Shown here piece after piece: positions 1 through 64,000 of a DNA stretch of 64,000 nt. The position numbers and the translations under genes were made by a program. The stretch covers positions 9,420 through 73,419 of the forward strand of contig JACMNI010000047.1 in the NCBI GenBank assembly GCA_014378615.1, in the 5' to 3' direction. Numbering within the stretch: the first letter of the stretch is position 1; the number at the start of each line of letters is the position of its first letter. Below the pieces are notes generated by a model, which saw only the letters and a program-made list of their open reading frames with translations, was not told the origin of the DNA and did not search any database. This DNA comes from Candidatus Saccharimonadota bacterium. GTDB taxonomy: Bacteria; Patescibacteriota; Saccharimonadia; Saccharimonadales; UBA4665.

Positions 1-1750
1 TAAGTTTGTTCGCAGCGCCTTCGGCCGACTTAACGGTCGCTCGCCGGGCACTCAGCTTGAGCAAGAAACAGAACGGCGGGAACAGGAAGCGCTGGCGACC
101 GCTAATTTCTGTCTCGTAAAACTGCTGGTAATCGTTATCAATCGCCATGCGAATAATCGGGTGGTCAGGGTGGTAAGTCTGGATGATGGCCCGACCAGCC
201 ACGTGACCCCGCCCAACGCGGCCAAGCACCTGGGTAAGTAGCTGAAAGGTCCGCTCGCCGGCGGAGAAATCTGGCATGTAGAGGCTGGTATCGGCTAAAA
301 GTATGCCTAGAACCGACAGTTTCGGTAGGTCGAGGCCCTTAGCCAGCAGTTGTGTGCCAACCAAGATGTCGACTTCGCCGCCGCGTACGGCTTCATACTG
401 GGTTTCGAAGCGGTCGGCCTTGAGGTTGTCGGTGTCGAAGCGGGCAACCTTAGCCTGAGGAAACAGCCGGGTAACTTCCTCTACGATCGCCTTAGTGCCG
501 GCCGTTTTGAACAGTATCGACGGGTGTTTGCACTCGGGGCAGCTGATAGGCGCCTTGGCGTGGTACTCGCAGCTGTGACAGCGCAGTTCAAAACGATCAC
601 CGTGGTAGGTAAGGGGCAAATCGCAATGAGGGCAGGTAGCCTGCCAGCCGCAGTTCTCGCACATTATTAGCCGGGCAGTGCCGCGGCGATTGAGGTACAA
701 CAAACTCTGTTCACCACGCTTTAGCGCACCCTGAATAGCGGTGATCATCGGCAGACTGAGGTGGTTAGAGCGCGGAAACTGATCGCGCTCTTTCATATCA
801 ACGATCACAATTTCGGTCGCGGCTGCAATTTGGCCTTCGCGGGCCAGCTGGTTAAGCTCGATTATCGGGCGTTGTTTTTGGGTGGCGAGGTAATAATCGC
901 TGACGCTTGGTGTAGCCGAGCCCAATACCACGGTCGATCGCGTTAAACTGGCAAGATAGGCGGCCACCCGACCGGCTTGATACTGCGGCGCCTGTTCCTG
1001 CTTGTAGGCGGCTTCGTGCGACTCGTCCAGAATAACCAGGCCCAGGCGCTCGACCGGCGTAAACAGGGCCGAACGGGGGCCAATAATGACTAACGGCTCG
1101 CTGGATACGAGGCAGCGCAACCACGCCTGACGTCGCTCGGTTGGGGCTTGGCCAGAGTGCAGTACAACCACACGTGAGCCAAAGACGGCTCGGAAGTTGG
1201 ACGCTAGCTGCGACGTTAAGCTTATCTCGGGGGTCAGAATTATGGCCGATTTACCACTGGTGATGATTCGCAGGGCGAGTTCAATGTAGAGGCGGGTTTT
1301 GCCGCTCCCCGTCGTGCCGTGCACGACGTAGCTGCCGGTTGCCTTCATAGCAACCAGGGCGGCGGTTTGCTGCTCGGTGAGCGGCGGCAGGTCGGTGGTG
1401 CTAGGCGCTGTCAGGTCTGGCTGCTCAGGAAGTAACAGCTGTTTAGCGCTGAGGCCGGCCGGTAATAACTGCTGCGTTAAAACGCCAAGCGGGGCAGGAT
1501 AATACGCCTGCAACCATACAACTAACTTCAGTAAGTGTGTCGGCAGGGGAGGCAGATCAAATATGGTGGTAATAGGCTTTGTCTTAAAGCGCGGACGCGG
1601 TGCCGGGCCAGTCACCACGCCCATTACTTGTTCTTTCTGTAACTCGACCACGACCATACTGCCAGTCGGCAGGGCTGCTTCGGATTGATACGTAAGCGCG
1701 TCTTGACCATGATAACGACTGCTCCGAACCCACACGTAATAAAATTGCAT
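1..1750 (-). CDS. priA: Primosomal protein N' / replication-restart helicase PriA (C-terminus runs off the window; absent from the supplied ORF track)
   Basis: Own reverse-strand translation from ATG at 1750-1748 gives MQFYYVWVRSSRYHGQDALTYQSE... It contains Walker A GTTGSGKT, DExH box LDESHE, Cys clusters CENCGW..CPHCD..CHSCEY..CPEC, and helicase motif VI QVLGRVGRG. The frame stays open to position 1. Confidence 0.9.
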   Translation of the reverse strand, partial: MQFYYVWVRSSRYHGQDALTYQSEAALPTGSMVVVELQKEQVMGVVTGPAPRPRFKTKPITTIFDLPPLPTHLLKLVVWLQAYYPAPLGVLTQQLLPAGLSAKQLLLPEQPDLTAPSTTDLPPLTEQQTAALVAMKATGSYVVHGTTGSGKTRLYIELALRIITSGKSAIILTPEISLTSQLASNFRAVFGSRVVVLHSGQAPTERRQAWLRCLVSSEPLVIIGPRSALFTPVERLGLVILDESHEAAYKQEQAPQYQAGRVAAYLASLTRSTVVLGSATPSVSDYYLATQKQRPIIELNQLAREGQIAAATEIVIVDMKERDQFPRSNHLSLPMITAIQGALKRGEQSLLYLNRRGTARLIMCENCGWQATCPHCDLPLTYHGDRFELRCHSCEYHAKAPISCPECKHPSILFKTAGTKAIVEEVTRLFPQAKVARFDTDNLKADRFETQYEAVRGGEVDILVGTQLLAKGLDLPKLSVLGILLADTSLYMPDFSAGERTFQLLTQVLGRVGRGHVAGRAIIQTYHPDHPIIRMAIDNDYQQFYETEISGRQRFLFPPFCFLLKLSARRATVKSAEGAANKL

Positions 1751-1981
1751 AATCCCAGTATATCGCTATTTATGGATATCACATCTATCTAGTAGTAACA
1801 GCTGAAAACAAAAGTGAGGCAGGGTCATATTTGGTATCGAATCAGCTGTAAAATCGTATACATTTTTTGGTAATTGAGCGATGCGGCTTTGGCATGGAGA
1901 CACCGATTTTGCATAACTTTAGCAACCAGCTGGCTGTGTTGGATATGGCGCGATATGTTGTTTTTTAGCCGTACAAATTTA

Positions 1982-2010
1982 TTGAACTATAAAGACCGCT
2001 AGCGTATACT
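1982..2010 (+). promoter_or_regulatory. Candidate sigma70-type promoter of ftsZ
   Basis: TTGAAC (1982-1987), 17-nt spacer, TATACT (2005-2010). GAGGGA Shine-Dalgarno at 2038-2043, 9 nt before the ftsZ ATG. Confidence 0.45.
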
Positions 2011-2052
2011 ACAACTAAAGAGTTACTTAATATTCAAGAGGGATCTGACCTA

Positions 2053-3390
2053 ATGCCACAAGTAGTTGAACCAGCAATCGAAACATTCGCGCAGATTAAA
2101 GTTATCGGCGTCGGTGGCGCAGGCGGCGCTGCCATCAATCGCATGGTCGAGGCCGGCATTGAGGGCGTAGAGTTTATTGCAATCAATACCGATGCTCAAG
2201 CATTGCACCACTCCAAGGCCAGCAACAAGATCCACATCGGCAAAGACACAACTCGCGGCCTAGGCGCCGGTGCCGATCCCAACGTAGGCGAATCAGCCGC
2301 TCTGGAATCCAGTGATGTCATAAAAGCTGCTATTGAAGGCGCCGACATGATATTTATAACTATTGGTGCTGGTGGTGGTACGGGCAGTGGCGCTGGCCAC
2401 GTGGTAGCTAAAATTGCCCGCGACATGGGCATTCTAGTGGTTGGTTTTGCGACCAAGCCATTTGCCTTTGAAGGCGAGAAGCGCCGACACAACGCCGACC
2501 TGGCTATCAGCAAAATGCGCAGTGCCGTCGATACCTTAATTATTATTCCAAACGATCGACTGCTGCAGACAATCGATCGCCAGACCCCACTCATGGAAGC
2601 CTTTAAAGTCGCCGATGACGTTTTGCGTCAGGGCGTCCAAGGCATCTCGGACCTCATTACCGTGCACGGTTTAATCAACCTCGACTTTGCCGACGTTAAG
2701 ACCGTTATGAGCAACGCCGGTTCGGCGCTTATGGGTATTGGCCGCGCCAGTGGTGAAAATCGCGCTGTAGCTGCTGCCCAACAAGCCATCGAATCACCAC
2801 TCCTTGAAGTATCAATTGATGGCGCCCGCGGCATCTTGTTCAACATTATTGGTGGCAACGACCTAGCCATGCACGAAATTAATGCGGCTGCCGAAACCAT
2901 CACAAATGCTGCCGACCCAGAAGCCAACATAATCTTCGGTGCAACTATTAGCCCCGAACTTGAAGGCGAAGTCATCATTACCGTGGTGGCGACGGGCTTC
3001 GACGAATCGTACTACGCCAAGCGCGACGCCGACACCGGTCTCGTCGACTCACCAACTACAACGCCGAGCCTAGCTCCAGCTCCTATCGTGACTGCTAGCC
3101 AAGAAGAAGATACGCTAGCTAATATGGATATGACACTCGACGAGTCTCCGGCCGCCAGTGACTTCAGCAGCGATACTCCAATGCCAAACATCTGGACCAT
3201 CGACGACAAAGACGATGACACGACTACTAAGGACGATGCAACTAAAGATGACAAGTCCAAAGATAGCGACCGAGACGATGACGAACCAGTCACACGTATA
3301 ATCAGCGGCGACGGCCAAGATGACGATCTAGAGCGCCCATCGTTCTTGCGCCGCCTGGCCAAGCGCCACAAAGACGACTCTAAAGACTAG
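2053..3390 (+). CDS. ftsZ: Cell division GTPase FtsZ
   Basis: 445 aa. N-terminal [17 protein letters not shown], tubulin signature GGGTGSGA, long acidic disordered linker, and conserved C-terminal peptide [14 protein letters not shown]. Confidence 0.97.
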
Positions 3391-3410
3391 TCTTTTAAAC
3401 AACCTTGTAA

Positions 3411-3455
3411 AAAATACCCCCTGATTTACGGCTTCGTAACGGGGGTATTTTGTAT
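3411..3455 (+). terminator. Rho-independent terminator after ftsZ
   Basis: AAAATACCCCC (3411-3421) pairs with GGGGGTATTTT (3441-3451). There is an inner TTACG-GCTT-CGTAA hairpin and a T-rich tail. Confidence 0.75.
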
Positions 3456-3485
3456 TAAATAATACAGCGTCCGATGTATTGCAAA

Positions 3486-3534
3486 ACGCTATAGCTAGGG
3501 TTATAGTTATGGGTCAAGGCACTATATAGAGGGG
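3486..3534 (+). promoter_or_regulatory. Candidate tandem NrdR boxes upstream of nrdR-nrdJ
   Basis: ACGCTATAGCTAGGGT (3486-3501) and GCACTATATAGAGGGG (3519-3534). Each matches 12/16 positions of the NrdR-box consensus acaCwAtATaTwGtgt as I recall it. Start-to-start spacing is 33 nt (about 3 helical turns). Confidence 0.4.
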
Positions 3535-3580
3535 GTGTCGGCACCTTAAACCAACAACATAAACAAAGATGGGGGCATCT

Positions 3581-4045
3581 ATGAAATGCGGTCAATGCCA
3601 AAGCGACGATATCAAAGTTATTGAATCGCGTGACGTAGCTGATGGACAAGCTATTCGCCGCCGTCGTATGTGTAATGCTTGTGGAGCCCGCTTCACCACC
3701 TACGAACGACTAGAACGACCGCAGTTAATTGTCATTAAAAACGACGGCACCCGCGAGCTCTTCAACCGATCGAAGTTGATGGCTGGGCTCTACCGCGCTT
3801 GTGATAAAACGCCGGTTACCAGTTTGCAGCTCGACAAAGTCGTCAATCAGATAGAGCAAGATCTCTACGATTGCAGCGAACCGGAAATAAAATCTAACAA
3901 GATTGGCGAACTGGTCATGGATCAATTAGCCGCGCTAAACGACGTTGCATACGTCCGTTTTGCCAGCGTCTACCGACGGTTCAAAGATATCGCCAGCTTT
4001 GAAAAAGAGCTCAACCACATACGCCAACAGCGACTTAAAAACTAG
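3581..4045 (+). CDS. nrdR: Transcriptional repressor NrdR (Zn-ribbon + ATP-cone)
   Basis: MKCGQCQSDDIKVIESR...CNACGARFTTYERLE is a typical NrdR N-terminus. The ORF-track start at 3569 adds MGAS. The ATG at 3581 has a G-rich SD-like stretch 5 nt upstream and gives the canonical MKC start. Confidence 0.92.
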   Translation: MKCGQCQSDDIKVIESRDVADGQAIRRRRMCNACGARFTTYERLERPQLIVIKNDGTRELFNRSKLMAGLYRACDKTPVTSLQLDKVVNQIEQDLYDCSEPEIKSNKIGELVMDQLAALNDVAYVRFASVYRRFKDIASFEKELNHIRQQRLKN

Positions 4046-4086
4046 TCTGAAATTTCAGGCAACAATAATAAAAGAGGGGTACTATT

Positions 4087-6858
4087 ATGGGACAGACAAC
4101 AGCAATCGGAACAGCACGCCTGTTCACACCAAAGAAATCGAAAGCTTACGACCAGTTAACTTGGGAATCGCGCGATTCAGTTATTACTAACCCGATGACC
4201 GGCAAACCCGTGTTTGAGCAGCTTGGTGTTGAGTTTCCGAGTGGTTTCTCCCAGAACGCCATTAACATCGTCGCCCAAAAGTACTTCAGTGGCACCCCCG
4301 GCAGCGACGAGCGCGAGAGCTCAATGCGCCACCTGATCGACCGCGTTGTCGACACCGTTACCGCCCATGGTCTCCAAGAAGCCTACTTTACGTCTGAAGC
4401 CGAAGCCGAAGACTACCGGGAAGAACTTAAGTATGTCTTAGCGACCCAACGCGCCGCTTTTAACAGTCCTGTTTGGTTCAACATTGGCGCCAAGGGCCGT
4501 GCTCAACAGGCCAGTGCCTGCTTTATTCTCGGTATCGACGACACCATGCCGGCAATTTTGCAGTGGTACGTCGACGAAGGCATGATCTTTAAGGGTGGTT
4601 CGGGCTCTGGAATTAACATCAGTCCTATCCGTTCTAGCGTGGAGACGCTTGGCAAGAGCGCCGGCACAGCTTCTGGCCCCCTAAGCTTTATGCGCGGTGC
4701 CGATGCCAGCGCCGGTGCCATCAAGAGTGGCGGTAAGACCCGCCGCGCCGCCAAGATGGTTATATTAAATGTCGATCACCCTGACGTTGAGGAGTTCATC
4801 TGGAGTAAGGCTATTGAAGAGCGCAAAGCCCGCGTTCTCCAGGCCAACGGCTTCGATATGAACCTCGACGGCAAAGACTCCTTTAGCGTGCAGTACCAGA
4901 ACGCCAACAACTCGGTTCGCGTTACCGATGAATTCATGGAAGCCGTTGAAACCGATGGCGACTGGGACCTCAATGCCGTAACTACCGGCAAGCCTGTTAA
5001 AACTGTTAAAGCCCGTCAGCTCTTCCGCCAGTTCTCCGAAGCTGCTTGGGAATGCGCCGACCCCGGCATGCAGTTCGATACCGTCATTAACAAGTGGCAC
5101 ACCACGCCCAACGCCGGCCGCATTAACGGCTCCAACCCGTGCTCCGAATACATGCACCCCGATAACTCGGCTTGTAACCTCGCCAGCCTAAACTTGCTCA
5201 AGTTCCTTAAAGAAGATGACACTTTCGACATCAAGGCCTTCATTCACACCGTTGAATTGATATTTACGGCCCAGGAGATTTTGGTCGGCTACAGCGACTA
5301 CCCAACTGAAAAGATTGGCAAGAACGCCAAGGCCTACCGCGAGCTCGGTATTGGTTACGCCAACCTCGGAGCACTATTAATGGCCCTCGGTCTCCCATAC
5401 GACTCCGCCGAAGGCCGCGCCATTGCTGCCGCCATTACCGCACTGCTTACGGGGCAGAGCTACGCTACCAGTGCCCGCATCGCCGGTCGCGTTGGTCCGT
5501 TTGCCGGTTTCCACAAAGACCGCGAAGGTATGCTAAACGTACTGCGCATGCACCGCGCCGAAGTTTCTAAGATTGACGCTTCACTAGTTTCCGAAGAGTT
5601 GCTAAACGCCGCCGCCAGCGCCTGGGACGACGCCGTCGAACTCGGCGAGCAGTACGGCGTCCGTAATTCACAGGCTTCAGTATTAGCTCCAACCGGTACC
5701 ATCGGCCTAATGATGGACTGCGACACGACCGGAATCGAACCGGACCTCGGTCTAGTAAAAGTTAAGAAGTTAGTCGGTGGCGGCACGATGCACATCGTCA
5801 ACCAAACCGTGCCACGCGCCCTCAAGAACCTGGGGTATAAGAAAGACCAAATCGATCAGATCGTCGCCTACATCGACGTCGAAAAGACTATCATCGGTGC
5901 CCCCGGGTTAAAGCCAGAGCACAAAAACGTCTTTGCTTGCGCTATGGGCGACAACTCCATCCACTACACCGGACACGTTAAAATGATGGCCGCTGTGCAG
6001 CCATTCCTATCTGGTGCTATCTCTAAGACCGTCAACATGCCCGAAGATGCCACCGTAGAAGACATCGAACAGATTCATATCGACTCTTGGAAGATGGGCA
6101 TCAAGGCCGTTGCTATTTACCGCGACAACTGTAAGGTCGGTCAGCCGCTCAGCATGGGCAAGAAAGAGGGCAGTGAAGACAAGGCTCCAGCCGCCGCTGC
6201 TACTTTGGACGACAAGATCGTCACCAAGGGCGCCGTCCGCCGCAAGCTACCGCGCGTTCGAAACAGCCGTACCTACAAGTTCCAGATTGCCGACCTAGAA
6301 GGCTACTTTACCGTCGGTGAATACGAAGACGGTACGCCAGGTGAACTGTTCATCAGCGTCTCCAAGCAAGGTTCGACCTTGTCGGGACTAATGGACTCCT
6401 TTGCCATCAGCGTTAGCCATGGTTTGCAGTTCGGCGTGCCACTAAAGAGCTATGTTAAGACGTTGCGTGGCACTAGTTTCGCCCCAAGTGGCATTACCGA
6501 TGATACCGAGATCCGTACCGCCAGTTCTATTACCGACTACATTGTCCGCCGTCTGGCCTTAGACTACCTCAGCTTCGACGATCGTCTCGAGCTCGGCCTC
6601 GCCAACTTAGAAGACATGCCGATGTTTGAAGTCCAGACTAGCCTAATAGAATCTGATGATAGCGTCAGTGCTCCAGCAGCTCCCGCTAAAACCGAAGCAT
6701 CACCGCCCGTTTCCGAGGCACCAGCCATCGCTACTGCCGACGCCAAGCTAACCGGCGATAGCACCGCGCCACTCTGTTACAACTGCGGCAATCAGACCCA
6801 GCGCTCGGGTAGCTGCTATGTCTGTACCTCTTGTGGCTCGACCACCGGCTGCAGCTAG
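4087..6858 (+). CDS. nrdJ: Class II (adenosylcobalamin-dependent) ribonucleotide reductase
   Basis: 923 aa. Active-site loop GSNPCSEY and monomeric class II layout. Cys-rich C-terminal tail CYNCGNQTQRSGSCYVCTSCGSTTGC. AGAGGGG SD upstream. Confidence 0.94.
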   Translation: MGQTTAIGTARLFTPKKSKAYDQLTWESRDSVITNPMTGKPVFEQLGVEFPSGFSQNAINIVAQKYFSGTPGSDERESSMRHLIDRVVDTVTAHGLQEAYFTSEAEAEDYREELKYVLATQRAAFNSPVWFNIGAKGRAQQASACFILGIDDTMPAILQWYVDEGMIFKGGSGSGINISPIRSSVETLGKSAGTASGPLSFMRGADASAGAIKSGGKTRRAAKMVILNVDHPDVEEFIWSKAIEERKARVLQANGFDMNLDGKDSFSVQYQNANNSVRVTDEFMEAVETDGDWDLNAVTTGKPVKTVKARQLFRQFSEAAWECADPGMQFDTVINKWHTTPNAGRINGSNPCSEYMHPDNSACNLASLNLLKFLKEDDTFDIKAFIHTVELIFTAQEILVGYSDYPTEKIGKNAKAYRELGIGYANLGALLMALGLPYDSAEGRAIAAAITALLTGQSYATSARIAGRVGPFAGFHKDREGMLNVLRMHRAEVSKIDASLVSEELLNAAASAWDDAVELGEQYGVRNSQASVLAPTGTIGLMMDCDTTGIEPDLGLVKVKKLVGGGTMHIVNQTVPRALKNLGYKKDQIDQIVAYIDVEKTIIGAPGLKPEHKNVFACAMGDNSIHYTGHVKMMAAVQPFLSGAISKTVNMPEDATVEDIEQIHIDSWKMGIKAVAIYRDNCKVGQPLSMGKKEGSEDKAPAAAATLDDKIVTKGAVRRKLPRVRNSRTYKFQIADLEGYFTVGEYEDGTPGELFISVSKQGSTLSGLMDSFAISVSHGLQFGVPLKSYVKTLRGTSFAPSGITDDTEIRTASSITDYIVRRLALDYLSFDDRLELGLANLEDMPMFEVQTSLIESDDSVSAPAAPAKTEASPPVSEAPAIATADAKLTGDSTAPLCYNCGNQTQRSGSCYVCTSCGSTTGCS

Positions 6859-6872
6859 TGTAAGCTAGAAGT

Positions 6873-7139
6873 ATGAAAGTGCTTGTCCTTTACCGACCCA
6901 ATTCCGACCACGGACGAATCGTTGAAGATTTCATCCGCGACTATCAGCGAGCCGGCCACAGCGGAACTATCGAGGCGCTAAATCTCGATAGCCGCGAGGG
7001 CGCGGCCATGGCCAGTCTGTACGACGTCGTGCAGTATCCTAGCATCATTATCGTCCGGCAAGATGGCTCGGCGCTGCGGGCTTGGCAGGGCAGAGAGCTA
7101 CCGCTGCAATCTGAAGTGGCGGCCTACGCCTACAGCTAG
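6873..7139 (+). CDS. Small thioredoxin-fold-like protein with no cysteines (hypothetical)
   Basis: 88 aa, starting 14 nt after the nrdJ stop. It shows a beta-alpha-beta pattern (KVLVLYRPNSDHGRIVEDFI...YPSIIIVRQDG) with NSDH where a CxxC would normally sit. The fold assignment comes from pattern only. Confidence 0.5.
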   Translation: MKVLVLYRPNSDHGRIVEDFIRDYQRAGHSGTIEALNLDSREGAAMASLYDVVQYPSIIIVRQDGSALRAWQGRELPLQSEVAAYAYS

Positions 7140-7386
7140 GCTGTGCGAAACCGTGAAAAATGCTGACCGACTCGCTGCTCCTGTTTGGTCTGTTACCCCT
7201 GGTATCAGTTGTTGAGCTGGAAACCAGATTTTGCCCACACTAAAATTTGCCCGTATAGCAAATAAGATATAATCTATAACTTTTCTGGTATACGGCTCTA
7301 AAAAGGGCACTCAAAGAAAGGTGCCTTATAGGGCGCGCATTAATATTTGCCACCCAGCACGGCGCCGTGAGGCCACCTAACAACTG

Positions 7387-7395
7387 TGGTATACT
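7387..7395 (+). promoter_or_regulatory. Extended -10 promoter element (TGGTATACT) of the ileS leader
   Basis: TG-n-TATACT at 7387-7395. The same TGnTATAnT form recurs before parA, lepB and msrA. Confidence 0.45.
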
Positions 7396-7425
7396 GAATT
7401 TACAATTTAGCAAATCCACCGAAGG

Positions 7426-7652
7426 CTACGACCTGAGTAAGCGGCTATCCACCGCGAGGAGCAGACAGAACCGGTTTAGATATCAGCGGCGCAGCAAGCG
7501 CAACTCGATCCCTAAATCCAAGTAGAATCTGACGGCCGCTACCCGTTACGTAGGCAATAAAGCGTCAAAAAGCATGGCTTTTGAAAGCTGGATGGTACCA
7601 CCGCCAACACCAATGCGGTTCCAGCAGTCCAGAATAAGAGCGATGTTTTTTT
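7426..7652 (+). promoter_or_regulatory. T-box riboswitch leader (tRNA-Ile sensing) with terminator/antiterminator switch
   Basis: Antiterminator: helix A1 GCTGGA 7587-7592 / TCCAGC 7620-7625; 7-nt bulge TGGTACC 7593-7599 (identical to the T-box core UGGUACC, where UGGU would pair with an ACCA 3' end); helix A2 ACCGC 7600-7604 / GCGGT 7615-7619. Competing terminator: CATGGCTTTT 7573-7582 / AAGAGCGATG 7636-7645, plus CTGGA 7588-7592 / TCCAG 7628-7632, followed by T7 at 7646-7652. Stem I-like hairpin at 7426-7553 (CTACG/CGTAG and GTAAGCGGC/GCCGCTAC). AUC specifier candidates at 7527-7529 (after AGUAGA) and 7482-7484 (followed by A). Confidence 0.65.
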
Positions 7653-7683
7653 ATTTACCAATAATTTCTGCAAGGAGCCACCC

Positions 7684-10638
7684 ATGAAATATCAGAAAAA
7701 CAACCGCCGCCGAGCTCTTGAATACGAGAAGGACCTGGTGCAGTACTGGAAAGCCAACAAAACGTTTGAAAAGTCGGTCGAACAACGACCGAAAGATAAT
7801 GGCTACGTTTTTTACGATGGCCCACCGTTTATTACGGGGCAGCCGCACGTTGGCACATTACTTAGTTCGCTCGCCAAAGACGTCGTACCACGCTACTGGA
7901 CCATGCAAGGCCGCCGTGTAGAACGTGTCTGGGGTTGGGATTGTCACGGCCTGCCGGCCGAAGTCTTTACTGAAAAGAAATTCGGCATAGAAGACCGACG
8001 CGACATTGGCACTAAAATTTCACTCGAAGAATATATCACCACTTGCCGCGACAACATGGTCTCGACGGGCAGCTTATGGGAGGATACAATTGACCGCTTC
8101 GGCCGTTGGGTCGATTTTAAGGGTGCCTACAAAACCATGGATAAAGAATACATGGAAAGTATTTGGTGGGCTTTTAAGACACTCTATGAGAAAGGCAAGA
8201 TTTACGAGGGCGAAAAGGTGCTGCTGTATTGTACACGCGACGCCACGCCGCTCTCTAAAGCCGAGATCGCCATGGATAACTCCTACCAAGACGTCACCGA
8301 TCCTTCCGTATTTGTAAAATTTAAGCTGCAGGACTACGAAGCGGGTGCGGGCCACGACACGTATGTGTTGGCTTGGACGACTACGCCATGGACACTGCCG
8401 GCCAATACCGCCGTGGCACTTAATGAAAAAGAGACATATGTTGAAGTAGTAGTAGGCGAGGAACATTTAATTCTGGCCAAGGCTTTGGTTGCCAAAGTAC
8501 TAACTGACGAAAAGCACCAGTCGCTAGACTATAAAGTTGTTCGCGAGTTGCAGGGCAGTGAACTCGTCGGGTTATCGTACGATCCACTGTTCGAAAATCA
8601 CGGCGAGTTGGCTCACAAAATTTGGCACGCCGATTACGTAACCTTGGAAGACGGTACGGGAATTGTTCATTTGGCGCCGGCTTATGGTGAAGAGGATTAC
8701 GTGTTATCACGCCAAATGGGATTCCCGTTTGTGCTGAATATTGACGACCGCGGCAATTACAAAACTGGCGAGTGGGAAGGTAAAAATGTCTGGGATGTTA
8801 ACAAGGAGATTGCCAAAACCCTTAAAGAGCGCGGCGTAGTTTGGAAAATTGATTACATAAAACACAGCTATCCGCATTGTTATCGCTGTGGCACTAAACT
8901 TATGTATCGAGCGCACCCAAGCTGGTTCATGGATATCGATGGTCAACGCACCGAAATGTTAGAACAGAACGCTAATATAAACTGGGTTCCAGAGCATATA
9001 AAGCACGGGCGCTTTGAAAAAACTGTACTCAGCGCTCCGGATTGGAATTTAAGCCGCGACCGCTTTTGGGCAACTGCCATGCCAGTCTGGAAAGGTAAAG
9101 ATAACAACGGTAAAGAGCTCATAAAAGTTGTCGGTAGTTATGCCGAATTACAAGAATTATCGGGTACCACCCTTGATGATTATCATCGACCATGGGTAGA
9201 TGATGTAACGTTTACAATAGATGGAGTAGAGTATAGGCGCATCGATAAAGTACTCGACTGTTGGTTTGAAAGTGGCTCTATGCCATTCGCGCAGTTCCAC
9301 TATCCGTTCGAAAATGTCGAAAAATTTGAGGCAAATTTCCCTGGCGACTACATAGTCGAATACGTTGGACAGGTGCGGGCTTGGTTTTACTATGTCCATG
9401 CAGTGAATGTTGGTCTATTTGGTAAGAACGCTTATAAGAACGTCATTGTGACCGGCAATGTCGCCGGCAGTGATGGTAAGAAAATGAGCAAATCACTCGG
9501 CAACTACACCGATCCAAATGAACTGATGGACACCTACAGCGCCGATTCACTCCGATTTCTACTACTGACATCACCGTTATATGGCGGCGAAGACTTCGCA
9601 CTAAAGGATAAGGATGTCGCCGACGTGGCTCGCAAACTCAGCATGATCTGGAACATGTACGATTTCTTTACGCTCTATGCCGACGTCGATAACTGGGAGT
9701 GGGATGAGTCTAAGGGGCTTAGCGATCCATCAGAAGACCTGTCCAACCCGCTCGACCAGTGGATCGTGGCGCGACTGCACCAGCTTACGCAGGAAGTATC
9801 GGCCAAAATGGAAGCCTACGATCTAGCTGGAGCTGTTAAACCAATCCTGCCATTTATTGACGACGCCAGCAACTGGTACGTTCGCCGTAGCCGCAAGCGC
9901 TTCTGGAAAAGCGAGGACGACGGCGATAAGGCCGACGCCTACAAGACGCTACACTACGTTCTAACGGTCCTTAGCATGGTCATGGCACCGTTTACGCCGT
10001 TCCTAGCCGAGGAGCTCTACCGTAAGATGACCGGCGGCGAAAGCGTCCACCTTTTGGATTGGCCAAAGGCTGGCCATGTAAATGACCTACTTGTCCGTGA
10101 CATGGCCGCCACCCGACAGCTTATAACTGATGGTTTATCGCAGCGTGCAACTGCCGGCATTAAAGTTAGGCAGCCACTGCGATCAGCCACTATTACGGGC
10201 CCGAACGCCGACCGTTTGGCCGGCTTTGAAGAGATATTGGTAGAAGAGCTCAATCTTAAATCTATTGTTTTCGTGGCTACCAGTGGTCCTGTATCGCCCG
10301 AATCGACGCCGTCGGCCGACGACTATAACGAATACGTTATAACACTCGATCTACATATGGACCAAGAACTAAAGCAAGAAGGCTTAATGCGCGAGATTGT
10401 GCGCAATGTCCAGCAAGCCCGTAAGGCTGCTGGTCTAGAAGTTGACGACCGCATACAGCTGGGGCTAGTAACCGACGATGCTGACCTGCAGGCAGTATTT
10501 GCTAACGCTACCCTCATGCAGACCATCGCTCAAGAGACGCTGGCAACGAAGGCTGCTAATGAGGCAATAGCCGGAGGCTATACGCAGTTAGTCAAAGTGG
10601 AAGGCGCCGAACTGTCGATTAGCCTGGCTAAGCTGTAA
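7684..10638 (+). CDS. ileS: Isoleucine--tRNA ligase
   Basis: 984 aa. HIGH-type motif PHVGT, KMSKS motif (KKMSKSLGN), and CP1 editing-domain signature WTTTPWTLPAN. AAGGAG SD upstream. Confidence 0.97.
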   Translation: MKYQKNNRRRALEYEKDLVQYWKANKTFEKSVEQRPKDNGYVFYDGPPFITGQPHVGTLLSSLAKDVVPRYWTMQGRRVERVWGWDCHGLPAEVFTEKKFGIEDRRDIGTKISLEEYITTCRDNMVSTGSLWEDTIDRFGRWVDFKGAYKTMDKEYMESIWWAFKTLYEKGKIYEGEKVLLYCTRDATPLSKAEIAMDNSYQDVTDPSVFVKFKLQDYEAGAGHDTYVLAWTTTPWTLPANTAVALNEKETYVEVVVGEEHLILAKALVAKVLTDEKHQSLDYKVVRELQGSELVGLSYDPLFENHGELAHKIWHADYVTLEDGTGIVHLAPAYGEEDYVLSRQMGFPFVLNIDDRGNYKTGEWEGKNVWDVNKEIAKTLKERGVVWKIDYIKHSYPHCYRCGTKLMYRAHPSWFMDIDGQRTEMLEQNANINWVPEHIKHGRFEKTVLSAPDWNLSRDRFWATAMPVWKGKDNNGKELIKVVGSYAELQELSGTTLDDYHRPWVDDVTFTIDGVEYRRIDKVLDCWFESGSMPFAQFHYPFENVEKFEANFPGDYIVEYVGQVRAWFYYVHAVNVGLFGKNAYKNVIVTGNVAGSDGKKMSKSLGNYTDPNELMDTYSADSLRFLLLTSPLYGGEDFALKDKDVADVARKLSMIWNMYDFFTLYADVDNWEWDESKGLSDPSEDLSNPLDQWIVARLHQLTQEVSAKMEAYDLAGAVKPILPFIDDASNWYVRRSRKRFWKSEDDGDKADAYKTLHYVLTVLSMVMAPFTPFLAEELYRKMTGGESVHLLDWPKAGHVNDLLVRDMAATRQLITDGLSQRATAGIKVRQPLRSATITGPNADRLAGFEEILVEELNLKSIVFVATSGPVSPESTPSADDYNEYVITLDLHMDQELKQEGLMREIVRNVQQARKAAGLEVDDRIQLGLVTDDADLQAVFANATLMQTIAQETLATKAANEAIAGGYTQLVKVEGAELSISLAKL

Positions 10639-10693
10639 ACTGGCCGCTTAAAGGGTTTACAGAGACCCTCCTATCTGATACGATAGACTCCAT

Positions 10694-11002
10694 ATGAAAA
10701 AAGCAGTTATTTTAACCGGCGGCAAGCAATACTTGGTCGCTGAAGGCGAAACCATCAAGGTTGAGCTCGTCAAAGCCGAAGGTTCCAGCGTTAGCTTTGA
10801 ACCACTATTAGTAATCGATGGTGATAAGGTGAGCGTTGGCGCACCAAGTCTGCCAAAAATGAGTGTTACCGCTGACGTCATTAATGCCGATCAGCAAGCC
10901 GATAAGGTTACTAGCATTCGTTACAAGGCTAAGAAGCGTGTCCACACCGTTCGTGGTCACCGTCAACACCAAACCGTTCTAAAGATTACCAAGATAGTGT
11001 AA
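10694..11002 (+). CDS. rplU: 50S ribosomal protein L21
   Basis: 102 aa. MKKAVILTGGKQYLVAEGETIKVE... is a typical L21. Confidence 0.93.
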   Translation: MKKAVILTGGKQYLVAEGETIKVELVKAEGSSVSFEPLLVIDGDKVSVGAPSLPKMSVTADVINADQQADKVTSIRYKAKKRVHTVRGHRQHQTVLKITKIV

Positions 11003-11020
11003 GGCAACCACCTTACTTAA

Positions 11021-11047
11021 AAGCCCCCGCCCTGGGGGCTTTTTTAT
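11021..11047 (+). terminator. Rho-independent terminator after rplU
   Basis: AGCCCCC (11022-11028), loop GCCCT, GGGGGCT (11034-11040), then TTTTTATTT. Confidence 0.8.
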
Positions 11048-11091
11048 TTCGCCAGAAAACCTGCAATATATGTATGATTTTTCATAGTGCT

Positions 11092-11100
11092 TGTGGATAA
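11092..11100 (-). promoter_or_regulatory. Perfect DnaA-box 9-mer (TGTGGATAA = reverse complement of TTATCCACA)
   Basis: Exact consensus 9-mer in the AT-rich spacer. A one-mismatch copy, TGTGGTTAA, lies at 11158-11166. Confidence 0.35.
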
Positions 11101-11518
11101 AAAACACTAAATTTTGAAACAGACGTAAGATTTACTACACACTCTATATCTTTATATTGTGGTTAAATCAGCTCAGAACAGGGTAATATAGGGTGTTTTT
11201 GGTGACTGTTGTTAATAATAATACTATTTAGGTCTAAAAAGTACATAGAAACAACAACACAACAGTACCTAAAATGTGCTCACAAAACCCTTGTTTAGCC
11301 CTAAGCGGGGGTAGATACTAGTCTCATAGGGTTGGAGCGAAGAAAAACAAACTAACCCTTGCCAACAAAAATTGGTTGAAAACCTAAAAAGCAAAAATGG
11401 GCCTTTCTCCGTAACAGAGAAAAATCCTCCGTAAGGGGAGAGGTCCAAAACAAACATTGCTCTGAAGCTACCAGCTTCTAACAGGTAAAACCAATACAAA
11501 CACCCTCACAAGAAACAA

Positions 11519-14500
11519 ATGCTAAAAAACAGATTACACCTACCGCTATTCATGAACACCCTTTGGTCCAAAACCAGCAGGGTGTTCTTTGCTGTTGTGG
11601 GTAGTGTAGTCTTGACCCCTGTAATTTTTAATACGCGCGTGTTTACGCGAGTACGCGCGGAGCTCCGCACCACTGTTCGCCGCAGCTTGATAGCTGGTTT
11701 AGGGCTGTTGGTTATAGCCAGCATGTTCGCCGCCAGCGCCAAGCCGCTCACCGCTGTCGCTGCTACCTCAGACAACCTCAACTTCCAGGCTCGCCTTGAG
11801 CAGTCAAACGGCGCCATTGCTCCTGATGGCAACTACAACATCCAGTTTAAGCTCTACAACGTCTCTTCCGGTGGTACGGCCCTCTGGACCGAGAGCTACC
11901 TCAATAGTGTTGGGCAGGGTGTTCGAGTCGTTAACGGCTACGTTACCGTCAACCTCGGATCAATCACGGCTTTCCCATCGACCATGTCATGGGATCAATC
12001 ACTGTTTGTCACCATGAACATCGGTGGCACTTCTACCGGTGCGCCGACGTACGACGGGGAAATGAACCCCCGTCTGAAGCTTACCGCCGTACCGTACGCT
12101 TTCCAGGCCAAAAGTGCCGCCCAGCTACAGGTCCAGACTGGCCCCAACGTCGGTACCTTGGCATTTGGCCCACTGACCGCGACCCGTAACATTGCCTTGC
12201 CGGACGAAAACGGGACAGTCTGTATCCAGCTGAGCACCAGTTGTGGCTTTGCCAGCGCCACCGGTAGCAATAACTACATCCAAAACAACACTACCTTGCA
12301 ATCCTCGGCTAACTTCAATTTCCAGAGCAGTTCCACCACCGCCATTAGTGGTGCGATCCGCGCCTTAACTGGTCAGACCGCCGACCTGTTACGCCTCAGC
12401 GACTCTTCGGGCGCGACCCTAAGCGGCTTTAACGCCAGTGGCCAGCTCTACTACCAGAGCGGCAGCTTTACGGGTACGTTAGTGCAAAACGTTTTGGCAC
12501 AAAACACTGTTTATCACCTGGACGACCCGGGTATTGCCAGTGTTAACATCTGTCTTAGCACCGGTAACTGTGCCGGCGCTGGCAGCGGTGTGACATCGGC
12601 AACCGGCGGCACAGTCAACTACCTCGCCAAGTTTGACGCCGTCCGCAACATCGTCAGCTCTAGCCTGTTTGATGACGGTAGCTTCGTCGGCATCAATACT
12701 ATCTCTAACGCCGGCCAACTCAGCGTCGTTAGCACTAACGCCAGCCAGAGCGGTATTTACGTAAAGGGCGCGACCAGTGCAACTAGCGCCGCCTTTGTCG
12801 TCCAGGGTGGTGCCACCCCAGCGGCTGGCGGCGATCTGATTAATCTCAAAGATGTTTCTGGCGCTATCCTCAGTGGCTTCGATGCTAGCGGAAACCTGTT
12901 CTTCAACAAGGGCGGCTTTAAGGGTACCGTTACTCAGCAGAGCTTAGCCCAAAATACTACTTATCGTTTAGTTGACCCCGCCCAGGCCAGTGTCGATATC
13001 TGTCTCAGCACCGGCAACTGTGCGGGCGCGGGTAGTAGCGTTACCTCACTTGGCGGCACGGTTAACTACCTAGCCAAGTTTGACGCCGCCCGTGACATCG
13101 CCAACTCCAACATTTACGATAACGGCAGCTTCGTGGGAGTGAATACAATCACCAATAATGGCCTGTTGAGCTTGGTCGGGGCTACGGCCGCCCAGAGTAC
13201 ATTATTTGCGCAGGGAGCCGGCAGCGCTACCTCACCAGTTGCCGTTATTCGTTCCGGAACATTGCCGGGCGCTAGCGCCGACTTGCTGGTACTTCAAGAT
13301 TCCAGTGGCGTTACGCTCGCCAAGGTCGACAACAACGGCAACTTATCGGCCGTCAGTGGATTATTTAGCGGCAACATTACCCAAAGCGGTACTGGCACGT
13401 TCAATACTGGTACCGGCGCGGTCAGCCTTAACGGCAACACACTCGTTGGCGGCACGCTAACTGTTGGCACGGCGGCAACTGCTCTCGGCGGCACGCTTAG
13501 CGTTACTGGCCCAGCAACGTTCAACGGCGGATTAACGGCTGTCGGTAGCACCCTGATTAATACGACCGGTACCGCAGCCACGGCCATCGGCAACGCTACG
13601 GGGACCTTTACACTGACGTCATCTGGCTTGAACGTCGCCGCTACCGGTGCCTTGAGCGGCGTTTCTGGCTACACTCAGACTGGCGGTAACTTTACTATCA
13701 CGGGTCCTGGCACCTTCAGCACTGGTACGGGCGCTGTTACATTAAACGGTCCTACGATCGCCACCGGTACCTTAGCGGTGCAGGGCGTAAATGGTTTAAC
13801 ACTGGGTATCGCCAGTAACACCGCCGGCGTCCTCAACTTTGCCAACATCGCCAACTCCAACCTAACTGTGCTGACGGCAACCGCGCCAACCGGCACCGGC
13901 AATGCCAACGTGAGTCTGCCAACCTTAGTCGGCGGCACCAGTGCTACTATTTGTGTCAGCACCGGTAACTGTGCCGGCGCCGGTAACAGCGTTACTTCAA
14001 ACGCCGGCGGTACTACTAATTACATCGCTAAGTTCGTTAATACCCGCGATATTGGCAACGCCAGCATCTTTGACGATGGCACTTTCGTAGGTATTAACAC
14101 CACCAGTAATAATGGTTTACTTAGCTTGGTTGGCACCGGGTCATCACAGAGTACATTGTTTGCCCAAGGTGCCAGCAGTGCTTTATCACCAGTCGCAGTC
14201 ATCCGTTCCGGCGCTACACCCGGTCCTGGCGGCGATTTATTACAACTCCAAAACAGCACAAGTACGACGGTCGCTAAGATTGATTCTAGCGGTAACCTCA
14301 CCGCAGTTGGCGGATTATTCAGCGGTAACATTTCACAAACCGGCGCTACCACGTTCAGCACTGGTTCCGGCGCTGTCAGTTTTAACGGTGCCACCAGCGT
14401 CACCGGCAGCAACGCTTTCACCGTTGGTAGCGGTAGCACCACGCTAGGCGGTACGTTAAGCGCTGGCGGTGCAACTTCACTCGGCAATACCTTAACCGTC

Positions 14501-17500
14501 ACTGGTGCGAGCACCTTTAACAATAACGTTAGTGTTACGGGCAGCGGTACGCTCAGTGTTGCCAACGGCGCTACCACCCTTGGCGGCAGCTTAGCGGTCA
14601 GCGGTGTTACAGCCCTTAACAGCACTCTGGCTGTCAGCGGCGCCACTACCTTAACGGGACTTTTGACCGCCAACGGCGGCATCGTAGACACCGGCAACTT
14701 CAGTCAGACTGGCGCCGGTACCTTTAGCACCGGCAGTGGCGCAGTTACGCTCAATGGCGACACGGCTATTAATGGCACCAAAACCTTCACCGTCGGCACC
14801 GGTGCCACCAGCCTTGGCGGAACGCTTGGTGTAACTGGTACGAGCAGCTTTACTGGCGCCGCCACCTTTAACGGCGGCATCACCGACAACGGTAACTTCA
14901 CTCAAGCGGGCGCCGGAACCTTCAGTACTGGTTCAGGAGCGGTCAGCTTAAACGGCAACACGGCTATTACTGGCACTAGCACCCTTACCGTCGGCACCGG
15001 CGCGACTATCCTCGGCGGTACCCTCGGTGTTACGGGCCTAACTACCCTTAGTGGCGGTACGACCATCAGCGGCACAACCAGTATTACCGGTGCGACGACC
15101 ATTAACACGACCGGCAGTGCTAACACTTCCATCGGCAACGCCACCGGCAGCTTTAGCTTGGCGTCTTCGGCACTCAATGTTACGAGCGGCGGCGCCCTCA
15201 GCGGCATTACGACTATTAGTATGACCGGCGCAATTGCTGCGGCTACATCGGGTAACACTATAAATGGCTTGATTATTAACAACGGCGCCCTCAGCGGCAT
15301 CACCGGCTACGCCCAAGCCAGCGGCAACTTTGCCATCAGCGGTGCTGGCAGCTTCGGCACCGGTACCGGTGCGGTTTCGTTAAATGGCGCTACTAGCGTA
15401 ACCGGTTCTAACGCCCTAATCGTTGGCACCGGCGCCACCACCCTCGGCGGTACTTTAGGCGTCGCTGGTCTTACAACACTCAACGGCGGCGTAACGGTTA
15501 TCGGCGCTACTAACATCAATACTACTGGTACCGCCGCGACTAACATCGGTAACACCGGCGCTGCCTTTACGCTGGCTTCCAGTGGTCTAAATGTTACCAG
15601 CGCCGGCGCCGTCAGCGGTGTAACCGGCTACGACCAAACCAGCGGCAACTTCGCCCAAGCCGGCACCGGTAGTTTCAGCACCGGTAGCGGCATTGTCAGC
15701 TTGAACGGTAACACGACTATAACCGGTACTAAGACGTTAACCGTTGGTAGCGGGGCAACACTGCTCGGCGGCTCATTAACGGTCAACGGGGCATCGACTC
15801 TCAACGGTGGCGCTACTATAAGTAACGGTGCCACCATCAGCGGCGGACTCACCGCTACCGGCGCCACCGCCATCAACACTACCGGCACCGCCAACACCGC
15901 TATTGGCAACACCACTGGCAGCTTCAGCTTGCAGTCGAGCGCCCTTAATGTCAGCGCCAGCGGCGCCATCAGCGGTGTAACCGGCTACGACCAAACCAGC
16001 GGCAACTTCGCCCAAGCCGGCGGCGGCACCTTTAGTACCGCCAGCGGCGCCGTTAGCCTAAACGGCAATACGTCCATTATCGGTACCAGCACGCTCACCG
16101 TCAGCACCGGTGCCACCGCGCTAGGCGGCACTCTGGCGGTTAGCGGCCTGACTACTCTGAGCGGCGGAGCGACGGTAACTGGCGCTACCAGTATCACCGG
16201 CGCCACCGCCATCAACACTACCGGCACCGCCAACACCGCTATTGGCAACACCACTGGCAGCTTCAGCTTGCAGTCGAGCGCCCTTAATGTCAGCGGCACC
16301 GGTGCCATCTCGGGTGTTACTACGCTCAACTTGAGCGGGGCTATTGCCGGCGCTACCAGCGGTAACACCATTAACGGCCTCGTTATAAACAGCGGTGCCC
16401 TCAGTAGCGTAACTGGCTACAGCCAGACCAGCGGTAACTTTAGCCAAACCGGCACTGGCACCTTCGGCACCGGCACCGGTAGTGTTAACTTAAACGGCGT
16501 TACCTCTGTAACTGGCAGTAACGCCTTCAACGTTGGCACCGGCGCTACCACCCTCAGCGGCACCTTGGCTGTAACCGGCAGCACCACCTTAACTGGTCTG
16601 CTAACCACCAACGGCGGTATCACTGACACCGGCAACTTCCTCCAATCCGGCGCCGGCACCTTCAGTACTGGCACCGGCGCCGTCAGCCTAAATGGCGCCA
16701 CCACTATAAGTACTACACTCGCCGTGCAGGGCGCCGGCGGCATAACTGTTGGTACCCCAAGCGGCACCAATGGCAAAATCAGCTTTGCCAATAATCTCAA
16801 CAGTAACCTCGGGATCATCCAGATCGGTACCCCAAGCGGCACCGGCAACGCTACCTACACCGTGCCAACCATAGCCGGCGGCTCCAGCGACACCTTCTGT
16901 TTGTTAACTAATAACAACTGTAACTTCGAAACCACCAACGGAACCGACTTTGTCCGTAACCAGACTACCCAGCAAACTAGCGGCAACTTCAACATTCAAG
17001 CGCGCCCCGCCACCGTCGCCGCTGTTATACAGGGCGCCAGTGGCCAAGATATTATTAATCTCGTCAACAGCGCCGGCGCTACCGTTGCCAAAATCGATGC
17101 CAATGGTAATGTTACCGCCGTAAATGCCGTCTTTAGCGGCACAGTAACCCAGACTGGTAACGGCACCTTCAGCACCGGCACTGGCGCCATAAGTTTAAAC
17201 GGTAGCACCAGCGTTACTGGCACTAACACTCTTACCGTCGGCACCGGCGCTACTACCCTCGGTGGTACGCTAGCCGTCACCGGCGCTGCAACCTTTAATG
17301 GTGGCGTATCTGTGTCTGGCACCAATACACTCACCGTTGGCACCGGCGCAACTACCCTCGGCGGTACGCTAGCAGTTACCGGCCTCAGCACCTTCACGGG
17401 TGCCGCCACCTTTAATGGCGACATTACTGGTACGGCTAATATCTCTCAAACCGGTAACGGCAGCTTTAGTACTGCCACCGGCGCCGTTAACTTAAATGGT

Positions 17501-20500
17501 GCTACTAGCGTTAGCGGCAGCAATACCTTTACTGTCGGTACCGGTGCTACTGCCTTGGGCGGCTCGCTTGGAGTTACCGGATTAACTACCTTGAACGGCG
17601 GCGCAACCGTCCTCGGCGCCACCAACATCAACACCAGTGGCACGGCTAATACGTCAATCGGCAACAGCACCGGTAACTTCAGCTTGCAGTCAGCCGGCCT
17701 AAACGTATCTAGCGCCGGCGCCTTAACCGGTATTACTACTGTCAATATGAGCGGCGCCATCACGGCTGCTACTACCGGCAATACTATTAATGGTCTTATT
17801 ATTAACGGTGGCTCCTTGAGTGGCGTTACGGGCTACAACCAGTCTAGCGGTAACTTTACCCAATCCGGTACCGGCAGCTTTAATACCGCTACCGGCGCCG
17901 TTAGCTTAAACGGTCCTACGACCGTCACCGGCACGAATGCCTTTACAGTCGGCACCGGCGCCACTACCCTTGGCGGCAGCCTAGGTGTAACCGGCGCCAC
18001 GACTTTTACCGGCGCGCTAACCGCCAATGGCACCAGCACCTTCAACGCCAACGTTGGTATAACTGGCGCCAGCACTCTAACCGTTGGCACCGGCGCTACA
18101 GTCCTCGGCGGAACCCTTGGTGTTACCGGCCTAAGCACCTTCACCGGCGCCGCCACCTTCAATGGCGGTATCACCGATACTGGCAACTTTACCCAGACCG
18201 GCACCGGCACCTTCAGCACCGGCACCGGTGCAGTTTCCTTGAACGGCGTTACGACTGCTAATGCCAGCTTTAACGTCAGCGGAACCAACACCCTTACTGT
18301 CGGCACCGGCGCTACTAGCCTTGGGGGCACCCTAGCCGTTACCGGCACCAGCACCTTAACAGGCCTACTAACCGCTAACGGCGGCATCACCGATACTGGC
18401 AACTTTAGCCAGACTGGCACTGGTACCTTCAGCACCGGCACTGGCGCGGTCAGCCTCAACGGCGCAACTGCCGTTACCGGCACCAACACGCTTACAGTCG
18501 GCACCGGCGCGACTACCTTGGGCGGCAACCTAACCGTTAGTGGTGCAGCCGCCTTTAACGGTAACGTCACCATAAACGGCACTAATAACCTTACCGTTAC
18601 CAGCGGCGCTACCAGCCTTGGTGGGACTTTAGCAGTCACTGGCGCTACCACTCTTAGCGGCGGCTTAGCCGTCACCGGCGCCAGCAGCTTTAGCGGCAAC
18701 GTTTCACTCAGTGGCCTCAGCACCTTTACTACTGGCACCGGTACAGTTACGCTTGGTTCTCTCGGCGACGGCATCGTCCAGAGCAACGCCGCTGGCGTCC
18801 TTAGTAGCGGCACTGTTGATCGTAACGGCGCCTACCTAACAGGTACCACCTCTGTTACAAACGGTGGTACCGGCACTGCAACCTTTACTTCGGGCGGCAT
18901 CTTGTATGGCAACGGTACGAGCCCAATCCAGTCCACCATCTCGGCAGCTAACAGTATTCTTATTACGGGCAGCGGCAGCATTCCGACCTTGAGTCAGACG
19001 TTACCAGTCGCCGTCCAAGGCAACATTACCAACACCGGCGCCCTAAACGCCGGCTCGATTGTGTCCGGATTTGGATCCATCACCACAGCCAACAACATCA
19101 GCACTAGCGCAATAGTGCAGGGCGGTACTGTCACGGCTACCGGCGCCCTGAATGGCAACAGCTTGAGCATCAACTCCGGTGCTTTTGCAGTCAATGCTGC
19201 TGGCGCGATTATCGCTGCCACCGGCATCACGACCTCTGGAAACATTACTCAGTCTGGCACCGGCAGCTTTAGTACCGGAACTGGCGCCGTTAGCTTGAAC
19301 GGCGCCACGAGTGTCAGCGGCAGTAATACCTTTAGTGTCGGCAGCGGCGCTACCACACTTGGCGGCAGCCTCGGCGTAACTGGCGGCACCACCCTGGGCA
19401 GCACCCTGGGTGTAACGGGCGCTGCTACCTTTGCCAGCGCCGCTAGCGTCCAGGGTGCTGCCGGTCTTACTATCGGATCGACCACTAATAACGGCTTATT
19501 GACCTTACTAGATGGCACTACTGACGGCTTTACCGCTAGTATTGCTTTGGGAGGCGTACTTAGCGCTAACCAAAGCTATGTTCTGCCAACAGTTGGTGGC
19601 ACCTTCTGTCTGAACACCAACAACTGTAACTACCAAACTGCCGGTAGCTATGAACTTACGACCGGTACCGACTTCGTTCGTAACCAAACAACCTTGCAAA
19701 CCGTTGCCAACTTCAACATCAGCGGCACCGGTATCGCCAGCGTCTTCCAGGCTGCTAGCTTCGATACCAACACCGCAGCGACACTAAGCCTCGGTGGCAC
19801 TAACGCTACCGCTATCAACGTTGCGAAATCTGGCGTCACCACTACTATCGCCGGAGCCTTAAGCGTTGCACAAGCTAGCACCTTCAACGGTAATGTTAGT
19901 GTCAGCGGCAGCAATACGCTTACCGTCGCCACTGGAGCCACCAGCCTCGGCGGCAGCCTTGGTGTGACTGGCGCTACCAGCCTGAGCAACAGTTTGACCG
20001 TAGCCGGCGCCACCACCATTGGCGGTAACACTTCAATTACTGGCGCCAGCACACTAACCGTCGGCACTGGCGCTACCAGCCTCGGCGGCAGCCTGAGCAC
20101 CGCCGGAACGAGTACATTTACGGGCGCTTCCACCTTTAACGGCGGTATTACCGATGCTGGTAACTTTAGCCAAACTGGTACGGGTACGTTTAGTACAGGT
20201 ACGGGCGCGGTTAGCTTAAACGGTAACACCAGCATTTCTGGCACCAACACCCTTACTGTCGGCACCGGCACTACTACGCTCGGGGGCTCACTTGGCGTGG
20301 CTGGTCTTACGACATTAAGTGGCGGCGCTACCATTACCGGAGCAACGAGCATTATCGGCGCTACCACCATCAACACGACCGGCACCGCCAGCACGACTAT
20401 CGGCAATGCCGCCGCTGCTTTTAGCGTCGCCTCCAACGGTTTAAACATTACTAGCGCTGGTGCTCTCAGCGGCGTAACTGGTTATGCGCAGTCCAGCGGT

Positions 20501-23500
20501 AACTTCTTACAAAGTGGTGCTGGCAGCTTCGATACCGCCACCGGCGCGGTGTCACTCAACGGCGCAACAAGTGTCACCGGCAGCAACGCCTTTACCGTCG
20601 GTACCGGCGCCACCAACCTCGGCGGCGCACTGACTGCTACCGGGCTAGCTACTTTAAACGGTGGGCTCACAGTCACTGGCACGACGGCCATTAACAACGG
20701 CGGCACCGCTTCAACTAGCATCGGTAATAGCACGGGTACATTTAGTGTTCAATCATCAGCTCTTAACATATCCACCTCTGGTGCCCTGAGCGGAATTAGC
20801 GGCTACACCCAGACCAGCGGCAACTTTAGCCAGGCCGGCGTGGGTACATTTAGTACAGCTAGTGGCAATGTTGCCCTCAACGGCGCCACCACCATATCGG
20901 GCACGAATAACTTTACGGTCAACTCTGGCGCTGCCAGCCTGGGTGGCACTTTGGCTGTGGCCGGCGCGAGCACATTAAGCGGCAACGTTTCGGTTACTGG
21001 AGCTAGTACGCTTTCCGTCGGCACCGGCGCCACCTCACTTGGCGGTACGCTATCGGTTGCCGGTGCCACTACCATAAATGGCAACACCAGCATTACCGGC
21101 GCCAGCACCCTAACTGTCGGCACCGGCGCCACGACGCTCGGTGGCACGTTAGCGGTCACCGGCGCGGCCACTTTAAGCAGCACGCTTGCCGTTGCCGGCG
21201 GCAGTACCTTCACCGGCGCTTCAACCTTTAATGGCGGCATCACCGACACTGGCAACTTTGCCCAAACTGGCACCGGCTCCTTCAGCACCGGCACTGGCAC
21301 GGTGACGCTTAATGGCAACACGACAATCAGCGGCACTAATACACTCACCGTCGGCAGTGGCGCCACAACTCTTGGTGGCTCACTTGGTGTTACCGGCCTA
21401 ACTACCTTGAATGGTGGAGTAACCGTAACTGGTGCTACCAGTATTACTGGCGCCACCAGCATTAACACGACCGGCACCGCTAACACGGCTATCGGCAACG
21501 GTACGGGCAGCTTCAGTGTTCTTTCTTCCGGCCTAAACGTAACCGCCGCTGGCGCCCTCAGCGGTGTAACTGGCTACAGCCAGACCAGCGGTAACTTCTT
21601 GCAAAGCGGCACCGGTACCTTTGGCACCGGCACCGGTGTTGTTTCGTTGAACGGTGCAACCAGCGTTACCGGTGCCAACGCCTTTAGCGTCGGTACCGGT
21701 GCGACCAGCCTCGGCGGTACGCTAGGTGTCACCGGCACTAGTGGCTTCACCGGCGCCGCCACCTTCAACGGCGGCATCACCGACACCGGTAACTTTACCC
21801 AGACTGGCACTGGCAGCTTCAGCACCGGCACTGGCGCAGTATCACTAAACGGTGCGACCAACATCACTGGTGCCAACGCCTTCACGGTTGGCACGGGAGC
21901 CACCACGCTCGGCGGTGTGCTAAGCGTTAGCGGCACCTCTACTTTGAATGGCAACACTAGCGTTACCGGCATCAACACCTTTACAGTTGGCACCGGCGCC
22001 ACCGCCCTTGGCGGTACACTAGTCGTCACCGGCGCCACTACACTAAACAGCACCTTGGGTGTAGCCGGTGTAACGACCCTTAGCGGCAACACCAGCATTA
22101 CCGGCACTAGTACGCTAACCGTCGGCACCGGCGCCACCACGCTTGGTGGCACACTCGCAGTCAGCGGCGCCGCCGCGCTAAGCGGTACGCTAGCCGTAAC
22201 TGGCGCCACTACGCTTAGCAGTACGCTTTCAGTTGGCGGCACCAGCACCTTCACCGGCGCCGCCACCTTCAACGGCGGCATCACCGACACCGGTAACTTT
22301 GCCCAGACCGGCACTGGCAGCTTCAGTACCGGTACCGGCGCCGTATCATTAAACGGCAACACCAGCATTACCGGCGCCAACACATTAACCGTCGGAACTG
22401 GCGCCGTAACCCTCGGGGGCACCCTTGGCGTAACAGGTCTTACTACGCTAAGTGGTGGTGCAACTGTTACCGGCGCAACCAGCATTACTGGCGCCGCTAC
22501 CATCAACACCACCGGCACCGCCAGCACTGCTATTGGTAACGGCACTGGCAGCTTCAGCGTGGCTTCAAACGCCCTCAACATCACCAGCTCAGGCGCCATA
22601 AGCGGCGCAACCACCATTGGTCTAAGTGGTGCCATAAGCGGCGCGACTAGCGGCAACACTATTAACGGTCTGGTTATAAACGCCGGCGCCCTGAGCGGCG
22701 TCACTGGCTATAGCCAAACCAGCGGTAACTTTGCCCAAACCGGTACCGGCACATTCGCGACCGGTACCGGCGCAGTTTCGTTGAACGGCAACACCAGCGT
22801 ACTTGGTGCCAACACCTTTACCGTCGGTACCGGCGCCACCAATTTGGGTGGTGTCCTTGGTGTAACGGGCGCCACTAGCCTTGGCAGCACGCTCGGTGTT
22901 ACCGGCGTCGCAACCTTTGCCAGCTCGGCCAGCGTTCAGGGCGCTGCTGGTCTTACCCTCGGCTCTACTACCAACAACGGTCTACTCAAACTCCTTGACG
23001 GTACGGCTGATGGCTTTAACGCCAGCATATCCCTCGGCGGAGTCCTTGGTTCGAATCAAGCCTACAGTTTGCCGACTACCGGAGGCACCTTCTGTCTGAG
23101 CACCAACAACTGTAATTACCAGGCTCCTGGCGATTACGAGTTAACAACCGGTACCGACTTCGTCCGTAATCAAACTACGCTGCAAACCACAGCTAACTTC
23201 AACATTAGCGGCACCGGTATCGCCAGCGTCTTCCAGGCTGGTAGCTTCGACACCAACACCGTCGCCGTGCTCAGCCTTGGGGCAACCAACGCTACGGCGC
23301 TCACCGTTGCCAAGTCTGGCGTTACCACGACTGTTGCCGGCGCCCTCACCGTTACCCAAGCCAGCACCTTCAACGGCAACGTCAGTATTGCTGGCGCTAA
23401 CACCCTTACTGTTGGAACTGGCGCTACAACTCTCGGCGGCACGCTTGGCGTGACCGGCGCGGCTAGCATTGGCAGCACTTTGGCTGTTACCGGCGCAACA

Positions 23501-26500
23501 ACTTTGAGTAGTACTCTAGCTGTTACCGGCGCTGCCACCCTCAGCAGTACACTCGGCGTTACAGGACTGGCAACACTCAATGGTGGCGCTACGGTCAACG
23601 GCACGACGAGCATTACGGGCGCTACCAACGTCAACACGTCGGGCACCGCCGCAACCGCCATCGGTAACGCTACCGGTAACTTTAGCGTCGCCTCAAACGC
23701 CCTCAACATTACCAGCACTGGTGCCATCAGCGGTGTAACCACGCTCGGTCTTAGCGGCGCTATTTCGGGCGCCACCAGCGGCAACACAATCAATGGCCTC
23801 GTTATAAATAGCGGTTCTCTTAGCGGCATTACGGGCTACGCCCAAAGTAGCGGTAACTTTGCTCAGGCTGGCACCGGCACCTTCAGCACCGGCACCGGCG
23901 GGGTAAGTTTGAACGGCGCTACCAGTGTCACCGGCAGTAACGCCTTCAACGTCGGCACCGGCGCCAGCACGCTTGGCGGTACGTTAACCGTTGCGGGTCT
24001 GGGAACCTTTAACAGTGGCCTGACTGTTGCTACAGGCAACACCTTCACCAACGCCAGCAGCACCTTACTCAGCGCTATCGCCATCGGCAATCACCTCAGC
24101 GGTGGACCAATTGGTACTGCAGCCACCACGGTCGATGTCGCTACCACTTTCGACATTACACAGATTGTTCCGGGCCAGAACCTCAGCTTGCCGACCCCAA
24201 CCAATGCCGTTTCGGGCCGCATTGCCTTCGTCAACAGCGCCGCCACTAACGTAACCTTTACAATGCACGGCACCACTGTCAACCCCGGCACCAGCGTCAA
24301 CTTCATCTGGAACGGCAGCGCCTGGATTAACCCGAGTGCCAGCAGCTCGGGCGTGACATCCGTTGGCGCTGTCGATTCACAAACCAAGAGCGCCAACGGC
24401 GCCGTCATTAACGGCACCAACATTTACCTGCAAACCGCCGACGCCAGCAGTATTGGCTTAGTTAGCACTAGCGCCCAGACATTGGCCGGCGCCAAGACCT
24501 TCAACAACCTCTTGACCGCTAGCGCTGGCGTTACCGCCAGTGGTGGCGCCATTAGCTTAACCGGCAACGCTGCTTCTTCCTTCAGCACTACTGCCGGTGC
24601 CTTGTCACTAACTAGCGCAGCGGCCGCTACCTGGAGCACCGCCAGCGGTAACCTAACATTGCAGGCCGGCAGCGGCACCGTTTCGCTCGGTACATCCAAT
24701 AACTTAACTGCGGGTGGGGCGCTGAGCATTACTTCTGGTGGTGCAACAACACTCAGTATTGATGCCGGTGGTGCCGCCAGCTTAAACCTTGGTGGTACCA
24801 ACGCTACTGCCGTAAACATCGCTCGCACTGGTGTTGCAACGGCCGTAAATGGCAGCTTGACGGTGGCTCAGGCCGCTACCTTTAACGGATCAGTCAGCGT
24901 TACTGGGACCAACAACTTTAGCGTCGGCACCGGCACCACCACCCTCAGTGGCGTCCTCAATGTATCCGGCGCCGCCACACTCAGCAGCACGCTAGCAGTG
25001 CAGGGCGCCGGTGGGCTGACCTTGGGTGTTGCCAGCACCACCGATGGTCAATTGAAGTTTGCCAACAGCACCAACGCCAACCAATCCGTCGTAAATGCCT
25101 TTGCTCCAAGCGGCACCGGCGACGCTACCTACACGCTGCCAACACTACCTGGTGGCACCAGCGCCTACATTTGTTTGAACACTGGTAACTGTGCTGGTGC
25201 CGGCGGCGCAATTACCGGTTCTGGTACCAACAACTACGTGGCACGCTTTAACAGCAACAGCACCATTAACGCGTCCGGATTACTCTACGACGACAACACC
25301 TTTGTGGGCGTTAACACTACTAGCTACTCAGCAACTTTGGCAGTGCTTGGCGCTGCCGCCGCCAAGCCGGCCTTCTTGGCCCAGGCAACCGCCTCAGCTA
25401 CCACACCTGTGGCCGTCATAAAGGGTGGTGCTACTCCTGGCGCCGGCGGCGATTTGCTACAACTTCAGAACTCAGCCGGAACGATTCTAGCTAAGTTCGA
25501 TGCCACTGGCAACCTGAGCGCTGTTAACGGTACCTTTAGTGGTAACTTTGCTCAGACCGGTAGCGGCAGCTTTAGTACAGGAACTGGCGCAGTTTCACTA
25601 AACGGCGCCACTACTGCCAACGCCAACTTCAGCGTTAGCGGCACTAACACGCTAACCGTCGGAACTGGTGCCACCACCCTTGGTGGCACACTAGCTGTCA
25701 CTGGCAGCTCTTCCTTTACTGGTGCTTCAACGTTCACAGGCGCCGCAACCTTCAACGGTGGCATAACCGATACCGGCACCTTCTCACAAACTGGCACGGG
25801 CAGCTTTAGTACCGGAACTGGCGCAGTTAGCTTCAACGGCGCCACTACTGCCAACGCCAACTTTAGCGTTAGCGGCACTAACACGCTAACCGTCGGAACT
25901 GGTGCTACCACCCTTGGCGGCACACTAGCTGTTACCGGTCTAACAACGCTAACTGGTTTGTTGACTACTAACGGCGGCATCACCGACACTGGCAACTTCA
26001 GCCAAACCGGCACCGGCACCTTCGGCACCGGCACCGGCGCAGTTTCACTAAACGGCGCCACTACTGCCAACGCCAACTTCAGCGTTAGCGGCACTAACAC
26101 GCTAACCGTCGGAACTGGTGCCACCACCCTTGGTGGCACACTAGCTGTTAGCGCTGCAGCCACCTTAAACGGCACCCTTACCGTAACCGGTCAAGCGACG
26201 TTTAACAGCGACATCGCCGCCGCGGCCAACTTTGCCCAGACCGGTACTGGAACCTTCAGTACCGGCACCGGCGCGGTTAGCCTTAACGGTGCTACTACCA
26301 TTAGTACGACCCTCAATGTCCAGGGCGCCGGCGGTGTAACCATCGGCGTAGCTGGAACCACCGCTGGCGTCCTCAAATTTGCTAACGCCACTAATGCTAA
26401 CCAAACGCTGCTACAAGCCCTGGCGCCAACTGGCACCGGCACCGCTACGCTCAACATTCCTAGCGTCGCCGGCGGTTCAACCGACGAAATCTGTTTGAAA

Positions 26501-29500
26501 TTCTCTGGTAACTGTGTAGGTTCCGGCGGTGGTGTTACTTCTACTGGTGGTAATCAGAATTACGTCACGAAGTTTACGAACGCCGGCGGTACTCAAATTG
26601 GTAATGCTAGCATCTACGACGATGGCAGCTTCGTCGGCATCAACACCCTTAGCAACAACGGCGCCTTCTCCGTCCAGGGCATTAGCGCTACCCAGACCAC
26701 CTTATTTGCCCAAGCAACTGCCTCCGCGACAACTCCTGTTGCCGTTATAAAAGGTGGCGCTACTCCCGGCGTCGGTGGCGACCTATTGCAACTCCAGAAC
26801 TCAGCTGGTAGCGTCTTAGCTCGGGTTGACGCCAGCGGCAACCTCAGCGCTGTCAACGGCAACTTCACTGGCGCCTTCTCCCAAACCGGCACCGGCACCT
26901 TCGGCACCGGCACCGGCGCCGTCAGCCTAAACGGCAACACCAGCATTACCGGTACCAACACCCTTACTGTTGGCAGCGGCGCCTCAATACTCGGCGGAAC
27001 TCTTGGCGTAACCGGATTAACTACCTTAAGTGGTGGCGCTACTATCGCCGGAGCCACCAGCATTACTGGCGCCACCACCATCAACACGACCGGCACTGCC
27101 AGCACAACTATTGGCAACAGCGGCGCAGCCTTCAGCGTTGCCTCTAACGGCCTCAACATTACCAGCGCTGGTGCCCTTAGCGGTGTCAGCGGCTACAGCC
27201 AGACCAGCGGTAACTTTACTCAAACCGGCACCGGCACCTTCAGCACCGGTACCGGCGCCGTCAGCCTAAACGGCAACACTAGCATTTCCGGCAGCAACAC
27301 CCTTACTATTGGCACCGGCGCTACTGCTCTTGGAGGTACCTTGAGTGTGACCGGCGCAACCAGCTTGGCCAGCACACTCGGCGTTAGTGGCATAGCTACG
27401 TTCGCTAATAGCGCTAACGTTCAGGGAGCTGCCGGCCTCGCCCTTGGCTCTACTACAAATAATGGTCTACTCAAGTTCTTAGATGGCACGGCTGATGGAT
27501 TTAGTGCTAGTATCGCTTTGTCGGCTCCACTGACGTCAAATCAAAGCTATGTCTTACCATCAACTGGTGGTACCTTCTGTCTTAATTCAAATAACTGTAA
27601 CTACCAAGCCGCTGGCAGTTACGAACTTACTACCGGTACCGATTTCATTCGTAACCAGACCACTCTACAGACCGTAGCCAACTTTAATATTCAAAGCGCT
27701 TCGGCATCGTCCACGACCGCCAACATACTAGGAGCAGCCGGGCAAACTGTCGATATCTTTACCGTCGGTACAAACGGTACTCCATCAATCTTCCGAGTTA
27801 CTAATACTGGCCGAGCGGTCGATACGCTGGGAATTTCCCTAGGCGCATTTGCCACAAATGCAACTGGTACCGTTCTAGGCGCTCAAGCTACTAGCAGTAC
27901 CTCTGTGGCTGCCGACATCCGCCAGTTCTCGAGTGGTCAAACAAGCAACTTATTAAACTTTAGCGATAATTCAGGCACACCACTAACCAGCTTCAACGCG
28001 TCTGGTAATCTGGTCTACCGTCAAAATGGAACTATTAGCGCTGGACAGATTGGTTCTAACAGCACCGGTTATAACCTGGGGATTAGTGCTGGACAGGGAG
28101 GTGCTACTAACAATAACGGCGGTACTCTTAGCCTAGATGGTGGCGCTGCCAGTGGTACGGGCACTCGTGGTGCAGTTGCAATTCAGGCTAGCGGCGGCGC
28201 TACAACTATTGGCGGCGCCCTTGGCGTAAGCGGCGCGATCTCAGGAGCTACTACTGGTAACACGATTAACGGTCTGATCGTTAACGGCGGCGCCATTAGT
28301 GGCATAACAGGTTATAGCCAAGCTAGTGGTAACTTCTCGCAAACTGGTGCCGGCAGCTTCGATACTGGTACTGGTACCGTCAGTTTGAACGGTGCTACTG
28401 TTGTTACGGGCACGAACACTCTCACGGTTGGCACTGGTGCGACAACACTAGGCGGCACGTTAACCGTTGGCACGGGCACCGTAACGCTTGGATCACTCGG
28501 CACCGGCCTCGTTCAAAGTAGCGCAACTGGAGTTCTATCTAGTGGTGCCGTCGACCGCAATAGCACCAATTTCTTTAATACCGCTCTCACGGTAGCTAAC
28601 GGCGGCACTGGTGCTACCACCCTAACTGCTAAAGGCGTGTTGTACGGGAATGGTACGGGAGCCGTATTAGCTACTAGTTCAGTTGCCGGCGCCGTGCTTA
28701 TCACAGACCCTACCACCAGCATCCCAAGCCTTAGCCAGACGTTACCAACTGCTGTCCAGGCCAACATCACTAGTACCGGCGTCCTGACTGCCGGCTCAAT
28801 CGCCAGTGGCTTCGGCACAATTTCGACCACTAACAACATCACCACCACGGCAGCGGTGCAGGGCGGCACGCTCAGTATTGGCAGTGGCGCATTTGCGGTC
28901 AACGTCACCGGCGCAATCACCGCTGCAACTGGCATCACTACCAGCGGTAACTTCCTACAAACTGGTGCCGGCACATTTGGTACCGGCACCGGTGCCGTTA
29001 GCCTCAACGGTGCTACCAACATCAGCAGTACTCTAGCGGTGCAGGGCGCCGGCGGCATCACTGTTGGCGTTGCTGGAACCACGGCCGGCGTCATTACCTT
29101 TGCCAACGCCACCAACACCAACAAGACTCTCGTGAACGCTTTGGCTCCAACCGGTAGCGGTGACGCCACGGTTAATATCCCTAGCGTTGCTGCTGGTGTC
29201 ACCGACCAGTTCTGTTTGAAGATCACCGGCAACTGTGGCGGTGGTGGTACCGGCGTAACCGTAACCGGCGGTGTCCAGAACTACCTCGCCAAGTTCAACA
29301 GCGCCACTGGTACCCAGATTGGCAGTGCCAGCCTGTATGACGACGGCAACTTCGTTGGCCTTGGCACCACTAGCAACAACGGCCTCCTTAGCATCGTCAG
29401 CGCCAGCGCTACCCAGGCCGCTATCTTCGCCCAAGGCGCCGCATCGGCTACTACCCCAGTCGCGGTTATAAAGGGCGGCGCAACACCTGGCGCCGGCGCC

Positions 29501-32500
29501 GACCTACTACAACTCCAGACTTCGGCTGGCACCATTGTTGCCAAGATTAGCGCTAGCGGCAACCTCAGCGTGCTTGACGGCAACTTCAGCGGCAACGTCG
29601 CCCAGACCGGCAGCGGCAGCTTTAGTACCGGCACCGGAGCAGTTAGCTTAAACGGCAACACCAGCATTACTGGAACTAACACCCTAACTGTTGGAACTGG
29701 CGCTACGGCTCTGGGCGGTTCACTCGGTGTCACCGGATTAACCAGCCTCAACGGTGGGGCTACTATTGCCGGAGCTACCAGCATCACCGGTGCGACCACT
29801 ATCAACACGACCGGCACCGCCAACACTGCCATTGGTAACGCTACCGGCAGCTTCAGTGTCACCTCAAACGCCCTCAACATTAGCAGCGTCGGTGCCATCA
29901 GCGGTGTTAGCGGCTACAGCCAGACCAGTGGTAACTTTGCCCAAACCGGCACCGGCACCTTCAGCACCGGCACCGGCGCCGTCAGCCTAAACGGCAACAC
30001 CAGTATTACCGGTGCCAACACCCTTACTGTTGGCACCGGCGCTACCACCCTCGGTGGCAGCCTTGGCGTAACCGGCGCCGCTACCTTTAGCAGTACCTTA
30101 AACGTTGGCACCAGCGCTACCACTCTTGGTGGTACGCTGACCGTCGCCGGTGCAACCACCTTCAACGGTGCTGTCAGTATTTCAGGTACTAACGCCCTGA
30201 CTGTTGGCACTGGCACTGTAACGCTCGGCTCGCTAGGAACTGGATTAGTCCAAAGCAGCGCCACCGGAGTCCTATCCAGCGGCTCCGTCGACCGCAACAA
30301 CGCCAGCTTCTTCAACACCGCTCTCAGTGTGGCCAACGGTGGTACTGGCATTAATACGCTCGCTGCCAACGGCGTCCTTTACGGTAATGGCTCGGGCGCT
30401 ATACAGGCCACTGCTGCCGCCGCCAACAGTATTCTAGCCACCAATGGCACTAGCGTTCCTGGATTGACTCAGACGCTGCCTACGGCCGTCCAGGGCAACA
30501 TAACCAGTACCGGTATTCTGGCCGCTGGTTCGATTGCTTCTGGCTTCGGCACTATAGTTACTGCCAACAACATTACTACCACTGCAGCTGTCCAAGGCGG
30601 TACCGTTACGGCCACTGGCGTCCTCAGTGGTAACAGCCTCAGCATCAACGCCGGTGCCTTTGCGGTTTCCAGTACCGGCGCGATTACGGCTGCTACCGGC
30701 ATCACTACCAGTGGCAACTTTAGCCAAACCGGCACCGGCAGCTTCGGCACCGGCACTGGCGCTGTTAGCTTAAACGGCGCTACCATCGTTACTACCGGCA
30801 ATAACTTTAACGTCACCAATGGCACCTCCAACTTCGGTGGCGCCGTGAACGTTCAAAGCGCTGCCGGCCTGACGCTTGGCGTTGCTAGCACGACGACTGG
30901 TAAGCTCACTTTTGCCAACAGCACCACCGCTAATCTGGCTACGCTTCAGATCGCCGCTCCTACCGGCACCGGTACGGCTGCTTATACGCTGCCAAGTATT
31001 GCTGGCGGCACCAGCGACGAAATTTGTGTGAAACTAGCCGGTAACTGTGCCGGTAGTGTCAGCGCCACGGGTGGTCAGGCCAACTACGTTGCCCGCTTTA
31101 CCAACGCCAGCACCCTCGGTATTGGACAACTCTTCGACAACGGTAGCTTCGTCGGCGTCAACACTAACACCAACAGCGGTCAGTTAAGCATCCTCAGCAG
31201 CGGCACTACCCAAGCGGCTATCTTTGCTCAAGGCGCCACTAGCGCTACCACGCCTGTAGCCGTCATTAAGGGCGGCGCTACTCCAGGTATTGGCGGCGAC
31301 CTGCTGCAGCTACAGACCTCAGCCGGCTCGGTTGTGGCTAAGATTGATGCCAGCGGTAACTTCAGCGGCGCCGGCGGTAACTTCAGCGGCGCCGTATCTA
31401 TTAGCGGCACCAGCACTCTTACTGTTAGCACCGGCGCCGTCACCCTTGGCTCGCTCGGCGCTGGACTAGTCCAAAGCAGTTCAGCGGGTGTCCTTAGCAG
31501 CGGCGCCGTCGACCGCAACAGCGCTAGCTTCTTCAACACTGCGCTTACCGTTACCAACGGTGGCACCGGCGCTGGCACATTTACGACCAACGGCCTTGTC
31601 TTCGGTAACGGTACGGGTGCCTTGCAAGTAACCGCCGCTGCCGCCAACAGCATCTTGGCCACCAACGGCACTAACGTTCCAGGCCTTACACAGACTCTGC
31701 CAACCGCCGTTCAGGGCAACATCACCAGCACCGGCGCCCTAGCAGCTGGCTCAATCGCCACCGGCTTTGGAGTCATTAGCACTGCCAACAACATCACCAC
31801 AACCGCTGCTCTCCAGGGCGCTACCGTTACGGCTACCGGCGTCCTCAGCGGTAACAGCTTCAGCATTAACGCTGGCGCCTTCGCCGTCTCCAGCACCGGC
31901 GCCATCACGGCTGCTACCGGCATCACTACCACAGGAAACTTCAGCCAAACGGGTGCTGGCACCCACAGTACCGGCACCGGCGCCGTCAGCTTGAACGGTG
32001 CCACCAGCATCACCGGCACCAACACCCTTACGGTTGGCAGCGGCGCTACTGCTCTTGGCGGCACGTTGAGCGTAGCTGGCGCTACCACCTTTAACGGTGC
32101 GGTTTCAGTCTCTGGAACCAACAACTTCACTACCGGTATCGGTAGCGTTACGCTTGGTTCACTAGCGGCCGGCGTCGTTCAGAGCAACGCCAGCGGACTC
32201 CTTAGCAGCAGCGCCATCGACCGCAACAGCGCTACGCTGCTTACCAACACGTTGTCTATCGCCAACGGTGGTACCGGTGCCACTACCTTTGCCACCAACG
32301 GTATTCTGTACGGCAACGGCGCGACTAATATCCAGGCAACCGCCTCGGCCGCCAACAGCATCTTGGCTACCAATGGTACTAGCGTACCAGCGCTAACTCA
32401 GACTCTGCCAGCCAATGTTCAAGGCAACATTACGACCACCGGTGCTCTTAGCGCCGGCTCAATCGCCAGCGGCTTCGGAGTTATTTCAACCGCCAACAAC

Positions 32501-35500
32501 ATTACTACCACCGCCACGATTCAGGGTGGCACCGTCAACGCTACCGGCGTCCTCAGCGGTAACAGCCTTAGCATAAACGCTGGCGCCTTTGCGGTTTCCA
32601 GTACCGGCGCCATCACCGCTGCTACCGGCATTACTACCAGCGGCAACCTCAGCCAAACCGGCACCGGCAGCTTCAACACCGGCACCGGCGCAGTTAGCCT
32701 CAACGGTACTACCACTGTTACCACCGGTAACAACTTTAACGTTACCAATGGCACGTCTAACTTCGGCGGTGCTGTAAACGTCCAGAGCGCCGCTGGGCTT
32801 ACTCTCGGCACGGCCAGCACAACTACAGGTAAACTGACTTTTGCCAACGCTGGCAGCGCTAGCCTAGCCGTTATTCAGGTCGGGGCTATCACTGGCGCAA
32901 CTGGTACTGGTACTTACAACGTTCCTGGTATCGCCAGCGGCGCTACCGATGAGTTCTGTCTGCGCTATTCCTCAAACTGTGGCGGTGTAACTGCTACCGG
33001 TGGCACCCAAAACTATGTTGCTAAGTTTACTAACTCCAGCACCCTCGGTATTGGTCAACTCTTCGATAATGGCAGCTTCGTCGGCGTCAACACGACTACC
33101 AATAGCGGCCAGTTAAGCATCCTCAGCAGCGGCGCTGCCCAAGCGGCTATCTTTGCTCAGGGCGCCGCCAGCGCTACCAGCCCGGTAGCTGTCATTAAGG
33201 GCGGCGCTTCACCTGGCATCGGCGGCGACTTGTTGCAACTCCAGAACTCAGCTGGCACCGTGGTCGCTAAGGTTGATGCCAGCGGTAACCTCAGCGCTGT
33301 AAATGTAAACGTATCTGGTGCTTTTGCTCAGACCGGCACCGGCAGCTTCAGCACCGGCACCGGCGCAGTGTCAATTAACGGCGCTACAACCATTGCTGCT
33401 GCCACGACTATTAACGGCACCAACCCGCTCACCGTTGGCACTGGTACCGTTACTCTAGGTTCATTGGGCGTCGGCCTAGTAAAGAGCGACATCATCGGCG
33501 TCCTAAGTAGCGGCACCGTCGACCGCAACAGCGCCAGCTACTTCAACACCACGCTCAGCGTCGCCAACGGCGGCACCGGCGCCACAACGCTCGCTTCCAA
33601 CGGAATTTTATTCGGCAACGGTACTGGCGCCTTACAAGCTACGACTTCACTCGCCGGCGCTGTACTAGTTACCGATGCCACCACCAGCATCCCAAGCCTC
33701 AGCCAAACTCTACCTGTCGCCGTTCAGGGCAACATTACTAAGACCGGCGCTCTAGCTGCCGGTTCAATCGCCACTGGCTTTGGCGTAATTAACACTGCTA
33801 GCAGCATTACAACTTCGGTTGCCCTCCAAGGTGCGACTGTTAACGCAACCGGCGTCCTCAGCGGTAACAGCCTCAGCATCAACGCTGGCGCCTTTGCCGT
33901 CTCCAGCGCTGGCGCGATTACGGCTGCTACCGGCATTACTACCAGCGGCAACCTCAGCCAAACCGGCACTGGCAGCTTCAGCACCGGCACCGGCGCAGTT
34001 TCCCTGAACGGCGCTACTACAGTAAGCTCGACGCTAGCCGTTCAAGGCGCCGCTGGCCTAACCCTCGGTGTTGCCGGTACAACTGCCGGTACGCTCAACT
34101 TTGCCAACACATCTAACACTAACGTCGGCAGCCTACAGATTGCCGCACCTAGCGGCACCGGCACCGGCAGCTACTCTATTCCTAGCATCGCCGGCGGCAC
34201 CAGCGACTTCATCTGTGTTAAGCTCATCAACAACTGTGCCAGCGTTACCGCTTCTGGTGGAACCGCTAACTACGTCGCTCGCTTCACGGGAGCTAATGCT
34301 CTTGGAATTGGCACTCTATACGACAACGGCAGCTTCGCCGGTGTAAACACCGCTACTAACAGCGGTACCCTCAGCATCCTAAGCAGCGGCGCTACCTCGG
34401 CTGCCGTCTTCGCTCAGGGCGCCGCCAGCGCTACCACCCCTGTAGCAATTATTAAAGGTGGCGCAACCCCAGGTGCCGGTGGCGACCTGGTTCAGTTCCA
34501 GACCTCAGCTGGCGCATCAGTTGCTAAGATCGACGCCAGCGGCAACATTCTTGGCGCCAGTTTTGACACCGTCGGCGCCGGCGTCCTAAACATCGGCACC
34601 ACCAACGCTACCAGCATCGCCCTCAAGCAGAACACCACCGTTACCGGTACGCTCAGTGTCAGCAATGGCCTGAGCGTAACCGCTGGAGCCAGCAGCTTTG
34701 CCGGTGCCGTAAGCCTGACTAACGGCAATAACTTAACGGTCGGTACCGGTGCAACCTCTCTTGGCGGCACCTTAGCCGTTACGGGTACCGGTACTTACAC
34801 CGGCTTGCAAACCTTTAACGGTGGCGTTACCGTCGCTAACAACAGCGCCTTTGCCCAGACCGGCACCGGCACCTTCAGTACCGGCACCGGCGCCATTAGC
34901 CTCAACGGCGCTACCACAATTGGCAGCACCCTAAACGTCAGCGGCGGCACCGTCACCGTTGGCTCAACTGGTCAATTCACTATTGGAACTAATGGCAACG
35001 TCGCAACCAGCGGCTCAGTGCTTGGCGCCAGCTTTGACGTCAACGCTGCCGGTGCACTCAGCCTCGGCACCACTAACGCTAATAGCATTGCCCTCATGAA
35101 AAACACCAGCGTTACCGGCACTCTAGCCTTTAGTGTCCTCGGCGCTGCCGGTTCAACTCAGGTTTGTCAGAACGCCAGCAACCAGCTCAGCAGCTGTTCC
35201 GTAACCTACGAAGCCACTACCGGTACCGATTTTGTCCGTAACCAGACCGCCCAGCAAACCGGCGCTAACTTCAACATCCAGGCCCGCGCCAGCAGCGTGG
35301 CAGCTACCATTCAGGGCGCCACTGGTCAGGATATTGCCAACTTTGTCAGCAGTGGCGGTGCTACCGTAGCCAAGATTGACGCCAGCGGTAACTTGACCGC
35401 CGTTCAAGGTACCTTTAGCGGCGCTGTCAACGCCAATGGTGGCGTCTTCCTCGGCGCCAACCAAAACCTATCATTGGCAACTGGCACTGGCATCATCACT

Positions 35501-38500
35501 CAGGGCTACAGCAACACCACCGGCTCTGCTAACACTACTACCGTCGCCAACACCGGTACTACCGGTGCTAACAGCGTTAACGCCATCAACCTAAGCCTGA
35601 GCGGTTCGGCCAACGGCACCGGCAGCAACACTACCACCGGCATCAACCTTGGTAACGTCGCGGCTCTATCGGGCAACGCCTTTACGGCCTTCAAGGTCGG
35701 TACTGGCTACGCCGATATCCTCAGCTACAACGGTACCAGCATCATCAACGGTTCTGGCCAGCTAAACCTCAGTCAAGTTACCAACACCCTTGGCGTTGCT
35801 AACGGGGGTACCGGCACCACCAGCCTGACCACCAACGGTATCCTGTTTGGAAATGGTACCAGCGCTATCCAAGCCACCGCCGCAGCTGCCGACAGCATCT
35901 TGGCTACCAGCGCCACTAACGTACCTGGCCTCACCCAGACGTTACCAACGGCCGTCCAGGGCAACATCGTCAAAACCGGTGCTCTAGCCCTCGGCTCGAT
36001 TGTTTCAGGCTTTGGTACCATCAACACCGGCAACACCATTACTACCAGTACTACCTTGACTGGTGGCGTCGTCAATGCCACTACTGGCTTCACCATTGGT
36101 GGCGCCGCCGCTACTGGTCAATTCCTACGCGGCAATGGCACCAACTTTGTCAGCAGCACTATTGCCGGTACCGACATTGCTGGTACTCTGTTTACCGTTG
36201 CCGGCTCAGCTGGCACCGCCCAGAACGTTGCTGGTGGAGGCACCGTATCTATCCTTAAGGGAACAAGCAACAACCTAACCACTACCGCCAGCGCCACTAA
36301 CACCCTTACTGTCGACATCATCAGCAACCCAAGCTTTAGCGGCGCTGTTACCAGCACCGCTAGTACTACCGGTTTGGTCGCCAGCGGCGCGCCAGTTGCC
36401 GGCAGCGGCATCACTTCGTTACTGCAACTTGGTGGCGCTATTGCCGCTGGCAACGTCAGCGCTAACGGCGGTACCTACTTCGGAATCAACCAGCCAGCTA
36501 CTGGCGCTGGCTCGGCCGCCGACTTCATTAACTTCCAGAACAACAATGTCGTTAAGTTGCAGGTCAGCAGCGCTGGCTTAGTCAACGCTGCTGGTGGCTT
36601 TGCCGTCGGCGCCAATACTGGCGTTTCTGCCACTTGTTCTACGGGCTTCGGCATGACCGGCAGTACGTTTACCGGCGGTATCTTGACCACTGGGACTTGT
36701 AGCCAAACAGTTGCCACTCTCCAGTCGGCCTACACTGCATCTGGTTCAACTAACCCACAGATCCTGCTCAGCTCAGCTAACGGCGGAATAAAGATCCAAG
36801 ACGGTACTACGCCAGTTACCGGCAACTTACTCCAGATTTCCAACAACGGCGGCACAACCAACTACTTTGGCGTTAGCAGCAGTGCCGTAACCGTTATTGG
36901 ATCCCTCAACGTAACCGGCGGTTACACGCAATCTGGTACCGCCAGCAACACCTTCCTCGGCGCTACAACCTTCAGCGCTGCCGGCACCGGTGCCAGCGTT
37001 ACCAACGGCTTCGCCGTCGGCACGAGCAACCAGTTTACCGTAGGTGGCACCGGTAACGTCGCTACTAGCGGTACATTTGCTCAGACCTATAGCACTGGCG
37101 CCACTGGCACCACTAACGTCAACAGTGTTAGTGCTACTAGCACCAACACCTCGGCTACCTCGGCTACGGTTAACGCCCGCAGCATAAGCTTGACGGGTAC
37201 CACTAACACTTCAGGTGGCACGCCGAATATCTTAAACGCGGTTAACCTAACCAACGTCGCGCCACTCACCGGCAACCAATTTAACGGTATCGTTATCGGT
37301 TCTGGTTACGACAACCCAATCACTATTGCCGGCAACTCAGTCTTCTCGGCTACCGGCATTATTCAGAACGGCGCCTTTGCTACCGGTACCACTTACAGCA
37401 ACATCACTAAGATTGGTACCGTTACGGCTGGTGTCTGGAACGCTTCGACAGTTACCGCCGCTTATGGTGGTACCGGTTCCAGCGCTATCCCAACTAATGG
37501 ACAGCTCTTAATCGGTAATGGTACCGGTTACACGGCCGCTAGCTTGACGACTGGTGCAGCCAGCGGCTTAACCCAGACCGCTGGTGCCGGCAGCCTCGGC
37601 TTGGCCGTCAACTTTGGTAGCGGTGCCAACCAGGTTGCCGCTGGTAACGCTAGCATCACCTGTGCTTCCGGTACTGGTAACCTAACCGGTGGTGGAACCG
37701 TTATCTCTGTCGGCGCTGGCGGCACTTGTGGCGCTATCAGTACCGTCGCTAACCCATCGTTCAACAGCCTTACTATCGCCAACACCACTAACACCAACAC
37801 CGCGCTACTCGTTCAAAACGCCAGTGGCTTCAACTCGATGACCTTCGATACCGTCAGTGGTACCCTAAAGGTCTGGGACACCAGCGTTGCTGGAACTCCA
37901 ACTAACTACGCATCAGTCAGCTACGCCAACAATACCGCCGTCTTTGCAGCTTCTAGCGGCGTTACCCAAGTCGGTGCTACTTCAGGCAACGTTACGGTTC
38001 CGCTCACCAACGCCGGCGACAACTTCCTCTACACCAAGACCAATACCGTCTCGGCCGCCTACAGCACTAGCGAATTCACTATCCAACGCGTGGTAACTGG
38101 TGGCGCCAATGCCCTTACCGGCCAAGTCTTAAAGGTCGAAAACCGCTCAACCGGAACCAACGACTCTGCCGCCGTTCTCTACGTAAACCAAAACAACACC
38201 AGCGCGACTGGTAACGTGGTTCAGGTTCAGTCTGGTGCAACTACCAACTTGTTAACCCTCGATACCGCCGGTAACTTAAACGTCAAGAACGGCTACCAGG
38301 TTAACGGTGTAGCTGGAACTAACTTGACCTGTACCGCAGGCGCCGGTCTCACTAACGCGGTTATCGCCGGCGGTATCGTTACCAGTGGTACATGTTCTGG
38401 TGGTACCGGTACACTCCAGACCTCTTACGCCAACGACACCAATACCAATGCGCAGATCCTCACTACTTCTGCTTCTAAGGGTATCCTTTTCAAGGCTGGT

Positions 38501-39193
38501 ACCGGCTTCGATCAGATAGGACTCTTCAAGGTTCAGAACGCCGCCGGTAACAATATGTTTAGCATCGATTCTAGTAACTCCCGCGTCATCGTCGGTACCG
38601 GCGCAACTGGCGGTACAGCGCCAACCACATTGGTACTCGATAACAAGACTTCAGTTGGTGACCCAACTGGTGTCAGCGGCGCCATGTACTTCAACAGCGC
38701 CACCGGCTCATTCCGTTGTTACCAAAATGCTGCTTGGCAGAGTTGTGGTCCGCAAACAGCCAAGGCAACTGCCGATACGCCGAACAGCACCACGACCGCT
38801 ACCAACATATCAGGCCTAAGTTTCACTCTGGCAGCTAACACCGACTACTCATTCAAGTGTACGCTTATCTACCAGGCCGCTGCGACTACAACCGGTATCC
38901 GATTTGGTTTAACCGGTCCAACCGCTCCGACTGCTGTAGCAGCTACGGCTTCCATCTGGAACACTACTGCTGCAACGGCTGCGCCAACATCTGTAGCTTA
39001 CAATGCCTATACAACGACCCTAACTCTTGGAACGACTAGCGTAGCCGCAGCGGCCGCCAATTATCCGGTAACAATGGACGGTGTAATCCGTAACGGTACA
39101 ACTGGAGGCGCGTTCGCATTGCAGTTTGCATCATCTGTTGCAGCCGCCTCAACCGTAAAGGCCGGCAGCTCTTGCCAGTTAACCCAGCTATAA
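11519..39193 (+). CDS. Giant (9,224 aa) secreted or N-terminally anchored beta-strand-repeat fibre protein, putative adhesin; no characterised family recognised
   Basis: Single ORF of 27,675 nt with no in-frame stop. It has an N-terminal signal-like segment and a T/G/S/A/N-rich, charge-poor repetitive core with conserved junction modules. The C-terminal region is distinct and non-repetitive. Coding status is high confidence; function is unknown. Confidence 0.9.
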   Translation: MLKNRLHLPLFMNTLWSKTSRVFFAVVGSVVLTPVIFNTRVFTRVRAELRTTVRRSLIAGLGLLVIASMFAASAKPLTAVAATSDNLNFQARLEQSNGAIAPDGNYNIQFKLYNVSSGGTALWTESYLNSVGQGVRVVNGYVTVNLGSITAFPSTMSWDQSLFVTMNIGGTSTGAPTYDGEMNPRLKLTAVPYAFQAKSAAQLQVQTGPNVGTLAFGPLTATRNIALPDENGTVCIQLSTSCGFASATGSNNYIQNNTTLQSSANFNFQSSSTTAISGAIRALTGQTADLLRLSDSSGATLSGFNASGQLYYQSGSFTGTLVQNVLAQNTVYHLDDPGIASVNICLSTGNCAGAGSGVTSATGGTVNYLAKFDAVRNIVSSSLFDDGSFVGINTISNAGQLSVVSTNASQSGIYVKGATSATSAAFVVQGGATPAAGGDLINLKDVSGAILSGFDASGNLFFNKGGFKGTVTQQSLAQNTTYRLVDPAQASVDICLSTGNCAGAGSSVTSLGGTVNYLAKFDAARDIANSNIYDNGSFVGVNTITNNGLLSLVGATAAQSTLFAQGAGSATSPVAVIRSGTLPGASADLLVLQDSSGVTLAKVDNNGNLSAVSGLFSGNITQSGTGTFNTGTGAVSLNGNTLVGGTLTVGTAATALGGTLSVTGPATFNGGLTAVGSTLINTTGTAATAIGNATGTFTLTSSGLNVAATGALSGVSGYTQTGGNFTITGPGTFSTGTGAVTLNGPTIATGTLAVQGVNGLTLGIASNTAGVLNFANIANSNLTVLTATAPTGTGNANVSLPTLVGGTSATICVSTGNCAGAGNSVTSNAGGTTNYIAKFVNTRDIGNASIFDDGTFVGINTTSNNGLLSLVGTGSSQSTLFAQGASSALSPVAVIRSGATPGPGGDLLQLQNSTSTTVAKIDSSGNLTAVGGLFSGNISQTGATTFSTGSGAVSFNGATSVTGSNAFTVGSGSTTLGGTLSAGGATSLGNTLTVTGASTFNNNVSVTGSGTLSVANGATTLGGSLAVSGVTALNSTLAVSGATTLTGLLTANGGIVDTGNFSQTGAGTFSTGSGAVTLNGDTAINGTKTFTVGTGATSLGGTLGVTGTSSFTGAATFNGGITDNGNFTQAGAGTFSTGSGAVSLNGNTAITGTSTLTVGTGATILGGTLGVTGLTTLSGGTTISGTTSITGATTINTTGSANTSIGNATGSFSLASSALNVTSGGALSGITTISMTGAIAAATSGNTINGLIINNGALSGITGYAQASGNFAISGAGSFGTGTGAVSLNGATSVTGSNALIVGTGATTLGGTLGVAGLTTLNGGVTVIGATNINTTGTAATNIGNTGAAFTLASSGLNVTSAGAVSGVTGYDQTSGNFAQAGTGSFSTGSGIVSLNGNTTITGTKTLTVGSGATLLGGSLTVNGASTLNGGATISNGATISGGLTATGATAINTTGTANTAIGNTTGSFSLQSSALNVSASGAISGVTGYDQTSGNFAQAGGGTFSTASGAVSLNGNTSIIGTSTLTVSTGATALGGTLAVSGLTTLSGGATVTGATSITGATAINTTGTANTAIGNTTGSFSLQSSALNVSGTGAISGVTTLNLSGAIAGATSGNTINGLVINSGALSSVTGYSQTSGNFSQTGTGTFGTGTGSVNLNGVTSVTGSNAFNVGTGATTLSGTLAVTGSTTLTGLLTTNGGITDTGNFLQSGAGTFSTGTGAVSLNGATTISTTLAVQGAGGITVGTPSGTNGKISFANNLNSNLGIIQIGTPSGTGNATYTVPTIAGGSSDTFCLLTNNNCNFETTNGTDFVRNQTTQQTSGNFNIQARPATVAAVIQGASGQDIINLVNSAGATVAKIDANGNVTAVNAVFSGTVTQTGNGTFSTGTGAISLNGSTSVTGTNTLTVGTGATTLGGTLAVTGAATFNGGVSVSGTNTLTVGTGATTLGGTLAVTGLSTFTGAATFNGDITGTANISQTGNGSFSTATGAVNLNGATSVSGSNTFTVGTGATALGGSLGVTGLTTLNGGATVLGATNINTSGTANTSIGNSTGNFSLQSAGLNVSSAGALTGITTVNMSGAITAATTGNTINGLIINGGSLSGVTGYNQSSGNFTQSGTGSFNTATGAVSLNGPTTVTGTNAFTVGTGATTLGGSLGVTGATTFTGALTANGTSTFNANVGITGASTLTVGTGATVLGGTLGVTGLSTFTGAATFNGGITDTGNFTQTGTGTFSTGTGAVSLNGVTTANASFNVSGTNTLTVGTGATSLGGTLAVTGTSTLTGLLTANGGITDTGNFSQTGTGTFSTGTGAVSLNGATAVTGTNTLTVGTGATTLGGNLTVSGAAAFNGNVTINGTNNLTVTSGATSLGGTLAVTGATTLSGGLAVTGASSFSGNVSLSGLSTFTTGTGTVTLGSLGDGIVQSNAAGVLSSGTVDRNGAYLTGTTSVTNGGTGTATFTSGGILYGNGTSPIQSTISAANSILITGSGSIPTLSQTLPVAVQGNITNTGALNAGSIVSGFGSITTANNISTSAIVQGGTVTATGALNGNSLSINSGAFAVNAAGAIIAATGITTSGNITQSGTGSFSTGTGAVSLNGATSVSGSNTFSVGSGATTLGGSLGVTGGTTLGSTLGVTGAATFASAASVQGAAGLTIGSTTNNGLLTLLDGTTDGFTASIALGGVLSANQSYVLPTVGGTFCLNTNNCNYQTAGSYELTTGTDFVRNQTTLQTVANFNISGTGIASVFQAASFDTNTAATLSLGGTNATAINVAKSGVTTTIAGALSVAQASTFNGNVSVSGSNTLTVATGATSLGGSLGVTGATSLSNSLTVAGATTIGGNTSITGASTLTVGTGATSLGGSLSTAGTSTFTGASTFNGGITDAGNFSQTGTGTFSTGTGAVSLNGNTSISGTNTLTVGTGTTTLGGSLGVAGLTTLSGGATITGATSIIGATTINTTGTASTTIGNAAAAFSVASNGLNITSAGALSGVTGYAQSSGNFLQSGAGSFDTATGAVSLNGATSVTGSNAFTVGTGATNLGGALTATGLATLNGGLTVTGTTAINNGGTASTSIGNSTGTFSVQSSALNISTSGALSGISGYTQTSGNFSQAGVGTFSTASGNVALNGATTISGTNNFTVNSGAASLGGTLAVAGASTLSGNVSVTGASTLSVGTGATSLGGTLSVAGATTINGNTSITGASTLTVGTGATTLGGTLAVTGAATLSSTLAVAGGSTFTGASTFNGGITDTGNFAQTGTGSFSTGTGTVTLNGNTTISGTNTLTVGSGATTLGGSLGVTGLTTLNGGVTVTGATSITGATSINTTGTANTAIGNGTGSFSVLSSGLNVTAAGALSGVTGYSQTSGNFLQSGTGTFGTGTGVVSLNGATSVTGANAFSVGTGATSLGGTLGVTGTSGFTGAATFNGGITDTGNFTQTGTGSFSTGTGAVSLNGATNITGANAFTVGTGATTLGGVLSVSGTSTLNGNTSVTGINTFTVGTGATALGGTLVVTGATTLNSTLGVAGVTTLSGNTSITGTSTLTVGTGATTLGGTLAVSGAAALSGTLAVTGATTLSSTLSVGGTSTFTGAATFNGGITDTGNFAQTGTGSFSTGTGAVSLNGNTSITGANTLTVGTGAVTLGGTLGVTGLTTLSGGATVTGATSITGAATINTTGTASTAIGNGTGSFSVASNALNITSSGAISGATTIGLSGAISGATSGNTINGLVINAGALSGVTGYSQTSGNFAQTGTGTFATGTGAVSLNGNTSVLGANTFTVGTGATNLGGVLGVTGATSLGSTLGVTGVATFASSASVQGAAGLTLGSTTNNGLLKLLDGTADGFNASISLGGVLGSNQAYSLPTTGGTFCLSTNNCNYQAPGDYELTTGTDFVRNQTTLQTTANFNISGTGIASVFQAGSFDTNTVAVLSLGATNATALTVAKSGVTTTVAGALTVTQASTFNGNVSIAGANTLTVGTGATTLGGTLGVTGAASIGSTLAVTGATTLSSTLAVTGAATLSSTLGVTGLATLNGGATVNGTTSITGATNVNTSGTAATAIGNATGNFSVASNALNITSTGAISGVTTLGLSGAISGATSGNTINGLVINSGSLSGITGYAQSSGNFAQAGTGTFSTGTGGVSLNGATSVTGSNAFNVGTGASTLGGTLTVAGLGTFNSGLTVATGNTFTNASSTLLSAIAIGNHLSGGPIGTAATTVDVATTFDITQIVPGQNLSLPTPTNAVSGRIAFVNSAATNVTFTMHGTTVNPGTSVNFIWNGSAWINPSASSSGVTSVGAVDSQTKSANGAVINGTNIYLQTADASSIGLVSTSAQTLAGAKTFNNLLTASAGVTASGGAISLTGNAASSFSTTAGALSLTSAAAATWSTASGNLTLQAGSGTVSLGTSNNLTAGGALSITSGGATTLSIDAGGAASLNLGGTNATAVNIARTGVATAVNGSLTVAQAATFNGSVSVTGTNNFSVGTGTTTLSGVLNVSGAATLSSTLAVQGAGGLTLGVASTTDGQLKFANSTNANQSVVNAFAPSGTGDATYTLPTLPGGTSAYICLNTGNCAGAGGAITGSGTNNYVARFNSNSTINASGLLYDDNTFVGVNTTSYSATLAVLGAAAAKPAFLAQATASATTPVAVIKGGATPGAGGDLLQLQNSAGTILAKFDATGNLSAVNGTFSGNFAQTGSGSFSTGTGAVSLNGATTANANFSVSGTNTLTVGTGATTLGGTLAVTGSSSFTGASTFTGAATFNGGITDTGTFSQTGTGSFSTGTGAVSFNGATTANANFSVSGTNTLTVGTGATTLGGTLAVTGLTTLTGLLTTNGGITDTGNFSQTGTGTFGTGTGAVSLNGATTANANFSVSGTNTLTVGTGATTLGGTLAVSAAATLNGTLTVTGQATFNSDIAAAANFAQTGTGTFSTGTGAVSLNGATTISTTLNVQGAGGVTIGVAGTTAGVLKFANATNANQTLLQALAPTGTGTATLNIPSVAGGSTDEICLKFSGNCVGSGGGVTSTGGNQNYVTKFTNAGGTQIGNASIYDDGSFVGINTLSNNGAFSVQGISATQTTLFAQATASATTPVAVIKGGATPGVGGDLLQLQNSAGSVLARVDASGNLSAVNGNFTGAFSQTGTGTFGTGTGAVSLNGNTSITGTNTLTVGSGASILGGTLGVTGLTTLSGGATIAGATSITGATTINTTGTASTTIGNSGAAFSVASNGLNITSAGALSGVSGYSQTSGNFTQTGTGTFSTGTGAVSLNGNTSISGSNTLTIGTGATALGGTLSVTGATSLASTLGVSGIATFANSANVQGAAGLALGSTTNNGLLKFLDGTADGFSASIALSAPLTSNQSYVLPSTGGTFCLNSNNCNYQAAGSYELTTGTDFIRNQTTLQTVANFNIQSASASSTTANILGAAGQTVDIFTVGTNGTPSIFRVTNTGRAVDTLGISLGAFATNATGTVLGAQATSSTSVAADIRQFSSGQTSNLLNFSDNSGTPLTSFNASGNLVYRQNGTISAGQIGSNSTGYNLGISAGQGGATNNNGGTLSLDGGAASGTGTRGAVAIQASGGATTIGGALGVSGAISGATTGNTINGLIVNGGAISGITGYSQASGNFSQTGAGSFDTGTGTVSLNGATVVTGTNTLTVGTGATTLGGTLTVGTGTVTLGSLGTGLVQSSATGVLSSGAVDRNSTNFFNTALTVANGGTGATTLTAKGVLYGNGTGAVLATSSVAGAVLITDPTTSIPSLSQTLPTAVQANITSTGVLTAGSIASGFGTISTTNNITTTAAVQGGTLSIGSGAFAVNVTGAITAATGITTSGNFLQTGAGTFGTGTGAVSLNGATNISSTLAVQGAGGITVGVAGTTAGVITFANATNTNKTLVNALAPTGSGDATVNIPSVAAGVTDQFCLKITGNCGGGGTGVTVTGGVQNYLAKFNSATGTQIGSASLYDDGNFVGLGTTSNNGLLSIVSASATQAAIFAQGAASATTPVAVIKGGATPGAGADLLQLQTSAGTIVAKISASGNLSVLDGNFSGNVAQTGSGSFSTGTGAVSLNGNTSITGTNTLTVGTGATALGGSLGVTGLTSLNGGATIAGATSITGATTINTTGTANTAIGNATGSFSVTSNALNISSVGAISGVSGYSQTSGNFAQTGTGTFSTGTGAVSLNGNTSITGANTLTVGTGATTLGGSLGVTGAATFSSTLNVGTSATTLGGTLTVAGATTFNGAVSISGTNALTVGTGTVTLGSLGTGLVQSSATGVLSSGSVDRNNASFFNTALSVANGGTGINTLAANGVLYGNGSGAIQATAAAANSILATNGTSVPGLTQTLPTAVQGNITSTGILAAGSIASGFGTIVTANNITTTAAVQGGTVTATGVLSGNSLSINAGAFAVSSTGAITAATGITTSGNFSQTGTGSFGTGTGAVSLNGATIVTTGNNFNVTNGTSNFGGAVNVQSAAGLTLGVASTTTGKLTFANSTTANLATLQIAAPTGTGTAAYTLPSIAGGTSDEICVKLAGNCAGSVSATGGQANYVARFTNASTLGIGQLFDNGSFVGVNTNTNSGQLSILSSGTTQAAIFAQGATSATTPVAVIKGGATPGIGGDLLQLQTSAGSVVAKIDASGNFSGAGGNFSGAVSISGTSTLTVSTGAVTLGSLGAGLVQSSSAGVLSSGAVDRNSASFFNTALTVTNGGTGAGTFTTNGLVFGNGTGALQVTAAAANSILATNGTNVPGLTQTLPTAVQGNITSTGALAAGSIATGFGVISTANNITTTAALQGATVTATGVLSGNSFSINAGAFAVSSTGAITAATGITTTGNFSQTGAGTHSTGTGAVSLNGATSITGTNTLTVGSGATALGGTLSVAGATTFNGAVSVSGTNNFTTGIGSVTLGSLAAGVVQSNASGLLSSSAIDRNSATLLTNTLSIANGGTGATTFATNGILYGNGATNIQATASAANSILATNGTSVPALTQTLPANVQGNITTTGALSAGSIASGFGVISTANNITTTATIQGGTVNATGVLSGNSLSINAGAFAVSSTGAITAATGITTSGNLSQTGTGSFNTGTGAVSLNGTTTVTTGNNFNVTNGTSNFGGAVNVQSAAGLTLGTASTTTGKLTFANAGSASLAVIQVGAITGATGTGTYNVPGIASGATDEFCLRYSSNCGGVTATGGTQNYVAKFTNSSTLGIGQLFDNGSFVGVNTTTNSGQLSILSSGAAQAAIFAQGAASATSPVAVIKGGASPGIGGDLLQLQNSAGTVVAKVDASGNLSAVNVNVSGAFAQTGTGSFSTGTGAVSINGATTIAAATTINGTNPLTVGTGTVTLGSLGVGLVKSDIIGVLSSGTVDRNSASYFNTTLSVANGGTGATTLASNGILFGNGTGALQATTSLAGAVLVTDATTSIPSLSQTLPVAVQGNITKTGALAAGSIATGFGVINTASSITTSVALQGATVNATGVLSGNSLSINAGAFAVSSAGAITAATGITTSGNLSQTGTGSFSTGTGAVSLNGATTVSSTLAVQGAAGLTLGVAGTTAGTLNFANTSNTNVGSLQIAAPSGTGTGSYSIPSIAGGTSDFICVKLINNCASVTASGGTANYVARFTGANALGIGTLYDNGSFAGVNTATNSGTLSILSSGATSAAVFAQGAASATTPVAIIKGGATPGAGGDLVQFQTSAGASVAKIDASGNILGASFDTVGAGVLNIGTTNATSIALKQNTTVTGTLSVSNGLSVTAGASSFAGAVSLTNGNNLTVGTGATSLGGTLAVTGTGTYTGLQTFNGGVTVANNSAFAQTGTGTFSTGTGAISLNGATTIGSTLNVSGGTVTVGSTGQFTIGTNGNVATSGSVLGASFDVNAAGALSLGTTNANSIALMKNTSVTGTLAFSVLGAAGSTQVCQNASNQLSSCSVTYEATTGTDFVRNQTAQQTGANFNIQARASSVAATIQGATGQDIANFVSSGGATVAKIDASGNLTAVQGTFSGAVNANGGVFLGANQNLSLATGTGIITQGYSNTTGSANTTTVANTGTTGANSVNAINLSLSGSANGTGSNTTTGINLGNVAALSGNAFTAFKVGTGYADILSYNGTSIINGSGQLNLSQVTNTLGVANGGTGTTSLTTNGILFGNGTSAIQATAAAADSILATSATNVPGLTQTLPTAVQGNIVKTGALALGSIVSGFGTINTGNTITTSTTLTGGVVNATTGFTIGGAAATGQFLRGNGTNFVSSTIAGTDIAGTLFTVAGSAGTAQNVAGGGTVSILKGTSNNLTTTASATNTLTVDIISNPSFSGAVTSTASTTGLVASGAPVAGSGITSLLQLGGAIAAGNVSANGGTYFGINQPATGAGSAADFINFQNNNVVKLQVSSAGLVNAAGGFAVGANTGVSATCSTGFGMTGSTFTGGILTTGTCSQTVATLQSAYTASGSTNPQILLSSANGGIKIQDGTTPVTGNLLQISNNGGTTNYFGVSSSAVTVIGSLNVTGGYTQSGTASNTFLGATTFSAAGTGASVTNGFAVGTSNQFTVGGTGNVATSGTFAQTYSTGATGTTNVNSVSATSTNTSATSATVNARSISLTGTTNTSGGTPNILNAVNLTNVAPLTGNQFNGIVIGSGYDNPITIAGNSVFSATGIIQNGAFATGTTYSNITKIGTVTAGVWNASTVTAAYGGTGSSAIPTNGQLLIGNGTGYTAASLTTGAASGLTQTAGAGSLGLAVNFGSGANQVAAGNASITCASGTGNLTGGGTVISVGAGGTCGAISTVANPSFNSLTIANTTNTNTALLVQNASGFNSMTFDTVSGTLKVWDTSVAGTPTNYASVSYANNTAVFAASSGVTQVGATSGNVTVPLTNAGDNFLYTKTNTVSAAYSTSEFTIQRVVTGGANALTGQVLKVENRSTGTNDSAAVLYVNQNNTSATGNVVQVQSGATTNLLTLDTAGNLNVKNGYQVNGVAGTNLTCTAGAGLTNAVIAGGIVTSGTCSGGTGTLQTSYANDTNTNAQILTTSASKGILFKAGTGFDQIGLFKVQNAAGNNMFSIDSSNSRVIVGTGATGGTAPTTLVLDNKTSVGDPTGVSGAMYFNSATGSFRCYQNAAWQSCGPQTAKATADTPNSTTTATNISGLSFTLAANTDYSFKCTLIYQAAATTTGIRFGLTGPTAPTAVAATASIWNTTAATAAPTSVAYNAYTTTLTLGTTSVAAAAANYPVTMDGVIRNGTTGGAFALQFASSVAAASTVKAGSSCQLTQL
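11678..11740 (+). other. Sec-type signal-peptide-like segment of the giant protein
   Basis: RRSLIAGLGLLVIASMFAASA followed by KP: basic n-region, hydrophobic core, A-x-A site. It is preceded by a second hydrophobic stretch, VFFAVVGSVVLTPVIF (aa 22-37). Confidence 0.5.
11768..12120 (+). other. N-terminal non-repetitive beta-rich domain of the giant protein
   Basis: SDNLNFQARLEQSNGAIAPDGNYNIQFKLYNVSSGGTALWTESY...MNPRLKLTAVPYAFQAKSA. This is an NFQ-G/A-RL ... PYA pattern that I recall from the N-termini of other large bacterial surface proteins. That is recollection, not a search result. Confidence 0.5.
12551..12898 (+). repeat. Junction module type A, copy 1 (C-x5-C knot ... NY-AKF ... DDGSFVGINT ... 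GDL-L-S-G ... ASGNL)
   Basis: ICLSTGNCAGAG, with Cys codons at 12551 and 12569; ends at DASGNL. Confidence 0.85.
13001..13347 (+). repeat. Junction module type A, copy 2
   Basis: ICLSTGNCAGAG, with Cys codons at 13001 and 13019; same motif order as copy 1. Confidence 0.85.
13952..14302 (+). repeat. Junction module type A, copy 3
   Basis: ICVSTGNCAGAG, with Cys codons at 13952 and 13970; ...GGDLLQLQNSTSTTVAKIDSSGNL. Confidence 0.85.
15857..15956 (+). repeat. Perfect 100-nt intragenic direct repeat, copy 1
   Basis: ACCGGCGCCACCGCCATCAACACTACCGGC...CCCTTAATGTCAGCG is identical base for base to 16196-16295 (offset 339 nt = 113 codons). Confidence 0.95.
16196..16295 (+). repeat. Perfect 100-nt intragenic direct repeat, copy 2
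   Basis: Identical to 15857-15956. A further 51-nt identical pair lies at about 15613-15663 and 15970-16021. Confidence 0.95.
16895..17117 (+). repeat. Junction module type B, copy 1 (FCL-TNNC ... GTDFVRNQTT-QT-NFNI)
   Basis: FCLLTNNNCNFETTNGTDFVRNQTTQQTSGNFNIQARPATVAAVIQGASGQDIINLVNSAGATVAKIDANGN. Confidence 0.85.
18745..19255 (+). repeat. Junction module type C, copy 1 (TLGSLG-G-VQS--GVLSSG-VDRN ... NGGTG ... QTLP-AVQGNIT ... GAFAV)
   Basis: VDRN codons at 18815-18826. About 170 aa, with the same motif order as copies 2-6. Confidence 0.85.
19604..19723 (+). repeat. Junction module type B, copy 2
   Basis: FCLNTNNCNYQTAGSYELTTGTDFVRNQTTLQTVANFNIS. Confidence 0.9.
23090..23209 (+). repeat. 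Junction module type B, copy 3
   Basis: FCLSTNNCNYQAPGDYELTTGTDFVRNQTTLQTTANFNIS. Confidence 0.9.
25172..25519 (+). repeat. Junction module type A, copy 4
   Basis: ICLNTGNCAGAG, with Cys codons at 25172 and 25190. Confidence 0.85.
25586..25698 (+). repeat. 113-nt intragenic direct repeat, copy 1 (perfect match to copy 3)
   Basis: GGCGCAGTTTCACTAAACGGCGCCACTACTGCC...GGTGGCACACTAGCTGT is identical to 26036-26148 (offset 450 nt). Confidence 0.95.
25820..25932 (+). repeat. 113-nt intragenic direct repeat, diverged middle copy
   Basis: Same unit with a handful of substitutions (for example GTTAGCTTC for GTTTCACTA). The three copies are spaced 234 and 216 nt apart. Confidence 0.9.
26036..26148 (+). 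repeat. 113-nt intragenic direct repeat, copy 3
   Basis: Identical to 25586-25698. Confidence 0.95.
26492..26848 (+). repeat. Junction module type A, copy 5
   Basis: ICLKFSGNCVGSGG (C-x6-C), with Cys codons at 26492 and 26513. Confidence 0.85.
27575..27694 (+). repeat. Junction module type B, copy 4
   Basis: FCLNSNNCNYQAAGSYELTTGTDFIRNQTTLQTVANFNIQ. Confidence 0.9.
28480..28965 (+). repeat. Junction module type C, copy 2
   Basis: VDRN codons at 28550-28561. Confidence 0.85.
29213..29569 (+). repeat. Junction module type A, copy 6
   Basis: FCLKITGNCGGGG, with Cys codons at 29213 and 29234. Confidence 0.85.
30215..30720 (+). repeat. Junction module type C, copy 3
   Basis: VDRN codons at 30287-30298. 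Confidence 0.85.
31025..31366 (+). repeat. Junction module type A, copy 7
   Basis: ICVKLAGNCAGS, with Cys codons at 31025 and 31046. Confidence 0.85.
31432..31945 (+). repeat. Junction module type C, copy 4
   Basis: VDRN codons at 31508-31519. Confidence 0.85.
32141..32655 (+). repeat. Junction module type C, copy 5
   Basis: IDRN codons at 32216-32227. Confidence 0.85.
32957..33295 (+). repeat. Junction module type A, copy 8
   Basis: FCLRYSSNCGG, with Cys codons at 32957 and 32978. By eye, the DNA is roughly 85-90 percent identical to copy 7 over about 31090-31240. Confidence 0.85.
33444..33960 (+). repeat. Junction module type C, copy 6
   Basis: VDRN codons at 33518-33529. Confidence 0.85.
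34214..34551 (+). repeat. Junction module type A, copy 9
   Basis: ICVKLINNCAS, with Cys codons at 34214 and 34235. Confidence 0.85.
35162..35398 (+). repeat. Junction module type B, copy 5 (variant Cys spacing)
   Basis: VCQNASNQLSSCSVTYEATTGTDFVRNQTAQQTGANFNIQARASSVAATIQGATGQDIANFVSSGGATVAKIDASGN, which parallels copy 1. Confidence 0.85.
35760..36130 (+). repeat. Junction module type C, diverged copy 7
   Basis: LGVANGGTGTTSLTTNGILFGNGTSAIQATAAAADSILATSATNVPGLTQTLPTAVQGNIVKTGALALGSIVSGFG. Confidence 0.75.
36635..36930 (+). other. C-terminal region, Cys-bracketed module copy 1 (C-x20-C then TLQSAY...)
   Basis: TCSTGFGMTGSTFTGGILTTGTCSQTVATLQSAYTASGSTNPQILLSSANGGIKIQDG...LLQISNNGG, with Cys codons at 36635 and 36698. 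Confidence 0.75.
38330..38625 (+). other. C-terminal region, Cys-bracketed module copy 2
   Basis: TCTAGAGLTNAVIAGGIVTSGTCSGGTGTLQTSYANDTNTNAQILTTSASKGILFKAG...LFKVQNAAG, with Cys codons at 38330 and 38393. It is collinear with copy 1. Confidence 0.75.
38760..39190 (+). other. Terminal non-repetitive beta-sandwich-like tip domain of the giant protein
   Basis: ATADTPNSTTTATNISGLSFTLAANTDYSFKCTLIYQ...VTMDGVIRNGTTGGAFALQFASSVAAASTVKAGSSCQLTQL. Cys codons at 38858 and 39173 bracket about 105 aa. It is preceded by the C-x8-C motif FRCYQNAAWQSCG (38717, 38744). Confidence 0.6.
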
Positions 39194-39195
39194 CA

Positions 39196-39792
39196 TTAGT
39201 ATTTGTGTAACGATTGGAATACCTGCCCGAGTTGGGCAGGGTCCATCGTCGTAGGCCCGCTCATAAATATCCAGTTATCGTTAACTATCTGACTAATGAT
39301 TAAATTGTTTTCAGATATTCCAGCCTGACCCTGGCCATACTGATTAGTTAAAGTCTGCTTATTTTTTATGCGCTGTAAAAAACTAGTCAGGTCAAAGTTT
39401 TTGGGTACTACTTGTTCGCTGACAAATACCTGATTATTGTCGGGCGTTTGCACCTTATACGTGAGTACGCCTTCCTGCCAGGCGTAACTGTTCTGATCTA
39501 CAATAACGCCACGGCTTTTATCGGGCAGATAAGCAGGAAAGGTAATCTGTCTTGCGATGGGGGCGGGCAGGGGACTCCTATTGTTGTTTACCAATAATAA
39601 GGCTGCCGCAACGAGCAGTCCTGCCACCACTAAACCGCCTATAACCCAAGTTCGCCACGACTGCTTTTTAGTGGTTCTTAAAACTCGATTTGCTTGCGGA
39701 ATAGGCGGCGTAACTGGTGCTTTTTGGGCCGGCACAGTTCGGTAGTACTGGCTACCACGACTAACATACCCCTCACGTTGCCTCTGATCCAT
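39196..39792 (-). CDS. Single-pass membrane protein with an extracytoplasmic domain of about 125 aa (hypothetical)
   Basis: 198 aa: basic/Pro-rich N-terminus, TM helix WVIGGLVVAGLLVAAALLLV, then a beta-rich domain (ITFPAYLPDKSRGVIVDQNSYAWQEGVLTYKV...). Its stop codon lies 2 nt from the giant-gene stop (tail to tail). Confidence 0.7.
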   Translation of the reverse strand: MDQRQREGYVSRGSQYYRTVPAQKAPVTPPIPQANRVLRTTKKQSWRTWVIGGLVVAGLLVAAALLLVNNNRSPLPAPIARQITFPAYLPDKSRGVIVDQNSYAWQEGVLTYKVQTPDNNQVFVSEQVVPKNFDLTSFLQRIKNKQTLTNQYGQGQAGISENNLIISQIVNDNWIFMSGPTTMDPAQLGQVFQSLHKY

Positions 39793-39799
39793 AGCTTTA

Positions 39800-39805
39800 A
39801 GTATA
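39800..39805 (-). promoter_or_regulatory. -10-like hexamer TATACT 7 nt upstream of the ATG of the 198-aa gene (leaderless candidate)
   Basis: Reverse strand reads GGTATACT-TAAAGCT-ATG. There is no SD. Confidence 0.4.
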
Positions 39806-39826
39806 CCTTTACCGTTGCCGATTAGG

Positions 39827-39832
39827 TATAAT
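39827..39832 (+). promoter_or_regulatory. -10 hexamer TATAAT for the 733-aa secreted protein gene
   Basis: TAGGTATAAT at 39823-39832. The ATG at 39837 is only 4 nt downstream, so the ATG at 39849 is the likelier start. Confidence 0.4.
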
Positions 39833-39848
39833 TATTATGGTTATATAT

Positions 39849-42050
39849 ATGAAATTCAAACGCTCTAAAGAAAAACGGTCAGGATTACGCAAACGGCTGC
39901 TCGCTGGACTGTTTGCAGTGGGATTGATAGTCGGCATTCTGGCGACTCAACTCTATAATCCCGCGAAGGCTTCGGCCGGTATAAGTTATCTGGGGCAAAG
40001 CACCGCTACTGTTCCTACGGCTGCGGCTACTATAGCCATAACTACGCCCGCCGGCATCGCGGCCGGCAATACTCTCATTGCCCAAATCATGGCGTTACCG
40101 GGGCAGGCAAACTCGGTGGCGATTACGGCGCCAAGCGGCTGGACGCTTATCGGCACTTCACCTTCGGCCAACAAGTACACGATGAGCCTGTATTACCATG
40201 TCGTCGCATCGGGTGATCCAACCAGCTACAGCTGGTCATTTTCACCGAACTCGACGGCTACCGGCGGCATCACGGCTTTTTCCGGTGTCGCCACGGCTAG
40301 CCCGATCGACGTAACCACCTCACAAGCCAACGGCACCTCAACTTCGCATAGCGCTCCATCGGTAACGGCATCATATAGTAACGGTGTAGTCGTGCCGTTT
40401 TGGGGGTTTCAGGCGGGCATACCAGCTACCTCAATCGACGCTAGCTTAACCAGTATTTGGAATACCGATAACACCGTTAACAGTGGTATAGCCAGTGGCT
40501 ACGTCCAGTTGACCAATGCTGGTGCGACCGGCACCTATACTGCTACCACTGCGACTTCGACGCCATCGTTGGCGCAAACCATCGCCCTGCAGCCCGCCGC
40601 CGCGGCCGCCGGTGTGCAGTATGTGGCGGTCACGGCGCCCGCGCTCTGCGTCTCGTGTACCAGTATTAGCGCCGTCATGCCGACAGGCTGGAAGAGCGGT
40701 GATCTGTTTATCACAAGTGTAGCTTGGAACACCAACACGGCAACAATAACGACTCCAAGTGGTTGGGCTCAAATAGATTCTAATATTACTACCGGTAGTT
40801 TTGCCCAAGCCGATTACTACCGGTATGCCAGTACTGGTGACCCAAACAGCTATAACTTCGCCTTTAGTGGTACCGTAAACAACGCCATGATATCAACTGT
40901 CGAGTTTCAGGGTGTGGATCAAACGAACCCAATTGACGTATCTGGAACCGCGCTCAGTGCCAGTGGTTCAACCCACGCTGCACCGAGCGTAACGACCACG
41001 GTCGCCCAAGATATGCTGTTCGACATTTGGTCGTGGAACACCGGTACCAATGCCACCGCCATTACAAACACTATGACAAAGATTTGGGACGCCCAGAGCG
41101 GTAACGCCAGCACTAACGTATCGAGTGCGGCCGGTTACGAACTGGTGGGTCTGGCCGGAGCAACGGGCACCCGTACCGTGACAAGTGGTCGTACCGCCAT
41201 TGCCATGATGCACAGTATCGCTATTAAGCCGGCCCTACCAGCGCCACAATTACTGGCTCCGGCTAACGCATCGCACCCCAGTTTGACGCCCACCTTTCAA
41301 ATGGTAAGTGCAACCTTGGTAGGGAATCTGCAGTATATTATTCAGCTTTGTTCCACCAATAACTGCGCTCCCGGTACAATTTTAACCACCTACGATCAAA
41401 CGCTGAGTCAAGCCGGCTGGACAGGTCAAAACGCCAATGCAGGCACAGCTTATATAGCTGCCTCAGATATTAGCAGTTCTACTACAGCGACTTACACGGC
41501 GCAGACGCCGCTTACGGAATGCACCACTTATTATTGGCGGGCTAGAGGCTATGACCCCTCGATTACCCAGGGTTATAACTATTCTCAGACCCGTTCCTTT
41601 AGCACTAGCTGTCGTCCGTCTGCCCCCACACTATATACGCCAACGGCGGGGCAGACGGGCGTCCGCTTGCTGCCAGAATTCAAGCTTGCCAGCACCGACT
41701 TAGACAACGATTATGTTAAATACAAAATAGAGTTTTGTAGCAATAGTAGCTGCAGTGCTATCATCAACATCTGGGATCAGACGCTAAGTCAAACCAACTG
41801 GACCGGGCAGACGGCCAATAGTTTTACGGCTTATAATACCGATGCAACTACGGTCAGCCTTTCAAATCCAGCGGTATATACTGTCAGCTCTAACTTAACG
41901 GGCAATACCCAGTACTGGTGGCGCGCCTACGCCATCGACCCATTAGGAACTAACACTTGGAGCTCAGCTTCGGCTATTCAATCATTCACGACTAACCTGT
42001 CAGAAACCCGTATTTTAGAGGGCCGTTTACTCCAGACCACTATTCTCTAG
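39849..42050 (+). CDS. Secreted or anchored 733-aa protein with 2+2 internally duplicated beta-sandwich domains (hypothetical)
   Basis: N-terminus MKFKRSKEKRSGLRKRLLAGLFAVGLIVGILATQLYNPAKASA. Two domains of about 200 aa share the PSGW..I, GDP-SY-F-FS, F-GV...PID and H-APSVT motifs. Two FN3-like domains of about 115 aa share C-x4-C, DQTLSQ--WTGQ-AN and YWWRA motifs. The ORF-track start at 39837 is an alternative. Confidence 0.8.
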   Translation: MKFKRSKEKRSGLRKRLLAGLFAVGLIVGILATQLYNPAKASAGISYLGQSTATVPTAAATIAITTPAGIAAGNTLIAQIMALPGQANSVAITAPSGWTLIGTSPSANKYTMSLYYHVVASGDPTSYSWSFSPNSTATGGITAFSGVATASPIDVTTSQANGTSTSHSAPSVTASYSNGVVVPFWGFQAGIPATSIDASLTSIWNTDNTVNSGIASGYVQLTNAGATGTYTATTATSTPSLAQTIALQPAAAAAGVQYVAVTAPALCVSCTSISAVMPTGWKSGDLFITSVAWNTNTATITTPSGWAQIDSNITTGSFAQADYYRYASTGDPNSYNFAFSGTVNNAMISTVEFQGVDQTNPIDVSGTALSASGSTHAAPSVTTTVAQDMLFDIWSWNTGTNATAITNTMTKIWDAQSGNASTNVSSAAGYELVGLAGATGTRTVTSGRTAIAMMHSIAIKPALPAPQLLAPANASHPSLTPTFQMVSATLVGNLQYIIQLCSTNNCAPGTILTTYDQTLSQAGWTGQNANAGTAYIAASDISSSTTATYTAQTPLTECTTYYWRARGYDPSITQGYNYSQTRSFSTSCRPSAPTLYTPTAGQTGVRLLPEFKLASTDLDNDYVKYKIEFCSNSSCSAIINIWDQTLSQTNWTGQTANSFTAYNTDATTVSLSNPAVYTVSSNLTGNTQYWWRAYAIDPLGTNTWSSASAIQSFTTNLSETRILEGRLLQTTIL

Positions 42051-42143
42051 CCGCACTAAGCATGCAAGCTGGCAGCAGGCCCTACTATGTGCCTGGACAC
42101 AGACTTTCTGTATCTGAACGAATGACCAAGCGTACCACAAAAT

Positions 42144-42152
42144 TTATCCACA
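42144..42152 (+). promoter_or_regulatory. Perfect DnaA-box 9-mer TTATCCACA
   Basis: Exact consensus in the 612-bp non-coding region upstream of parA. Confidence 0.35.
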
Positions 42153-42383
42153 GTTATCTTCTTAAAAGTCCTTTACAATATGTGTTTGCGCGCTCTATAA
42201 TAAGCATTAGATCTTAAAGAAAACCAAAAACCAGATCAAACAAAAAATGAACACAATTAGAACTCACCCAACAACAACACCGTGCGGAGCTTTCCCGTAA
42301 GGCACGCTTGTAATTATGCCGGTGGGCAACGAAACAAAAAACCAACAGTAGTTAGAACAAAATAAACAAAAAGGGCAGAACAC

Positions 42384-42506
42384 ATGAAGCGCGACAAAAA
42401 GAAGCAAGACGACCGATTATTAAAGCAATTGTCCCGTCACGAAAGAAAACAACAGGAAGAGCTGAGAAAACTTATTCTGAGCGACAAATTGTTCCAATTC
42501 GTGTGA
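42384..42506 (+). CDS. Candidate 40-aa Lys/Arg/Glu-rich small protein (below the ORF-track cutoff)
   Basis: Own translation: MKRDKKKQDDRLLKQLSRHERKQQEELRKLILSDKLFQFV, then TGA. There is a weak AAGGG stretch 8-10 nt upstream and a strong terminator about 30 nt downstream. Confidence 0.3.
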   Translation: MKRDKKKQDDRLLKQLSRHERKQQEELRKLILSDKLFQFV

Positions 42507-42533
42507 GCCCACAACAAAAAAACAAACATACCA

Positions 42534-42560
42534 AGCGCCAGGTCCAAACTGGCGTTTTTT
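42534..42560 (+). terminator. Rho-independent terminator
   Basis: GCGCCAG (42535-42541), loop GTCCAAA, CTGGCG (42549-42554), then T6 (42555-42560). Confidence 0.75.
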
Positions 42561-42651
42561 AATGGTCAAGCATAAGCAGAATAATACTAGTACTAAACGG
42601 CTACCTAACAGATGAGCTCAATAACGTACTTGCAAGTTTTGACTATGAAAA

Positions 42652-42660
42652 TGCTATACT
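42652..42660 (+). promoter_or_regulatory. Extended -10 element TGCTATACT before parA
   Basis: 12 nt separate the hexamer from the parA ATG, which implies a very short leader. Confidence 0.4.
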
Positions 42661-42672
42661 ACTGGTAAGCAT

Positions 42673-43434
42673 ATGACACAAAAAATAATTGCGGTCGTGA
42701 ATCAAAAGGGGGGCGTTGGTAAGACAACGACAACTATTAACGTGGCGGCCCAGCTAGCGGCCGCTGGTAACAGTGTGTTACTGGTAGATCTCGACCCTCA
42801 AGGGAACGCAACCAGCGGACTCGGGATTGCCAAAGACCAAGCAGTTACCATGTATGAATTACTCTGCCATGGTCAACAGTTGGCCGTCGCCGTCCTAGAA
42901 ACCAATGTCGCACAATTATACCTCGTACCTAGTAACACCAATTTAGCTGGGGCAGAAATAGAATTGGTCGACCGTGACCGTCGTGAGTACGCGTTACAAG
43001 AAGTTTTAGCCGTAGCCGATTACGATTATATTATTATTGATTGTCCGCCATCGCTCGGATTGCTCACTATCAATGCACTAACGGCCGCATCCTTGGTGCT
43101 CATGCCGGTTCAGGCCGAATATTACGCGCTCGAAGGATTGAGTCAATTATTAAATACCGTCCAAGCCGTCAAGCATAGTACCAATCCGCAACTTGAACTA
43201 CTTGGTGTGGTCCTAACTATGTACGATAAACGCACCAGCCTAAGTGAACAAGTTCGTGAGGAAGTCAAAAAGTTCTTTGGCGACAATTTGTTCAAAACTG
43301 TCATTCCACGCAATATTCGTTTAGCCGAGGCACCAAGTTACGGTAAAACAATTTTTGAACACGATAAGTGGAGCAAGGGCGCGCGCGCCTACAAAGCGCT
43401 CGCTAAAGAAATTTTAGCCCGAACAAATTATTAA
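42673..43434 (+). CDS. parA: Chromosome partitioning ATPase ParA/Soj
   Basis: 253 aa. Deviant Walker A NQKGGVGKTTT, and DLDPQGNAT. Confidence 0.95.
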   Translation: MTQKIIAVVNQKGGVGKTTTTINVAAQLAAAGNSVLLVDLDPQGNATSGLGIAKDQAVTMYELLCHGQQLAVAVLETNVAQLYLVPSNTNLAGAEIELVDRDRREYALQEVLAVADYDYIIIDCPPSLGLLTINALTAASLVLMPVQAEYYALEGLSQLLNTVQAVKHSTNPQLELLGVVLTMYDKRTSLSEQVREEVKKFFGDNLFKTVIPRNIRLAEAPSYGKTIFEHDKWSKGARAYKALAKEILARTNY

Positions 43435-43439
43435 ACTAG

Positions 43440-44309
43440 TTACGACAGCTGCGTTAAAATCTTGGCTAGCTCGTCGTCGGAAGTGAATGTGATCTCCAAA
43501 CGACCGCCTTTAGCGGTGCGCTTAACATGAACTGGTGCGCCAAGGTGTTTTGATAACGCTTTTGTAGCTGGTGTTTCGGTTTGCACGCGTTCGCGAACCG
43601 CAGTGGGTTCTTTGACGCCAGCTTTCAAGCTGTTTACGTAGCGTTCGGCTTGGCGAACGCTCCACCCATGCGTTACGATGGCGGCTAACAAATTGGCTTG
43701 TTCTTTAGCCTGTCCCTTAAGTGCCAAGATGGCCCGAGCGTGACCTTCGCTAATCTCGCGTGCGGCCAGGGCAGCTTGGGCCGGTTCTGGTAATTGCAGC
43801 AAACGTACTAAGTTGTTTACCGTAGATGGTGCTTTTCCAAGGCGTTTGGCGATGGCCTCGTAGGCAATCGAAAATTGATCATGCAAGCGGTGCAGACTAA
43901 CGGCTTGTTCGAGCGGGCTGAGGTCAACGCGCTGGACATTCTCTACTAAAGCTATTTCTAGTTGCTGTAATTCTTTAAGGCTGCGTACAATTGCCGGCAC
44001 GGTTTTGAGCCCGGCCAGTTTAGCGGCGCGCCAACGGCGTTCGCCGGCAACAATCTGATACTTCTTATTTCCAAGGGTACGGACTACTAATGGCAACAAA
44101 ATGCCGTGTTCGCGAATCGATTCGCCAAGTTCAGTTAAGGCTTTTTCGTCAAAGTGACGGCGCGGTTGCTGGGCGTCGGCCACCACGTCATCGACGCTGA
44201 GCTTTTGGATACGCTCGTCGTCGTTTGGCAGTAATAAGGTTTTGTCGAACGTTTGGGGTAACAGGGTATCAAAGCCCCGACCGAGTCCCCGTTTTGGTGT
44301 TTGGCTCAT
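43440..44309 (-). CDS. parB: Chromosome partitioning protein ParB/Spo0J
   Basis: 289 aa. [10 protein letters not shown] start region, ParB box [18 protein letters not shown], and an HTH region. Confidence 0.95.
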
Positions 44310-44345
44310 TATGCTTATAGCGTAGCATATGCCACCCCGGTTACA

Positions 44346-45095
44346 CTAGAAAGTCTTAATTTGATTAGTGGGGAAAACCCGAACCACTAATTTACCAATG
44401 ACCTGGTTGGCGCTAATTGGGCCAAACGAACGGGAATCGAGCGAATCAGGTCTATTATCACCACAGACAAATAACTGATTCGGCTTGATAGTAACATCTA
44501 TATCACCAGAGGTAATTGGGAAATTAGGATACGCATAGCCAAGAGTTTTATCAGGCTGAAAGCCATCAGGGTTTTGCTTATTGAAGATGGTCAGCGTGCC
44601 ATTCTGGACGACAACTCTATCGCCTGGCAGCCCGACCACACGCTTAATAAGTTGCTTGCTGTCCTCTTGGCCAAATTGGCCTAAGCCACTTTCAGTGAAT
44701 ACGATAACGTCGCCGCGGTTTGGAATGTAAGCATGATGTGTCAGACGGGCCCACGTACGAGGCACTTTCCATATAATGAGTTTATCTTGGTTCTGTAGCG
44801 TCTGCTGCATGCTAGGGCCATCGACTTGATAGGAACGGAAAACAAACGCAATCATTAGTAAGGCAACTAATAACGCCGTAACTAAGATACCGACTGTAGA
44901 GAAGAAATCTTTCAAGCCGGACGGGCCGTCATCGTTGGCTGACATTGGCTCCATTGGCGGCAGCGGGGTTACTCGCGGCGGCTGTAATGGTTGCGGTGAT
45001 TGCACCCCATTGGGCACAGCCAGCGGGTTCCCGCCAGGGGCGGGAGTGAGGGTACCGTTAACGGGTTGTTGGCCCGGATTATTATTAGTGTCCAT
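44346..45095 (-). CDS. lepB: Signal peptidase I (S26)
   Basis: 249 aa. TM anchor, catalytic Ser box DGPSMQQTL, RGDVIVF, IKRVVGLPGD, and GDNRPDSLDSR. Confidence 0.93.
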   Translation of the reverse strand: MDTNNNPGQQPVNGTLTPAPGGNPLAVPNGVQSPQPLQPPRVTPLPPMEPMSANDDGPSGLKDFFSTVGILVTALLVALLMIAFVFRSYQVDGPSMQQTLQNQDKLIIWKVPRTWARLTHHAYIPNRGDVIVFTESGLGQFGQEDSKQLIKRVVGLPGDRVVVQNGTLTIFNKQNPDGFQPDKTLGYAYPNFPITSGDIDVTIKPNQLFVCGDNRPDSLDSRSFGPISANQVIGKLVVRVFPTNQIKTF

Positions 45096-45104
45096 TAATG
45101 GTCA

Positions 45105-45113
45105 ACTATACCA
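45105..45113 (-). promoter_or_regulatory. Extended -10 element TGGTATAGT before lepB
   Basis: Reverse strand reads TGGTATAGT-TGACCATTA-ATG. There is no SD, so the leader is very short. Confidence 0.4.
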
Positions 45114-45193
45114 CAGCTGGGCGCAGGCGTTGTTAAATAATCGTTAGCGGTTTACAGATTAAGCGTTAACACGTTATACTGACCTCACTAGAG

Positions 45194-46894
45194 ATGGATA
45201 GTTCGCGATATAAGCGGCGTGAAATACAAACAAGACGCCATATAACAAACGAATACCGAGGGCCAGTGGCCGCTCGGCCCGTTCGTTTAGTCGATGCCGT
45301 TATTGCTGGTCTACCACCATTACCAAAAGCTGCCGCCTCGCCGGCGCAGCCGGTGTATGCCGCGCAACCCTTAATTAACCCTATCGACCAAGCTCGTCGG
45401 CCGGAAATCTTAGCACCCCGGCCGACAGCACCTCGCGCGGCTCCAGCGGTCGCGGTCGACGGCTTACCAGGCCGCCGGCTACCAATTAGCATGGCTGTTC
45501 CTGGTGGTCCAAGCCCGGGCAAAGCCGCCGGCGTTAAAGTTTTAAAGAGTAAATGGCGCCTCGCCCGTCGCTGGGCGTTTCGCAGTACGGCTATTGTTAT
45601 GGTGCTCGTTATCGCTTCGGGTGGCCTAATAGTTTCTCAAGGCTGGCTTAAAGCCCGCAAAGTCTTCAAGGGTGGCACCACATCGGCGGCGGCATTGCAA
45701 CAAGATGTCAATCCAAGCTTATTAAAGGGCGAAGGTGACGGGCGTATAAACATACTACTGCTCGGTCGCGGCGGCGGTAATCACGACGCCCCCGATCTAA
45801 CCGACACCATCATGCTGGCCAGCATTGACCCGGTTAACCACACGGCTACCTTATTGAGCATTCCTCGCGACATGTGGGTTTCGGTCCAGGGCGCTGGCTC
45901 CATGAAAATAAATGCCGCCTGGGAAACCGGTAAGTACAAATTCCTCGGTAAAATTACCAACGATAATTCTAATCCACAAGCTACTCTGGCCGGTTTCACT
46001 ACTGTCGATCAGGCCGTCGAAAGTGTCATTGGCGTTCCAATTCACTACAACGTACTGGTCGACTTTGACGCCTTTAAGCAATCCATTGATACCGTCGGCG
46101 GTGTGACGGTTAACGTACCAGAAGATCTAGTCGACCCAACAATGGCTTGGGAAAATGGACGCAACCCCGTGTTGGCCAAGGCTGGCACCCAGACCTTCGA
46201 TGGTACCCACGCGCTTATGTACAGTCGCTCACGCGAAACCTCCAGCGACTTCGCTCGTGGTCAACGCCAACGCGCCGTGCTGTTGGCGCTCAAAGACAAG
46301 GTAGCTACGCTCGGTACGCTCTCAAGCCCGACCAAGCTCGCCAGCCTAGCCAACGCCTTCGGCAGCAACGTCCAAACCGACCTAGCCATCAATGATGCAG
46401 CCCGCCTAGCTAACATCGTCAAAGATGTCAACAATACTAACGTAAATTCAATCGGGCTGGCCGATGCGCCCAACAGTTTTGTTACGACGGCAAACGTTAA
46501 CGGCCAATCGGTGGTTCAACCAAAAGCCGGACCTACTAACTTCAGTCTTATCCAAAACTTTGTTCGGGGCCAGTTAAAAGATCCTTACTTATCTAAAGAG
46601 CAGGGTAAGATACAAGTCTACAACGGCACTACCGTACCTGGTTTAGCCGGTGCCCAGGCTGATATCCTTACGTCTTATGGTTATACGATAACCGGCACTG
46701 GTAACGCGCCGACCAAAGGCTACAGTCAAACTATTATTGTCGATCTAACCGCCGGCGCTAAGAAGTACACCAAGAACTACCTACAGCAACGCTACGGCGT
46801 CACAGCAGTAACGACATTACCTGATCCAACAATCGTACCAAATGGCGCTGACTTTGTTATCATAGTAGGTAATGATACGTCCGCTACTCGCTAA
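45194..46894 (+). CDS. LytR-CpsA-Psr (LCP) family cell-wall glycopolymer transferase with LytR_C domain
   Basis: 566 aa: Pro/Ala-rich N-terminus, TM helix, LCP core INILLLGRGGGNHDAPDLTDTIMLASIDP...LLSIPRDMWV, and a C-terminal IQVYNGTTVPGLAG domain. Confidence 0.9.
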   Translation: MDSSRYKRREIQTRRHITNEYRGPVAARPVRLVDAVIAGLPPLPKAAASPAQPVYAAQPLINPIDQARRPEILAPRPTAPRAAPAVAVDGLPGRRLPISMAVPGGPSPGKAAGVKVLKSKWRLARRWAFRSTAIVMVLVIASGGLIVSQGWLKARKVFKGGTTSAAALQQDVNPSLLKGEGDGRINILLLGRGGGNHDAPDLTDTIMLASIDPVNHTATLLSIPRDMWVSVQGAGSMKINAAWETGKYKFLGKITNDNSNPQATLAGFTTVDQAVESVIGVPIHYNVLVDFDAFKQSIDTVGGVTVNVPEDLVDPTMAWENGRNPVLAKAGTQTFDGTHALMYSRSRETSSDFARGQRQRAVLLALKDKVATLGTLSSPTKLASLANAFGSNVQTDLAINDAARLANIVKDVNNTNVNSIGLADAPNSFVTTANVNGQSVVQPKAGPTNFSLIQNFVRGQLKDPYLSKEQGKIQVYNGTTVPGLAGAQADILTSYGYTITGTGNAPTKGYSQTIIVDLTAGAKKYTKNYLQQRYGVTAVTTLPDPTIVPNGADFVIIVGNDTSATR

Positions 46895-47633
46895 GGTTAA
46901 ACCGACCACTGGTTTTGCCAACATTTTTCACTTGACGCTGCTCGTCATTCTTCCGGCCGTCGTCTTTATACTAGTGCGCCTGCAATTTGTGCAGTTAGCG
47001 CTCATTATGGTCGTGCTCAGTAAGTGGCGCATGCTCGCCGTCCGCCCTCGTTTTTGGGCCGCCAACATTCGGGCCAATGCCATCGATATTATGGTCGGTG
47101 TGGCCGTAACACTATTTATGTCCCACAGCACCTCGTCGGTCGCCATACAGCTGGTATGGGCCGTGTTGTATGGCATATGGCTGATTGCCATCAAGCCCCG
47201 TAGTAGCCTGTTATTCACTTCATTGCAAGCTGCCATCGGGCAAATCTGTGGCTTGTCGGCGCTGTACCTAACTTGGTCAGCCGGGCCTCTGGTAGGCATT
47301 GTATTTGTGACCGGCCTAATTTGTTACCTGGCTGCGCGCCACTTCTTCGACAGCTTCAACGAACCCTATGCTCGGCTTTTGGCCTACCTTTGGGGCTATT
47401 TTGGTGCCGCGCTGTCATGGCTGATGGGGCACTGGTTGTTGTTTTACGTCTACGATATCATTGCCCAGCCAACCCTGTTACTCAGCGTCCTCGGCTATGG
47501 CTTGGCGGTACTATACTATCTCGATCACCATAGCCGCCTTAATAAGGGGCTACAGCGCCAATTTGTATTCTTAATGCTAGCAGTTGTCCTCGTCGTGCTA
47601 ACCTTCTCCGACTGGGGTGATAAAGCTGTTTAA
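46872..47633 (+). CDS. Polytopic integral membrane protein (hypothetical)
   Basis: 253 aa with about 7 hydrophobic helices. Its start overlaps the LCP gene's 3' end by 23 nt. Confidence 0.7.
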   Translation: MIRPLLAKVKPTTGFANIFHLTLLVILPAVVFILVRLQFVQLALIMVVLSKWRMLAVRPRFWAANIRANAIDIMVGVAVTLFMSHSTSSVAIQLVWAVLYGIWLIAIKPRSSLLFTSLQAAIGQICGLSALYLTWSAGPLVGIVFVTGLICYLAARHFFDSFNEPYARLLAYLWGYFGAALSWLMGHWLLFYVYDIIAQPTLLLSVLGYGLAVLYYLDHHSRLNKGLQRQFVFLMLAVVLVVLTFSDWGDKAV

Positions 47634-47719
47634 CAGCGTGCTATAAGCCATTTTGATATTGGCAGGGCAGGATAAGCGTAATACACTAGTAGTATCACAC
47701 GCCAAACCGGAGGGAATTT

Positions 47720-49045
47720 ATGACTGATACTACTGATGAAGCCGCTAACAAGCCAGCGATAAACTCGGCTGATGCCCCCACTCCTACGCCACGCCGTAGC
47801 GTGACGTTAACTATGCCGGAACTGAAACGGCCCAGCTTGCCGAGCTATGCACGCTCCAGCCGATTGCGGAGTGGCTTATTGGCCGTCGCTTTTTTGCTTA
47901 CAGCTGTCCTCGGTGGTATTGGTGGCGGCTGGTTAGAATCGCGTCGTGAAGCTAATAGTTTTAGTACGGGAGCATTAGGAAGTCAAAAGAAGGTGATAAC
48001 GCAGCAGAGTCAGCTCATTAGTCAAATTGCCAAAACCGTCGGCCCGAGTGTAGTTAGTGTCAACGTAACCCTCACGACCGAAACCGCCGTCCCAACCGGC
48101 TTTGAAAGTTTGTTTGGAATTCCGGGTGGTTCGCAAACAGTGGCAGCGGCCGGTACGGGTATTATCATTAGTCAGGACGGCATTATTATTACCAATCGCC
48201 ATGTGGTACCCGAGGGTGCAGATTCTGTCAGTGTTACGCTCAGTGATGGTACCGAGCTCAAAGACGTAACCGTTATAGGACGAACCAAGGCTACTGACCC
48301 GCTCGATATCGCGTTCTTGAAAGTAACCGATACCAAGGGACGTAAACTCAAAGCCGCCGCTATCGGTGACTCTTCGCGGGTCCAGGTTGGTGACGATGTC
48401 GTAGCGATTGGAAACGCGCTGGGTAAATTCCAAAATACGGTAACCAGCGGTATCTTGTCTGGTTTTGGCCGAAGCGTTCAGGCTAGCTCCGATAGCGGCC
48501 CAACATCGGCCTCAGCTAATGACACCGAGAGTCTAGACAACTTATTCCAGACCGATGCCGCCATCAATGAAGGCAATTCAGGCGGCCCGCTCGTAAACTT
48601 AAACGGGCAGGTGATTGGCATCAATACGGCAATAGCTGGCAACGCCCAGAATATTGGTTTCTCAATTCCTATCAATGACGTCAAAGGTTTAATAAGTCAG
48701 GTATTCAAAAACGGTAAAGTAGTGCGACCATATTTGGGCGTGCGATATATCCCCCTGACGGCCGACATTGCTAAGCAAAGCAACTTGTCGGTTACTTCTG
48801 GTGCCTATATTATTCCAACCCGCGAAGGCGAAGATCCGTCCGTATTAGCGGGCAGTCCGGCTGACAAAGCCGGCCTACAAGAAAAAGATGTGATCACAAA
48901 AGTCGCCGGCGTTGCCATCGACGAAACACATAGTCTCACAAGTTTACTCGGTACCCATCAGCCTGGCGAAAGCATTCCCCTGACCATTGCGCGAGACGGC
49001 AAAACCCAAAAAATATCAGTCACTTTAGGCGAAACGCCGGCTTGA
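47720..49045 (+). CDS. htrA: HtrA/DegP-family serine protease with PDZ domain
   Basis: 441 aa. TM anchor, catalytic His (ITNRHVV), catalytic Ser (GNSGGPL), and a PDZ domain (GSPADKAGLQEKDVI). GGAGGG SD upstream. Confidence 0.93.
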   Translation: MTDTTDEAANKPAINSADAPTPTPRRSVTLTMPELKRPSLPSYARSSRLRSGLLAVAFLLTAVLGGIGGGWLESRREANSFSTGALGSQKKVITQQSQLISQIAKTVGPSVVSVNVTLTTETAVPTGFESLFGIPGGSQTVAAAGTGIIISQDGIIITNRHVVPEGADSVSVTLSDGTELKDVTVIGRTKATDPLDIAFLKVTDTKGRKLKAAAIGDSSRVQVGDDVVAIGNALGKFQNTVTSGILSGFGRSVQASSDSGPTSASANDTESLDNLFQTDAAINEGNSGGPLVNLNGQVIGINTAIAGNAQNIGFSIPINDVKGLISQVFKNGKVVRPYLGVRYIPLTADIAKQSNLSVTSGAYIIPTREGEDPSVLAGSPADKAGLQEKDVITKVAGVAIDETHSLTSLLGTHQPGESIPLTIARDGKTQKISVTLGETPA

Positions 49046-49155
49046 TAAGTATTGCCACTTACAATCAAACATAAGTCTGTTTACATTTTTTGAGTTATAT
49101 CAACTAACTAAGTACCACCACTCAACTCACTAATTGAACCACAATAAGTTATACG

Positions 49156-50010
49156 CTAAATAAGTTCAAATACTTGTATAAAATCAGCCAATTTCAGTTG
49201 ACTATAGCCATTACCGGCAGCGATTGCCGATAAAGCTCCGTGAGACTCGGGCAGGGCTTCAGTTAAAATATACAACGGCTTACTATCCATAAATTGTATT
49301 TGTGCAAATAAACGACGGTACAAATCTAGCCCATCAGTACCGGCGAAAAGAGCAATACTCGGCTCATGCGACGCCGCCCGATTTATTTGATATTCATCTG
49401 GTACGTAAGGCAGGTTACATAACAATATATCTTGCACCGCGTGATTACTCTGTAGTAGATCACTTTTAAGGACGTCGATGGGCAAGTCATAATTTACAAC
49501 ATTCGCTTTGGCGGTTTCTATGGCAGTTTCACTAATTTCCAACAACGTTATTTTAGTATTTGAGAGCTCTATGGCTACTGTAATACCTATTGCACCGCTA
49601 CCTGCGCCAACATCAGCAATCCGCCAAACTGTACCGTTTGGTGGGGTAATTTCGGCACCATTCGATTTAGTTAGCAGTTCCTTTAGGCAATCAATCATAG
49701 TCTCAGTTTCTGGTCGCGGCACCAGCACCTCGGAATTAACAATGAACTCCCGACCATAAAATTCAGCATGACCACGTAAGTAAGCAAGTGGCATATGCAG
49801 GCATCGTTTGTTGAGCAACTTTTGTGTTTTATTTACTAAACCGGTCGGTAATTCTAATTCGGGATGCGCCAAAAGGAAGCCCTTATCGCGGCCCGTTGCG
49901 TCTGCTAGCAGCACCAAGGCATCGAGCCGAGCCGTATCGAGACCCGCGGTTTTCAGCTGAGTAATTGCATGTTCCAACCAGGCTTGAACCGTCGTGCCTT
50001 TGCTATTCAC
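49156..50010 (-). CDS. prmC: Release-factor glutamine N5-methyltransferase
   Basis: 284 aa. SAM motif [10 protein letters not shown] and NLPYV (an NPPY variant). It overlaps the prfA stop by 8 nt. Confidence 0.9.
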
Positions 50011-51061
50011 TACTAAGTAATTCGTGCTCGGCCGCCAGCAAGGCGTTTATAAGATCGTCGATGTCGCCGGCCAAGGCAGCGGGGATATTAGAGCGTGAGT
50101 AGCCGATGCGGTGATCGGTTATTCGGTCTTGTGGGAAATTGTAAGTACGAACTTTTTCAGATCGGTCACCGGAGCCAATCAACTTTTTCCGAGCATCGGA
50201 AAGTTGTTGCGCTTCTTCATCAATTTTTATTTGCAGTAATCGGGCCCGCAGTACGCCCATGGCTTTGGCCTTGTTTTTAATCTGCGATTTTTCATCCTGG
50301 TTTGAAACCACTAGGCCGGAGGGCAGGTGGGTAATCCGCACGGCCGAGTCGGTGGTATTAACGGATTGGCCACCATGACCACCGGAACGATATACATCAA
50401 TTCGCAGGTCGCCTGGATTAATCTCGATGTCTTCTTCTTCAGCCTCGGGCAATACGGCTACGGTAACGGTAGAAGTATGGATTCGGCCCTGGCTCTCGGT
50501 GCTGGGAACACGCTGCACGCGGTGCACGCCGGCTTCAAACTTTAGTTGTTTGTATGCCTCTACGCCGCGTAAGGCAAAGGTAATGTCTTTGAAGCCGCCA
50601 ACGCTGTCGTTGGCCGATTCGGTTAAAAGTTCTAGCTTAAAGTTATGATTCTCGGCCCAACGAGCGTACATCCGGTAAAGTTCACCGGCAAACAAACTAG
50701 ACTCATCGCCACCGGCGGCGGCTCGGATTTCTATAATAACGTCGCGGTCGTTGTTTGGATCGGTCGGTGTGAGGGCGTCAATCAATTTAGCCTCGGTGGC
50801 GGCTAACTCGCTATCTAACTCTTCAATCTCAATCCGCGCCATGGCCTGTAATTCGGCGTCGGGACCGTGCAACAACTCTTCAGACATGGTTCGGTCGGTA
50901 GTCAGTTTGGACTTAGTATCAAATAAGCCCAAAAGTTCATCGACGGCACTCTTGCGCTTGGCGAGTTTGGGATAGCTCGGGTCGCTATAAATAGTCGGAT
51001 CGGCCAGCTTGGTATCAAGTTGGGCTTGCTCGGCGCGGAGTTGCTGTTCTTTGGCTTCCAT
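50003..51061 (-). CDS. prfA: Peptide chain release factor 1
   Basis: 352 aa. GGQ motif ([11 protein letters not shown]) and the RF1-type PST tripeptide ([14 protein letters not shown]). Confidence 0.96.
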
Positions 51062-51079
51062 GTGGTGTTAGTATCCTAT

Positions 51080-51116
51080 AAAAAACGGACCGCGTACATA
51101 GACGCGGTCCGTTTTG
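51080..51116 (-). terminator. Bidirectional hairpin terminator downstream of rpmE
   Basis: ACGGACCGCG (51085-51094) pairs with CGCGGTCCGT (51103-51112), flanked by an A-run and a T-run. Confidence 0.75.
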
Positions 51117-51128
51117 AAAATTACGTAG

Positions 51129-51518
51129 CTAAACTTTTGCAGCAGCAGGATTTTCTGGAGCAGCACCGGCTTTAGTTTTTATATTGCCAGCGGTCTCGGC
51201 TTTTTCAATCTTAGCGGCAGTTCGCTTGGCAGCTTTTTTAGCAGCCGCAACGCGCTTGTCTTTGTTAGCAGCACCGGCAGCAGCGCGGGCCTTAAACTTA
51301 TCAACGCGACCTTCAATATCAAGAATACGTTCTTCACCGGTAAAGAAAGGGTGGCTAGCGGCGCTGATGTGCACCTTAATAAGCGGATATTCGTTGCCGT
51401 CATCCCACTTGGTTGTGCTTTCGGCCTGAACCGTTGAACGGGTAAGAATGCGGGCGCCGTTGTTTAAATCTTCAAAAACTACCAAGCGGTAATTATCAGG
51501 GTGAATGTCTTTTCTCAT
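51129..51518 (-). CDS. rpmE: 50S ribosomal protein L31 (Cys-less type B) with Lys/Ala-rich C-terminal extension
   Basis: MRKDIHPDNYRLVVFED... with no CxxC. A GAGGA SD lies 5 nt before the ATG at 51518. The ORF-track start at 51536 is a TTG that adds MSTRTY. Confidence 0.9.
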   Translation of the reverse strand: MRKDIHPDNYRLVVFEDLNNGARILTRSTVQAESTTKWDDGNEYPLIKVHISAASHPFFTGEERILDIEGRVDKFKARAAAGAANKDKRVAAAKKAAKRTAAKIEKAETAGNIKTKAGAAPENPAAAKV

Positions 51519-51675
51519 GTATGTCCTCGTGCTCAATTAGTTCGTTGGTTAGCGGTGAGCGAAGCCGCAGTCAACATGTTTCAATCTGACCAAGTATACA
51601 CCTCTGTTAACATTGTGGCAATACCGAGCACTGCTAGTGCTTGGCAATTAGCTAGACAAGGAGTTTAATACAACC

Positions 51676-52389
51676 ATGCGACTTACAATTGGACCCGATA
51701 TTGAGAAACCGCAGCTAAGTGCGCTCATCAAGCCGGGCGCTCTGGCAGAATTACACGAGCGAGGGCCATTCAACCAATTCTATGAGTCGGTCTTAACGGA
51801 GGAAAGTATTGTTGTTGCCGAAGCAGATAATGGTACGACTTTTACGCTCGACACAGAATGCGCAGTGAGGTGTGAAGAAAAGACTGGTCAACCACGCTCA
51901 TTAGAACCGTTTGCAAGGTTACTCGAATGGGGCTGTATTGCCGGCGGTTACGAGCCCGGAAGTTTATACCGATTACTAGATTTAGAATCTCGCCGCGCCT
52001 TCGACGGATATTACCCTGTGGAGTCAGAAGGCATGTGGCCAGCATCTGAAGATAAAATTGTAAGTGAATTGGTCACGCAGAGCATGCAGAATTTTGGTCG
52101 TCAGCTAAAGTACGGCAGTTATAAAGACCGTAAAGCTTACGACCAAGAAGTGTACGGATTTTTGGCAACCGCAGAAATTCACTCTGGCAGTACGGCTACA
52201 TTGCTACGCACTATTTTAATTAATACGGCCGATTATCCGGCGGGTAAGATAAACGAACGGCGCCTTAGTGACGCCAAAGGGTATTACTTTAGAATAGACG
52301 GTTACTGCATCAGCTCGCACAAGGAGCTGCTGACCCATTTAGTGGGAGTTATTGCAGTTACACATAGCGACGAACTTGTTACTTCTTAG
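51676..52389 (+). CDS. Hypothetical cytoplasmic protein
   Basis: 237 aa with a good AAGGAG SD. I recognise no motif. Confidence 0.6.
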   Translation: MRLTIGPDIEKPQLSALIKPGALAELHERGPFNQFYESVLTEESIVVAEADNGTTFTLDTECAVRCEEKTGQPRSLEPFARLLEWGCIAGGYEPGSLYRLLDLESRRAFDGYYPVESEGMWPASEDKIVSELVTQSMQNFGRQLKYGSYKDRKAYDQEVYGFLATAEIHSGSTATLLRTILINTADYPAGKINERRLSDAKGYYFRIDGYCISSHKELLTHLVGVIAVTHSDELVTS

Positions 52390-52500
52390 CCCATCTGTTA
52401 TTATTGCTGAGTAACAAATTAAGCAGCTTGGGAACCAATCCTCCCGATTGCCATCCGTGTAGGACCAATCGGGCACCCTCGCAAAGAGAAAGGACACACC

Positions 52501-53235
52501 ATGACGACAAACGTCGACATTAAAGATCTATTAGCGGCCGGAGCTCATTTCGGTCATAAAACTAGCCGTTGGCACCCTAAAATGGCGCCGTATATTCACA
52601 GCAAGCGTAATGGCACGCACATTATTGATCTTACCAAGACGGTGACTAACTTAGAAACTGCGCTTAACTTTATTAGCGACACCACCGCTGCCGGTAAGCA
52701 AGTCCTAATGGTTGGCACCAAGCGCCAAGCTCAAGACATCATCAAGAAAATAGCCATTGATACTGGTATGCCATATGTAACTGAGCGTTGGCTCGGTGGT
52801 ATGCTGACTAACTTCAACACTATTGGGGGCCGCGTTAAACACCTCAAGAGCCTCGAGGAGCGCATGGCAAACGGGGAACTGGCCAACAAATACAACAAGC
52901 TCGAAGTCCAGCGCTTTCAAGAAGAAATTGACGAATTAAACCGTCTCTACGGTGGCATCAAAGACATAGCTAGCAAATTAGGTGCTGTCTTTATTGTCGA
53001 CATTACCCACGATACCAACGCCGTTCGCGAAGCCAACAAGATGGGCACCCCAATCGTTGCCATCACCGATTCCAACGCCGATCCTTCTCAGGTTAAGTAC
53101 CCAATTCCAGCCAACGACGACGCCATCAAGACTATTCAGCTGATCGCTGACTATGTCGCCGCCGCTGTTGCCGAAGGCCGCGCCAAGACCAAAAAAGTCG
53201 AAGACAAGACCGACGCACCAGCTACCGAAAAATAA
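52501..53235 (+). CDS. rpsB: 30S ribosomal protein S2
   Basis: 244 aa. LLAAGAHFGHKTSRWHPKM is a typical S2 sequence. Confidence 0.97.
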   Translation: MTTNVDIKDLLAAGAHFGHKTSRWHPKMAPYIHSKRNGTHIIDLTKTVTNLETALNFISDTTAAGKQVLMVGTKRQAQDIIKKIAIDTGMPYVTERWLGGMLTNFNTIGGRVKHLKSLEERMANGELANKYNKLEVQRFQEEIDELNRLYGGIKDIASKLGAVFIVDITHDTNAVREANKMGTPIVAITDSNADPSQVKYPIPANDDAIKTIQLIADYVAAAVAEGRAKTKKVEDKTDAPATEK

Positions 53236-53274
53236 TTTTCGCCCGATATAAACAATAACCACAAGGAGATCCCT

Positions 53275-53871
53275 ATGGCCGTAGATATTGAAACTATCAA
53301 AAGACTCAAAGATTTAACTGGCGTCGGACTAACTGATGCCAAAGCCGCCCTGGCAGATGCTAACGGCGATTTTGACAAGGCTTTAGAAGCGATGCGCAAA
53401 AAGGGCCTTACTAAAGCCGACAAACGCGGCGAAAAAGAAGCCCGCGAAGGCCTAATTGGCAGCTATAACCACGATGGCCGCATTGGCGTCACGGTTGAAA
53501 TTAACTGTGAAACCGATTTCGTAGCCCGTGGTGAAATCTTCGGCGCGCTAATCAAAGATATCGCTATGCACATCGCCGCTTCGAGCCCGCAGTTCGTCAG
53601 CGTCGAAGAAGTTCCAACCGAAGAAGTTGCAAAAGCTAAAGCTGAATTCACCGACAAGGCCACTGCCGATGGTAAGCCAGCCGAAATGCTCGATAAGATC
53701 GTCGAAGGTCAGCTCAAGAAGCACTTTGCCGAGCGGTGCCTAATGGATCAACCTTACATCAAGAACCCCGATGTCACTGTGGGTGAGCACGTCAAATCCC
53801 AGGCTGCTTTAATGAACGAAAACGTCGTAGTCCGTCGCTTTAGTCGCCTTGCCCTCGGCGAAGTCGTTTAA
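53275..53871 (+). CDS. tsf: Elongation factor Ts (short form)
   Basis: 198 aa with an N-terminal UBA-like region, IKRLKDLTGVGLTDAKAALADANGDFDKALEAMRKKG. Confidence 0.95.
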   Translation: MAVDIETIKRLKDLTGVGLTDAKAALADANGDFDKALEAMRKKGLTKADKRGEKEAREGLIGSYNHDGRIGVTVEINCETDFVARGEIFGALIKDIAMHIAASSPQFVSVEEVPTEEVAKAKAEFTDKATADGKPAEMLDKIVEGQLKKHFAERCLMDQPYIKNPDVTVGEHVKSQAALMNENVVVRRFSRLALGEVV

Positions 53872-53887
53872 ATTACAGACTGGCAAC

Positions 53888-53921
53888 AAAAAAACAGCGG
53901 TAGTAATGACCGCTGTTTTTT
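53888..53921 (+). terminator. Rho-independent terminator after tsf
   Basis: AAAAACAGCGG (53889-53900), loop TAGTAATGA, CCGCTGTTTTTT (53910-53921). Confidence 0.85.
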
Positions 53922-53954
53922 ATTACACTTACAATATAACGAAAGGCAACATTT

Positions 53955-54518
53955 ATGAACCCCAACGACATCATCACCCGCGCCCAAACCAAGTTTAATC
54001 AAGCTATAGAGCACTTCCAAAACGATTTAAAGAGTCTGCGAACTGGTCGCGCCAGTGCATCTATGCTCGACGGCGTCATGGCCGAAGCATATGGCGCGCC
54101 GATGCCTCTTAATCAATTAGCTACCATTACCACTCCAGAAGCCCAGCTCATTCAAGTGGCACCATTCGACATCGCCAACCTACAGTCCATCGTAACCAGC
54201 ATTCGCAATAATCAAAATCTTGGTCTAAACCCAACCGACGATGGCCGCGTTATCCGCTTGCAAATCCCAGCTTTAACCGAAGAGCGTCGCCGCGATATCG
54301 TTAAGCAACTTGGACAAAAACAAGAAGACGCCATGGTTCGCTTGCGGGCCGCACGCAAAGACGCCAATGATGAGATTGCCAAGGCCAAAAAGGACAAAGA
54401 AGTCGGCGAAGACGATGCCAAGCGACTCGAAAAGCAAACCGACGATGCCCTAGCGAAAGCTCGCCAAGACATCGAAGCGGCAGCTAGCTCCAAAGAGCGT
54501 GAACTGATGTCACTCTAG
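53955..54518 (+). CDS. frr: Ribosome recycling factor
   Basis: 187 aa. LKSLRTGRASASMLDGV...LNPTDDGRVIRLQIPALTEERR. Confidence 0.96.
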   Translation: MNPNDIITRAQTKFNQAIEHFQNDLKSLRTGRASASMLDGVMAEAYGAPMPLNQLATITTPEAQLIQVAPFDIANLQSIVTSIRNNQNLGLNPTDDGRVIRLQIPALTEERRRDIVKQLGQKQEDAMVRLRAARKDANDEIAKAKKDKEVGEDDAKRLEKQTDDALAKARQDIEAAASSKERELMSL

Positions 54519-54521
54519 AAG

Positions 54522-54761
54522 TTAGCGACTAACGTTTACGTCTACGTCAGGAACATTGGGCTTCGGTACGGTGACGCTGTTAGGTGTGTCCACAGTAGAT
54601 GAGCCATCAGAGCCGTTAAATAAGTAAATCGCGCCAATAACTACAGCTAACAAAATTAAAAGGGGCAGTAGCCAGCGCCATACACTACGTCGTGGTTGGT
54701 CGCGTACTACTACGGTTTCTGTGGGACGGTTGTCTACGCGGTCATAATCTAGGTCTGCCAT
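54522..54761 (-). CDS. Small single-pass membrane protein (hypothetical)
   Basis: 79 aa with TM helix WRWLLPLLILLAVVIGAIYLF. Confidence 0.5.
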   Translation of the reverse strand: MADLDYDRVDNRPTETVVVRDQPRRSVWRWLLPLLILLAVVIGAIYLFNGSDGSSTVDTPNSVTVPKPNVPDVDVNVSR

Positions 54762-54842
54762 GAATTCTCCTTATTGCTACTAAGCTGAATGTACACCTAT
54801 AAAAAGGGCAGAGCTGTAAGATTTTTGGTACACTATAGGTAC

Positions 54843-56000
54843 ATGTCTGTTTTGTTACTTATTATTGGGGTAATCCTATTTATTGGGTTGGTGGTTATTC
54901 ACGAATACGGCCACTTTATTGCCGCCCGCCGTGGCGGTGTTGATGTTGAAGAGTTTGGTATCTTTTTTCCGCCACGCTTGTATAAGCGCCGCATGAAGGG
55001 CGGGTGGGATTTTACTATAAACCTTTTACCGCTCGGTGGCTTTGTAAAAATGAAGGGTGAACATGATAACGATATCGAGCCCGGCAGCTTTGGTGCCGCC
55101 AGTCTAAAGACCAAAACCAAGATTATGGTGGCCGGCGTCTTTATGAACCTCGTAACTGCCCTCATCCTTCTTACATTTCTGGCGTTGGTAGGCATGCCCA
55201 AACTTATCGAAAATCAATTTACTGTTAAAAGCGACACCAAGATCAGCCGTCAGGAAGTTTTCTTAACCTTCGTGGAACCAGGCAGTCCAGCGGCTAAAGC
55301 CGGTCTTAAGCCACAAGATAAATTACTATCAGTAGACGGCAAGGTTATTTCAACTCCTAAGCAATTACAAGCGTTTACAACATCCCACGCTGGTCAATCC
55401 GTTGACGTTCGCTACTCCCGGGCTGGTTCAGATCGGGTCGCTACAACCAAACTCCTTACTAAAGAAGCGGTTAGCGCAAGTCAAAAAACAGATATGCCAA
55501 AAGGCTATTTAGGAGTAAGCCCAACCGCCTTTAGTCTCCAAAGGTCCACCTGGTCGGCTCCCATTGTAGCCGTTGGTTTCAGTGCACAGGTCACCAAGTT
55601 GACGTTGCAAGGGCTTGGTAAGGCAGTCGCCGGCCTCGGCAGCCTGTTAGCCGGTACGGCTACTGGCAACGACACAGCACGACGTAATGGTCAGTCTTCG
55701 GCCAGTAGCCAGGTCTCGGGCCCCGTTGGTATATTCTTCGTTCTCAAGACGGGCAGTGCGCTCGGCGTCCAATTTATGCTGCTCATTATCGCCATCATCT
55801 CGCTAACGCTAGCTATTATGAACATACTGCCTATACCGGCGCTCGACGGTGGTCGACTGTGGCTAACGTTGTTCTCGCGAGGTGTTTTGAAGCAGCCACT
55901 TAGCGCTAAACGCGAAGAGGCCATTAATGCCTCTGGGTTCGTAGCACTCCTAATGTTGATTGCCGTCATTACTTTTGTTGATATAAAACGATTCTTCTAA
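54843..56000 (+). CDS. M50-family site-2 protease (RseP/RasP-like) with PDZ domain
   Basis: HExxH motif as VVIHEYGHF, a PDZ domain (GSPAAKAGLKPQDKLLSVDG), and NILPIPALDGG. The ORF-track start at 54789 adds 18 aa that are atypical for the family. Confidence 0.9.
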   Translation: MSVLLLIIGVILFIGLVVIHEYGHFIAARRGGVDVEEFGIFFPPRLYKRRMKGGWDFTINLLPLGGFVKMKGEHDNDIEPGSFGAASLKTKTKIMVAGVFMNLVTALILLTFLALVGMPKLIENQFTVKSDTKISRQEVFLTFVEPGSPAAKAGLKPQDKLLSVDGKVISTPKQLQAFTTSHAGQSVDVRYSRAGSDRVATTKLLTKEAVSASQKTDMPKGYLGVSPTAFSLQRSTWSAPIVAVGFSAQVTKLTLQGLGKAVAGLGSLLAGTATGNDTARRNGQSSASSQVSGPVGIFFVLKTGSALGVQFMLLIIAIISLTLAIMNILPIPALDGGRLWLTLFSRGVLKQPLSAKREEAINASGFVALLMLIAVITFVDIKRFF

Positions 56001-56797
56001 TGCGATTTAAACGCGGCCAGTCAGTTACAACTGCCACCTCAGAGAACACGGCCGCTAAGTTAGTGCCATGGCGTCCGTGGGTTGCAGTAATATTTGTGCT
56101 AGGCATGTACTACTTTTCACAGTTAGTTGGTGGCTTGTTAATTTCTATCTACCCACTACTGCAGCACTGGACTAGGCGCCAGACGGTCACCTGGTTAAAT
56201 GACTCTGTCTACGCCCAATTTGCCTATATTCTCGTTGCCGAACTAGTCGTGATAGCTAGCATTTATTGGTTTCTACGCTTGTATAAAAGAGGCTGGTCAA
56301 CCATTGGTCTCTTGCGCCCCCGGGCTAAAGACATCGCCTATGGGCTAGGCGCCGTAGTGCCATATTATGTACTGTATTTACTTACGGTTACAGTCATTAG
56401 CAAACTTGTACCCGGGCTCGATGTTAATCAAGAGCAGCAGATCGGTTTTTCTAATATTCAGGGTACAGTACCCCTTGTACTTACGTTTATAAGTCTAGTT
56501 ATTTTACCCCCGCTCACCGAAGAAATATTGGTCCGGGGGTTTCTGTATACCAGTCTCAAAAAAGCTTTGCCGCTCATCTGGGCCGCCGTAGTAACCAGTT
56601 TGATTTTTGCAGCCGCACATCTGCCAGAGGGCGGGGCAGCTGGACCACTATATATTGCCGCCATTGATACTTTTGTCCTGTCGCTCGTGCTTATTTATTT
56701 GCGCGAGAAAACCGGCAGTCTGTGGGCTAGCATTACACTCCACGCCGTCAAGAACGGCGTCGCTTTCTTCGCCCTCTTCATCTTCCATATGTCGTAG
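56000..56797 (+). CDS. CPBP (CAAX/Abi-type) family intramembrane protease
   Basis: 265 aa. Motifs EEILVRGFLY, FAAAHL and HAVKN across multiple TM helices. Confidence 0.88.
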   Translation: MRFKRGQSVTTATSENTAAKLVPWRPWVAVIFVLGMYYFSQLVGGLLISIYPLLQHWTRRQTVTWLNDSVYAQFAYILVAELVVIASIYWFLRLYKRGWSTIGLLRPRAKDIAYGLGAVVPYYVLYLLTVTVISKLVPGLDVNQEQQIGFSNIQGTVPLVLTFISLVILPPLTEEILVRGFLYTSLKKALPLIWAAVVTSLIFAAAHLPEGGAAGPLYIAAIDTFVLSLVLIYLREKTGSLWASITLHAVKNGVAFFALFIFHMS

Positions 56798-56825
56798 ATG
56801 ACGTCGGTTACGCCAGTGATCGCCC

Positions 56826-56880
56826 CTAATTGAAACAAGTATCGTTTTCCTGCGGAAAACTCTCGTTCCATTCAATTAGG
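56826..56880. repeat. Nested perfect inverted repeat
   Basis: CCTAATTGAA (56826-56835) pairs with TTCAATTAGG (56871-56880). It encloses the GTTTTCC-TGC-GGAAAAC hairpin. Confidence 0.8.
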
Positions 56881-57042
56881 AACGACACTGCCATACCCGA
56901 CTAGCTGGTAGTGGGCTGTTTTTGGTGGGCAGAATGGAAAGCTAGTTCCGTCAGGAACGCGACTTGTTTCTTAGATAGGCAATTAGGCAGTTTCTAGGGT
57001 ACAATAAGCCTGTTAAAACAGACTGCCGAAGGGAAGAAAACG

Positions 57043-58311
57043 ATGCGATTATCTAAATTATTTACTAGTACTACCAAAAACGTACCAGCCGATGAGACCT
57101 CCAAGAATGCCCAACTGCTCATGCAAGCCGGGTTCATTCACAAAGAGATGGCCGGCGTGTACGCCTATTTGCCACTCGGCTTGAAAGTTTTAGAAAACAT
57201 CAAGACAATCGTGCGCGAGGAAATGAATGCTTTAGATTCTAACGAACTCATTATGACTGGCCTGCAACGAAAAGAACTCTGGGAGTCCACCGGGCGTTGG
57301 GACGACAAAGCCGTCGACGTCTGGTTTAAAAGCGAGCTAAAAAACGGCACTCAGGTTGGCTTTGGCTGGTCTCACGAAGAGCCCATCACCAATATGATGA
57401 AAAACTTTGTAACCAGTTACCGCAACCTACCAGCTAGCGTCTACCAATTCCAAACCAAGTTACGTAACGAGCTCCGCGCCAAGAGTGGTATCATGCGCGG
57501 GCGCGAATTTGTTATGAAAGACATGTATATTTTAGCGCGCTCTCAAGCCGAGAACGAAAAGCTCTATAACGATGTTAAAGCCGCCTACCTTCGCGTGTTC
57601 GAGCGCGTAGGTCTGGGCGAGATTACCTATGTGACCGCGGCATCCGGAGGTTCGTTTACTAAGTACAGCCACGAATTCCAGACTATAACTGATGCCGGTG
57701 AAGATGTAATCTATGTTAACCGAGCTGAGAAACTGGCTATTAATGAAGAAGTGTACAACGACGAAGCTTTAGCAGAATTAGGTATAGAAAAAGAGGGATT
57801 AGAAAAGGTCAAGGCCGCTGAAGTCGGTAACATCTTTAATTTTGGAACCGAAAAAAGCGAAAAAATGGATTTCACCTTCGATGACGAGGCCGGCCAGAAA
57901 CAATTTGTCCACCTCAGCTCTTACGGTATCGGCATTACCCGCTTGATGGGTGTTATTGCTGAAGTGTTCGCTGATGATAAAGGGTTAGTATGGCCCGAGA
58001 ATATTGCGCCTGCCAAGGTTTACTTGGCACGTTTGGGCGACAGTGCAGAAGTGGTGGCCCAAGCCGACGAGCTATATAACCGCTTGACTGTTGCGGGGAC
58101 CAGTGTACTATATGATGACCGCGATATTCGTCCGGGACAGAAGTTTGGCGATGCCGATCTTTTAGGAATTCCGCATCGCCTCGTTATCAGCGACAAAACC
58201 ATTGCCGCCGGTACAGTTGAGCTCAAAGCTCGGACGGCTGCCGATGCCGAGCAAGTCACGGTAGAAAAACTAGCCGAAACGCTAGGTATTCCAGCCTCGA
58301 CATTGCTATAA
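57043..58311 (+). CDS. proS: Proline--tRNA ligase, bacterial type without the INS editing domain
   Basis: 422 aa with a bacterial-type N-terminus, motif 2 (LRNELRAKSGIMRGREFVMKDMY) and motif 3 (YGIGITRL). Only about 25 aa lie where the INS domain of about 180 aa normally sits. Confidence 0.92.
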   Translation: MRLSKLFTSTTKNVPADETSKNAQLLMQAGFIHKEMAGVYAYLPLGLKVLENIKTIVREEMNALDSNELIMTGLQRKELWESTGRWDDKAVDVWFKSELKNGTQVGFGWSHEEPITNMMKNFVTSYRNLPASVYQFQTKLRNELRAKSGIMRGREFVMKDMYILARSQAENEKLYNDVKAAYLRVFERVGLGEITYVTAASGGSFTKYSHEFQTITDAGEDVIYVNRAEKLAINEEVYNDEALAELGIEKEGLEKVKAAEVGNIFNFGTEKSEKMDFTFDDEAGQKQFVHLSSYGIGITRLMGVIAEVFADDKGLVWPENIAPAKVYLARLGDSAEVVAQADELYNRLTVAGTSVLYDDRDIRPGQKFGDADLLGIPHRLVISDKTIAAGTVELKARTAADAEQVTVEKLAETLGIPASTLL

Positions 58312-58366
58312 TATCGGTATCTTATCCCAGTACAGAACAGACCGTTGATTTAAAGAGGAGTACCAC

Positions 58367-58825
58367 ATGAGAAAACTGTTTAGACTAACCCAATCGGGCG
58401 TAGATGAATTAAAAGCCGAATACGACCACAATGTGGCTCGACGCACCGATGTTGCCGAAGCTATTCGCAGCGCCCGTGAGCTTGGCGATCTATCCGAGAA
58501 CTCAGAATATCAGAGTGCTCGCGCTGATCAAGAGCGTAATGAAGCCCGCATCAGTGAACTAAATAATATTCTACAAAACGTTGAAATAATCGAGAAGCCA
58601 AAAAGTGGTAGTAAAGTCCAACTTGGCTCTAAAGTTACCTTAAAAGGCGCCAAAGCTAACAAAGAATTTCAAGTTGTTGGCACAGTTGAAGCTAACCCAT
58701 TAGAAGGTAAGATCTCGGACGAATCACCAATTGGCAAAGCGCTGCTTGGTAAAAAAGTAGGCGACAGCGTAGAAATTAAGACGCCAGCCGAAACCGTAAA
58801 TTACGAACTCATCGCTATTAATTAG
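58367..58825 (+). CDS. greA: Transcription elongation factor GreA
   Basis: 152 aa. Coiled-coil region with GDLSENSEYQSARADQ. Confidence 0.94.
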   Translation: MRKLFRLTQSGVDELKAEYDHNVARRTDVAEAIRSARELGDLSENSEYQSARADQERNEARISELNNILQNVEIIEKPKSGSKVQLGSKVTLKGAKANKEFQVVGTVEANPLEGKISDESPIGKALLGKKVGDSVEIKTPAETVNYELIAIN

Positions 58826-58827
58826 TC

Positions 58828-60336
58828 ATGGCAACGCTGAAAGAGCTCCGCGATGAACGACTCCGCAAACTAGCGGACCTGCGAAGCTTGGGCGTCAATC
58901 CGTATCCAGCAAAAGCTACTCGCAGCCACGATTTAAATGCGGTTCATAATGACTTTGTCGCCTTAGAAGGGCAGCCAGTCACCGTCGTAGGGCGAATAAC
59001 CTCTATCCGTAAATTCGGCAAAATTGCTTTTGTTGTGATCAAAGACGAGACCGGTAGTCTGCAGTTATTCTGGGCCCAAAAAGATGAAGCGTCGGCTAAT
59101 CGAGACAATAGCGAACTGCTTATAGCAGACATTTCACTTTTGGATGCCGGTGATTTCATAGAAGCTACTGGCAAAGTTATAAAAACCAAAACTGGCGAAG
59201 AATCGGTCGATATAGGCTCACTTCGTCTGCTCACTAAATCACTGCGCCCCATGCCGACGGCGCAAGATGGCTTTACTAATAAAGAAGAGCGCCTCCGCCG
59301 CCGTTATGTTGATATGAATGTCAATGACGACGTTCGCCAACGCTTTATTCGCCGCAGTAAATTTTGGCAAGCTACGCGTGATATTTTGAATAACAATCAG
59401 TTTACCGAAGTAAACGTTCCGGTCTTAGAACACACGACCGGGGGAGCCGACGCCAACCCCTTCGTGACCCATATGGACGCCCTTGGCCAAGACTTTTATC
59501 TGCGCATTAGCCACGAGCTGCCGCTCAAGCGCTTGCTAGGCGCCGGCTTTGAAAAGGTTTACGATATTGGTCCGCGCTTCCGTAACGAAAATTACAGCGA
59601 CGAACACTTGCCCGAGCACATCGCCATGGAATGGTACTGGGCCTACGCCAATTGGCGCGACGGTATGAAATTTATGACAGACCTTTACCGTTCAGTACTG
59701 CAAACTACCTTTGGTACATTGCAATTTAAACTTGGCCAATTCGATGTTGATCTGGCCAAAGACTGGGAGGAACTAGATTATGTTCAAACTATTAAGGATC
59801 GCTATGATATTGATCCCTTGGATTGTGAAATATCGCAAATCCAGGACGCGTTAAAAGCCAATCATTTAGAGGTTGAAAAAACTGAAAATATTGCTCGCGG
59901 CATAGATAAACTCTGGAAAAATATCCGCAAAGACATTGCCGGCCCAGTATGGTTGGTAAATACGCCGTTATTTATCAGCCCCTTAGCTAAAGTTAACCCG
60001 GATCGCCCCGCTACGACGCAGCGGTTTCAGGCCGTGGTCGCGGGCAGTGAGCTCTGTAACGGCTTTAGCGAGCTCAATGATCCTCAAGAACAGCTACAAC
60101 GCTTTGTCGAGCAGCAACAGATGCGTGACGCCGGTGACGACGAAGCCATGATGCTCGATATTGACTTCATTGAGATGCTCGAATATGGCATGCCACCCGC
60201 TTGTGGCCTCGGCTTCTCTGAGCGCGTCTTCTGGATATTCGAAGGTGTCAGCGCCCGCGAAGGCGTGCCATTCCCACAACTTCGCAGCGAAATCGACGAA
60301 ACCACCAAGACCATCTACCCAACGCTGTATAAATAA
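58828..60336 (+). CDS. lysS: Lysine--tRNA ligase (class II)
   Basis: 502 aa: OB-fold N-domain, FYLRISHELPLKRLL, and YDIGPRFRNE. It starts 2 nt after the greA stop. Confidence 0.96.
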   Translation: MATLKELRDERLRKLADLRSLGVNPYPAKATRSHDLNAVHNDFVALEGQPVTVVGRITSIRKFGKIAFVVIKDETGSLQLFWAQKDEASANRDNSELLIADISLLDAGDFIEATGKVIKTKTGEESVDIGSLRLLTKSLRPMPTAQDGFTNKEERLRRRYVDMNVNDDVRQRFIRRSKFWQATRDILNNNQFTEVNVPVLEHTTGGADANPFVTHMDALGQDFYLRISHELPLKRLLGAGFEKVYDIGPRFRNENYSDEHLPEHIAMEWYWAYANWRDGMKFMTDLYRSVLQTTFGTLQFKLGQFDVDLAKDWEELDYVQTIKDRYDIDPLDCEISQIQDALKANHLEVEKTENIARGIDKLWKNIRKDIAGPVWLVNTPLFISPLAKVNPDRPATTQRFQAVVAGSELCNGFSELNDPQEQLQRFVEQQQMRDAGDDEAMMLDIDFIEMLEYGMPPACGLGFSERVFWIFEGVSAREGVPFPQLRSEIDETTKTIYPTLYK

Positions 60337-60388
60337 CCTCAGCAGTACGCTTGTATATTGTTCTTACTGGGGTTAAAATTGCATCATC

Positions 60389-60985
60389 ATGAGCGCGGAA
60401 AACGTACCATTTCCTCAGCGAGAGTTGACGGGAGCTGAAGTCAAGAATTTCACGCTTATCACCGGCCGCCCGCAACCTAATCGTCAGGACACGATAGCGT
60501 TCCTAAATGGCGGTCTGTATCCAATCAAAAGTAATACTCGCTTGATGTGGCTTATGAATGCAACCATGGTACATACGCTCGCGGATTTAGGTGCAAATAA
60601 CGAAACCGGGCGAAGATTATTCTCGAGTGGAGCATTGCTTACCTCCAGCGTCTACCAGTTTGTTAACGGCGAAACAGACCTACTTATTCATGACTCGGCA
60701 CTAACTGCGTTAGAACAAAGAGAACAAAGAGATCTTATGCTTGATGGCCCACAGCTATTACGTCAACAAGCTGGTGGACTATGTGTACTACTGGAACGCA
60801 TATTGCCCGTGCTCGACCCTGGCGACGAGCTACCAGAACTAGCCTATATAGGAGCAAGCACTGTTCACCAAGTTTTGCTAGAATCACAACGCCTCAACCC
60901 GCCCATAGCACCGGAACTTCACGCCTATGAGGTGGACGAGACCTGGCAGGACCTATCAGCTATATTTAAAAGAGAACTGGGATAA
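60389..60985 (+). CDS. Hypothetical protein (operon gene 1)
   Basis: 198 aa with no recognised motif. Its stop overlaps the next start (TAATG). Confidence 0.55.
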   Translation: MSAENVPFPQRELTGAEVKNFTLITGRPQPNRQDTIAFLNGGLYPIKSNTRLMWLMNATMVHTLADLGANNETGRRLFSSGALLTSSVYQFVNGETDLLIHDSALTALEQREQRDLMLDGPQLLRQQAGGLCVLLERILPVLDPGDELPELAYIGASTVHQVLLESQRLNPPIAPELHAYEVDETWQDLSAIFKRELG

Positions 60986-61596
60986 TGGCCTTTCCCGAAT
61001 CGGAGTCTAACTATAGTTTTGGCGCCCCGCTAACTACCCCGGAGATACTACAAGCAGAATTAATGAGTTGCGATAGCGCCCGACAGTACGTCAATGAGCT
61101 AGTAGCCCAATACATTATGACGCCATCGGAAATTGTGCTAAGGACAGTCAGCGAAACTATTGATAGGGAACGGGCCAAACAATTTTATAGAGGCGGCATA
61201 CTTGGCTTGCGCGCAATCGCTCATGAGCTGGGCGAACCTTACGCCGAAACAGTTATTGGCTCAACTGTTCCTACGGCTACAATACGCAACGACATGACAA
61301 CCGAAGAAAAACGCTCAGTTTTATGGCGCTCTCTGGAGGGCATGGGAGCGGCCGGCTTACGGGCAGAACCAGAATATGAAGACTTTTTGGATATGTGGAA
61401 TAATCACTTAGTCAGCAATTACACTGAAGCTCAACTCTTGCGTCATGGCCTAGGATTCGTACTTTACGTAAGAACGCTTCGCCAAAGCCAACTAAAAGCC
61501 TTAGAGCTCGATGATGACCTGGCTTGCATGGCCGAAGAGCTAATCCAAGCACCCACCACTGACTGGGATGCCGCCCTGGCAGACATAACAGAATAA
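60985..61596 (+). CDS. Hypothetical protein (operon gene 2)
   Basis: 203 aa, acidic, and translationally coupled on both sides. Confidence 0.6.
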   Translation: MAFPESESNYSFGAPLTTPEILQAELMSCDSARQYVNELVAQYIMTPSEIVLRTVSETIDRERAKQFYRGGILGLRAIAHELGEPYAETVIGSTVPTATIRNDMTTEEKRSVLWRSLEGMGAAGLRAEPEYEDFLDMWNNHLVSNYTEAQLLRHGLGFVLYVRTLRQSQLKALELDDDLACMAEELIQAPTTDWDAALADITE

Positions 61597-61598
61597 CT

Positions 61599-61964
61599 AT
61601 GCAATTAGATGATGACCAATTTTCAGCTCTTATAACCGAGGCCCACGACAGTCTGCCTGGCGAACACGTCAATACCCTAAAAAATGTGGCTATTGTGTGG
61701 CAAGATGAACCCACGCCAGAGCAGCGTGTCCAATTAGAACTTCGTAACGACCAAACGTTGTTAGGCCTTTACGAAGGAGTGCCACTCAGCGCCAGGCAGG
61801 GCATGACAACGACGTTGCCAGATAAGATAACGTTATTCAAAGGCCCCATTGAACGCCGTAGCCCAACCCTGGTTGCTCTCAAAGAGCAAATCCGGCACAC
61901 CCTCTGGCACGAGATTGGCCATTACTACGGCCTAAACCACGATCGCATTCGTGAGTTAGAGTAA
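61599..61964 (+). CDS. Minimal zincin-like metallopeptidase-family protein
   Basis: 121 aa with a C-terminal HExxH in LWHEIGHYYGLNHDRIRELE. The size and layout match the small Zincin_1/DUF1025-type family as I recall it. Confidence 0.75.
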   Translation: MQLDDDQFSALITEAHDSLPGEHVNTLKNVAIVWQDEPTPEQRVQLELRNDQTLLGLYEGVPLSARQGMTTTLPDKITLFKGPIERRSPTLVALKEQIRHTLWHEIGHYYGLNHDRIRELE

Positions 61965-62008
61965 ACTAATACATTGTTTAATAATCGATACGGCAGTATT
62001 CTTAGCAA

Positions 62009-62944
62009 ATGAGTGTTCCAGAGCAATTCTCACCAGGTACTCCAGAAACCGCGACGCTGGCCGACAGAATACAATACTGGCAGGATATCTTTGATGCGGT
62101 ACCCGCCGACGAATCAGCCGAATCATTAAGAATTGATGCCCAGGAAGATCTGGATAGATTATGGCCGCATATGTCCCAGCTTTGCGACATTCGCGGCATG
62201 GCTAAACTCGAGGAGTGGAACTACGGTTCTGTTAGTTCTCGCGCGGAATTTATAGACTTTGACACCGCCGAAAGTTTCGGTTTGGTAATTGCCAAAATAG
62301 GTGCCACCGCTACAGAGAAATGGCGAGTCTGTTATGGCTTCGAAAAAATTTACGGGGACGCAATCGATACCCGCACTTATCAAACTTTTTATTTATTGCC
62401 AAAATTAGCGTCTATCAGTCCACATGTAGAAATCGAGAAAATCTTTGAGGGAATTTACCAGCCGCATGACATTTTGTCAGCAAAATCCAGCGAACTAGCA
62501 GAAGAGTTACAAGACCCCGTATTTTTAGGTTTACATAAGGAAGAACAACAGTATGTTATAGAAGAAAGATTGAGTGCTGTAATGCATCTTGTAAACCAGT
62601 GGGGCGGAATAGAAGGACCAATCAATATAGAGGAGGCTACGCGGGCGTATATCCGGGTTGGCGGGGGTGCCTCAGCCGAATTTGAGGAGATAGATATTGA
62701 AGACGTCGAAATTGGCGGAACCTGTCTAGGTCTAGAAGTACTCGCCCGCGCTCGCTTGTTAAACGGTAGAGCAATTGACGACGTCGACCAATTGGTCGAT
62801 AGCGAAGCCGGACTATTCTTGAAAATATTAGTTGACCCCGAAACGGCAAGGGACTGCTATCTTGAAGACTACCAAGATGTGTACATACCCATATCTGGTC
62901 AGCGCCTAGGCGTGTACTTCGCAGAATCGGTAGACGCTGACTAA
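62009..62944 (+). CDS. Hypothetical acidic protein (operon gene 4)
   Basis: 311 aa, Asp/Glu-rich, with no recognised motif. Confidence 0.6.
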   Translation: MSVPEQFSPGTPETATLADRIQYWQDIFDAVPADESAESLRIDAQEDLDRLWPHMSQLCDIRGMAKLEEWNYGSVSSRAEFIDFDTAESFGLVIAKIGATATEKWRVCYGFEKIYGDAIDTRTYQTFYLLPKLASISPHVEIEKIFEGIYQPHDILSAKSSELAEELQDPVFLGLHKEEQQYVIEERLSAVMHLVNQWGGIEGPINIEEATRAYIRVGGGASAEFEEIDIEDVEIGGTCLGLEVLARARLLNGRAIDDVDQLVDSEAGLFLKILVDPETARDCYLEDYQDVYIPISGQRLGVYFAESVDAD

Positions 62945-62974
62945 AGGCGCCCACACTTCATTATAGAAACATAG

Positions 62975-63502
62975 CTATTTTAATTTACTTGCAAATTTTT
63001 GACGTAATTTTTGGATTTTAGGGTCGATTACAGCTAAGCAGTAACCAGAATTTGGGTTGTCGTTATAAAAGTTTTGCATCTCGTCGCCAGCTGGCCAGAA
63101 GACAACTAATGGCACTAGTTCTGTAACTATGTCACCAGGATATAGTGGCGCAGCAAATTCCTTGATCATGCGTTCAGCAATAAGTTTTTGCTCGTCGTCC
63201 GAATAAAGGATTATTGATCTATATTCATCACCCACATCATTTCCTTGGCGATTTAGAGTCGTGGGATCGTGCATCACGAAAAATATCTCTAAGATTTCTT
63301 CGTAGCTAATCTTGGACGCATCAAACGAAAGTTGAACTACTTCGGCATGGCCGGTATCTCCTTCATAGACCCGTTGAGTGGTGGGGCTATCTACGTGACC
63401 ACCACTATAGCCTGACACTACTTTTTCAATACCAACGACTCTTTGAAAAAAAGCCTCGAGACACCAATAACATCCACCACCTAGAGTTGCAATCTGTAAC
63501 AT
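62975..63502 (-). CDS. msrA: Peptide methionine (S)-S-oxide reductase MsrA
   Basis: MLQIATLGGGCYWCLEAFF (GCxWC active site). The ORF-track start at 63610 adds 36 atypical residues and would overlap the divergent HAD gene. Confidence 0.92.
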   Translation of the reverse strand: MLQIATLGGGCYWCLEAFFQRVVGIEKVVSGYSGGHVDSPTTQRVYEGDTGHAEVVQLSFDASKISYEEILEIFFVMHDPTTLNRQGNDVGDEYRSIILYSDDEQKLIAERMIKEFAAPLYPGDIVTELVPLVVFWPAGDEMQNFYNDNPNSGYCLAVIDPKIQKLRQKFASKLK

Positions 63503-63509
63503 ATGGTAA

Positions 63510-63518
63510 ATTATACCA
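63510..63518 (-). promoter_or_regulatory. Extended -10 element TGGTATAAT 7 nt upstream of the msrA ATG (leaderless candidate)
   Basis: Reverse strand reads TGGTATAAT-TTACCAT-ATG. Confidence 0.45.
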
Positions 63519-63551
63519 TTACAGATACCGTGGTTGCTGTACACTAGTACG

Positions 63552-64000
63552 ATGAAGACAGTTATTTTTGATTTCGACGGGACGCTCGTCGACAGCTTTA
63601 AAGTTGCCATTGAGGTCGCCCATGAGCTTACTCACCGCAGCATTTTGGTGCAGCCCGAAGAAATAGTTCGTTTGCGCCAGTTACGATTATTAGATGTCGC
63701 CAAAGAGCTCAAGCTACCGCGTTGGCAGTGGCCCATCTTATTATTTAGAGGCCGTCGCATGATGGCCCGACGCCTCGACGAGGTGCTACCCTTTGCCGAC
63801 ATGCCAACTGTCGTTAAAGATCTGCATGAAAGCGGCTATAAGTTATTGGTAATGAGTTCAAACAGTCAGGTTAACGTCCAGCGCGTCTTAGATGCCCGTA
63901 GTCTTAGCCAATACTTTGGTCATATCAAAGGTGGCATTGGCCTACTTGGCAAGTCAAAAGGGTTGCGCGAACTCATGCAACAAGAAAAACTCGACCTCGC
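63552..64000 (+). CDS. HAD-superfamily hydrolase (phosphoglycolate-phosphatase-like), 3' end outside the window
   Basis: Own translation: MKTVIFDFDGTLVDSFKVAIEVAHEL...LLVMSSNSQVNV...GKSKGL (HAD motifs I, II and III-Lys). The frame stays open to position 64000, and this ORF is not in the ORF track. Confidence 0.8.
   Translation, partial: MKTVIFDFDGTLVDSFKVAIEVAHELTHRSILVQPEEIVRLRQLRLLDVAKELKLPRWQWPILLFRGRRMMARRLDEVLPFADMPTVVKDLHESGYKLLVMSSNSQVNVQRVLDARSLSQYFGHIKGGIGLLGKSKGLRELMQQEKLDL

Follow-up and report, generated by a model that had tools for sequence, protein, structure and literature searches.

The giant ORF at positions 11519 to 39193 of the 64-kb stretch of DNA analysed here (the window) is best read, with a probability of roughly 60%, as a genuine Saccharimonadales gene for a secreted, phage-tail-fibre-like surface fibre of 872 kDa per chain, the longest of a lineage-specific family. 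We infer that this fibre lies at the cell surface, is probably trimeric and N-terminally anchored, and probably binds a ligand on the host. Signal cleavage, the geometry of the shaft and a role in host attachment are proposed on the same footing. A fibrous surface role had already been suggested in the initial annotation and is kept as the best reading, and the predicted tip now provides a concrete candidate for how Saccharibacteria may reach and recognise host cells.

The giant ORF, its locus and its family

The ORF lies on the forward strand, starts with ATG and comprises 9,224 codons and a stop, exactly as initially annotated. Its precursor has a mass of 871.7 kDa, a predicted pI of 4.9 and a composition that bears out the earlier description, with T (18.6%), G (17.2%), A (12.9%), S (11.2%) and N (8.3%) making up 68% of the residues and D, E, K and R together about 3%. 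There are no in-frame stops inside the ORF and no N letters in the window. Base composition predicts about 300 stops in such a frame (log10 P of no stop about -133), and each of the remaining five frames is interrupted by between 155 and 1,142 stops.

Several features of the data could nevertheless point to an assembly artefact, or to a decaying pseudogene open by compositional accident. The gene is rich in repeats and was assembled from metagenomic data, the region of residues ~2,560–7,780 (~5,200 codons) derives from a single assembly, and the exact protein is absent from a collection of 15 billion proteins in which the proteins of its neighbours are present. However, the repeat copies share only 60–83% DNA identity and are therefore old and diverged, and the two longest exact repeats measure 113 and 100 nt, a combination that makes repeat collapse or chimeric assembly unlikely; all repeat spacings are multiples of three and thus in frame. 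Two other species carry collinear orthologues, one on JARXKN010000010.1 (first 2,298 aa of the giant, 85% identity) and one on JBBRLU010000009.1 (first 2,558 aa, 80% identity), the collinearity in both stretching to the contig end. The dN/dS ratios between the giant and these orthologues are 0.073 and 0.099 at a dS of about 1.4, which, together with the stop statistics, argues against a frame that is open by chance. A chimera or frameshifts had been raised as grounds for doubt. At the 3' end these find no support in a second assembly, as Logan contig SRR9661224_369946 matches window positions 34867–43167 at 99.94% (5 SNPs, no indel) and spans the last 1,441 codons and the genes downstream, whereas the middle rests on one assembly as stated. 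The reading as artefact or pseudogene is thus already largely refuted and hardly credible, and by these sequence criteria the ORF is a genuine, selectively constrained gene. We estimate that it takes up some 2–4% of the genome, assuming a typical genome size of ~0.7–1.2 Mb, and the strong purifying selection argues that this investment is functional.

Nearly all homologues and syntenic loci carry the label Saccharibacteria or Saccharimonadales, which identifies the source, by sequence affinity, as a Saccharimonadales (Patescibacteria/CPR) bacterium of a reduced-genome episymbiont lineage, in agreement with the lifestyle deduced earlier. The window also contains a gene of the LCP family, as would suit an envelope of the Gram-positive type, and relatives of the organism are of the monoderm type (PMC11665869). 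On the forward strand after rplU, an intrinsic-terminator-like hairpin with a T-run (11019 to 11052; 11-pair stem, 6 G-C pairs) is followed by ~470 nt of AT-rich intergenic DNA before the giant ORF, an arrangement that suggests a promoter of its own; three weak sigma-70-like sites lie at 11049–11275, as consensus matches only. All flanking ORFs with a Pfam match have housekeeping or envelope-maintenance functions, consistent with the core-gene neighbours (ileS, rplU; parAB) named before, and six flanking ORFs, including both immediately downstream of the giant, have no match of any kind. Directly downstream, on the opposite strand, a small gene (39196 to 39792) encodes a membrane-anchored protein for which no homologue was found in any fetched locus (E ≤ 1e-10). 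Genes for an anchoring partner, a glycosyltransferase, a sortase or a dedicated secretion system were not found in the 64-kb window, so that the reported lack of adjacent T1SS, T5SS and sortase genes holds.

The position of the gene is conserved. Among 79 fetched loci, 47 of 86 N-domain ORFs directly follow ileS/rplU; RNR and ftsZ lie further upstream in most of these slot loci, and in several the family gene is followed by parA-parB-S26-LCP, the order also seen in the window. Closed genes in the rplU slot encode 670–3,615 aa, and in a complete relative other large genes adjoining the slot carry Pfam Beta_helix/NosD domains.

The giant is not the orphan that the initial annotation implied, since it has 6,441 relatives at E ≤ 1e-3, of which 545 also match at E ≤ 1e-30. 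The family is represented in 443 stretches from species-representative genomes and in every Saccharimonadales locus examined. The survey of orthologues and lengths advised earlier yielded the collinear orthologues and slot lengths above as well as other giants of 5,628–6,916 aa. Judged from sequence, the protein is, among those met in this analysis, the longest of a large, previously undescribed, lineage-specific family with a common layout of leader and signal peptide, N-domain, modular beta-repeat shaft with paired cysteines, neck and exchangeable head. The 14 best-matching relatives all break off where the retrieved sequence stops, which for the two closest is the contig end; such genes break short-read assemblies, and the true length range of the family is therefore under-sampled. 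Some relatives carry the JGI auto-annotation 'trimeric autotransporter adhesin'. Peptidase_S74 (PF13884), an intramolecular chaperone of trimeric fibres, occurs in the paralogues P0180, P0194, P0210 and P0230, which share the N-domain and neck, and is absent from the giant itself (Pfam, 960-aa tiles, E ≤ 10). Searches of 50,697 phage genomes and 2.9 million viral contigs with the last 1,125 aa of the giant, its neck motif and its N-terminal region found no sequence relatives, which makes any relation to tail fibres mostly a structural one.

Layout of the protein

An extended leader of the form RVFFAV-x-TPVIFNTR (residues 21–40; 11579 to 11638, forward strand) with basic flanks precedes the signal peptide. 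The motif occupies the same position in P0001, P0002, P0006, P0235, P0237, P0238, P0248 and others, recurs even in family members of only 40–50% overall identity, and may well have a function of its own. The signal peptide (11678 to 11761, forward strand) consists of a basic n-region, the h-region LIAGLGLLVIASMFAASA and AxA sites, with ASA/K after residue 74 and AVA/A after residue 81. While the signal-like character of the N-terminus is upheld, the cut at ASA/K proposed earlier is not: an AxA motif right before the N-domain recurs throughout the family, and AVA/A is the likelier signal-peptidase site. A hydrophobicity scan of the whole protein found two hydrophobic segments only, both within the first 75 residues, in keeping with the earlier report of no LPXTG or transmembrane anchor at the C-terminus.

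Right after the signal peptide comes the N-domain (residues ~83–200; 11765 to 12118, forward strand), a predicted beta-sandwich that serves as the family signature. It follows the pattern NFQARL...FKLY...LWTE...NGY..V.LG..FP...W.Q...MN.GG...DGEM.PRL.LTAVPYAF, is 45–90% identical in more than 140 proteins and is present in 443 stretches of GTDB genomes. AlphaFold2 modelled residues ~86–185 with a pLDDT of ~87–95. The fold has no significant PDB match (best Ig/macroglobulin-like, E 0.2), and profile searches against PDB sequences gave none. We propose that the N-domain is an envelope-attachment module that could anchor the protein.

The shaft is modular throughout. Its proximal part (residues 231–900; 12209 to 14218, forward strand) comprises four short disulfide-loop modules with cysteine pairs 235/242, 345/351, 495/501 and 812/818 and the motifs NY(L/I)AKF, YIQN..Q..ANFN and DLL(Q/R)L, and is collinear with many shorter family members. 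The core shaft (residues 901–4200; 14219 to 24118, forward strand), of which 1.4% is charged and 73% is T, G, S, A or N, contains arrays of ~33-aa repeats built from ~12-aa sub-units with a regular aliphatic pattern (LxVxGxxxxLxx) as well as GNFxQxGxGxFxTxxGxVxLNG units, and is broken by Cys-loop modules at 1794, 2697 and 3859. For this region AlphaFold2 gave short beta strands only, at low confidence (pLDDT 45–68; model mean 56), so that the model does not establish either a trimer or a solenoid. Larger supermodules make up the distal shaft (residues 4201–7800; 24119 to 34918, forward strand), with eight Cys-loop modules and ANGGTG modules; its ~640-aa units were duplicated fairly recently, residues 6301–6599 and 6944–7242 being 82% identical. 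A divergent distal region (residues 7801–9002; 34919 to 38524, forward strand) carries a GGTG...GQLLIGNG module and three disulfide loops of 21–22 residues (8373/8394, 8715/8737, 8938/8959).

Taken in order, the 40 cysteines of the giant form 20 consecutive pairs, 19 of them spaced 6–22 residues apart, a pattern that favours an extracellular location; NxS/T sequons number 257 against 225 ± 11 expected. Searches of Pfam and NCBIfam with the protein yielded nothing significant, and PDB sequences gave no match; no Pfam family passes the default threshold, and 960-aa tiles at E ≤ 10 gave none of the adhesin or fibre domains sought. Its one sequence match to described families is a weak one, of phrog_31660 ('tail fiber protein') to ~100 aa at residues ~8624–8725 (E 2.8e-6).

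The neck (residues 9003–9076; 38525 to 38746, forward strand) is conserved in the family, ends in the cysteine pair 9067/9076 and follows the pattern F.VQN...F.(V/I)D..N.R(V/I).(V/I)G...LLVLD.K...GDPTG..GAMY(Y/F)N....FRCY.N..W..C. It is found in dozens of members, typically ~100–300 aa from the C-terminus with a few copies further in, and was modelled with a pLDDT of 67–88. Across the family, differing C-terminal domains follow this conserved neck.

In the giant that domain is a head (residues 9077–9224; 38747 to 39190, forward strand; C-terminus ...VKAGSSCQLTQL) predicted by AlphaFold2 and Foldseek to be a TNF/C1q-like jelly roll, with a pLDDT mostly of 75–92 that dips to ~56–67 at residues ~9140–9170. 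The same head domain ends P0362, P0306, P0228, P0286, P0324 and P0321 (971–1,959 aa). Foldseek matched the predicted head in the PDB to the BC2L-C N-terminal lectin (2wq4, 6zzw; probability 1.0, TM 0.54–0.65) and further to the PLTL TNF-like lectin (9ib6, 9ib7), 4-1BBL and Pgp3; for the TNF-like lectins and 4-1BBL as a group, probabilities were 0.9–1.0, TM scores 0.35–0.65 and E values marginal at ~1e-3. Pfam C1q and TNF gave no sequence match in the head. With neck and head together as query, a viral structure library gave 120 matches at E ≤ 1e-3, led by phage tail-fibre, lambda Stf-repeat, collagen-repeat and C1q-domain proteins (E 7e-11). The initial annotation had found no characterised family to assign, a view that the predicted tip, which resembles the heads of phage tail fibres, and the weak PHROG match now amend. 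TNF/C1q folds are trimeric. We propose from the model that the head is a distal tip that could both bind a ligand and trimerise. A TNF/C1q-class predicted head in the giant and Peptidase_S74 in paralogues with the same N-domain and neck are each a hint of trimers in this family.

Alternative readings and implications

In the proposed mechanism, the precursor would be exported by Sec, with a family-specific leader (RVFFAV...TPVIFYTR) before the signal peptide and a cut just before the N-domain, whose beta-sandwich would fasten the fibre to the cell envelope at its base. Some 8,800 residues of beta repeats, uncharged and rich in T, G, S, A and N, would then form a long rigid shaft punctuated by ~19 small disulfide loops, probably a homotrimer as in tail fibres. 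At the distal end the neck and the TNF/C1q-like head would initiate trimerisation and bind a surface ligand of the host or partner bacterium, for which a glycan is the most plausible candidate. Gain or loss of repeat modules could alter reach, and a swap of heads specificity. From general fibre dimensions, we take the length to be ~0.1–0.2 micrometre for a single-chain solenoid and ~0.35–0.7 micrometre for a trimeric fibre, which would presumably equal or exceed the cell diameter. The single-chain beta-helix geometry behind an earlier estimate of 0.2 micrometre is not established, and a trimeric fibre would be longer.

A protein at the same location could instead have a single-chain beta-solenoid shaft of the FHA/TpsA or pertactin type and a monomeric or loosely associated lectin head. 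The ~33-aa repeats with three LxV-type sub-units suit a three-sided solenoid, large genes by the slot of the complete relative encode Beta_helix/NosD domains, and the giant has no S74 chaperone of its own. We nevertheless consider this unlikely, though deserving of attention, given that the predicted head falls in a fold class whose characterised members are trimeric, that the structures it matches best are the trimeric tips of phage fibres, that paralogues carry S74, and that AlphaFold2 gave no confident solenoid for the monomer. Rather improbable, in our judgement, is a surface coat in place of an adhesin, meaning a dense hair-like nap or spacer comparable to BclA filaments or an S-layer accessory. 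Such a coat would determine the properties of the surface, shut out phages or predators, or hold the host at a distance. The extremely uncharged, Thr/Ser-rich shaft could be glycosylated, as the sequon excess might suggest, the layout logic is that of BclA with the head fold predicted, and a family member occupies this housekeeping position in every Saccharimonadales locus examined. Exchangeable heads behind a conserved neck, with folds like those of lectins and tail-fibre tips, are however what would be expected of specific recognition rather than of a generic coat, and coat and adhesin roles are not mutually exclusive.

The conserved junction followed by variable C-terminal domains also resembles CdiA/Rhs logic, and the small gene without assigned function immediately downstream (39196–39792) could be taken for an immunity gene, as in a polymorphic-toxin or contact-dependent delivery filament whose neck would be a pre-toxin junction before a variable effector. 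That is very improbable: the prediction for the C-terminal domain is a lectin or tail-fibre head of jelly-roll fold and not an enzyme, the small gene runs in the opposite direction, encodes a membrane-anchored protein and lacks homologues in the fetched loci at E ≤ 1e-10, and TPS, VENN, PT-HINT and Rhs gave no Pfam match. We thus retain the tail-fibre-like surface fibre as the preferred reading.

The wider question is how ultrasmall episymbiotic Patescibacteria find, recognise and hold specific host bacteria, for which type IV pili, a few 'adhesins' from Tn-seq and the new Pam pili have been implicated so far (PMC10633639, PMC12206443, PMC11665869, bioRxiv 10.64898/2026.03.03.709456). Our analysis defines a large unnamed family that keeps one place on the chromosome and is organised like the receptor-binding fibres of phages, with a conserved base, a shaft that can be extended and a lectin-like head that can be exchanged, and leads to testable hypotheses in which the head sets host range, shaft length sets reach, and the leader and N-domain are a route of export and anchoring. 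Both the neck with head (220 aa) and the N-domain (120 aa) are of a size suited to recombinant work. We raise, as a tentative and somewhat doubtful generalisation, that Saccharibacteria and perhaps other CPR may use domesticated or convergent tail-fibre-like proteins as host-range determinants, as phages do. If so, the N-terminal module and the new extended leader would be a lineage-specific route of export and anchoring, heads would be swapped for specificity and shafts lengthened by module duplication for reach, and the giant would be a 2.6-MDa trimeric fibre of ~0.4–0.7 micrometre, exceeding the length of its own cell. To our knowledge, a 9,224-aa fibre would then be the largest tail-fibre-like protein described.

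Comparison with known systems

Within the same lineage, type IV pili and Pam donor-strand-exchange pili presumably serve the same end, to reach the host and bind it (PMC10633639, PMC12206443, bioRxiv 10.64898/2026.03.03.709456). These are polymers of small pilins, whereas the giant is a single polypeptide, and its locus after rplU differs from the pam/ATP-synthase neighbourhood of Pam pili. The Pam paper mentions an uncharacterised 'tail fibre-like protein' near pam operons (bioRxiv 10.64898/2026.03.03.709456).

Giant bacterial genes typically encode surface proteins (PMC11573180), and in Apilactobacillus kunkeei such genes (Giant1-5) make up a large share of a small genome (PMC12863079), as the giant would here. 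By analogy with giant adhesins (YadA, BadA, RTX, FHA/TpsA, Ebh/Embp and serine-rich repeat proteins), the protein would likewise be a long repetitive fibre with a distal binding module, but it shows the defining secretion or anchor features of none of the classes that we tried. A trimeric autotransporter adhesin was rejected (no YadA anchor and no Hep_Hag, HIM or neck Pfam match, with a predicted soluble jelly roll as C-terminus); with its attachment module N-terminal and its head C-terminal, the giant would have the opposite orientation. An LPXTG or serine-rich-repeat adhesin was rejected for want of a C-terminal LPXTG or hydrophobic segment and of an SRR/KxYKxGKxW signal, two internal LPxTG strings being part of a repeat motif. 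Zero GGxGxD matches, which agrees with the absence of RTX nonapeptides noted initially, and no T1SS genes in the window spoke against an RTX adhesin. Two-partner secretion (FHA/TpsA) was rejected on the lack of a TPS Pfam match and the monoderm-type relatives (PMC11665869); the earlier observation of no autotransporter-barrel or TPS hallmark likewise stands, with no Pfam match in the giant.

BclA-type exosporium filaments and other collagen-like proteins with C1q/TNF heads would be analogous in layout. BclA has an N-terminal attachment region, a low-complexity shaft whose variable length sets that of the filament, and a C-terminal TNF/C1q-like domain. Unlike BclA, the giant has a shaft of beta repeats, is ~20-fold larger and comes from an organism that is no spore former. 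Membership among collagen-like proteins (BclA/Scl) was rejected, as 9,224 aa contain one 15-aa run of five GXY triplets. The fold of the predicted head is matched by the TNF-like lectins BC2L-C (N-terminal domain, Burkholderia cenocepacia) and PLTL (Photorhabdus), trimeric glycan binders that suggest glycan recognition by the head. Those lectins, in contrast to it, are small soluble proteins and not fibre tips, and share with it no detectable sequence similarity (10–16% identity in structural alignments).

A likeness is also seen to the long and side tail fibres of phages (such as lambda Stf, T4 gp34-37 and T5 pb1), which have a modular beta-rich shaft as the giant does. PHROG 31660 tail fibres share its GGTG...GxLLxGNG module, and fibre tips, including the collagen-repeat and C1q-headed fibres of uncultured Caudovirales, match its predicted neck and head (E 7e-11). 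Tail fibres also combine a conserved base with an exchangeable distal head, as in the giant's family, and their S74 chaperone occurs in its paralogues. Unlike them, the giant has no S74 and, for its distal 1,125 aa, neck and N-terminal region, no sequence relatives among the phage genomes and viral contigs searched, carries a Sec signal peptide and leader, and is chromosomal, in a conserved housekeeping slot where no flanking gene with a match is phage-derived. A place within a phage or prophage structural module was rejected because those flanking genes are all housekeeping and the phage and viral searches gave no relatives. In length, the giant is some 7–9 times T4 gp34 or gp37.

Integrity of the 27.7-kb reading frame

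The ORF listing of the window returned a single frame at 11519..39193 on the forward strand, opening with ATG and encoding a precursor of 9,224 aa (871.7 kDa). Translation gave 0 internal stops, and the window contains no N. The base composition predicts about 300 stops over 9,224 codons (log10 P of finding none about -133), and the five other frames over the same DNA carry 155-1,142 stops each, so the uninterrupted ORF described in the initial annotation was confirmed. Its product is composed of T (18.6%), G (17.2%), A (12.9%), S (11.2%), and N (8.3%), with D, E, K, and R together making up about 3%.

We evaluated whether this frame could be an assembly chimera or carry frameshifts, as the initial annotation had cautioned. 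The repeat copies within the gene are 45-82% identical at the protein level and 60-83% at the DNA level, are always spaced by a multiple of three, and appear from this divergence to be old. The two longest exact DNA repeats are 113 and 100 nt; with exact repeats this short and copies this diverged, a repeat collapse or chimeric join is unlikely. A scan of relatives using one genome per GTDB species identified two close orthologues, both truncated by contig ends, that are collinear with the giant with indels nearly absent: L004 (JARXKN010000010.1) over residues 1-2,298 at 85% identity and L003 (JBBRLU010000009.1) over residues 1-2,558 at 80%. In a codon-level comparison, dN/dS against L004 and L003 was 0.073 and 0.099 (dS about 1.4), and just as low within the "low-complexity" repeats. 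A second assembly, the 8,301-bp Logan contig L084 from SRR9661224, matched window positions 34867-43167 at 99.94%, differing by five SNPs and free of indels, and so reproduces the final 1,441 codons together with the genes downstream. Three of the SNPs fall inside the giant gene, one of them nonsynonymous. Residues ~2,560-7,780 are represented only in the assembly from which the window is taken. The open frame, collinear orthologues, low dN/dS, and second assembly together largely refute an artefact or pseudogene.

Gene neighborhood and a conserved slot

The giant gene is preceded by ftsZ, nrdR, a class II ribonucleotide reductase gene, ileS, and rplU, and followed by two genes without known function, parA, parB, and genes for an S26 signal peptidase and an LCP-family protein. 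Beyond these lie HtrA, prmC, prfA, rpsB, tsf, frr, and RseP, and further along the window proS-like and lysS/aspS-like synthetases, greA, and msrA. Homologues of the giant and of its neighbors come almost entirely from Saccharibacteria or Saccharimonadales, which supports the earlier guess of a reduced-genome episymbiont. NCBI holds exact copies of the neighboring proteins (window 2053-43434), numbered MBC7708269.1 to MBC7708278.1 and encoded on a contig of 108.6 kb, under both "Candidatus Saccharibacteria bacterium" and "Polaromonas sp."; this contig looks like a Saccharibacterial one mis-binned into a Polaromonas MAG. The exact sequence of the giant was absent from a collection of 15 billion proteins, and the accession numbering of its neighbors leaves space for it.

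A strong terminator-like hairpin (11019-11052) lies 3' of rplU and is followed by about 470 nt of AT-rich spacer before the giant gene. An Rfam scan of the window found no family at gathering threshold and no tRNA, and a search by E-value threshold found nothing credible in the 5' intergenic region of the giant. Just upstream of ileS (7684), positions 7480-7626 (+) matched the T-box leader over the full model length at 33 bits (E 2e-5; Rfam gathering 93), and this element is probably a divergent T-box regulating isoleucyl-tRNA synthetase. At the window start, a minus-strand frame of at least 588 aa (2-1765), PriA-like by the look of its sequence, extends past the edge, which is why no long ORF was listed in the first 2 kb. 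Immediately 3' of the giant gene lie genes for a single-pass membrane protein of 198 aa, encoded on the opposite strand (39196-39792), and for a signal-anchored 737-aa protein (39837-42050, +) rich in T, S, and A and lacking a Pfam match. Weak homologues of the latter were found at two related loci only, downstream of the fibre gene in L079 and upstream of ileS in L010. Neither gene is a conserved partner of the fibre gene.

Annotation databases offered little for the giant itself. Searches of two halves of 4,600-4,700 aa against Pfam and NCBIfam gave nothing significant, against PHROGs one marginal match (E 0.004) to a family without known function, and ten 960-aa tiles against Pfam at E<=10 gave noise only. 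Neither phmmer searches with the N-terminus, C-terminus, and a mid module nor profile searches with two family alignments (A1 and A3) found anything significant among PDB sequences. By these comparisons, the giant protein belongs to no named family. Nevertheless, the earlier reading had to be corrected: when its first 1,200 aa were searched exhaustively with HMMER, 6,441 proteins were returned at E<=1e-3 (545 at E<=1e-30), placing the giant in a large conserved family. Among the 150 best relatives, none equals it in length. Other giants of the family reach 6,916, 6,741, 6,660, 5,864, and 5,628 aa and resemble it in composition and in having paired cysteines; the first two homology searches had not shown them because the search, run three times, returned only proteins of ~0.55-1.75 times the query length, so that short queries cannot reveal giant relatives. 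A JGI metagenome scan with the C-terminal tile identified distant relatives only (<=56% identity).

The pattern for the conserved N-terminal domain (N-domain, residues ~83-200) occurred in 443 stretches of species-representative genomes. Within 79 fetched loci, 47 of the 86 ORFs bearing this domain lie directly after ileS-rplU, most with the ribonucleotide reductase gene and ftsZ further upstream, and several are followed, as in the window, by parA-parB-S26-LCP. The survey of related genomes thus recovered orthologues of varied length: fully read genes in this slot encode 670-3,615 aa, a range limited by the 10-kb flank, and many others run off contig ends. The conserved slot and these lengths make the giant gene a positional orthologue, expanded tenfold, of a conserved gene for a surface protein. 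At locus L001 of a complete Saccharibacterial genome of 1.21 Mb (CP064993.1, 633551-654885), a cluster of genes for large surface proteins sits just upstream of parA-parB-S26-LCP; its products include a Beta_helix protein of 2,238 aa, a Kelch-repeat protein of 1,887 aa, an N-domain protein of 444 aa, and two NosD/Beta_helix proteins. This suggests a general surface-protein island immediately ahead of parAB.

Several observations touch on the wider family. The MAG "bin06" holds two different ileS-rplU-fibre loci, L004 and L005 (JARXKN010000009.1), with fibres 85% and 53% identical to the giant, and for this reason probably mixes two Saccharibacterial populations; in L005 the fibre frame stays open up to the end of the contig, over at least 4,093 aa. 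Seven distant relatives of 1,700-4,300 aa from other CPR lineages (P0158, P0159, P0177, P0189, P0205, P0221, and P0232) have precomputed Pfam hits to MerR/HTH_17/excisionase-type DNA-binding domains, about half of them also to Peptidase_S74. P0205 has an HTH-like start in place of a signal peptide, an odd combination for a fibre protein.

Architecture from leader to head

Hydrophobic segments are confined to residues 1-81, which comprise a basic N-terminus, a hydrophobic motif (RVFFAV...TPVIFNTR, residues 21-40), a very basic linker, and a classical h-region with AxA sites. The motif, RVFFAV-x-TPV(I/F)FYTR across the family (window 11579-11638), keeps its position in many members that are only 40-50% identical elsewhere, which makes it a conserved signal-peptide extension. 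Other large secreted proteins bear ESPR or YSIRK extensions that it may resemble, by analogy only, and it may act as a lineage-specific signal for sorting or for pacing export. The N-domain that follows is 45-90% identical across well over a hundred proteins and was modeled by AlphaFold2 as a confident beta-sandwich (pLDDT ~87-95). The fold search of the PDB, run with the model of the first 1,200 aa that includes this domain, found no significant neighbor, the best being Ig/macroglobulin-like (E 0.2); as this model is mostly of low confidence, we drew no conclusion from it on the fold of the shaft.

The shaft (residues ~231-9,002) consists of beta-repeat arrays between cysteine-loop modules. 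The 40 cysteines of the protein fall, in order, into 20 consecutive pairs, with 17 pairs 6-10 residues apart, three pairs 21-22 apart, and one (9114/9219) spanning 105 residues within the head. By these pairs, about 19 small loop modules can be recognised, and they are of three kinds. Between the modules lie arrays of ~33-aa repeats (consensus VTGTNTLTVGTGATTLGGTLGVTGATTLNG...) in which aliphatic residues follow a regular LxVxGxxxxLxx pattern of about 12 residues. A GNFxQxGxGxFxTxxGxVxLNG unit occurs in 33 copies and ANGGTG modules in six, and charged residues make up only 1.4% of residues 901-4,200. A supermodule of ~640 aa is duplicated, with copies 82% identical, a level that points to a fairly recent event. 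AlphaFold2 modeled the shaft as short beta strands at low confidence.

The neck (residues 9,003-9,076) carries the motif GDPTG..GAMY(Y/F)N....FRCY.N..W..C, which in dozens of family members typically lies ~100-300 aa from the C-terminus, with a few copies further in. The domains that follow it differ among members; the C-terminal head of the giant (residues 9,077-9,224) also terminates P0362, P0306, P0228, and other proteins of 971-1,959 aa. We modeled residues 8,860-9,224 from a 33-sequence alignment, obtaining a mean pLDDT of 71, with the neck and head mostly at 75-92 and a dip to ~56-67 at residues ~9,140-9,170. The predicted head matched TNF-like jelly rolls in the PDB, foremost the N-terminal lectin of BC2L-C (probability 1.0, TM 0.54-0.65), followed by the Photorhabdus TNF-like lectin PLTL, 4-1BBL, and chlamydial Pgp3 (E-values ~1e-3). 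For the predicted tip, at least, a fold can be assigned, which amends the earlier reading. Characterised members of the TNF/C1q fold are trimers.

Against predicted viral structures, the distal model gave 120 matches at E<=1e-3, led at E 7e-11 by tail-fibre proteins, a lambda Stf repeat protein, and Caudovirales proteins with collagen repeats or C1q domains. In sequence, a single module (residues ~8,624-8,725) matched PHROG 31660, "tail fiber protein" (E 2.8e-6). Searches for viral sequence relatives found nothing, whether 50,697 phage genomes were queried by tblastn with the last 1,125 aa or 2.9 million viral contigs with two degenerate neck-motif patterns and with N-domain patterns from the alignment of the first 1,200 aa. 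This argues that the family is cellular, its likeness to tail fibres appearing, on the models, mainly structural. Peptidase_S74, the intramolecular chaperone of trimeric phage fibres, is present in paralogues with the same N-domain and neck and absent from the giant. In P0180, P0194, P0210, and P0230 the S74 motif lies ~200 aa upstream of the neck and not at the extreme C-terminus, and P0230 has three such stretches. Self-cleavage as in phage fibres, if true, would release the neck and terminal domain of those paralogues.

Proposed mechanism and comparison with known systems

We infer the following mechanism. The precursor would be exported by Sec and cleaved before the N-domain, which, as the one module common to proteins with very different distal parts, would tether the fibre to the envelope. 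Small disulfide loops would stiffen the uncharged beta-repeat shaft, which would project the neck and head from the cell. The TNF/C1q-like head would nucleate trimerisation and bind a ligand, probably a glycan, on the surface of a host or partner cell. Comparable fibres, such as those of T4 and BadA, extend ~0.05-0.08 nm per residue, and by this analogy a trimeric giant fibre would be ~0.4-0.7 micrometre long. The surface-fibre reading of the initial annotation is thus supported in outline, with its unassigned family and tip amended.

The three-part 33-aa repeat would also fit a monomeric solenoid adhesin, a single chain reaching ~0.12-0.13 micrometre at ~33-36 residues per 0.48-nm rung; the 0.2 micrometre estimated initially falls between the two lengths. 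We disfavor the monomer because the predicted head is of a trimer type and matches the tips of trimeric phage fibres. The uncharged, Thr/Ser-rich shaft would suit a non-specific coat or hair-like nap of the BclA type, but the exchangeable lectin-like heads argue for specific recognition, with which a coat could coexist. A polymorphic-toxin filament is disfavored by a predicted head that is a jelly roll and no enzyme fold, and by a downstream gene that is on the opposite strand and not a conserved neighbor. DGR targeting was rejected, since no reverse transcriptase gene lies in the window and the head lacks a C-type lectin fold. The initial finding of no well-described adhesin family also stands: the giant fails the defining tests of trimeric autotransporter adhesins, LPXTG/serine-rich repeat adhesins, RTX adhesins, TpsA, and collagen-like proteins, and sortase anchoring and a T1SS or T5SS substrate were likewise rejected.

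Giant bacterial genes classically encode surface proteins or NRPS/PKS and are enriched in host-associated lineages, some CPR groups included (PMC11573180; bioRxiv 10.1101/2023.11.21.568195). In Saccharibacteria, host interaction has been attributed to type IV pili, a few essential "adhesins" with VCBS, dockerin, or FnIII domains, and the Pam donor-strand-exchange pili (PMC10633639; PMC12206443; PMC11665869; bioRxiv 10.64898/2026.03.03.709456), and an uncharacterised "tail fibre-like protein" was reported near pam operons (bioRxiv 10.64898/2026.03.03.709456). The literature searched held no description of this family, its leader, N-domain, or conserved locus, and the supplements of the Southlakia Tn-seq paper held no "tail fiber", "endosialidase", or "C1q" annotation. 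We regard the giant as a fibrous surface protein of undescribed architecture in a poorly understood lineage. A giant adhesin-like gene alone is unsurprising; a family, a fixed locus, and a phage-like modular logic together make Saccharibacterial host recognition directly testable. In its working, the giant would be most like a phage tail fibre, with a BclA-type filament bearing a lectin-like head as the alternative closest likeness.

What the first reader, a model, noticed from the sequence alone, without database searches (positions are those of the whole stretch)
12250..36200. The giant protein reads as about 20 fibre units joined by three conserved junction modules
Three module types recur in a fixed internal motif order.

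- Type A occurs 9 times, with Cys codons at 12551, 13001, 13952, 25172, 26492, 29213, 31025, 32957 and 34214. Its pattern is I/F-C-x5/6-C, then GG--NY-AKF, D-GSFVG-NT, ATSPVAVIKGGATPG-GGDLLQLQ-S-G, and ASGNL. Each copy is 338-357 nt.
- Type B occurs 5 times, at 16895, 19604, 23090, 27575 and 35162. Its pattern is F-C-L-x-T-N-N-C-N-Y ... GTDFVRNQTTLQT-ANFNI.
- Type C occurs 6 times plus variants, with VDRN codons at 18815, 28550, 30287, 31508, 32216 and 33518. Its pattern is TLGSLG-G-VQS ... NGGTG ... QTLP-AVQGNIT ... GAFAV. Unlike types A and B it has no leading Cys pair.

Types A and B are always preceded by VQGA-G-T-G ... APTGTG-A-Y-LP--GG-(SD/F). That looks like a fibre end followed by a disulfide knot and then a new fibre start.

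Motifs such as NGGTGATT, Q-ANFNI and D-G-VGI-T resemble those I recall from phage tail-fibre-like and bacterial tail-fibre-domain proteins. So the gene may be a head-to-tail fusion of many fibre cassettes.
Basis: partly seen in the sequence, partly recalled or inferred. Interest (0 to 1): 0.78.

Follow-up and report, generated by a model that had tools for sequence, protein, structure and literature searches.

The report
Giant modular surface fibre of Saccharibacteria
One 27.7-kb gene in a Saccharibacteria (CPR) chromosome encodes a 9,224-residue, membrane-anchored, phage-tail-fibre-like surface fibre. It was built by repeated internal duplication of a few junction modules and is most likely a very long, tip-variable adhesin for reaching host cells.

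Summary
ORF 11519-39193 (+) encodes 9,224 aa. All Cys, VDRN and motif coordinates check out. Module profiles re-find their copies at E 1e-41 to 1e-90.

There are 9 A copies, 6 B copies (one unlisted, at nt 12221) and 8 C copies. There is also a fourth module (D, 12 copies), a shared pre-Cys junction (J), and 39 stalk restarts. 38 of 40 Cys lie in pairs, against 7.6 expected by chance. The pairs are conserved in about 45 of 52 A-like and 64 of 65 B-like copies from relatives.

The gene sits in a housekeeping locus (RNR, IleRS, L21, then the giant gene). That order is conserved in at least 10 Saccharimonadales genomes, with lengths from 3.4 to 9.2 kaa.

The N-terminus has a hydrophobic anchor followed by a domain remotely matching the Bdellovibrio MAT fibre N-domain. 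The C core and the A head recur in phage tail-fibre-like proteins and in collagen/S74-terminated bacterial fibres, which argues for a trimer. The last ~475 aa diverge sharply from a close relative, which looks like a tip swap.

No module matched Pfam or any solved structure. The monomer AF2 models were weak.

Verdict: a new, extreme multi-cassette variant of MAT/tail-fibre-like adhesins. Trimer state, disulfide knots and function are inferred, not shown.

The parts
11519..39193 (+). Giant ORF: 9,224 aa, about 872 kDa. Composition T 18.6%, G 17.2%, A 12.9%, S 11.2%, N 8.3%; only about 3% charged residues.
11519..11752 (+). N-terminal leader. It has a conserved basic/hydrophobic extension (RVFFAV...TPVIF-TR, aa 22-37), then a second hydrophobic segment (aa 56-73) ending AASA-KP. 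Predicted signal peptide or membrane anchor.
   Evidence: hydropathy; conservation across 15 or more orthologues
11756..12133 (+). N-terminal globular domain remotely similar to the Bdellovibrio MAT fibre N-domain (NF053851).
   Evidence: E 4e-5 and collinear over profile positions 10-151 of 162, below the curated cut-off. 7 of 9 orthologues hit the same family only, at E 4e-8 to 1e-4. 48-84% identical to the N-termini of orthologues.
12161..12418 (+). B-type module copy 0 (Cys 235/242). It follows the N-domain directly in all orthologues.
12533..13354 (+). Two A modules in tandem without a J junction (Cys 345/351 and 495/501).
13766..14308 (+). J junction plus A module (Cys 812/818).
16700..17110 (+). 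J plus B module (Cys 1794/1801).
18740..19234 (+). C module (VDRN 2433).
19424..19834 (+). J plus B module (Cys 2697/2703).
22907..23320 (+). J plus B module (Cys 3859/3865).
23966..24958 (+). Non-repetitive mid-fibre insert (aa 4150-4480). It has relatives in other family members but no library match.
24986..26857 (+). Two J plus A modules (Cys 4552/4558 and 4992/4999) separated by stalk repeats.
27392..27781 (+). J plus B module (Cys 5354/5360).
28475..34558 (+). Array of C and J-A cassettes: C5678, A5899, C6257, A6503, C6664, C6900, A7147, C7334, A7566. Includes the higher-order duplication aa 6196-6616 matching 6839-7259.
35015..35392 (+). B module variant (Cys 7883/7893, C-x9-C) without the J junction.
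35702..36199 (+). C module variant (aa 8062-8227).
37391..37690 (+). Divergent C-core copy that matches the PHROG 31660 'tail fiber protein' family.
   Evidence: E 1e-6
36206..38527 (+). C-terminal shaft of different make-up, with three C-x20/21-C pairs (aa 8373/8394, 8715/8737, 8938/8959).
38528..39190 (+). Conserved pre-tip element (aa 9004-9080) followed by a variable C-terminal tip (aa ~9082-9224). Relatives carry the pre-tip element about 110-310 aa before their own C-termini.

Best explanation
The gene encodes a cell-surface fibre of a Saccharimonadales (Saccharibacteria, CPR) bacterium.

**Layout, from N to C**
- A hydrophobic leader or anchor holds the N-terminus at the membrane.
- A MAT-like N-domain follows.
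- Next come about 9,000 residues of Gly/Thr/Ser/Ala/Asn-rich beta stalk. Its hydrophobic period is 6, and it restarts 39 times with GNF-QTG-G-F-TGTGAVSLNG.
- 23 compact junction modules interrupt the stalk.
- The protein ends in a distinct C-terminal shaft and a variable tip.

**Composition of the junction modules**
- J is the shared pre-Cys element (VQGA-G...T-Y-LP--G).
- A conserved C-x5/6-C loop follows J.
- The head is either A-type (NY--KF...DDG-FVG-NT) or B-type (YIQN/FVRNQT--Q--NFNI).
- A tail element, -G-DLL-L-NS-G...-GN(L), follows in all A copies and about half the B copies.
- C is a separate module. It is built round a ~75-aa repeat shared with phage tail fibres.

**Shown**
- The anatomy above.
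- Conservation of the modules and Cys pairs in relatives.
- Chromosomal synteny.
- Shared modules with tail-fibre, S74 and collagen proteins.
- Cassette-number differences between relatives.
- A sharp identity drop in the tip.

**Inferred**
- The chain forms a homotrimer, as MAT fibres and tail fibres do.
- The junction modules act as register-keeping nodes or hinges between stalk segments. The Cys pairs may be oxidised within or between chains.
- Intragenic duplication and loss of cassettes tunes the length. At MAT-like rise per residue the fibre would be about 0.35-0.4 um.
- The swappable tip binds a surface ligand of the host bacterium in the epibiotic lifestyle.
For: **Anatomy**
- Module anatomy and statistics.

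**Family**
- The A, B and C profiles hit 59, 29 and 68 of 154 relatives retrieved, in varying order and number.
- An exhaustive phmmer scan of 1.84 billion representatives found only 372 hits, including giants of 5.6-7.6 kaa.
- Cys pairs are conserved in relatives.

**Cellular, orthologous locus**
- FtsZ, NrdR, RNR and IleRS lie upstream; ParA/ParB, a signal peptidase and LCP lie downstream.
- RNR, IleRS, then the giant gene is the order in L002, L003, L006, L007, L009, L010, L013, L014, L016 and L017. IleRS is 66-82% identical in most of them.

**Anchor and N-domain**
-.
- The same MAT_N profile also hits a Saprospiraceae protein (L034) with the order N-domain, collagen, A head, S74.

**Evidence for a trimer (indirect)**
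- In L034 and L038 the A head directly follows collagen triple-helix repeats, and both proteins carry a Peptidase_S74 chaperone domain near the C-terminus.
- L019, which has the Cys pair, and L023 also carry S74.
- P0039 has four C cores followed by S74. P0196 has two C cores followed by Gp53-like_C.
- PHROG tail-fibre hit.
- The C core is in at least 51 viral contigs and the A head in 5.
- BFVD Foldseek top hits are phage proteins, some named tail fibre. The local matches run 51-84 columns at 31-46% identity, but E is only 0.02-0.13.

**Evolution of cassettes and tip**
- L006 and L003 are collinear with the window protein at 85% and 80% over its first 2,300-2,570 aa.
- L001 is 66-84% identical only over window aa ~6750-8697, and 31-38% (58% in one partial block) upstream of that.
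- L004 is 76-91% identical up to aa ~8750, then 40% and 29%.
- Internal repeats are diverged, mostly 73-83% at the DNA level.

**Length estimate**
- MAT crystal dimensions are 142 A for 370 aa and 60 A for 135 aa (PMC10769870).
Against: - No direct evidence of oligomeric state. The AF2 monomer model of J+A is unusable (pLDDT 55.7). The C model is confident only for a ~40-residue four-strand core.
- No solved structure matches any module, by sequence profile or by fold.
- The MAT_N hits all fall below the curated cut-off (22-36 bits against 60).
- The giant protein itself has no S74, collagen or other Pfam domain.
- The B head was not found in viral contigs.
- GenBank phage genomes gave no tblastn match to A or C.
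- Function, host binding, surface exposure and expression are all untested. All database relatives checked are named 'hypothetical protein' or misnamed.
Confidence: 0.6

Rival explanations
1. A monomeric beads-on-a-string adhesin. Each chain folds alone into beta-solenoid stalk segments separated by small globular modules. The Cys pairs are simple intrachain loops. It has the same surface-adhesin role but no trimer.
For: - Hexad hydrophobic periodicity is compatible with single-chain beta-helices.
- The protein has no S74 chaperone or collagen segment of its own.
- AF2 gave a locally confident single-chain four-strand core for C.
Against: - The modules are shared with proteins whose other parts are obligate trimers: collagen triple helix and S74 chaperone.
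- The N-domain resembles MAT_N.
- Monomer AF2 failed to fold J+A, as is usual for intertwined trimers. That observation is weak and rests on general experience.
Confidence: 0.2
2. A structural envelope component rather than a host-binding adhesin. For example, a fibrous coat, spacer or sheath that sets the distance to the host or protects the tiny cell.
For: - It occupies a conserved position in a housekeeping locus across many Saccharimonadales.
- It has an extreme, nearly uncharged composition.
Against: - A sharp tip divergence next to a conserved shaft is the signature of receptor-binding fibres.
- So is the variable tip after a conserved pre-tip element.
- Cassette number varies 3.4-9.2 kaa between relatives.
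Confidence: 0.12
3. A phage- or tailocin-derived tail fibre gene, that is a prophage remnant, rather than a cellular gene.
For: The C core and A head occur in viral contigs and match a PHROG tail-fibre family.
Against: - No phage genes flank it. Its neighbours are FtsZ, NrdR, RNR, IleRS, L21 and ParAB.
- The same synteny holds in at least 10 genomes.
- It has an N-terminal membrane leader.
- The full A and B modules were not found in IMG/VR.
Confidence: 0.03
4. An assembly artefact or non-coding repeat tract that merely stays open.
For: - The region is highly repetitive and compositionally biased.
- Many long antisense ORFs exist within it.
Against: - Repeats are mostly only 73-83% identical at the DNA level, and those at 90-95% are short.
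- Independent MAGs carry collinear orthologues at 80-85% amino-acid identity over more than 2,300 aa.
- Motifs and Cys pairs are conserved at the protein level.
Confidence: 0.02

Closest known systems
Bdellovibrio bacteriovorus MAT (mosaic adhesive trimer) fibre superfamily (Caulton et al. 2024, PMC10769870; NCBIfam NF053851)
   Same: - The N-terminal domain is the only NCBIfam family hit, for the window protein and for 7 of 9 orthologues.
- Both are long beta-rich fibres with mosaic composition.
- Both have a conserved shaft with a swappable C-terminal tip (the paper reports tip diversity).
- Both are used by a bacterium that lives on other bacteria. For this protein that use is inferred.
- Like the paper's NS74 subgroup, this protein has no S74 domain.
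   Different: - It is about 9 times longer. The MAT proteins studied in the paper are roughly 900-1,150 aa.
- The N-domain match is below the curated cut-off.
- It has a hydrophobic leader or anchor in a Gram-positive-like CPR envelope.
- 23 internal junction modules with conserved Cys pairs are not described for MATs. The paper has no mention of cysteine or disulfide.
- The trimer state is not shown here.
Bacterial collagen/Peptidase_S74 'tail-fibre-domain' proteins (for example the Saprospiraceae and Woeseiaceae proteins in L034 and L038, and Chitinophagaceae L023)
   Same: - They share the A-head motif (G-NY--KF...G-S-iyDdG-FVGigT).
- L034 shares the MAT_N-like N-domain.
   Different: - They are 500-1,500 aa long.
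- They use collagen repeats as the stalk and carry an S74 chaperone near the C-terminus.
- They lack the Cys pair, the J junction and the DLL-L-NS-G tail of the A module.
Phage long tail fibres and other modular receptor-binding fibres (PHROG 31660; Gp53-like_C proteins; uncultured Caudovirales proteins in BFVD and IMG/VR)
   Same: - The C core repeat (VANGGTG...GNGT...[QTLP-AVQGNIT]) and the A head are shared.
- The general design matches: stalk segments, small interspersed domains and a variable tip.
   Different: - This gene is chromosomal, syntenic and membrane-anchored.
- It is far longer.
- The B head, J junction and Cys loops were not found in viral data.
- There is no match in GenBank phage genomes.
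Trimeric autotransporter adhesins with repeated head-neck-stalk modules (for example BadA; from general knowledge). An analogy only.
   Same: Very long surface fibres assembled from a small dictionary of repeated modules, with copy number varying between strains.
   Different: No YadA-like C-terminal beta-barrel anchor, coiled-coil stalk or any TAA Pfam domain. The anchor is at the N-terminus.
Cystine knots at collagen junctions (FACIT C-x4-C, collagen III C-C; from general knowledge). An analogy for the Cys pairs only.
   Same: Two closely spaced Cys sit exactly at the boundary between a fibrous segment and the next domain.
   Different: There are no Gly-X-Y repeats here. Interchain bonding is untested.

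Membership tests
Bdellovibrio MAT fibre superfamily | Conserved N-terminal MAT domain (NF053851) | tested here: inconclusive
   It is the only family hit for the N-domain and is collinear over profile positions 10-151 of 162. It scores E 4e-5 at 23 bits against a cut-off of 60. 7 of 9 orthologues score 22-33 bits.
Bdellovibrio MAT fibre superfamily | Intertwined homotrimeric beta-helix or beta-prism shaft | not testable with these tools
   Only monomer AF2 was available. J+A gave pLDDT 55.7 and C gave 70.6. Indirect support comes from modules shared with collagen/S74 proteins.
Bdellovibrio MAT fibre superfamily | Variable C-terminal tip on a conserved shaft | tested here: met
   L004 is 76-91% identical over aa 7250-8750, then 40% and 29%. 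A conserved pre-tip element is followed by unrelated ends in relatives.
Peptidase_S74-terminated tail fibre or tailspike proteins | C-terminal intramolecular chaperone domain (PF13884) | tested here: not met
   No Pfam hit in the whole protein or in the C-terminal segments. S74 is present in relatives that share the A head or C core.
Phage tail fibre (virion component) | Encoded within a phage or prophage next to tail and baseplate genes | tested here: not met
   The neighbours are housekeeping genes and the synteny is conserved.
Phage tail fibre (virion component) | Shares tail-fibre repeat modules | tested here: met
   PHROG 31660 at E 1e-6. The C core is in at least 51 IMG/VR contigs and the A head in 5.
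Trimeric autotransporter adhesins | C-terminal YadA-like membrane anchor with coiled-coil stalk | tested here: not met
   Pfam found nothing at E <= 0.1. The C-terminus is a beta-rich tip.
Sortase-anchored Gram-positive adhesins | C-terminal LPXTG sorting signal | tested here: not met
   There is no LP-TG-like motif near the C-terminus. The last ones are at aa 3851 and 5346, inside J.
Collagen-like fibres with a cystine knot | Gly-X-Y triple-helix repeats adjoining the Cys pair | tested here: not met
   No Collagen Pfam hit. The stalk has hexad periodicity, not triplet.

The most novel reading that the evidence does not exclude
Environmental Saccharibacteria carry, at a fixed chromosomal locus, a homotrimeric fibre of about 2.6 MDa and 0.35-0.5 um, longer than the cell itself. 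It is made of 20-40 stalk segments stapled at each junction by rings of interchain disulfides from the conserved C-x5/6-C pairs. Its length and tip are continually re-tuned by cassette duplication, loss and tip swapping. On this reading it is the primary long-range host-capture and host-specificity device of these ultra-small epibionts, and an evolutionary bridge between phage tail fibres, Bdellovibrio MAT fibres and CPR surface proteins.
Probability: 0.25. Interest if true: 0.78.

Novelty: new variant of a known kind. Interest (0 to 1): 0.55.

Why it matters
How ultra-small CPR epibionts find and hold their hosts is largely unknown beyond type IV pili and a few adhesins (PMC10633639).

This locus offers several concrete things to work on:
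- a conserved, syntenic candidate gene;
- a clear module grammar;
- four or more unannotated domain families (J, A, B and C/D) that could be turned into profiles;
- a variable tip whose diversity could be compared with host range.

It also extends the MAT/tail-fibre design principle from about 1 kaa proteins to one of about 9 kaa, in a different phylum and a different envelope type. Finally, it shows cassette-level evolution of a fibre inside one gene.

Tried and rejected
**Library scans**
- Pfam on the whole protein in two halves: nothing.
- Pfam, NCBIfam and PHROGs on ten segments: only MAT_N, PHROG 31660 and noise such as Beta_elim_lyase and dihydroorotase.

**Solved structures**
- PDB sequence and profile searches for A, B, C, the N-terminus and the tip: only chance-level hits (SV2C at E 0.03, a TCR chain).

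**Structure prediction and fold search**
- AF2 monomer of J+A was unusable. Its Foldseek PDB search topped out at HylP phage tail fibre, E 0.35, and Bd1334, E 7.5. Neither is significant.
- AF2 of C was moderate. Its PDB Foldseek search found nothing. BFVD gave only weak E-values.

**Homologue searches**
- The word-indexed homologue search returned only short fragments: 4 hits for A and 58 for C. The exhaustive representative search was more informative.
- tblastn against GenBank phages found no match for A or C.
- IMG/VR scans for full A and B found none. A degenerate DNA pattern for the B head found none.

**Discarded or failed steps**
- Alignment A7 was discarded because I had typed some sequence tails by hand.
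- Its replacement A8, built from real sequences, was too variable for the scanner.
- The exact look-up of the window's IleRS was not on record, so the source genome was not identified.

**Regulatory signals and literature**
- An Rfam and promoter scan of the 500-nt upstream spacer found only the L21 terminator and weak promoter-like sites.
- Literature searches found no description of this Saccharibacteria family.

**Explanations rejected**
- Prophage origin, assembly artefact, TAA, and sortase-anchored adhesin.

Full report
**1. The observation**

The window holds one uninterrupted ORF, 11519-39193 on the + strand, encoding 9,224 aa.
- The nine type-A positions are the first Cys of C-x5/6-C pairs.
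- The five type-B positions are the codon before the first Cys.
- The six VDRN/IDRN codons are correct.

MAFFT alignments show real, position-specific similarity. A copies are 56-58% identical with 48 invariant columns, C copies 44-79%, and B copies 32-83%. Profiles built from them recover the copies at E 1e-41 to 1e-90.

Cysteine placement is strikingly non-random. 38 of 40 Cys lie within 25 residues of another Cys. Random placement gives 7.6 on average and never more than 22 in 10,000 trials.

Internal DNA repeats are mostly only 73-83% identical. The few stretches at 90-95% are short, about 136-160 nt. The repeats are therefore old duplications, not an assembly artefact.

**2. Corrections and additions**

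- A sixth B copy lies at aa 235 (nt 12221), directly after the N-terminal domain.
- Two divergent C copies lie at aa ~8087 and ~8640.
- The pre-Cys junction (J: VQGA-G...APTGTG-ATY-LP--GG) is one element shared by A and B. It is present before only 7 of 9 A and 4 of 6 B copies.
- A fourth module, D (INTTGTANTAIGN...GY-QTSGNF), occurs 12 times by the INTTG pattern. Six D-type sites carry a GNTINGL insert.
- The stalk restarts 39 times with F-x-T-G-T-G-x-V-x-L-N-G, after every canonical C and most A and D modules.
- A and B are themselves composites. Three of the six B copies share with A the tail element -G-DLL-L-NS-G...-GN(L). That element also occurs alone and in tandem in a relative, P0004.
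- Stalk segments show a hydrophobic period of 6, plus 6n+3 offsets.
- The protein is 68% Thr, Gly, Ala, Ser and Asn, about 3% charged, and about 872 kDa.

**3. Context and taxon**

The neighbours are housekeeping genes. FtsZ, NrdR, class II RNR and IleRS lie upstream. ParA/ParB, a signal peptidase and an LCP protein lie downstream. A small L21 gene with a terminator lies between IleRS and the giant gene, followed by about 500 nt of spacer.

A scan of one genome per species with the A profile returned 38 loci. The 18 best are Saccharibacteria or Patescibacteria MAGs. In at least ten of them the order RNR, IleRS, giant ORF recurs. RNR is 76-85% identical and IleRS mostly 66-82% identical to the window's.

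The gene is therefore a chromosomal, orthologous locus of a Saccharimonadales lineage, not a prophage. Complete orthologues range from about 3,400 to 3,700 aa. Metagenomic relatives reach 5.6-7.6 kaa.

**4. The family**

An exhaustive phmmer search used aa 5290-6420, which spans B, C, A and C, against 1.84 billion cluster representatives. It found only 372 proteins at E <= 1e-3 and 42 at E <= 1e-30.

Of the 154 relatives retrieved, 59 carry A, 29 carry B and 68 carry C, in many orders and numbers. Those looked up are annotated 'hypothetical protein', apart from two evident misnomers.

Cys pairs are kept in about 45 of 52 A-like copies, including one in a Roizmanbacteria protein, and in 64 of 65 B-like copies. 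They are lost in the distant Bacteroidota and DPANN relatives that keep only the A head.

**5. What the ends look like**

*N-terminus.* The first 78 residues contain two hydrophobic stretches, aa 22-37 and 56-73. The first sits in a motif conserved among orthologues (RVFFAV...TPVIFYTR). The second ends in AASA-KP, like a signal peptide or signal anchor.

Residues 80-205 hit one NCBIfam family only, Bdello_MAT_N. This is the N-domain of the Bdellovibrio mosaic adhesive trimer fibres. The hit is collinear but below the curated cut-off. 7 of 9 orthologous N-domains do the same, at E 4e-8 to 1e-4.

In the MAT paper this domain is invariant and is proposed to sit at the predator surface, with variable tips at the far end (PMC10769870).

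*C-terminus.* The shaft changes character after aa ~8230. It carries three C-x20/21-C pairs. A pre-tip element, aa 9004-9080, is found in many relatives, mostly about 110-310 aa before their own C-termini. The final ~140 aa matched little in the relatives compared.

Against the close relative L004, identity is 76-91% up to aa ~8750, then drops to 40% and 29%. That is the pattern of a swapped receptor-binding tip.

**6. Links to tail fibres, and the case for a trimer**

*C module.* The C core is a ~75-aa repeat, L-VANGGTG-T-L---G-LYGNGT...NS-L-T...P-L-QTLP-AVQGNIT-TG. It recurs as follows:
- four times in P0039, which ends in a Peptidase_S74 chaperone;
- twice in P0196, which ends in Gp53-like_C;
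- in at least 51 IMG/VR viral contigs.

The divergent copy at aa 8624-8723 hits the PHROG 31660 tail-fibre family at E 1e-6.

The AF2 model of C is confident only for a four-strand core. It has no PDB match. Against BFVD the top hits are phage proteins, several named tail fibre. The local matches span 51-84 columns at 31-46% identity, but E-values are only 0.02-0.13.

*A module.* The A head (G-NY--KF...G-S-iyDdG-FVG-nT) occurs in five viral contigs, inside ORFs of 791-2,581 aa. I read these as tail-fibre-like from their size and motifs. It also occurs in Bacteroidota and Woeseiaceae proteins.

In L034 and L038 the A head directly follows collagen triple-helix repeats, and both proteins carry a Peptidase_S74 domain near the C-terminus. 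L019 and L023 also carry S74. L034 additionally has a MAT_N-like N-domain.

Collagen helices and S74 chaperones are hallmarks of obligate trimers; this is established knowledge of those families. Sharing modules with them is therefore indirect evidence that the giant fibre is trimeric.

*B module.* The B head was not found in viral data. GenBank phage genomes gave no match to A or C.

**7. Cassette evolution**

Higher-order repeats point to intragenic duplication rather than fusion of separate fibre genes. The C-J-A block at aa 6196-6616 matches 6839-7259. The J-A-stalk-D block at aa 4914-5279 matches 5821-6186. The J-B block at aa 2603-2818 matches 3765-3980. All are at about 75-76% nucleotide identity.

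Between relatives the pattern is as follows:
- The first 2,300-2,570 aa are collinear with L006 (85%) and L003 (80%).
- L001 is orthologous only over window aa ~6750-8697 (66-84%). Upstream it aligns at 31-38% (58% in one partial block), so the central array differs.

Only one anchor domain and one tip exist. The cassettes are therefore not whole fibres.

**8. Mechanism proposed**

Shown: the anatomy, conservation, synteny, module sharing and tip divergence.

Inferred:
- The chains trimerise, as in MAT and tail fibres.
- The junction modules act as register-keeping nodes or hinges. Their Cys pairs may be oxidised within or between chains, by analogy with collagen cystine knots.
- Cassette number sets the reach. 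MAT crystal data give 142 A per 370 aa and 60 A per 135 aa, or about 0.04 nm per residue. That scales to roughly 0.35-0.4 um for this protein.
- The tip binds a host surface ligand.

The A-head segment FVG-NT / VGIGT--P---L resembles the MAT capping-loop motif V-G-G/N-pi-x-x-P-x-x-x-L. This is a lead only and was not tested.

**9. Comparison, novelty and verdict**

The closest known kinds are MAT fibres, collagen/S74 tail-fibre-domain proteins, and phage tail fibres. Membership of the curated MAT subfamily is not established, because scores fall below the cut-off. S74, collagen, TAA anchors and LPXTG motifs are all absent.

No paper in the searchable library describes this Saccharibacteria family. 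The Saccharibacteria Tn-seq study lists other adhesins.

I rate it a new, extreme variant of a known kind. It has a multi-cassette grammar, four or more unannotated module families, conserved Cys-pair junctions, and a size of 9.2 kaa in an ultra-small epibiont. Interest is moderate to high, 0.55. The anatomy is solid, but oligomeric state, disulfides, surface display and function remain inferences.

Noticed in passing
window 11519-11752 (aa 1-78): A conserved N-terminal extension (M-K...RVFFAV...TPVIFYTR-R) precedes the signal-like hydrophobic segment. It is shared by orthologues from many MAGs. It is reminiscent of extended signal-peptide regions of very large secreted adhesins. Its function is unknown.
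   Followed up: partly
window 36635-38395 (aa 8373-8959): Three further Cys pairs with a different spacing, C-x20/21-C (for example CSTGFGMTGSTFTGGILTTGTC). They mark another recurrent module in the C-terminal shaft, outside the finding's range.
   Followed up: no
window 23966-24958 (aa 4150-4480): A non-repetitive, probably globular insert in the middle of the fibre. It includes FVNSAATNVTFTMHG...FIWNGSAWINP and a motif IYLQTADASSIGLVSTSAQTLAGAKTF. Relatives have it (38-56% identity), but no library matches it.
   Followed up: partly
window 38717-38744 (aa 9055-9080): The motif GAMYFNSATGSFRCYQNAAWQSC lies in the pre-tip element. Many relatives conserve this element, mostly about 110-310 aa before their own C-termini. 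It is a possible tip-attachment or adaptor element.
   Followed up: partly
window 39837-42050 (+): The gene immediately downstream encodes a 737-aa protein with a signal-like N-terminus, two internally repeated ~250-aa regions and C-terminal repeats with Cys pairs. It has no Pfam hit. It is 45% identical over 280 aa to an ORF in locus L009.
   Followed up: partly
window 10695-11043: A small L21-like ribosomal protein gene (MKKAVILTGGKQYLV...; my reading of the sequence, no family scan was run) with a strong intrinsic terminator at 11019-11043. It lies between IleRS and the giant gene. About 475 nt of AT-rich spacer follow, with only weak promoter-like sites.
   Followed up: partly
window 12000-38000, minus strand: Eleven antisense ORFs of 151-376 aa lie inside the giant gene, and GC skew on the coding strand is steadily negative (-0.07 to -0.17). 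Both are most simply by-products of the Gly/Thr/Ala/Ser codon bias, not genes.
   Followed up: no
L001, L002, L006 (JARXKN01 bin06): One MAG bin holds three different contigs with this giant gene. Two of them carry their own RNR-IleRS upstream. This suggests that the bin mixes several related strains or species.
   Followed up: no
L017/L018 (JABCZM010000003): The two loci overlap on one contig and show a giant ORF running more than 5,000 aa in a Saccharibacteria MAG. It is built almost only of B-type modules at roughly 400-620-aa spacing. Module usage therefore differs strongly between lineages.
   Followed up: no
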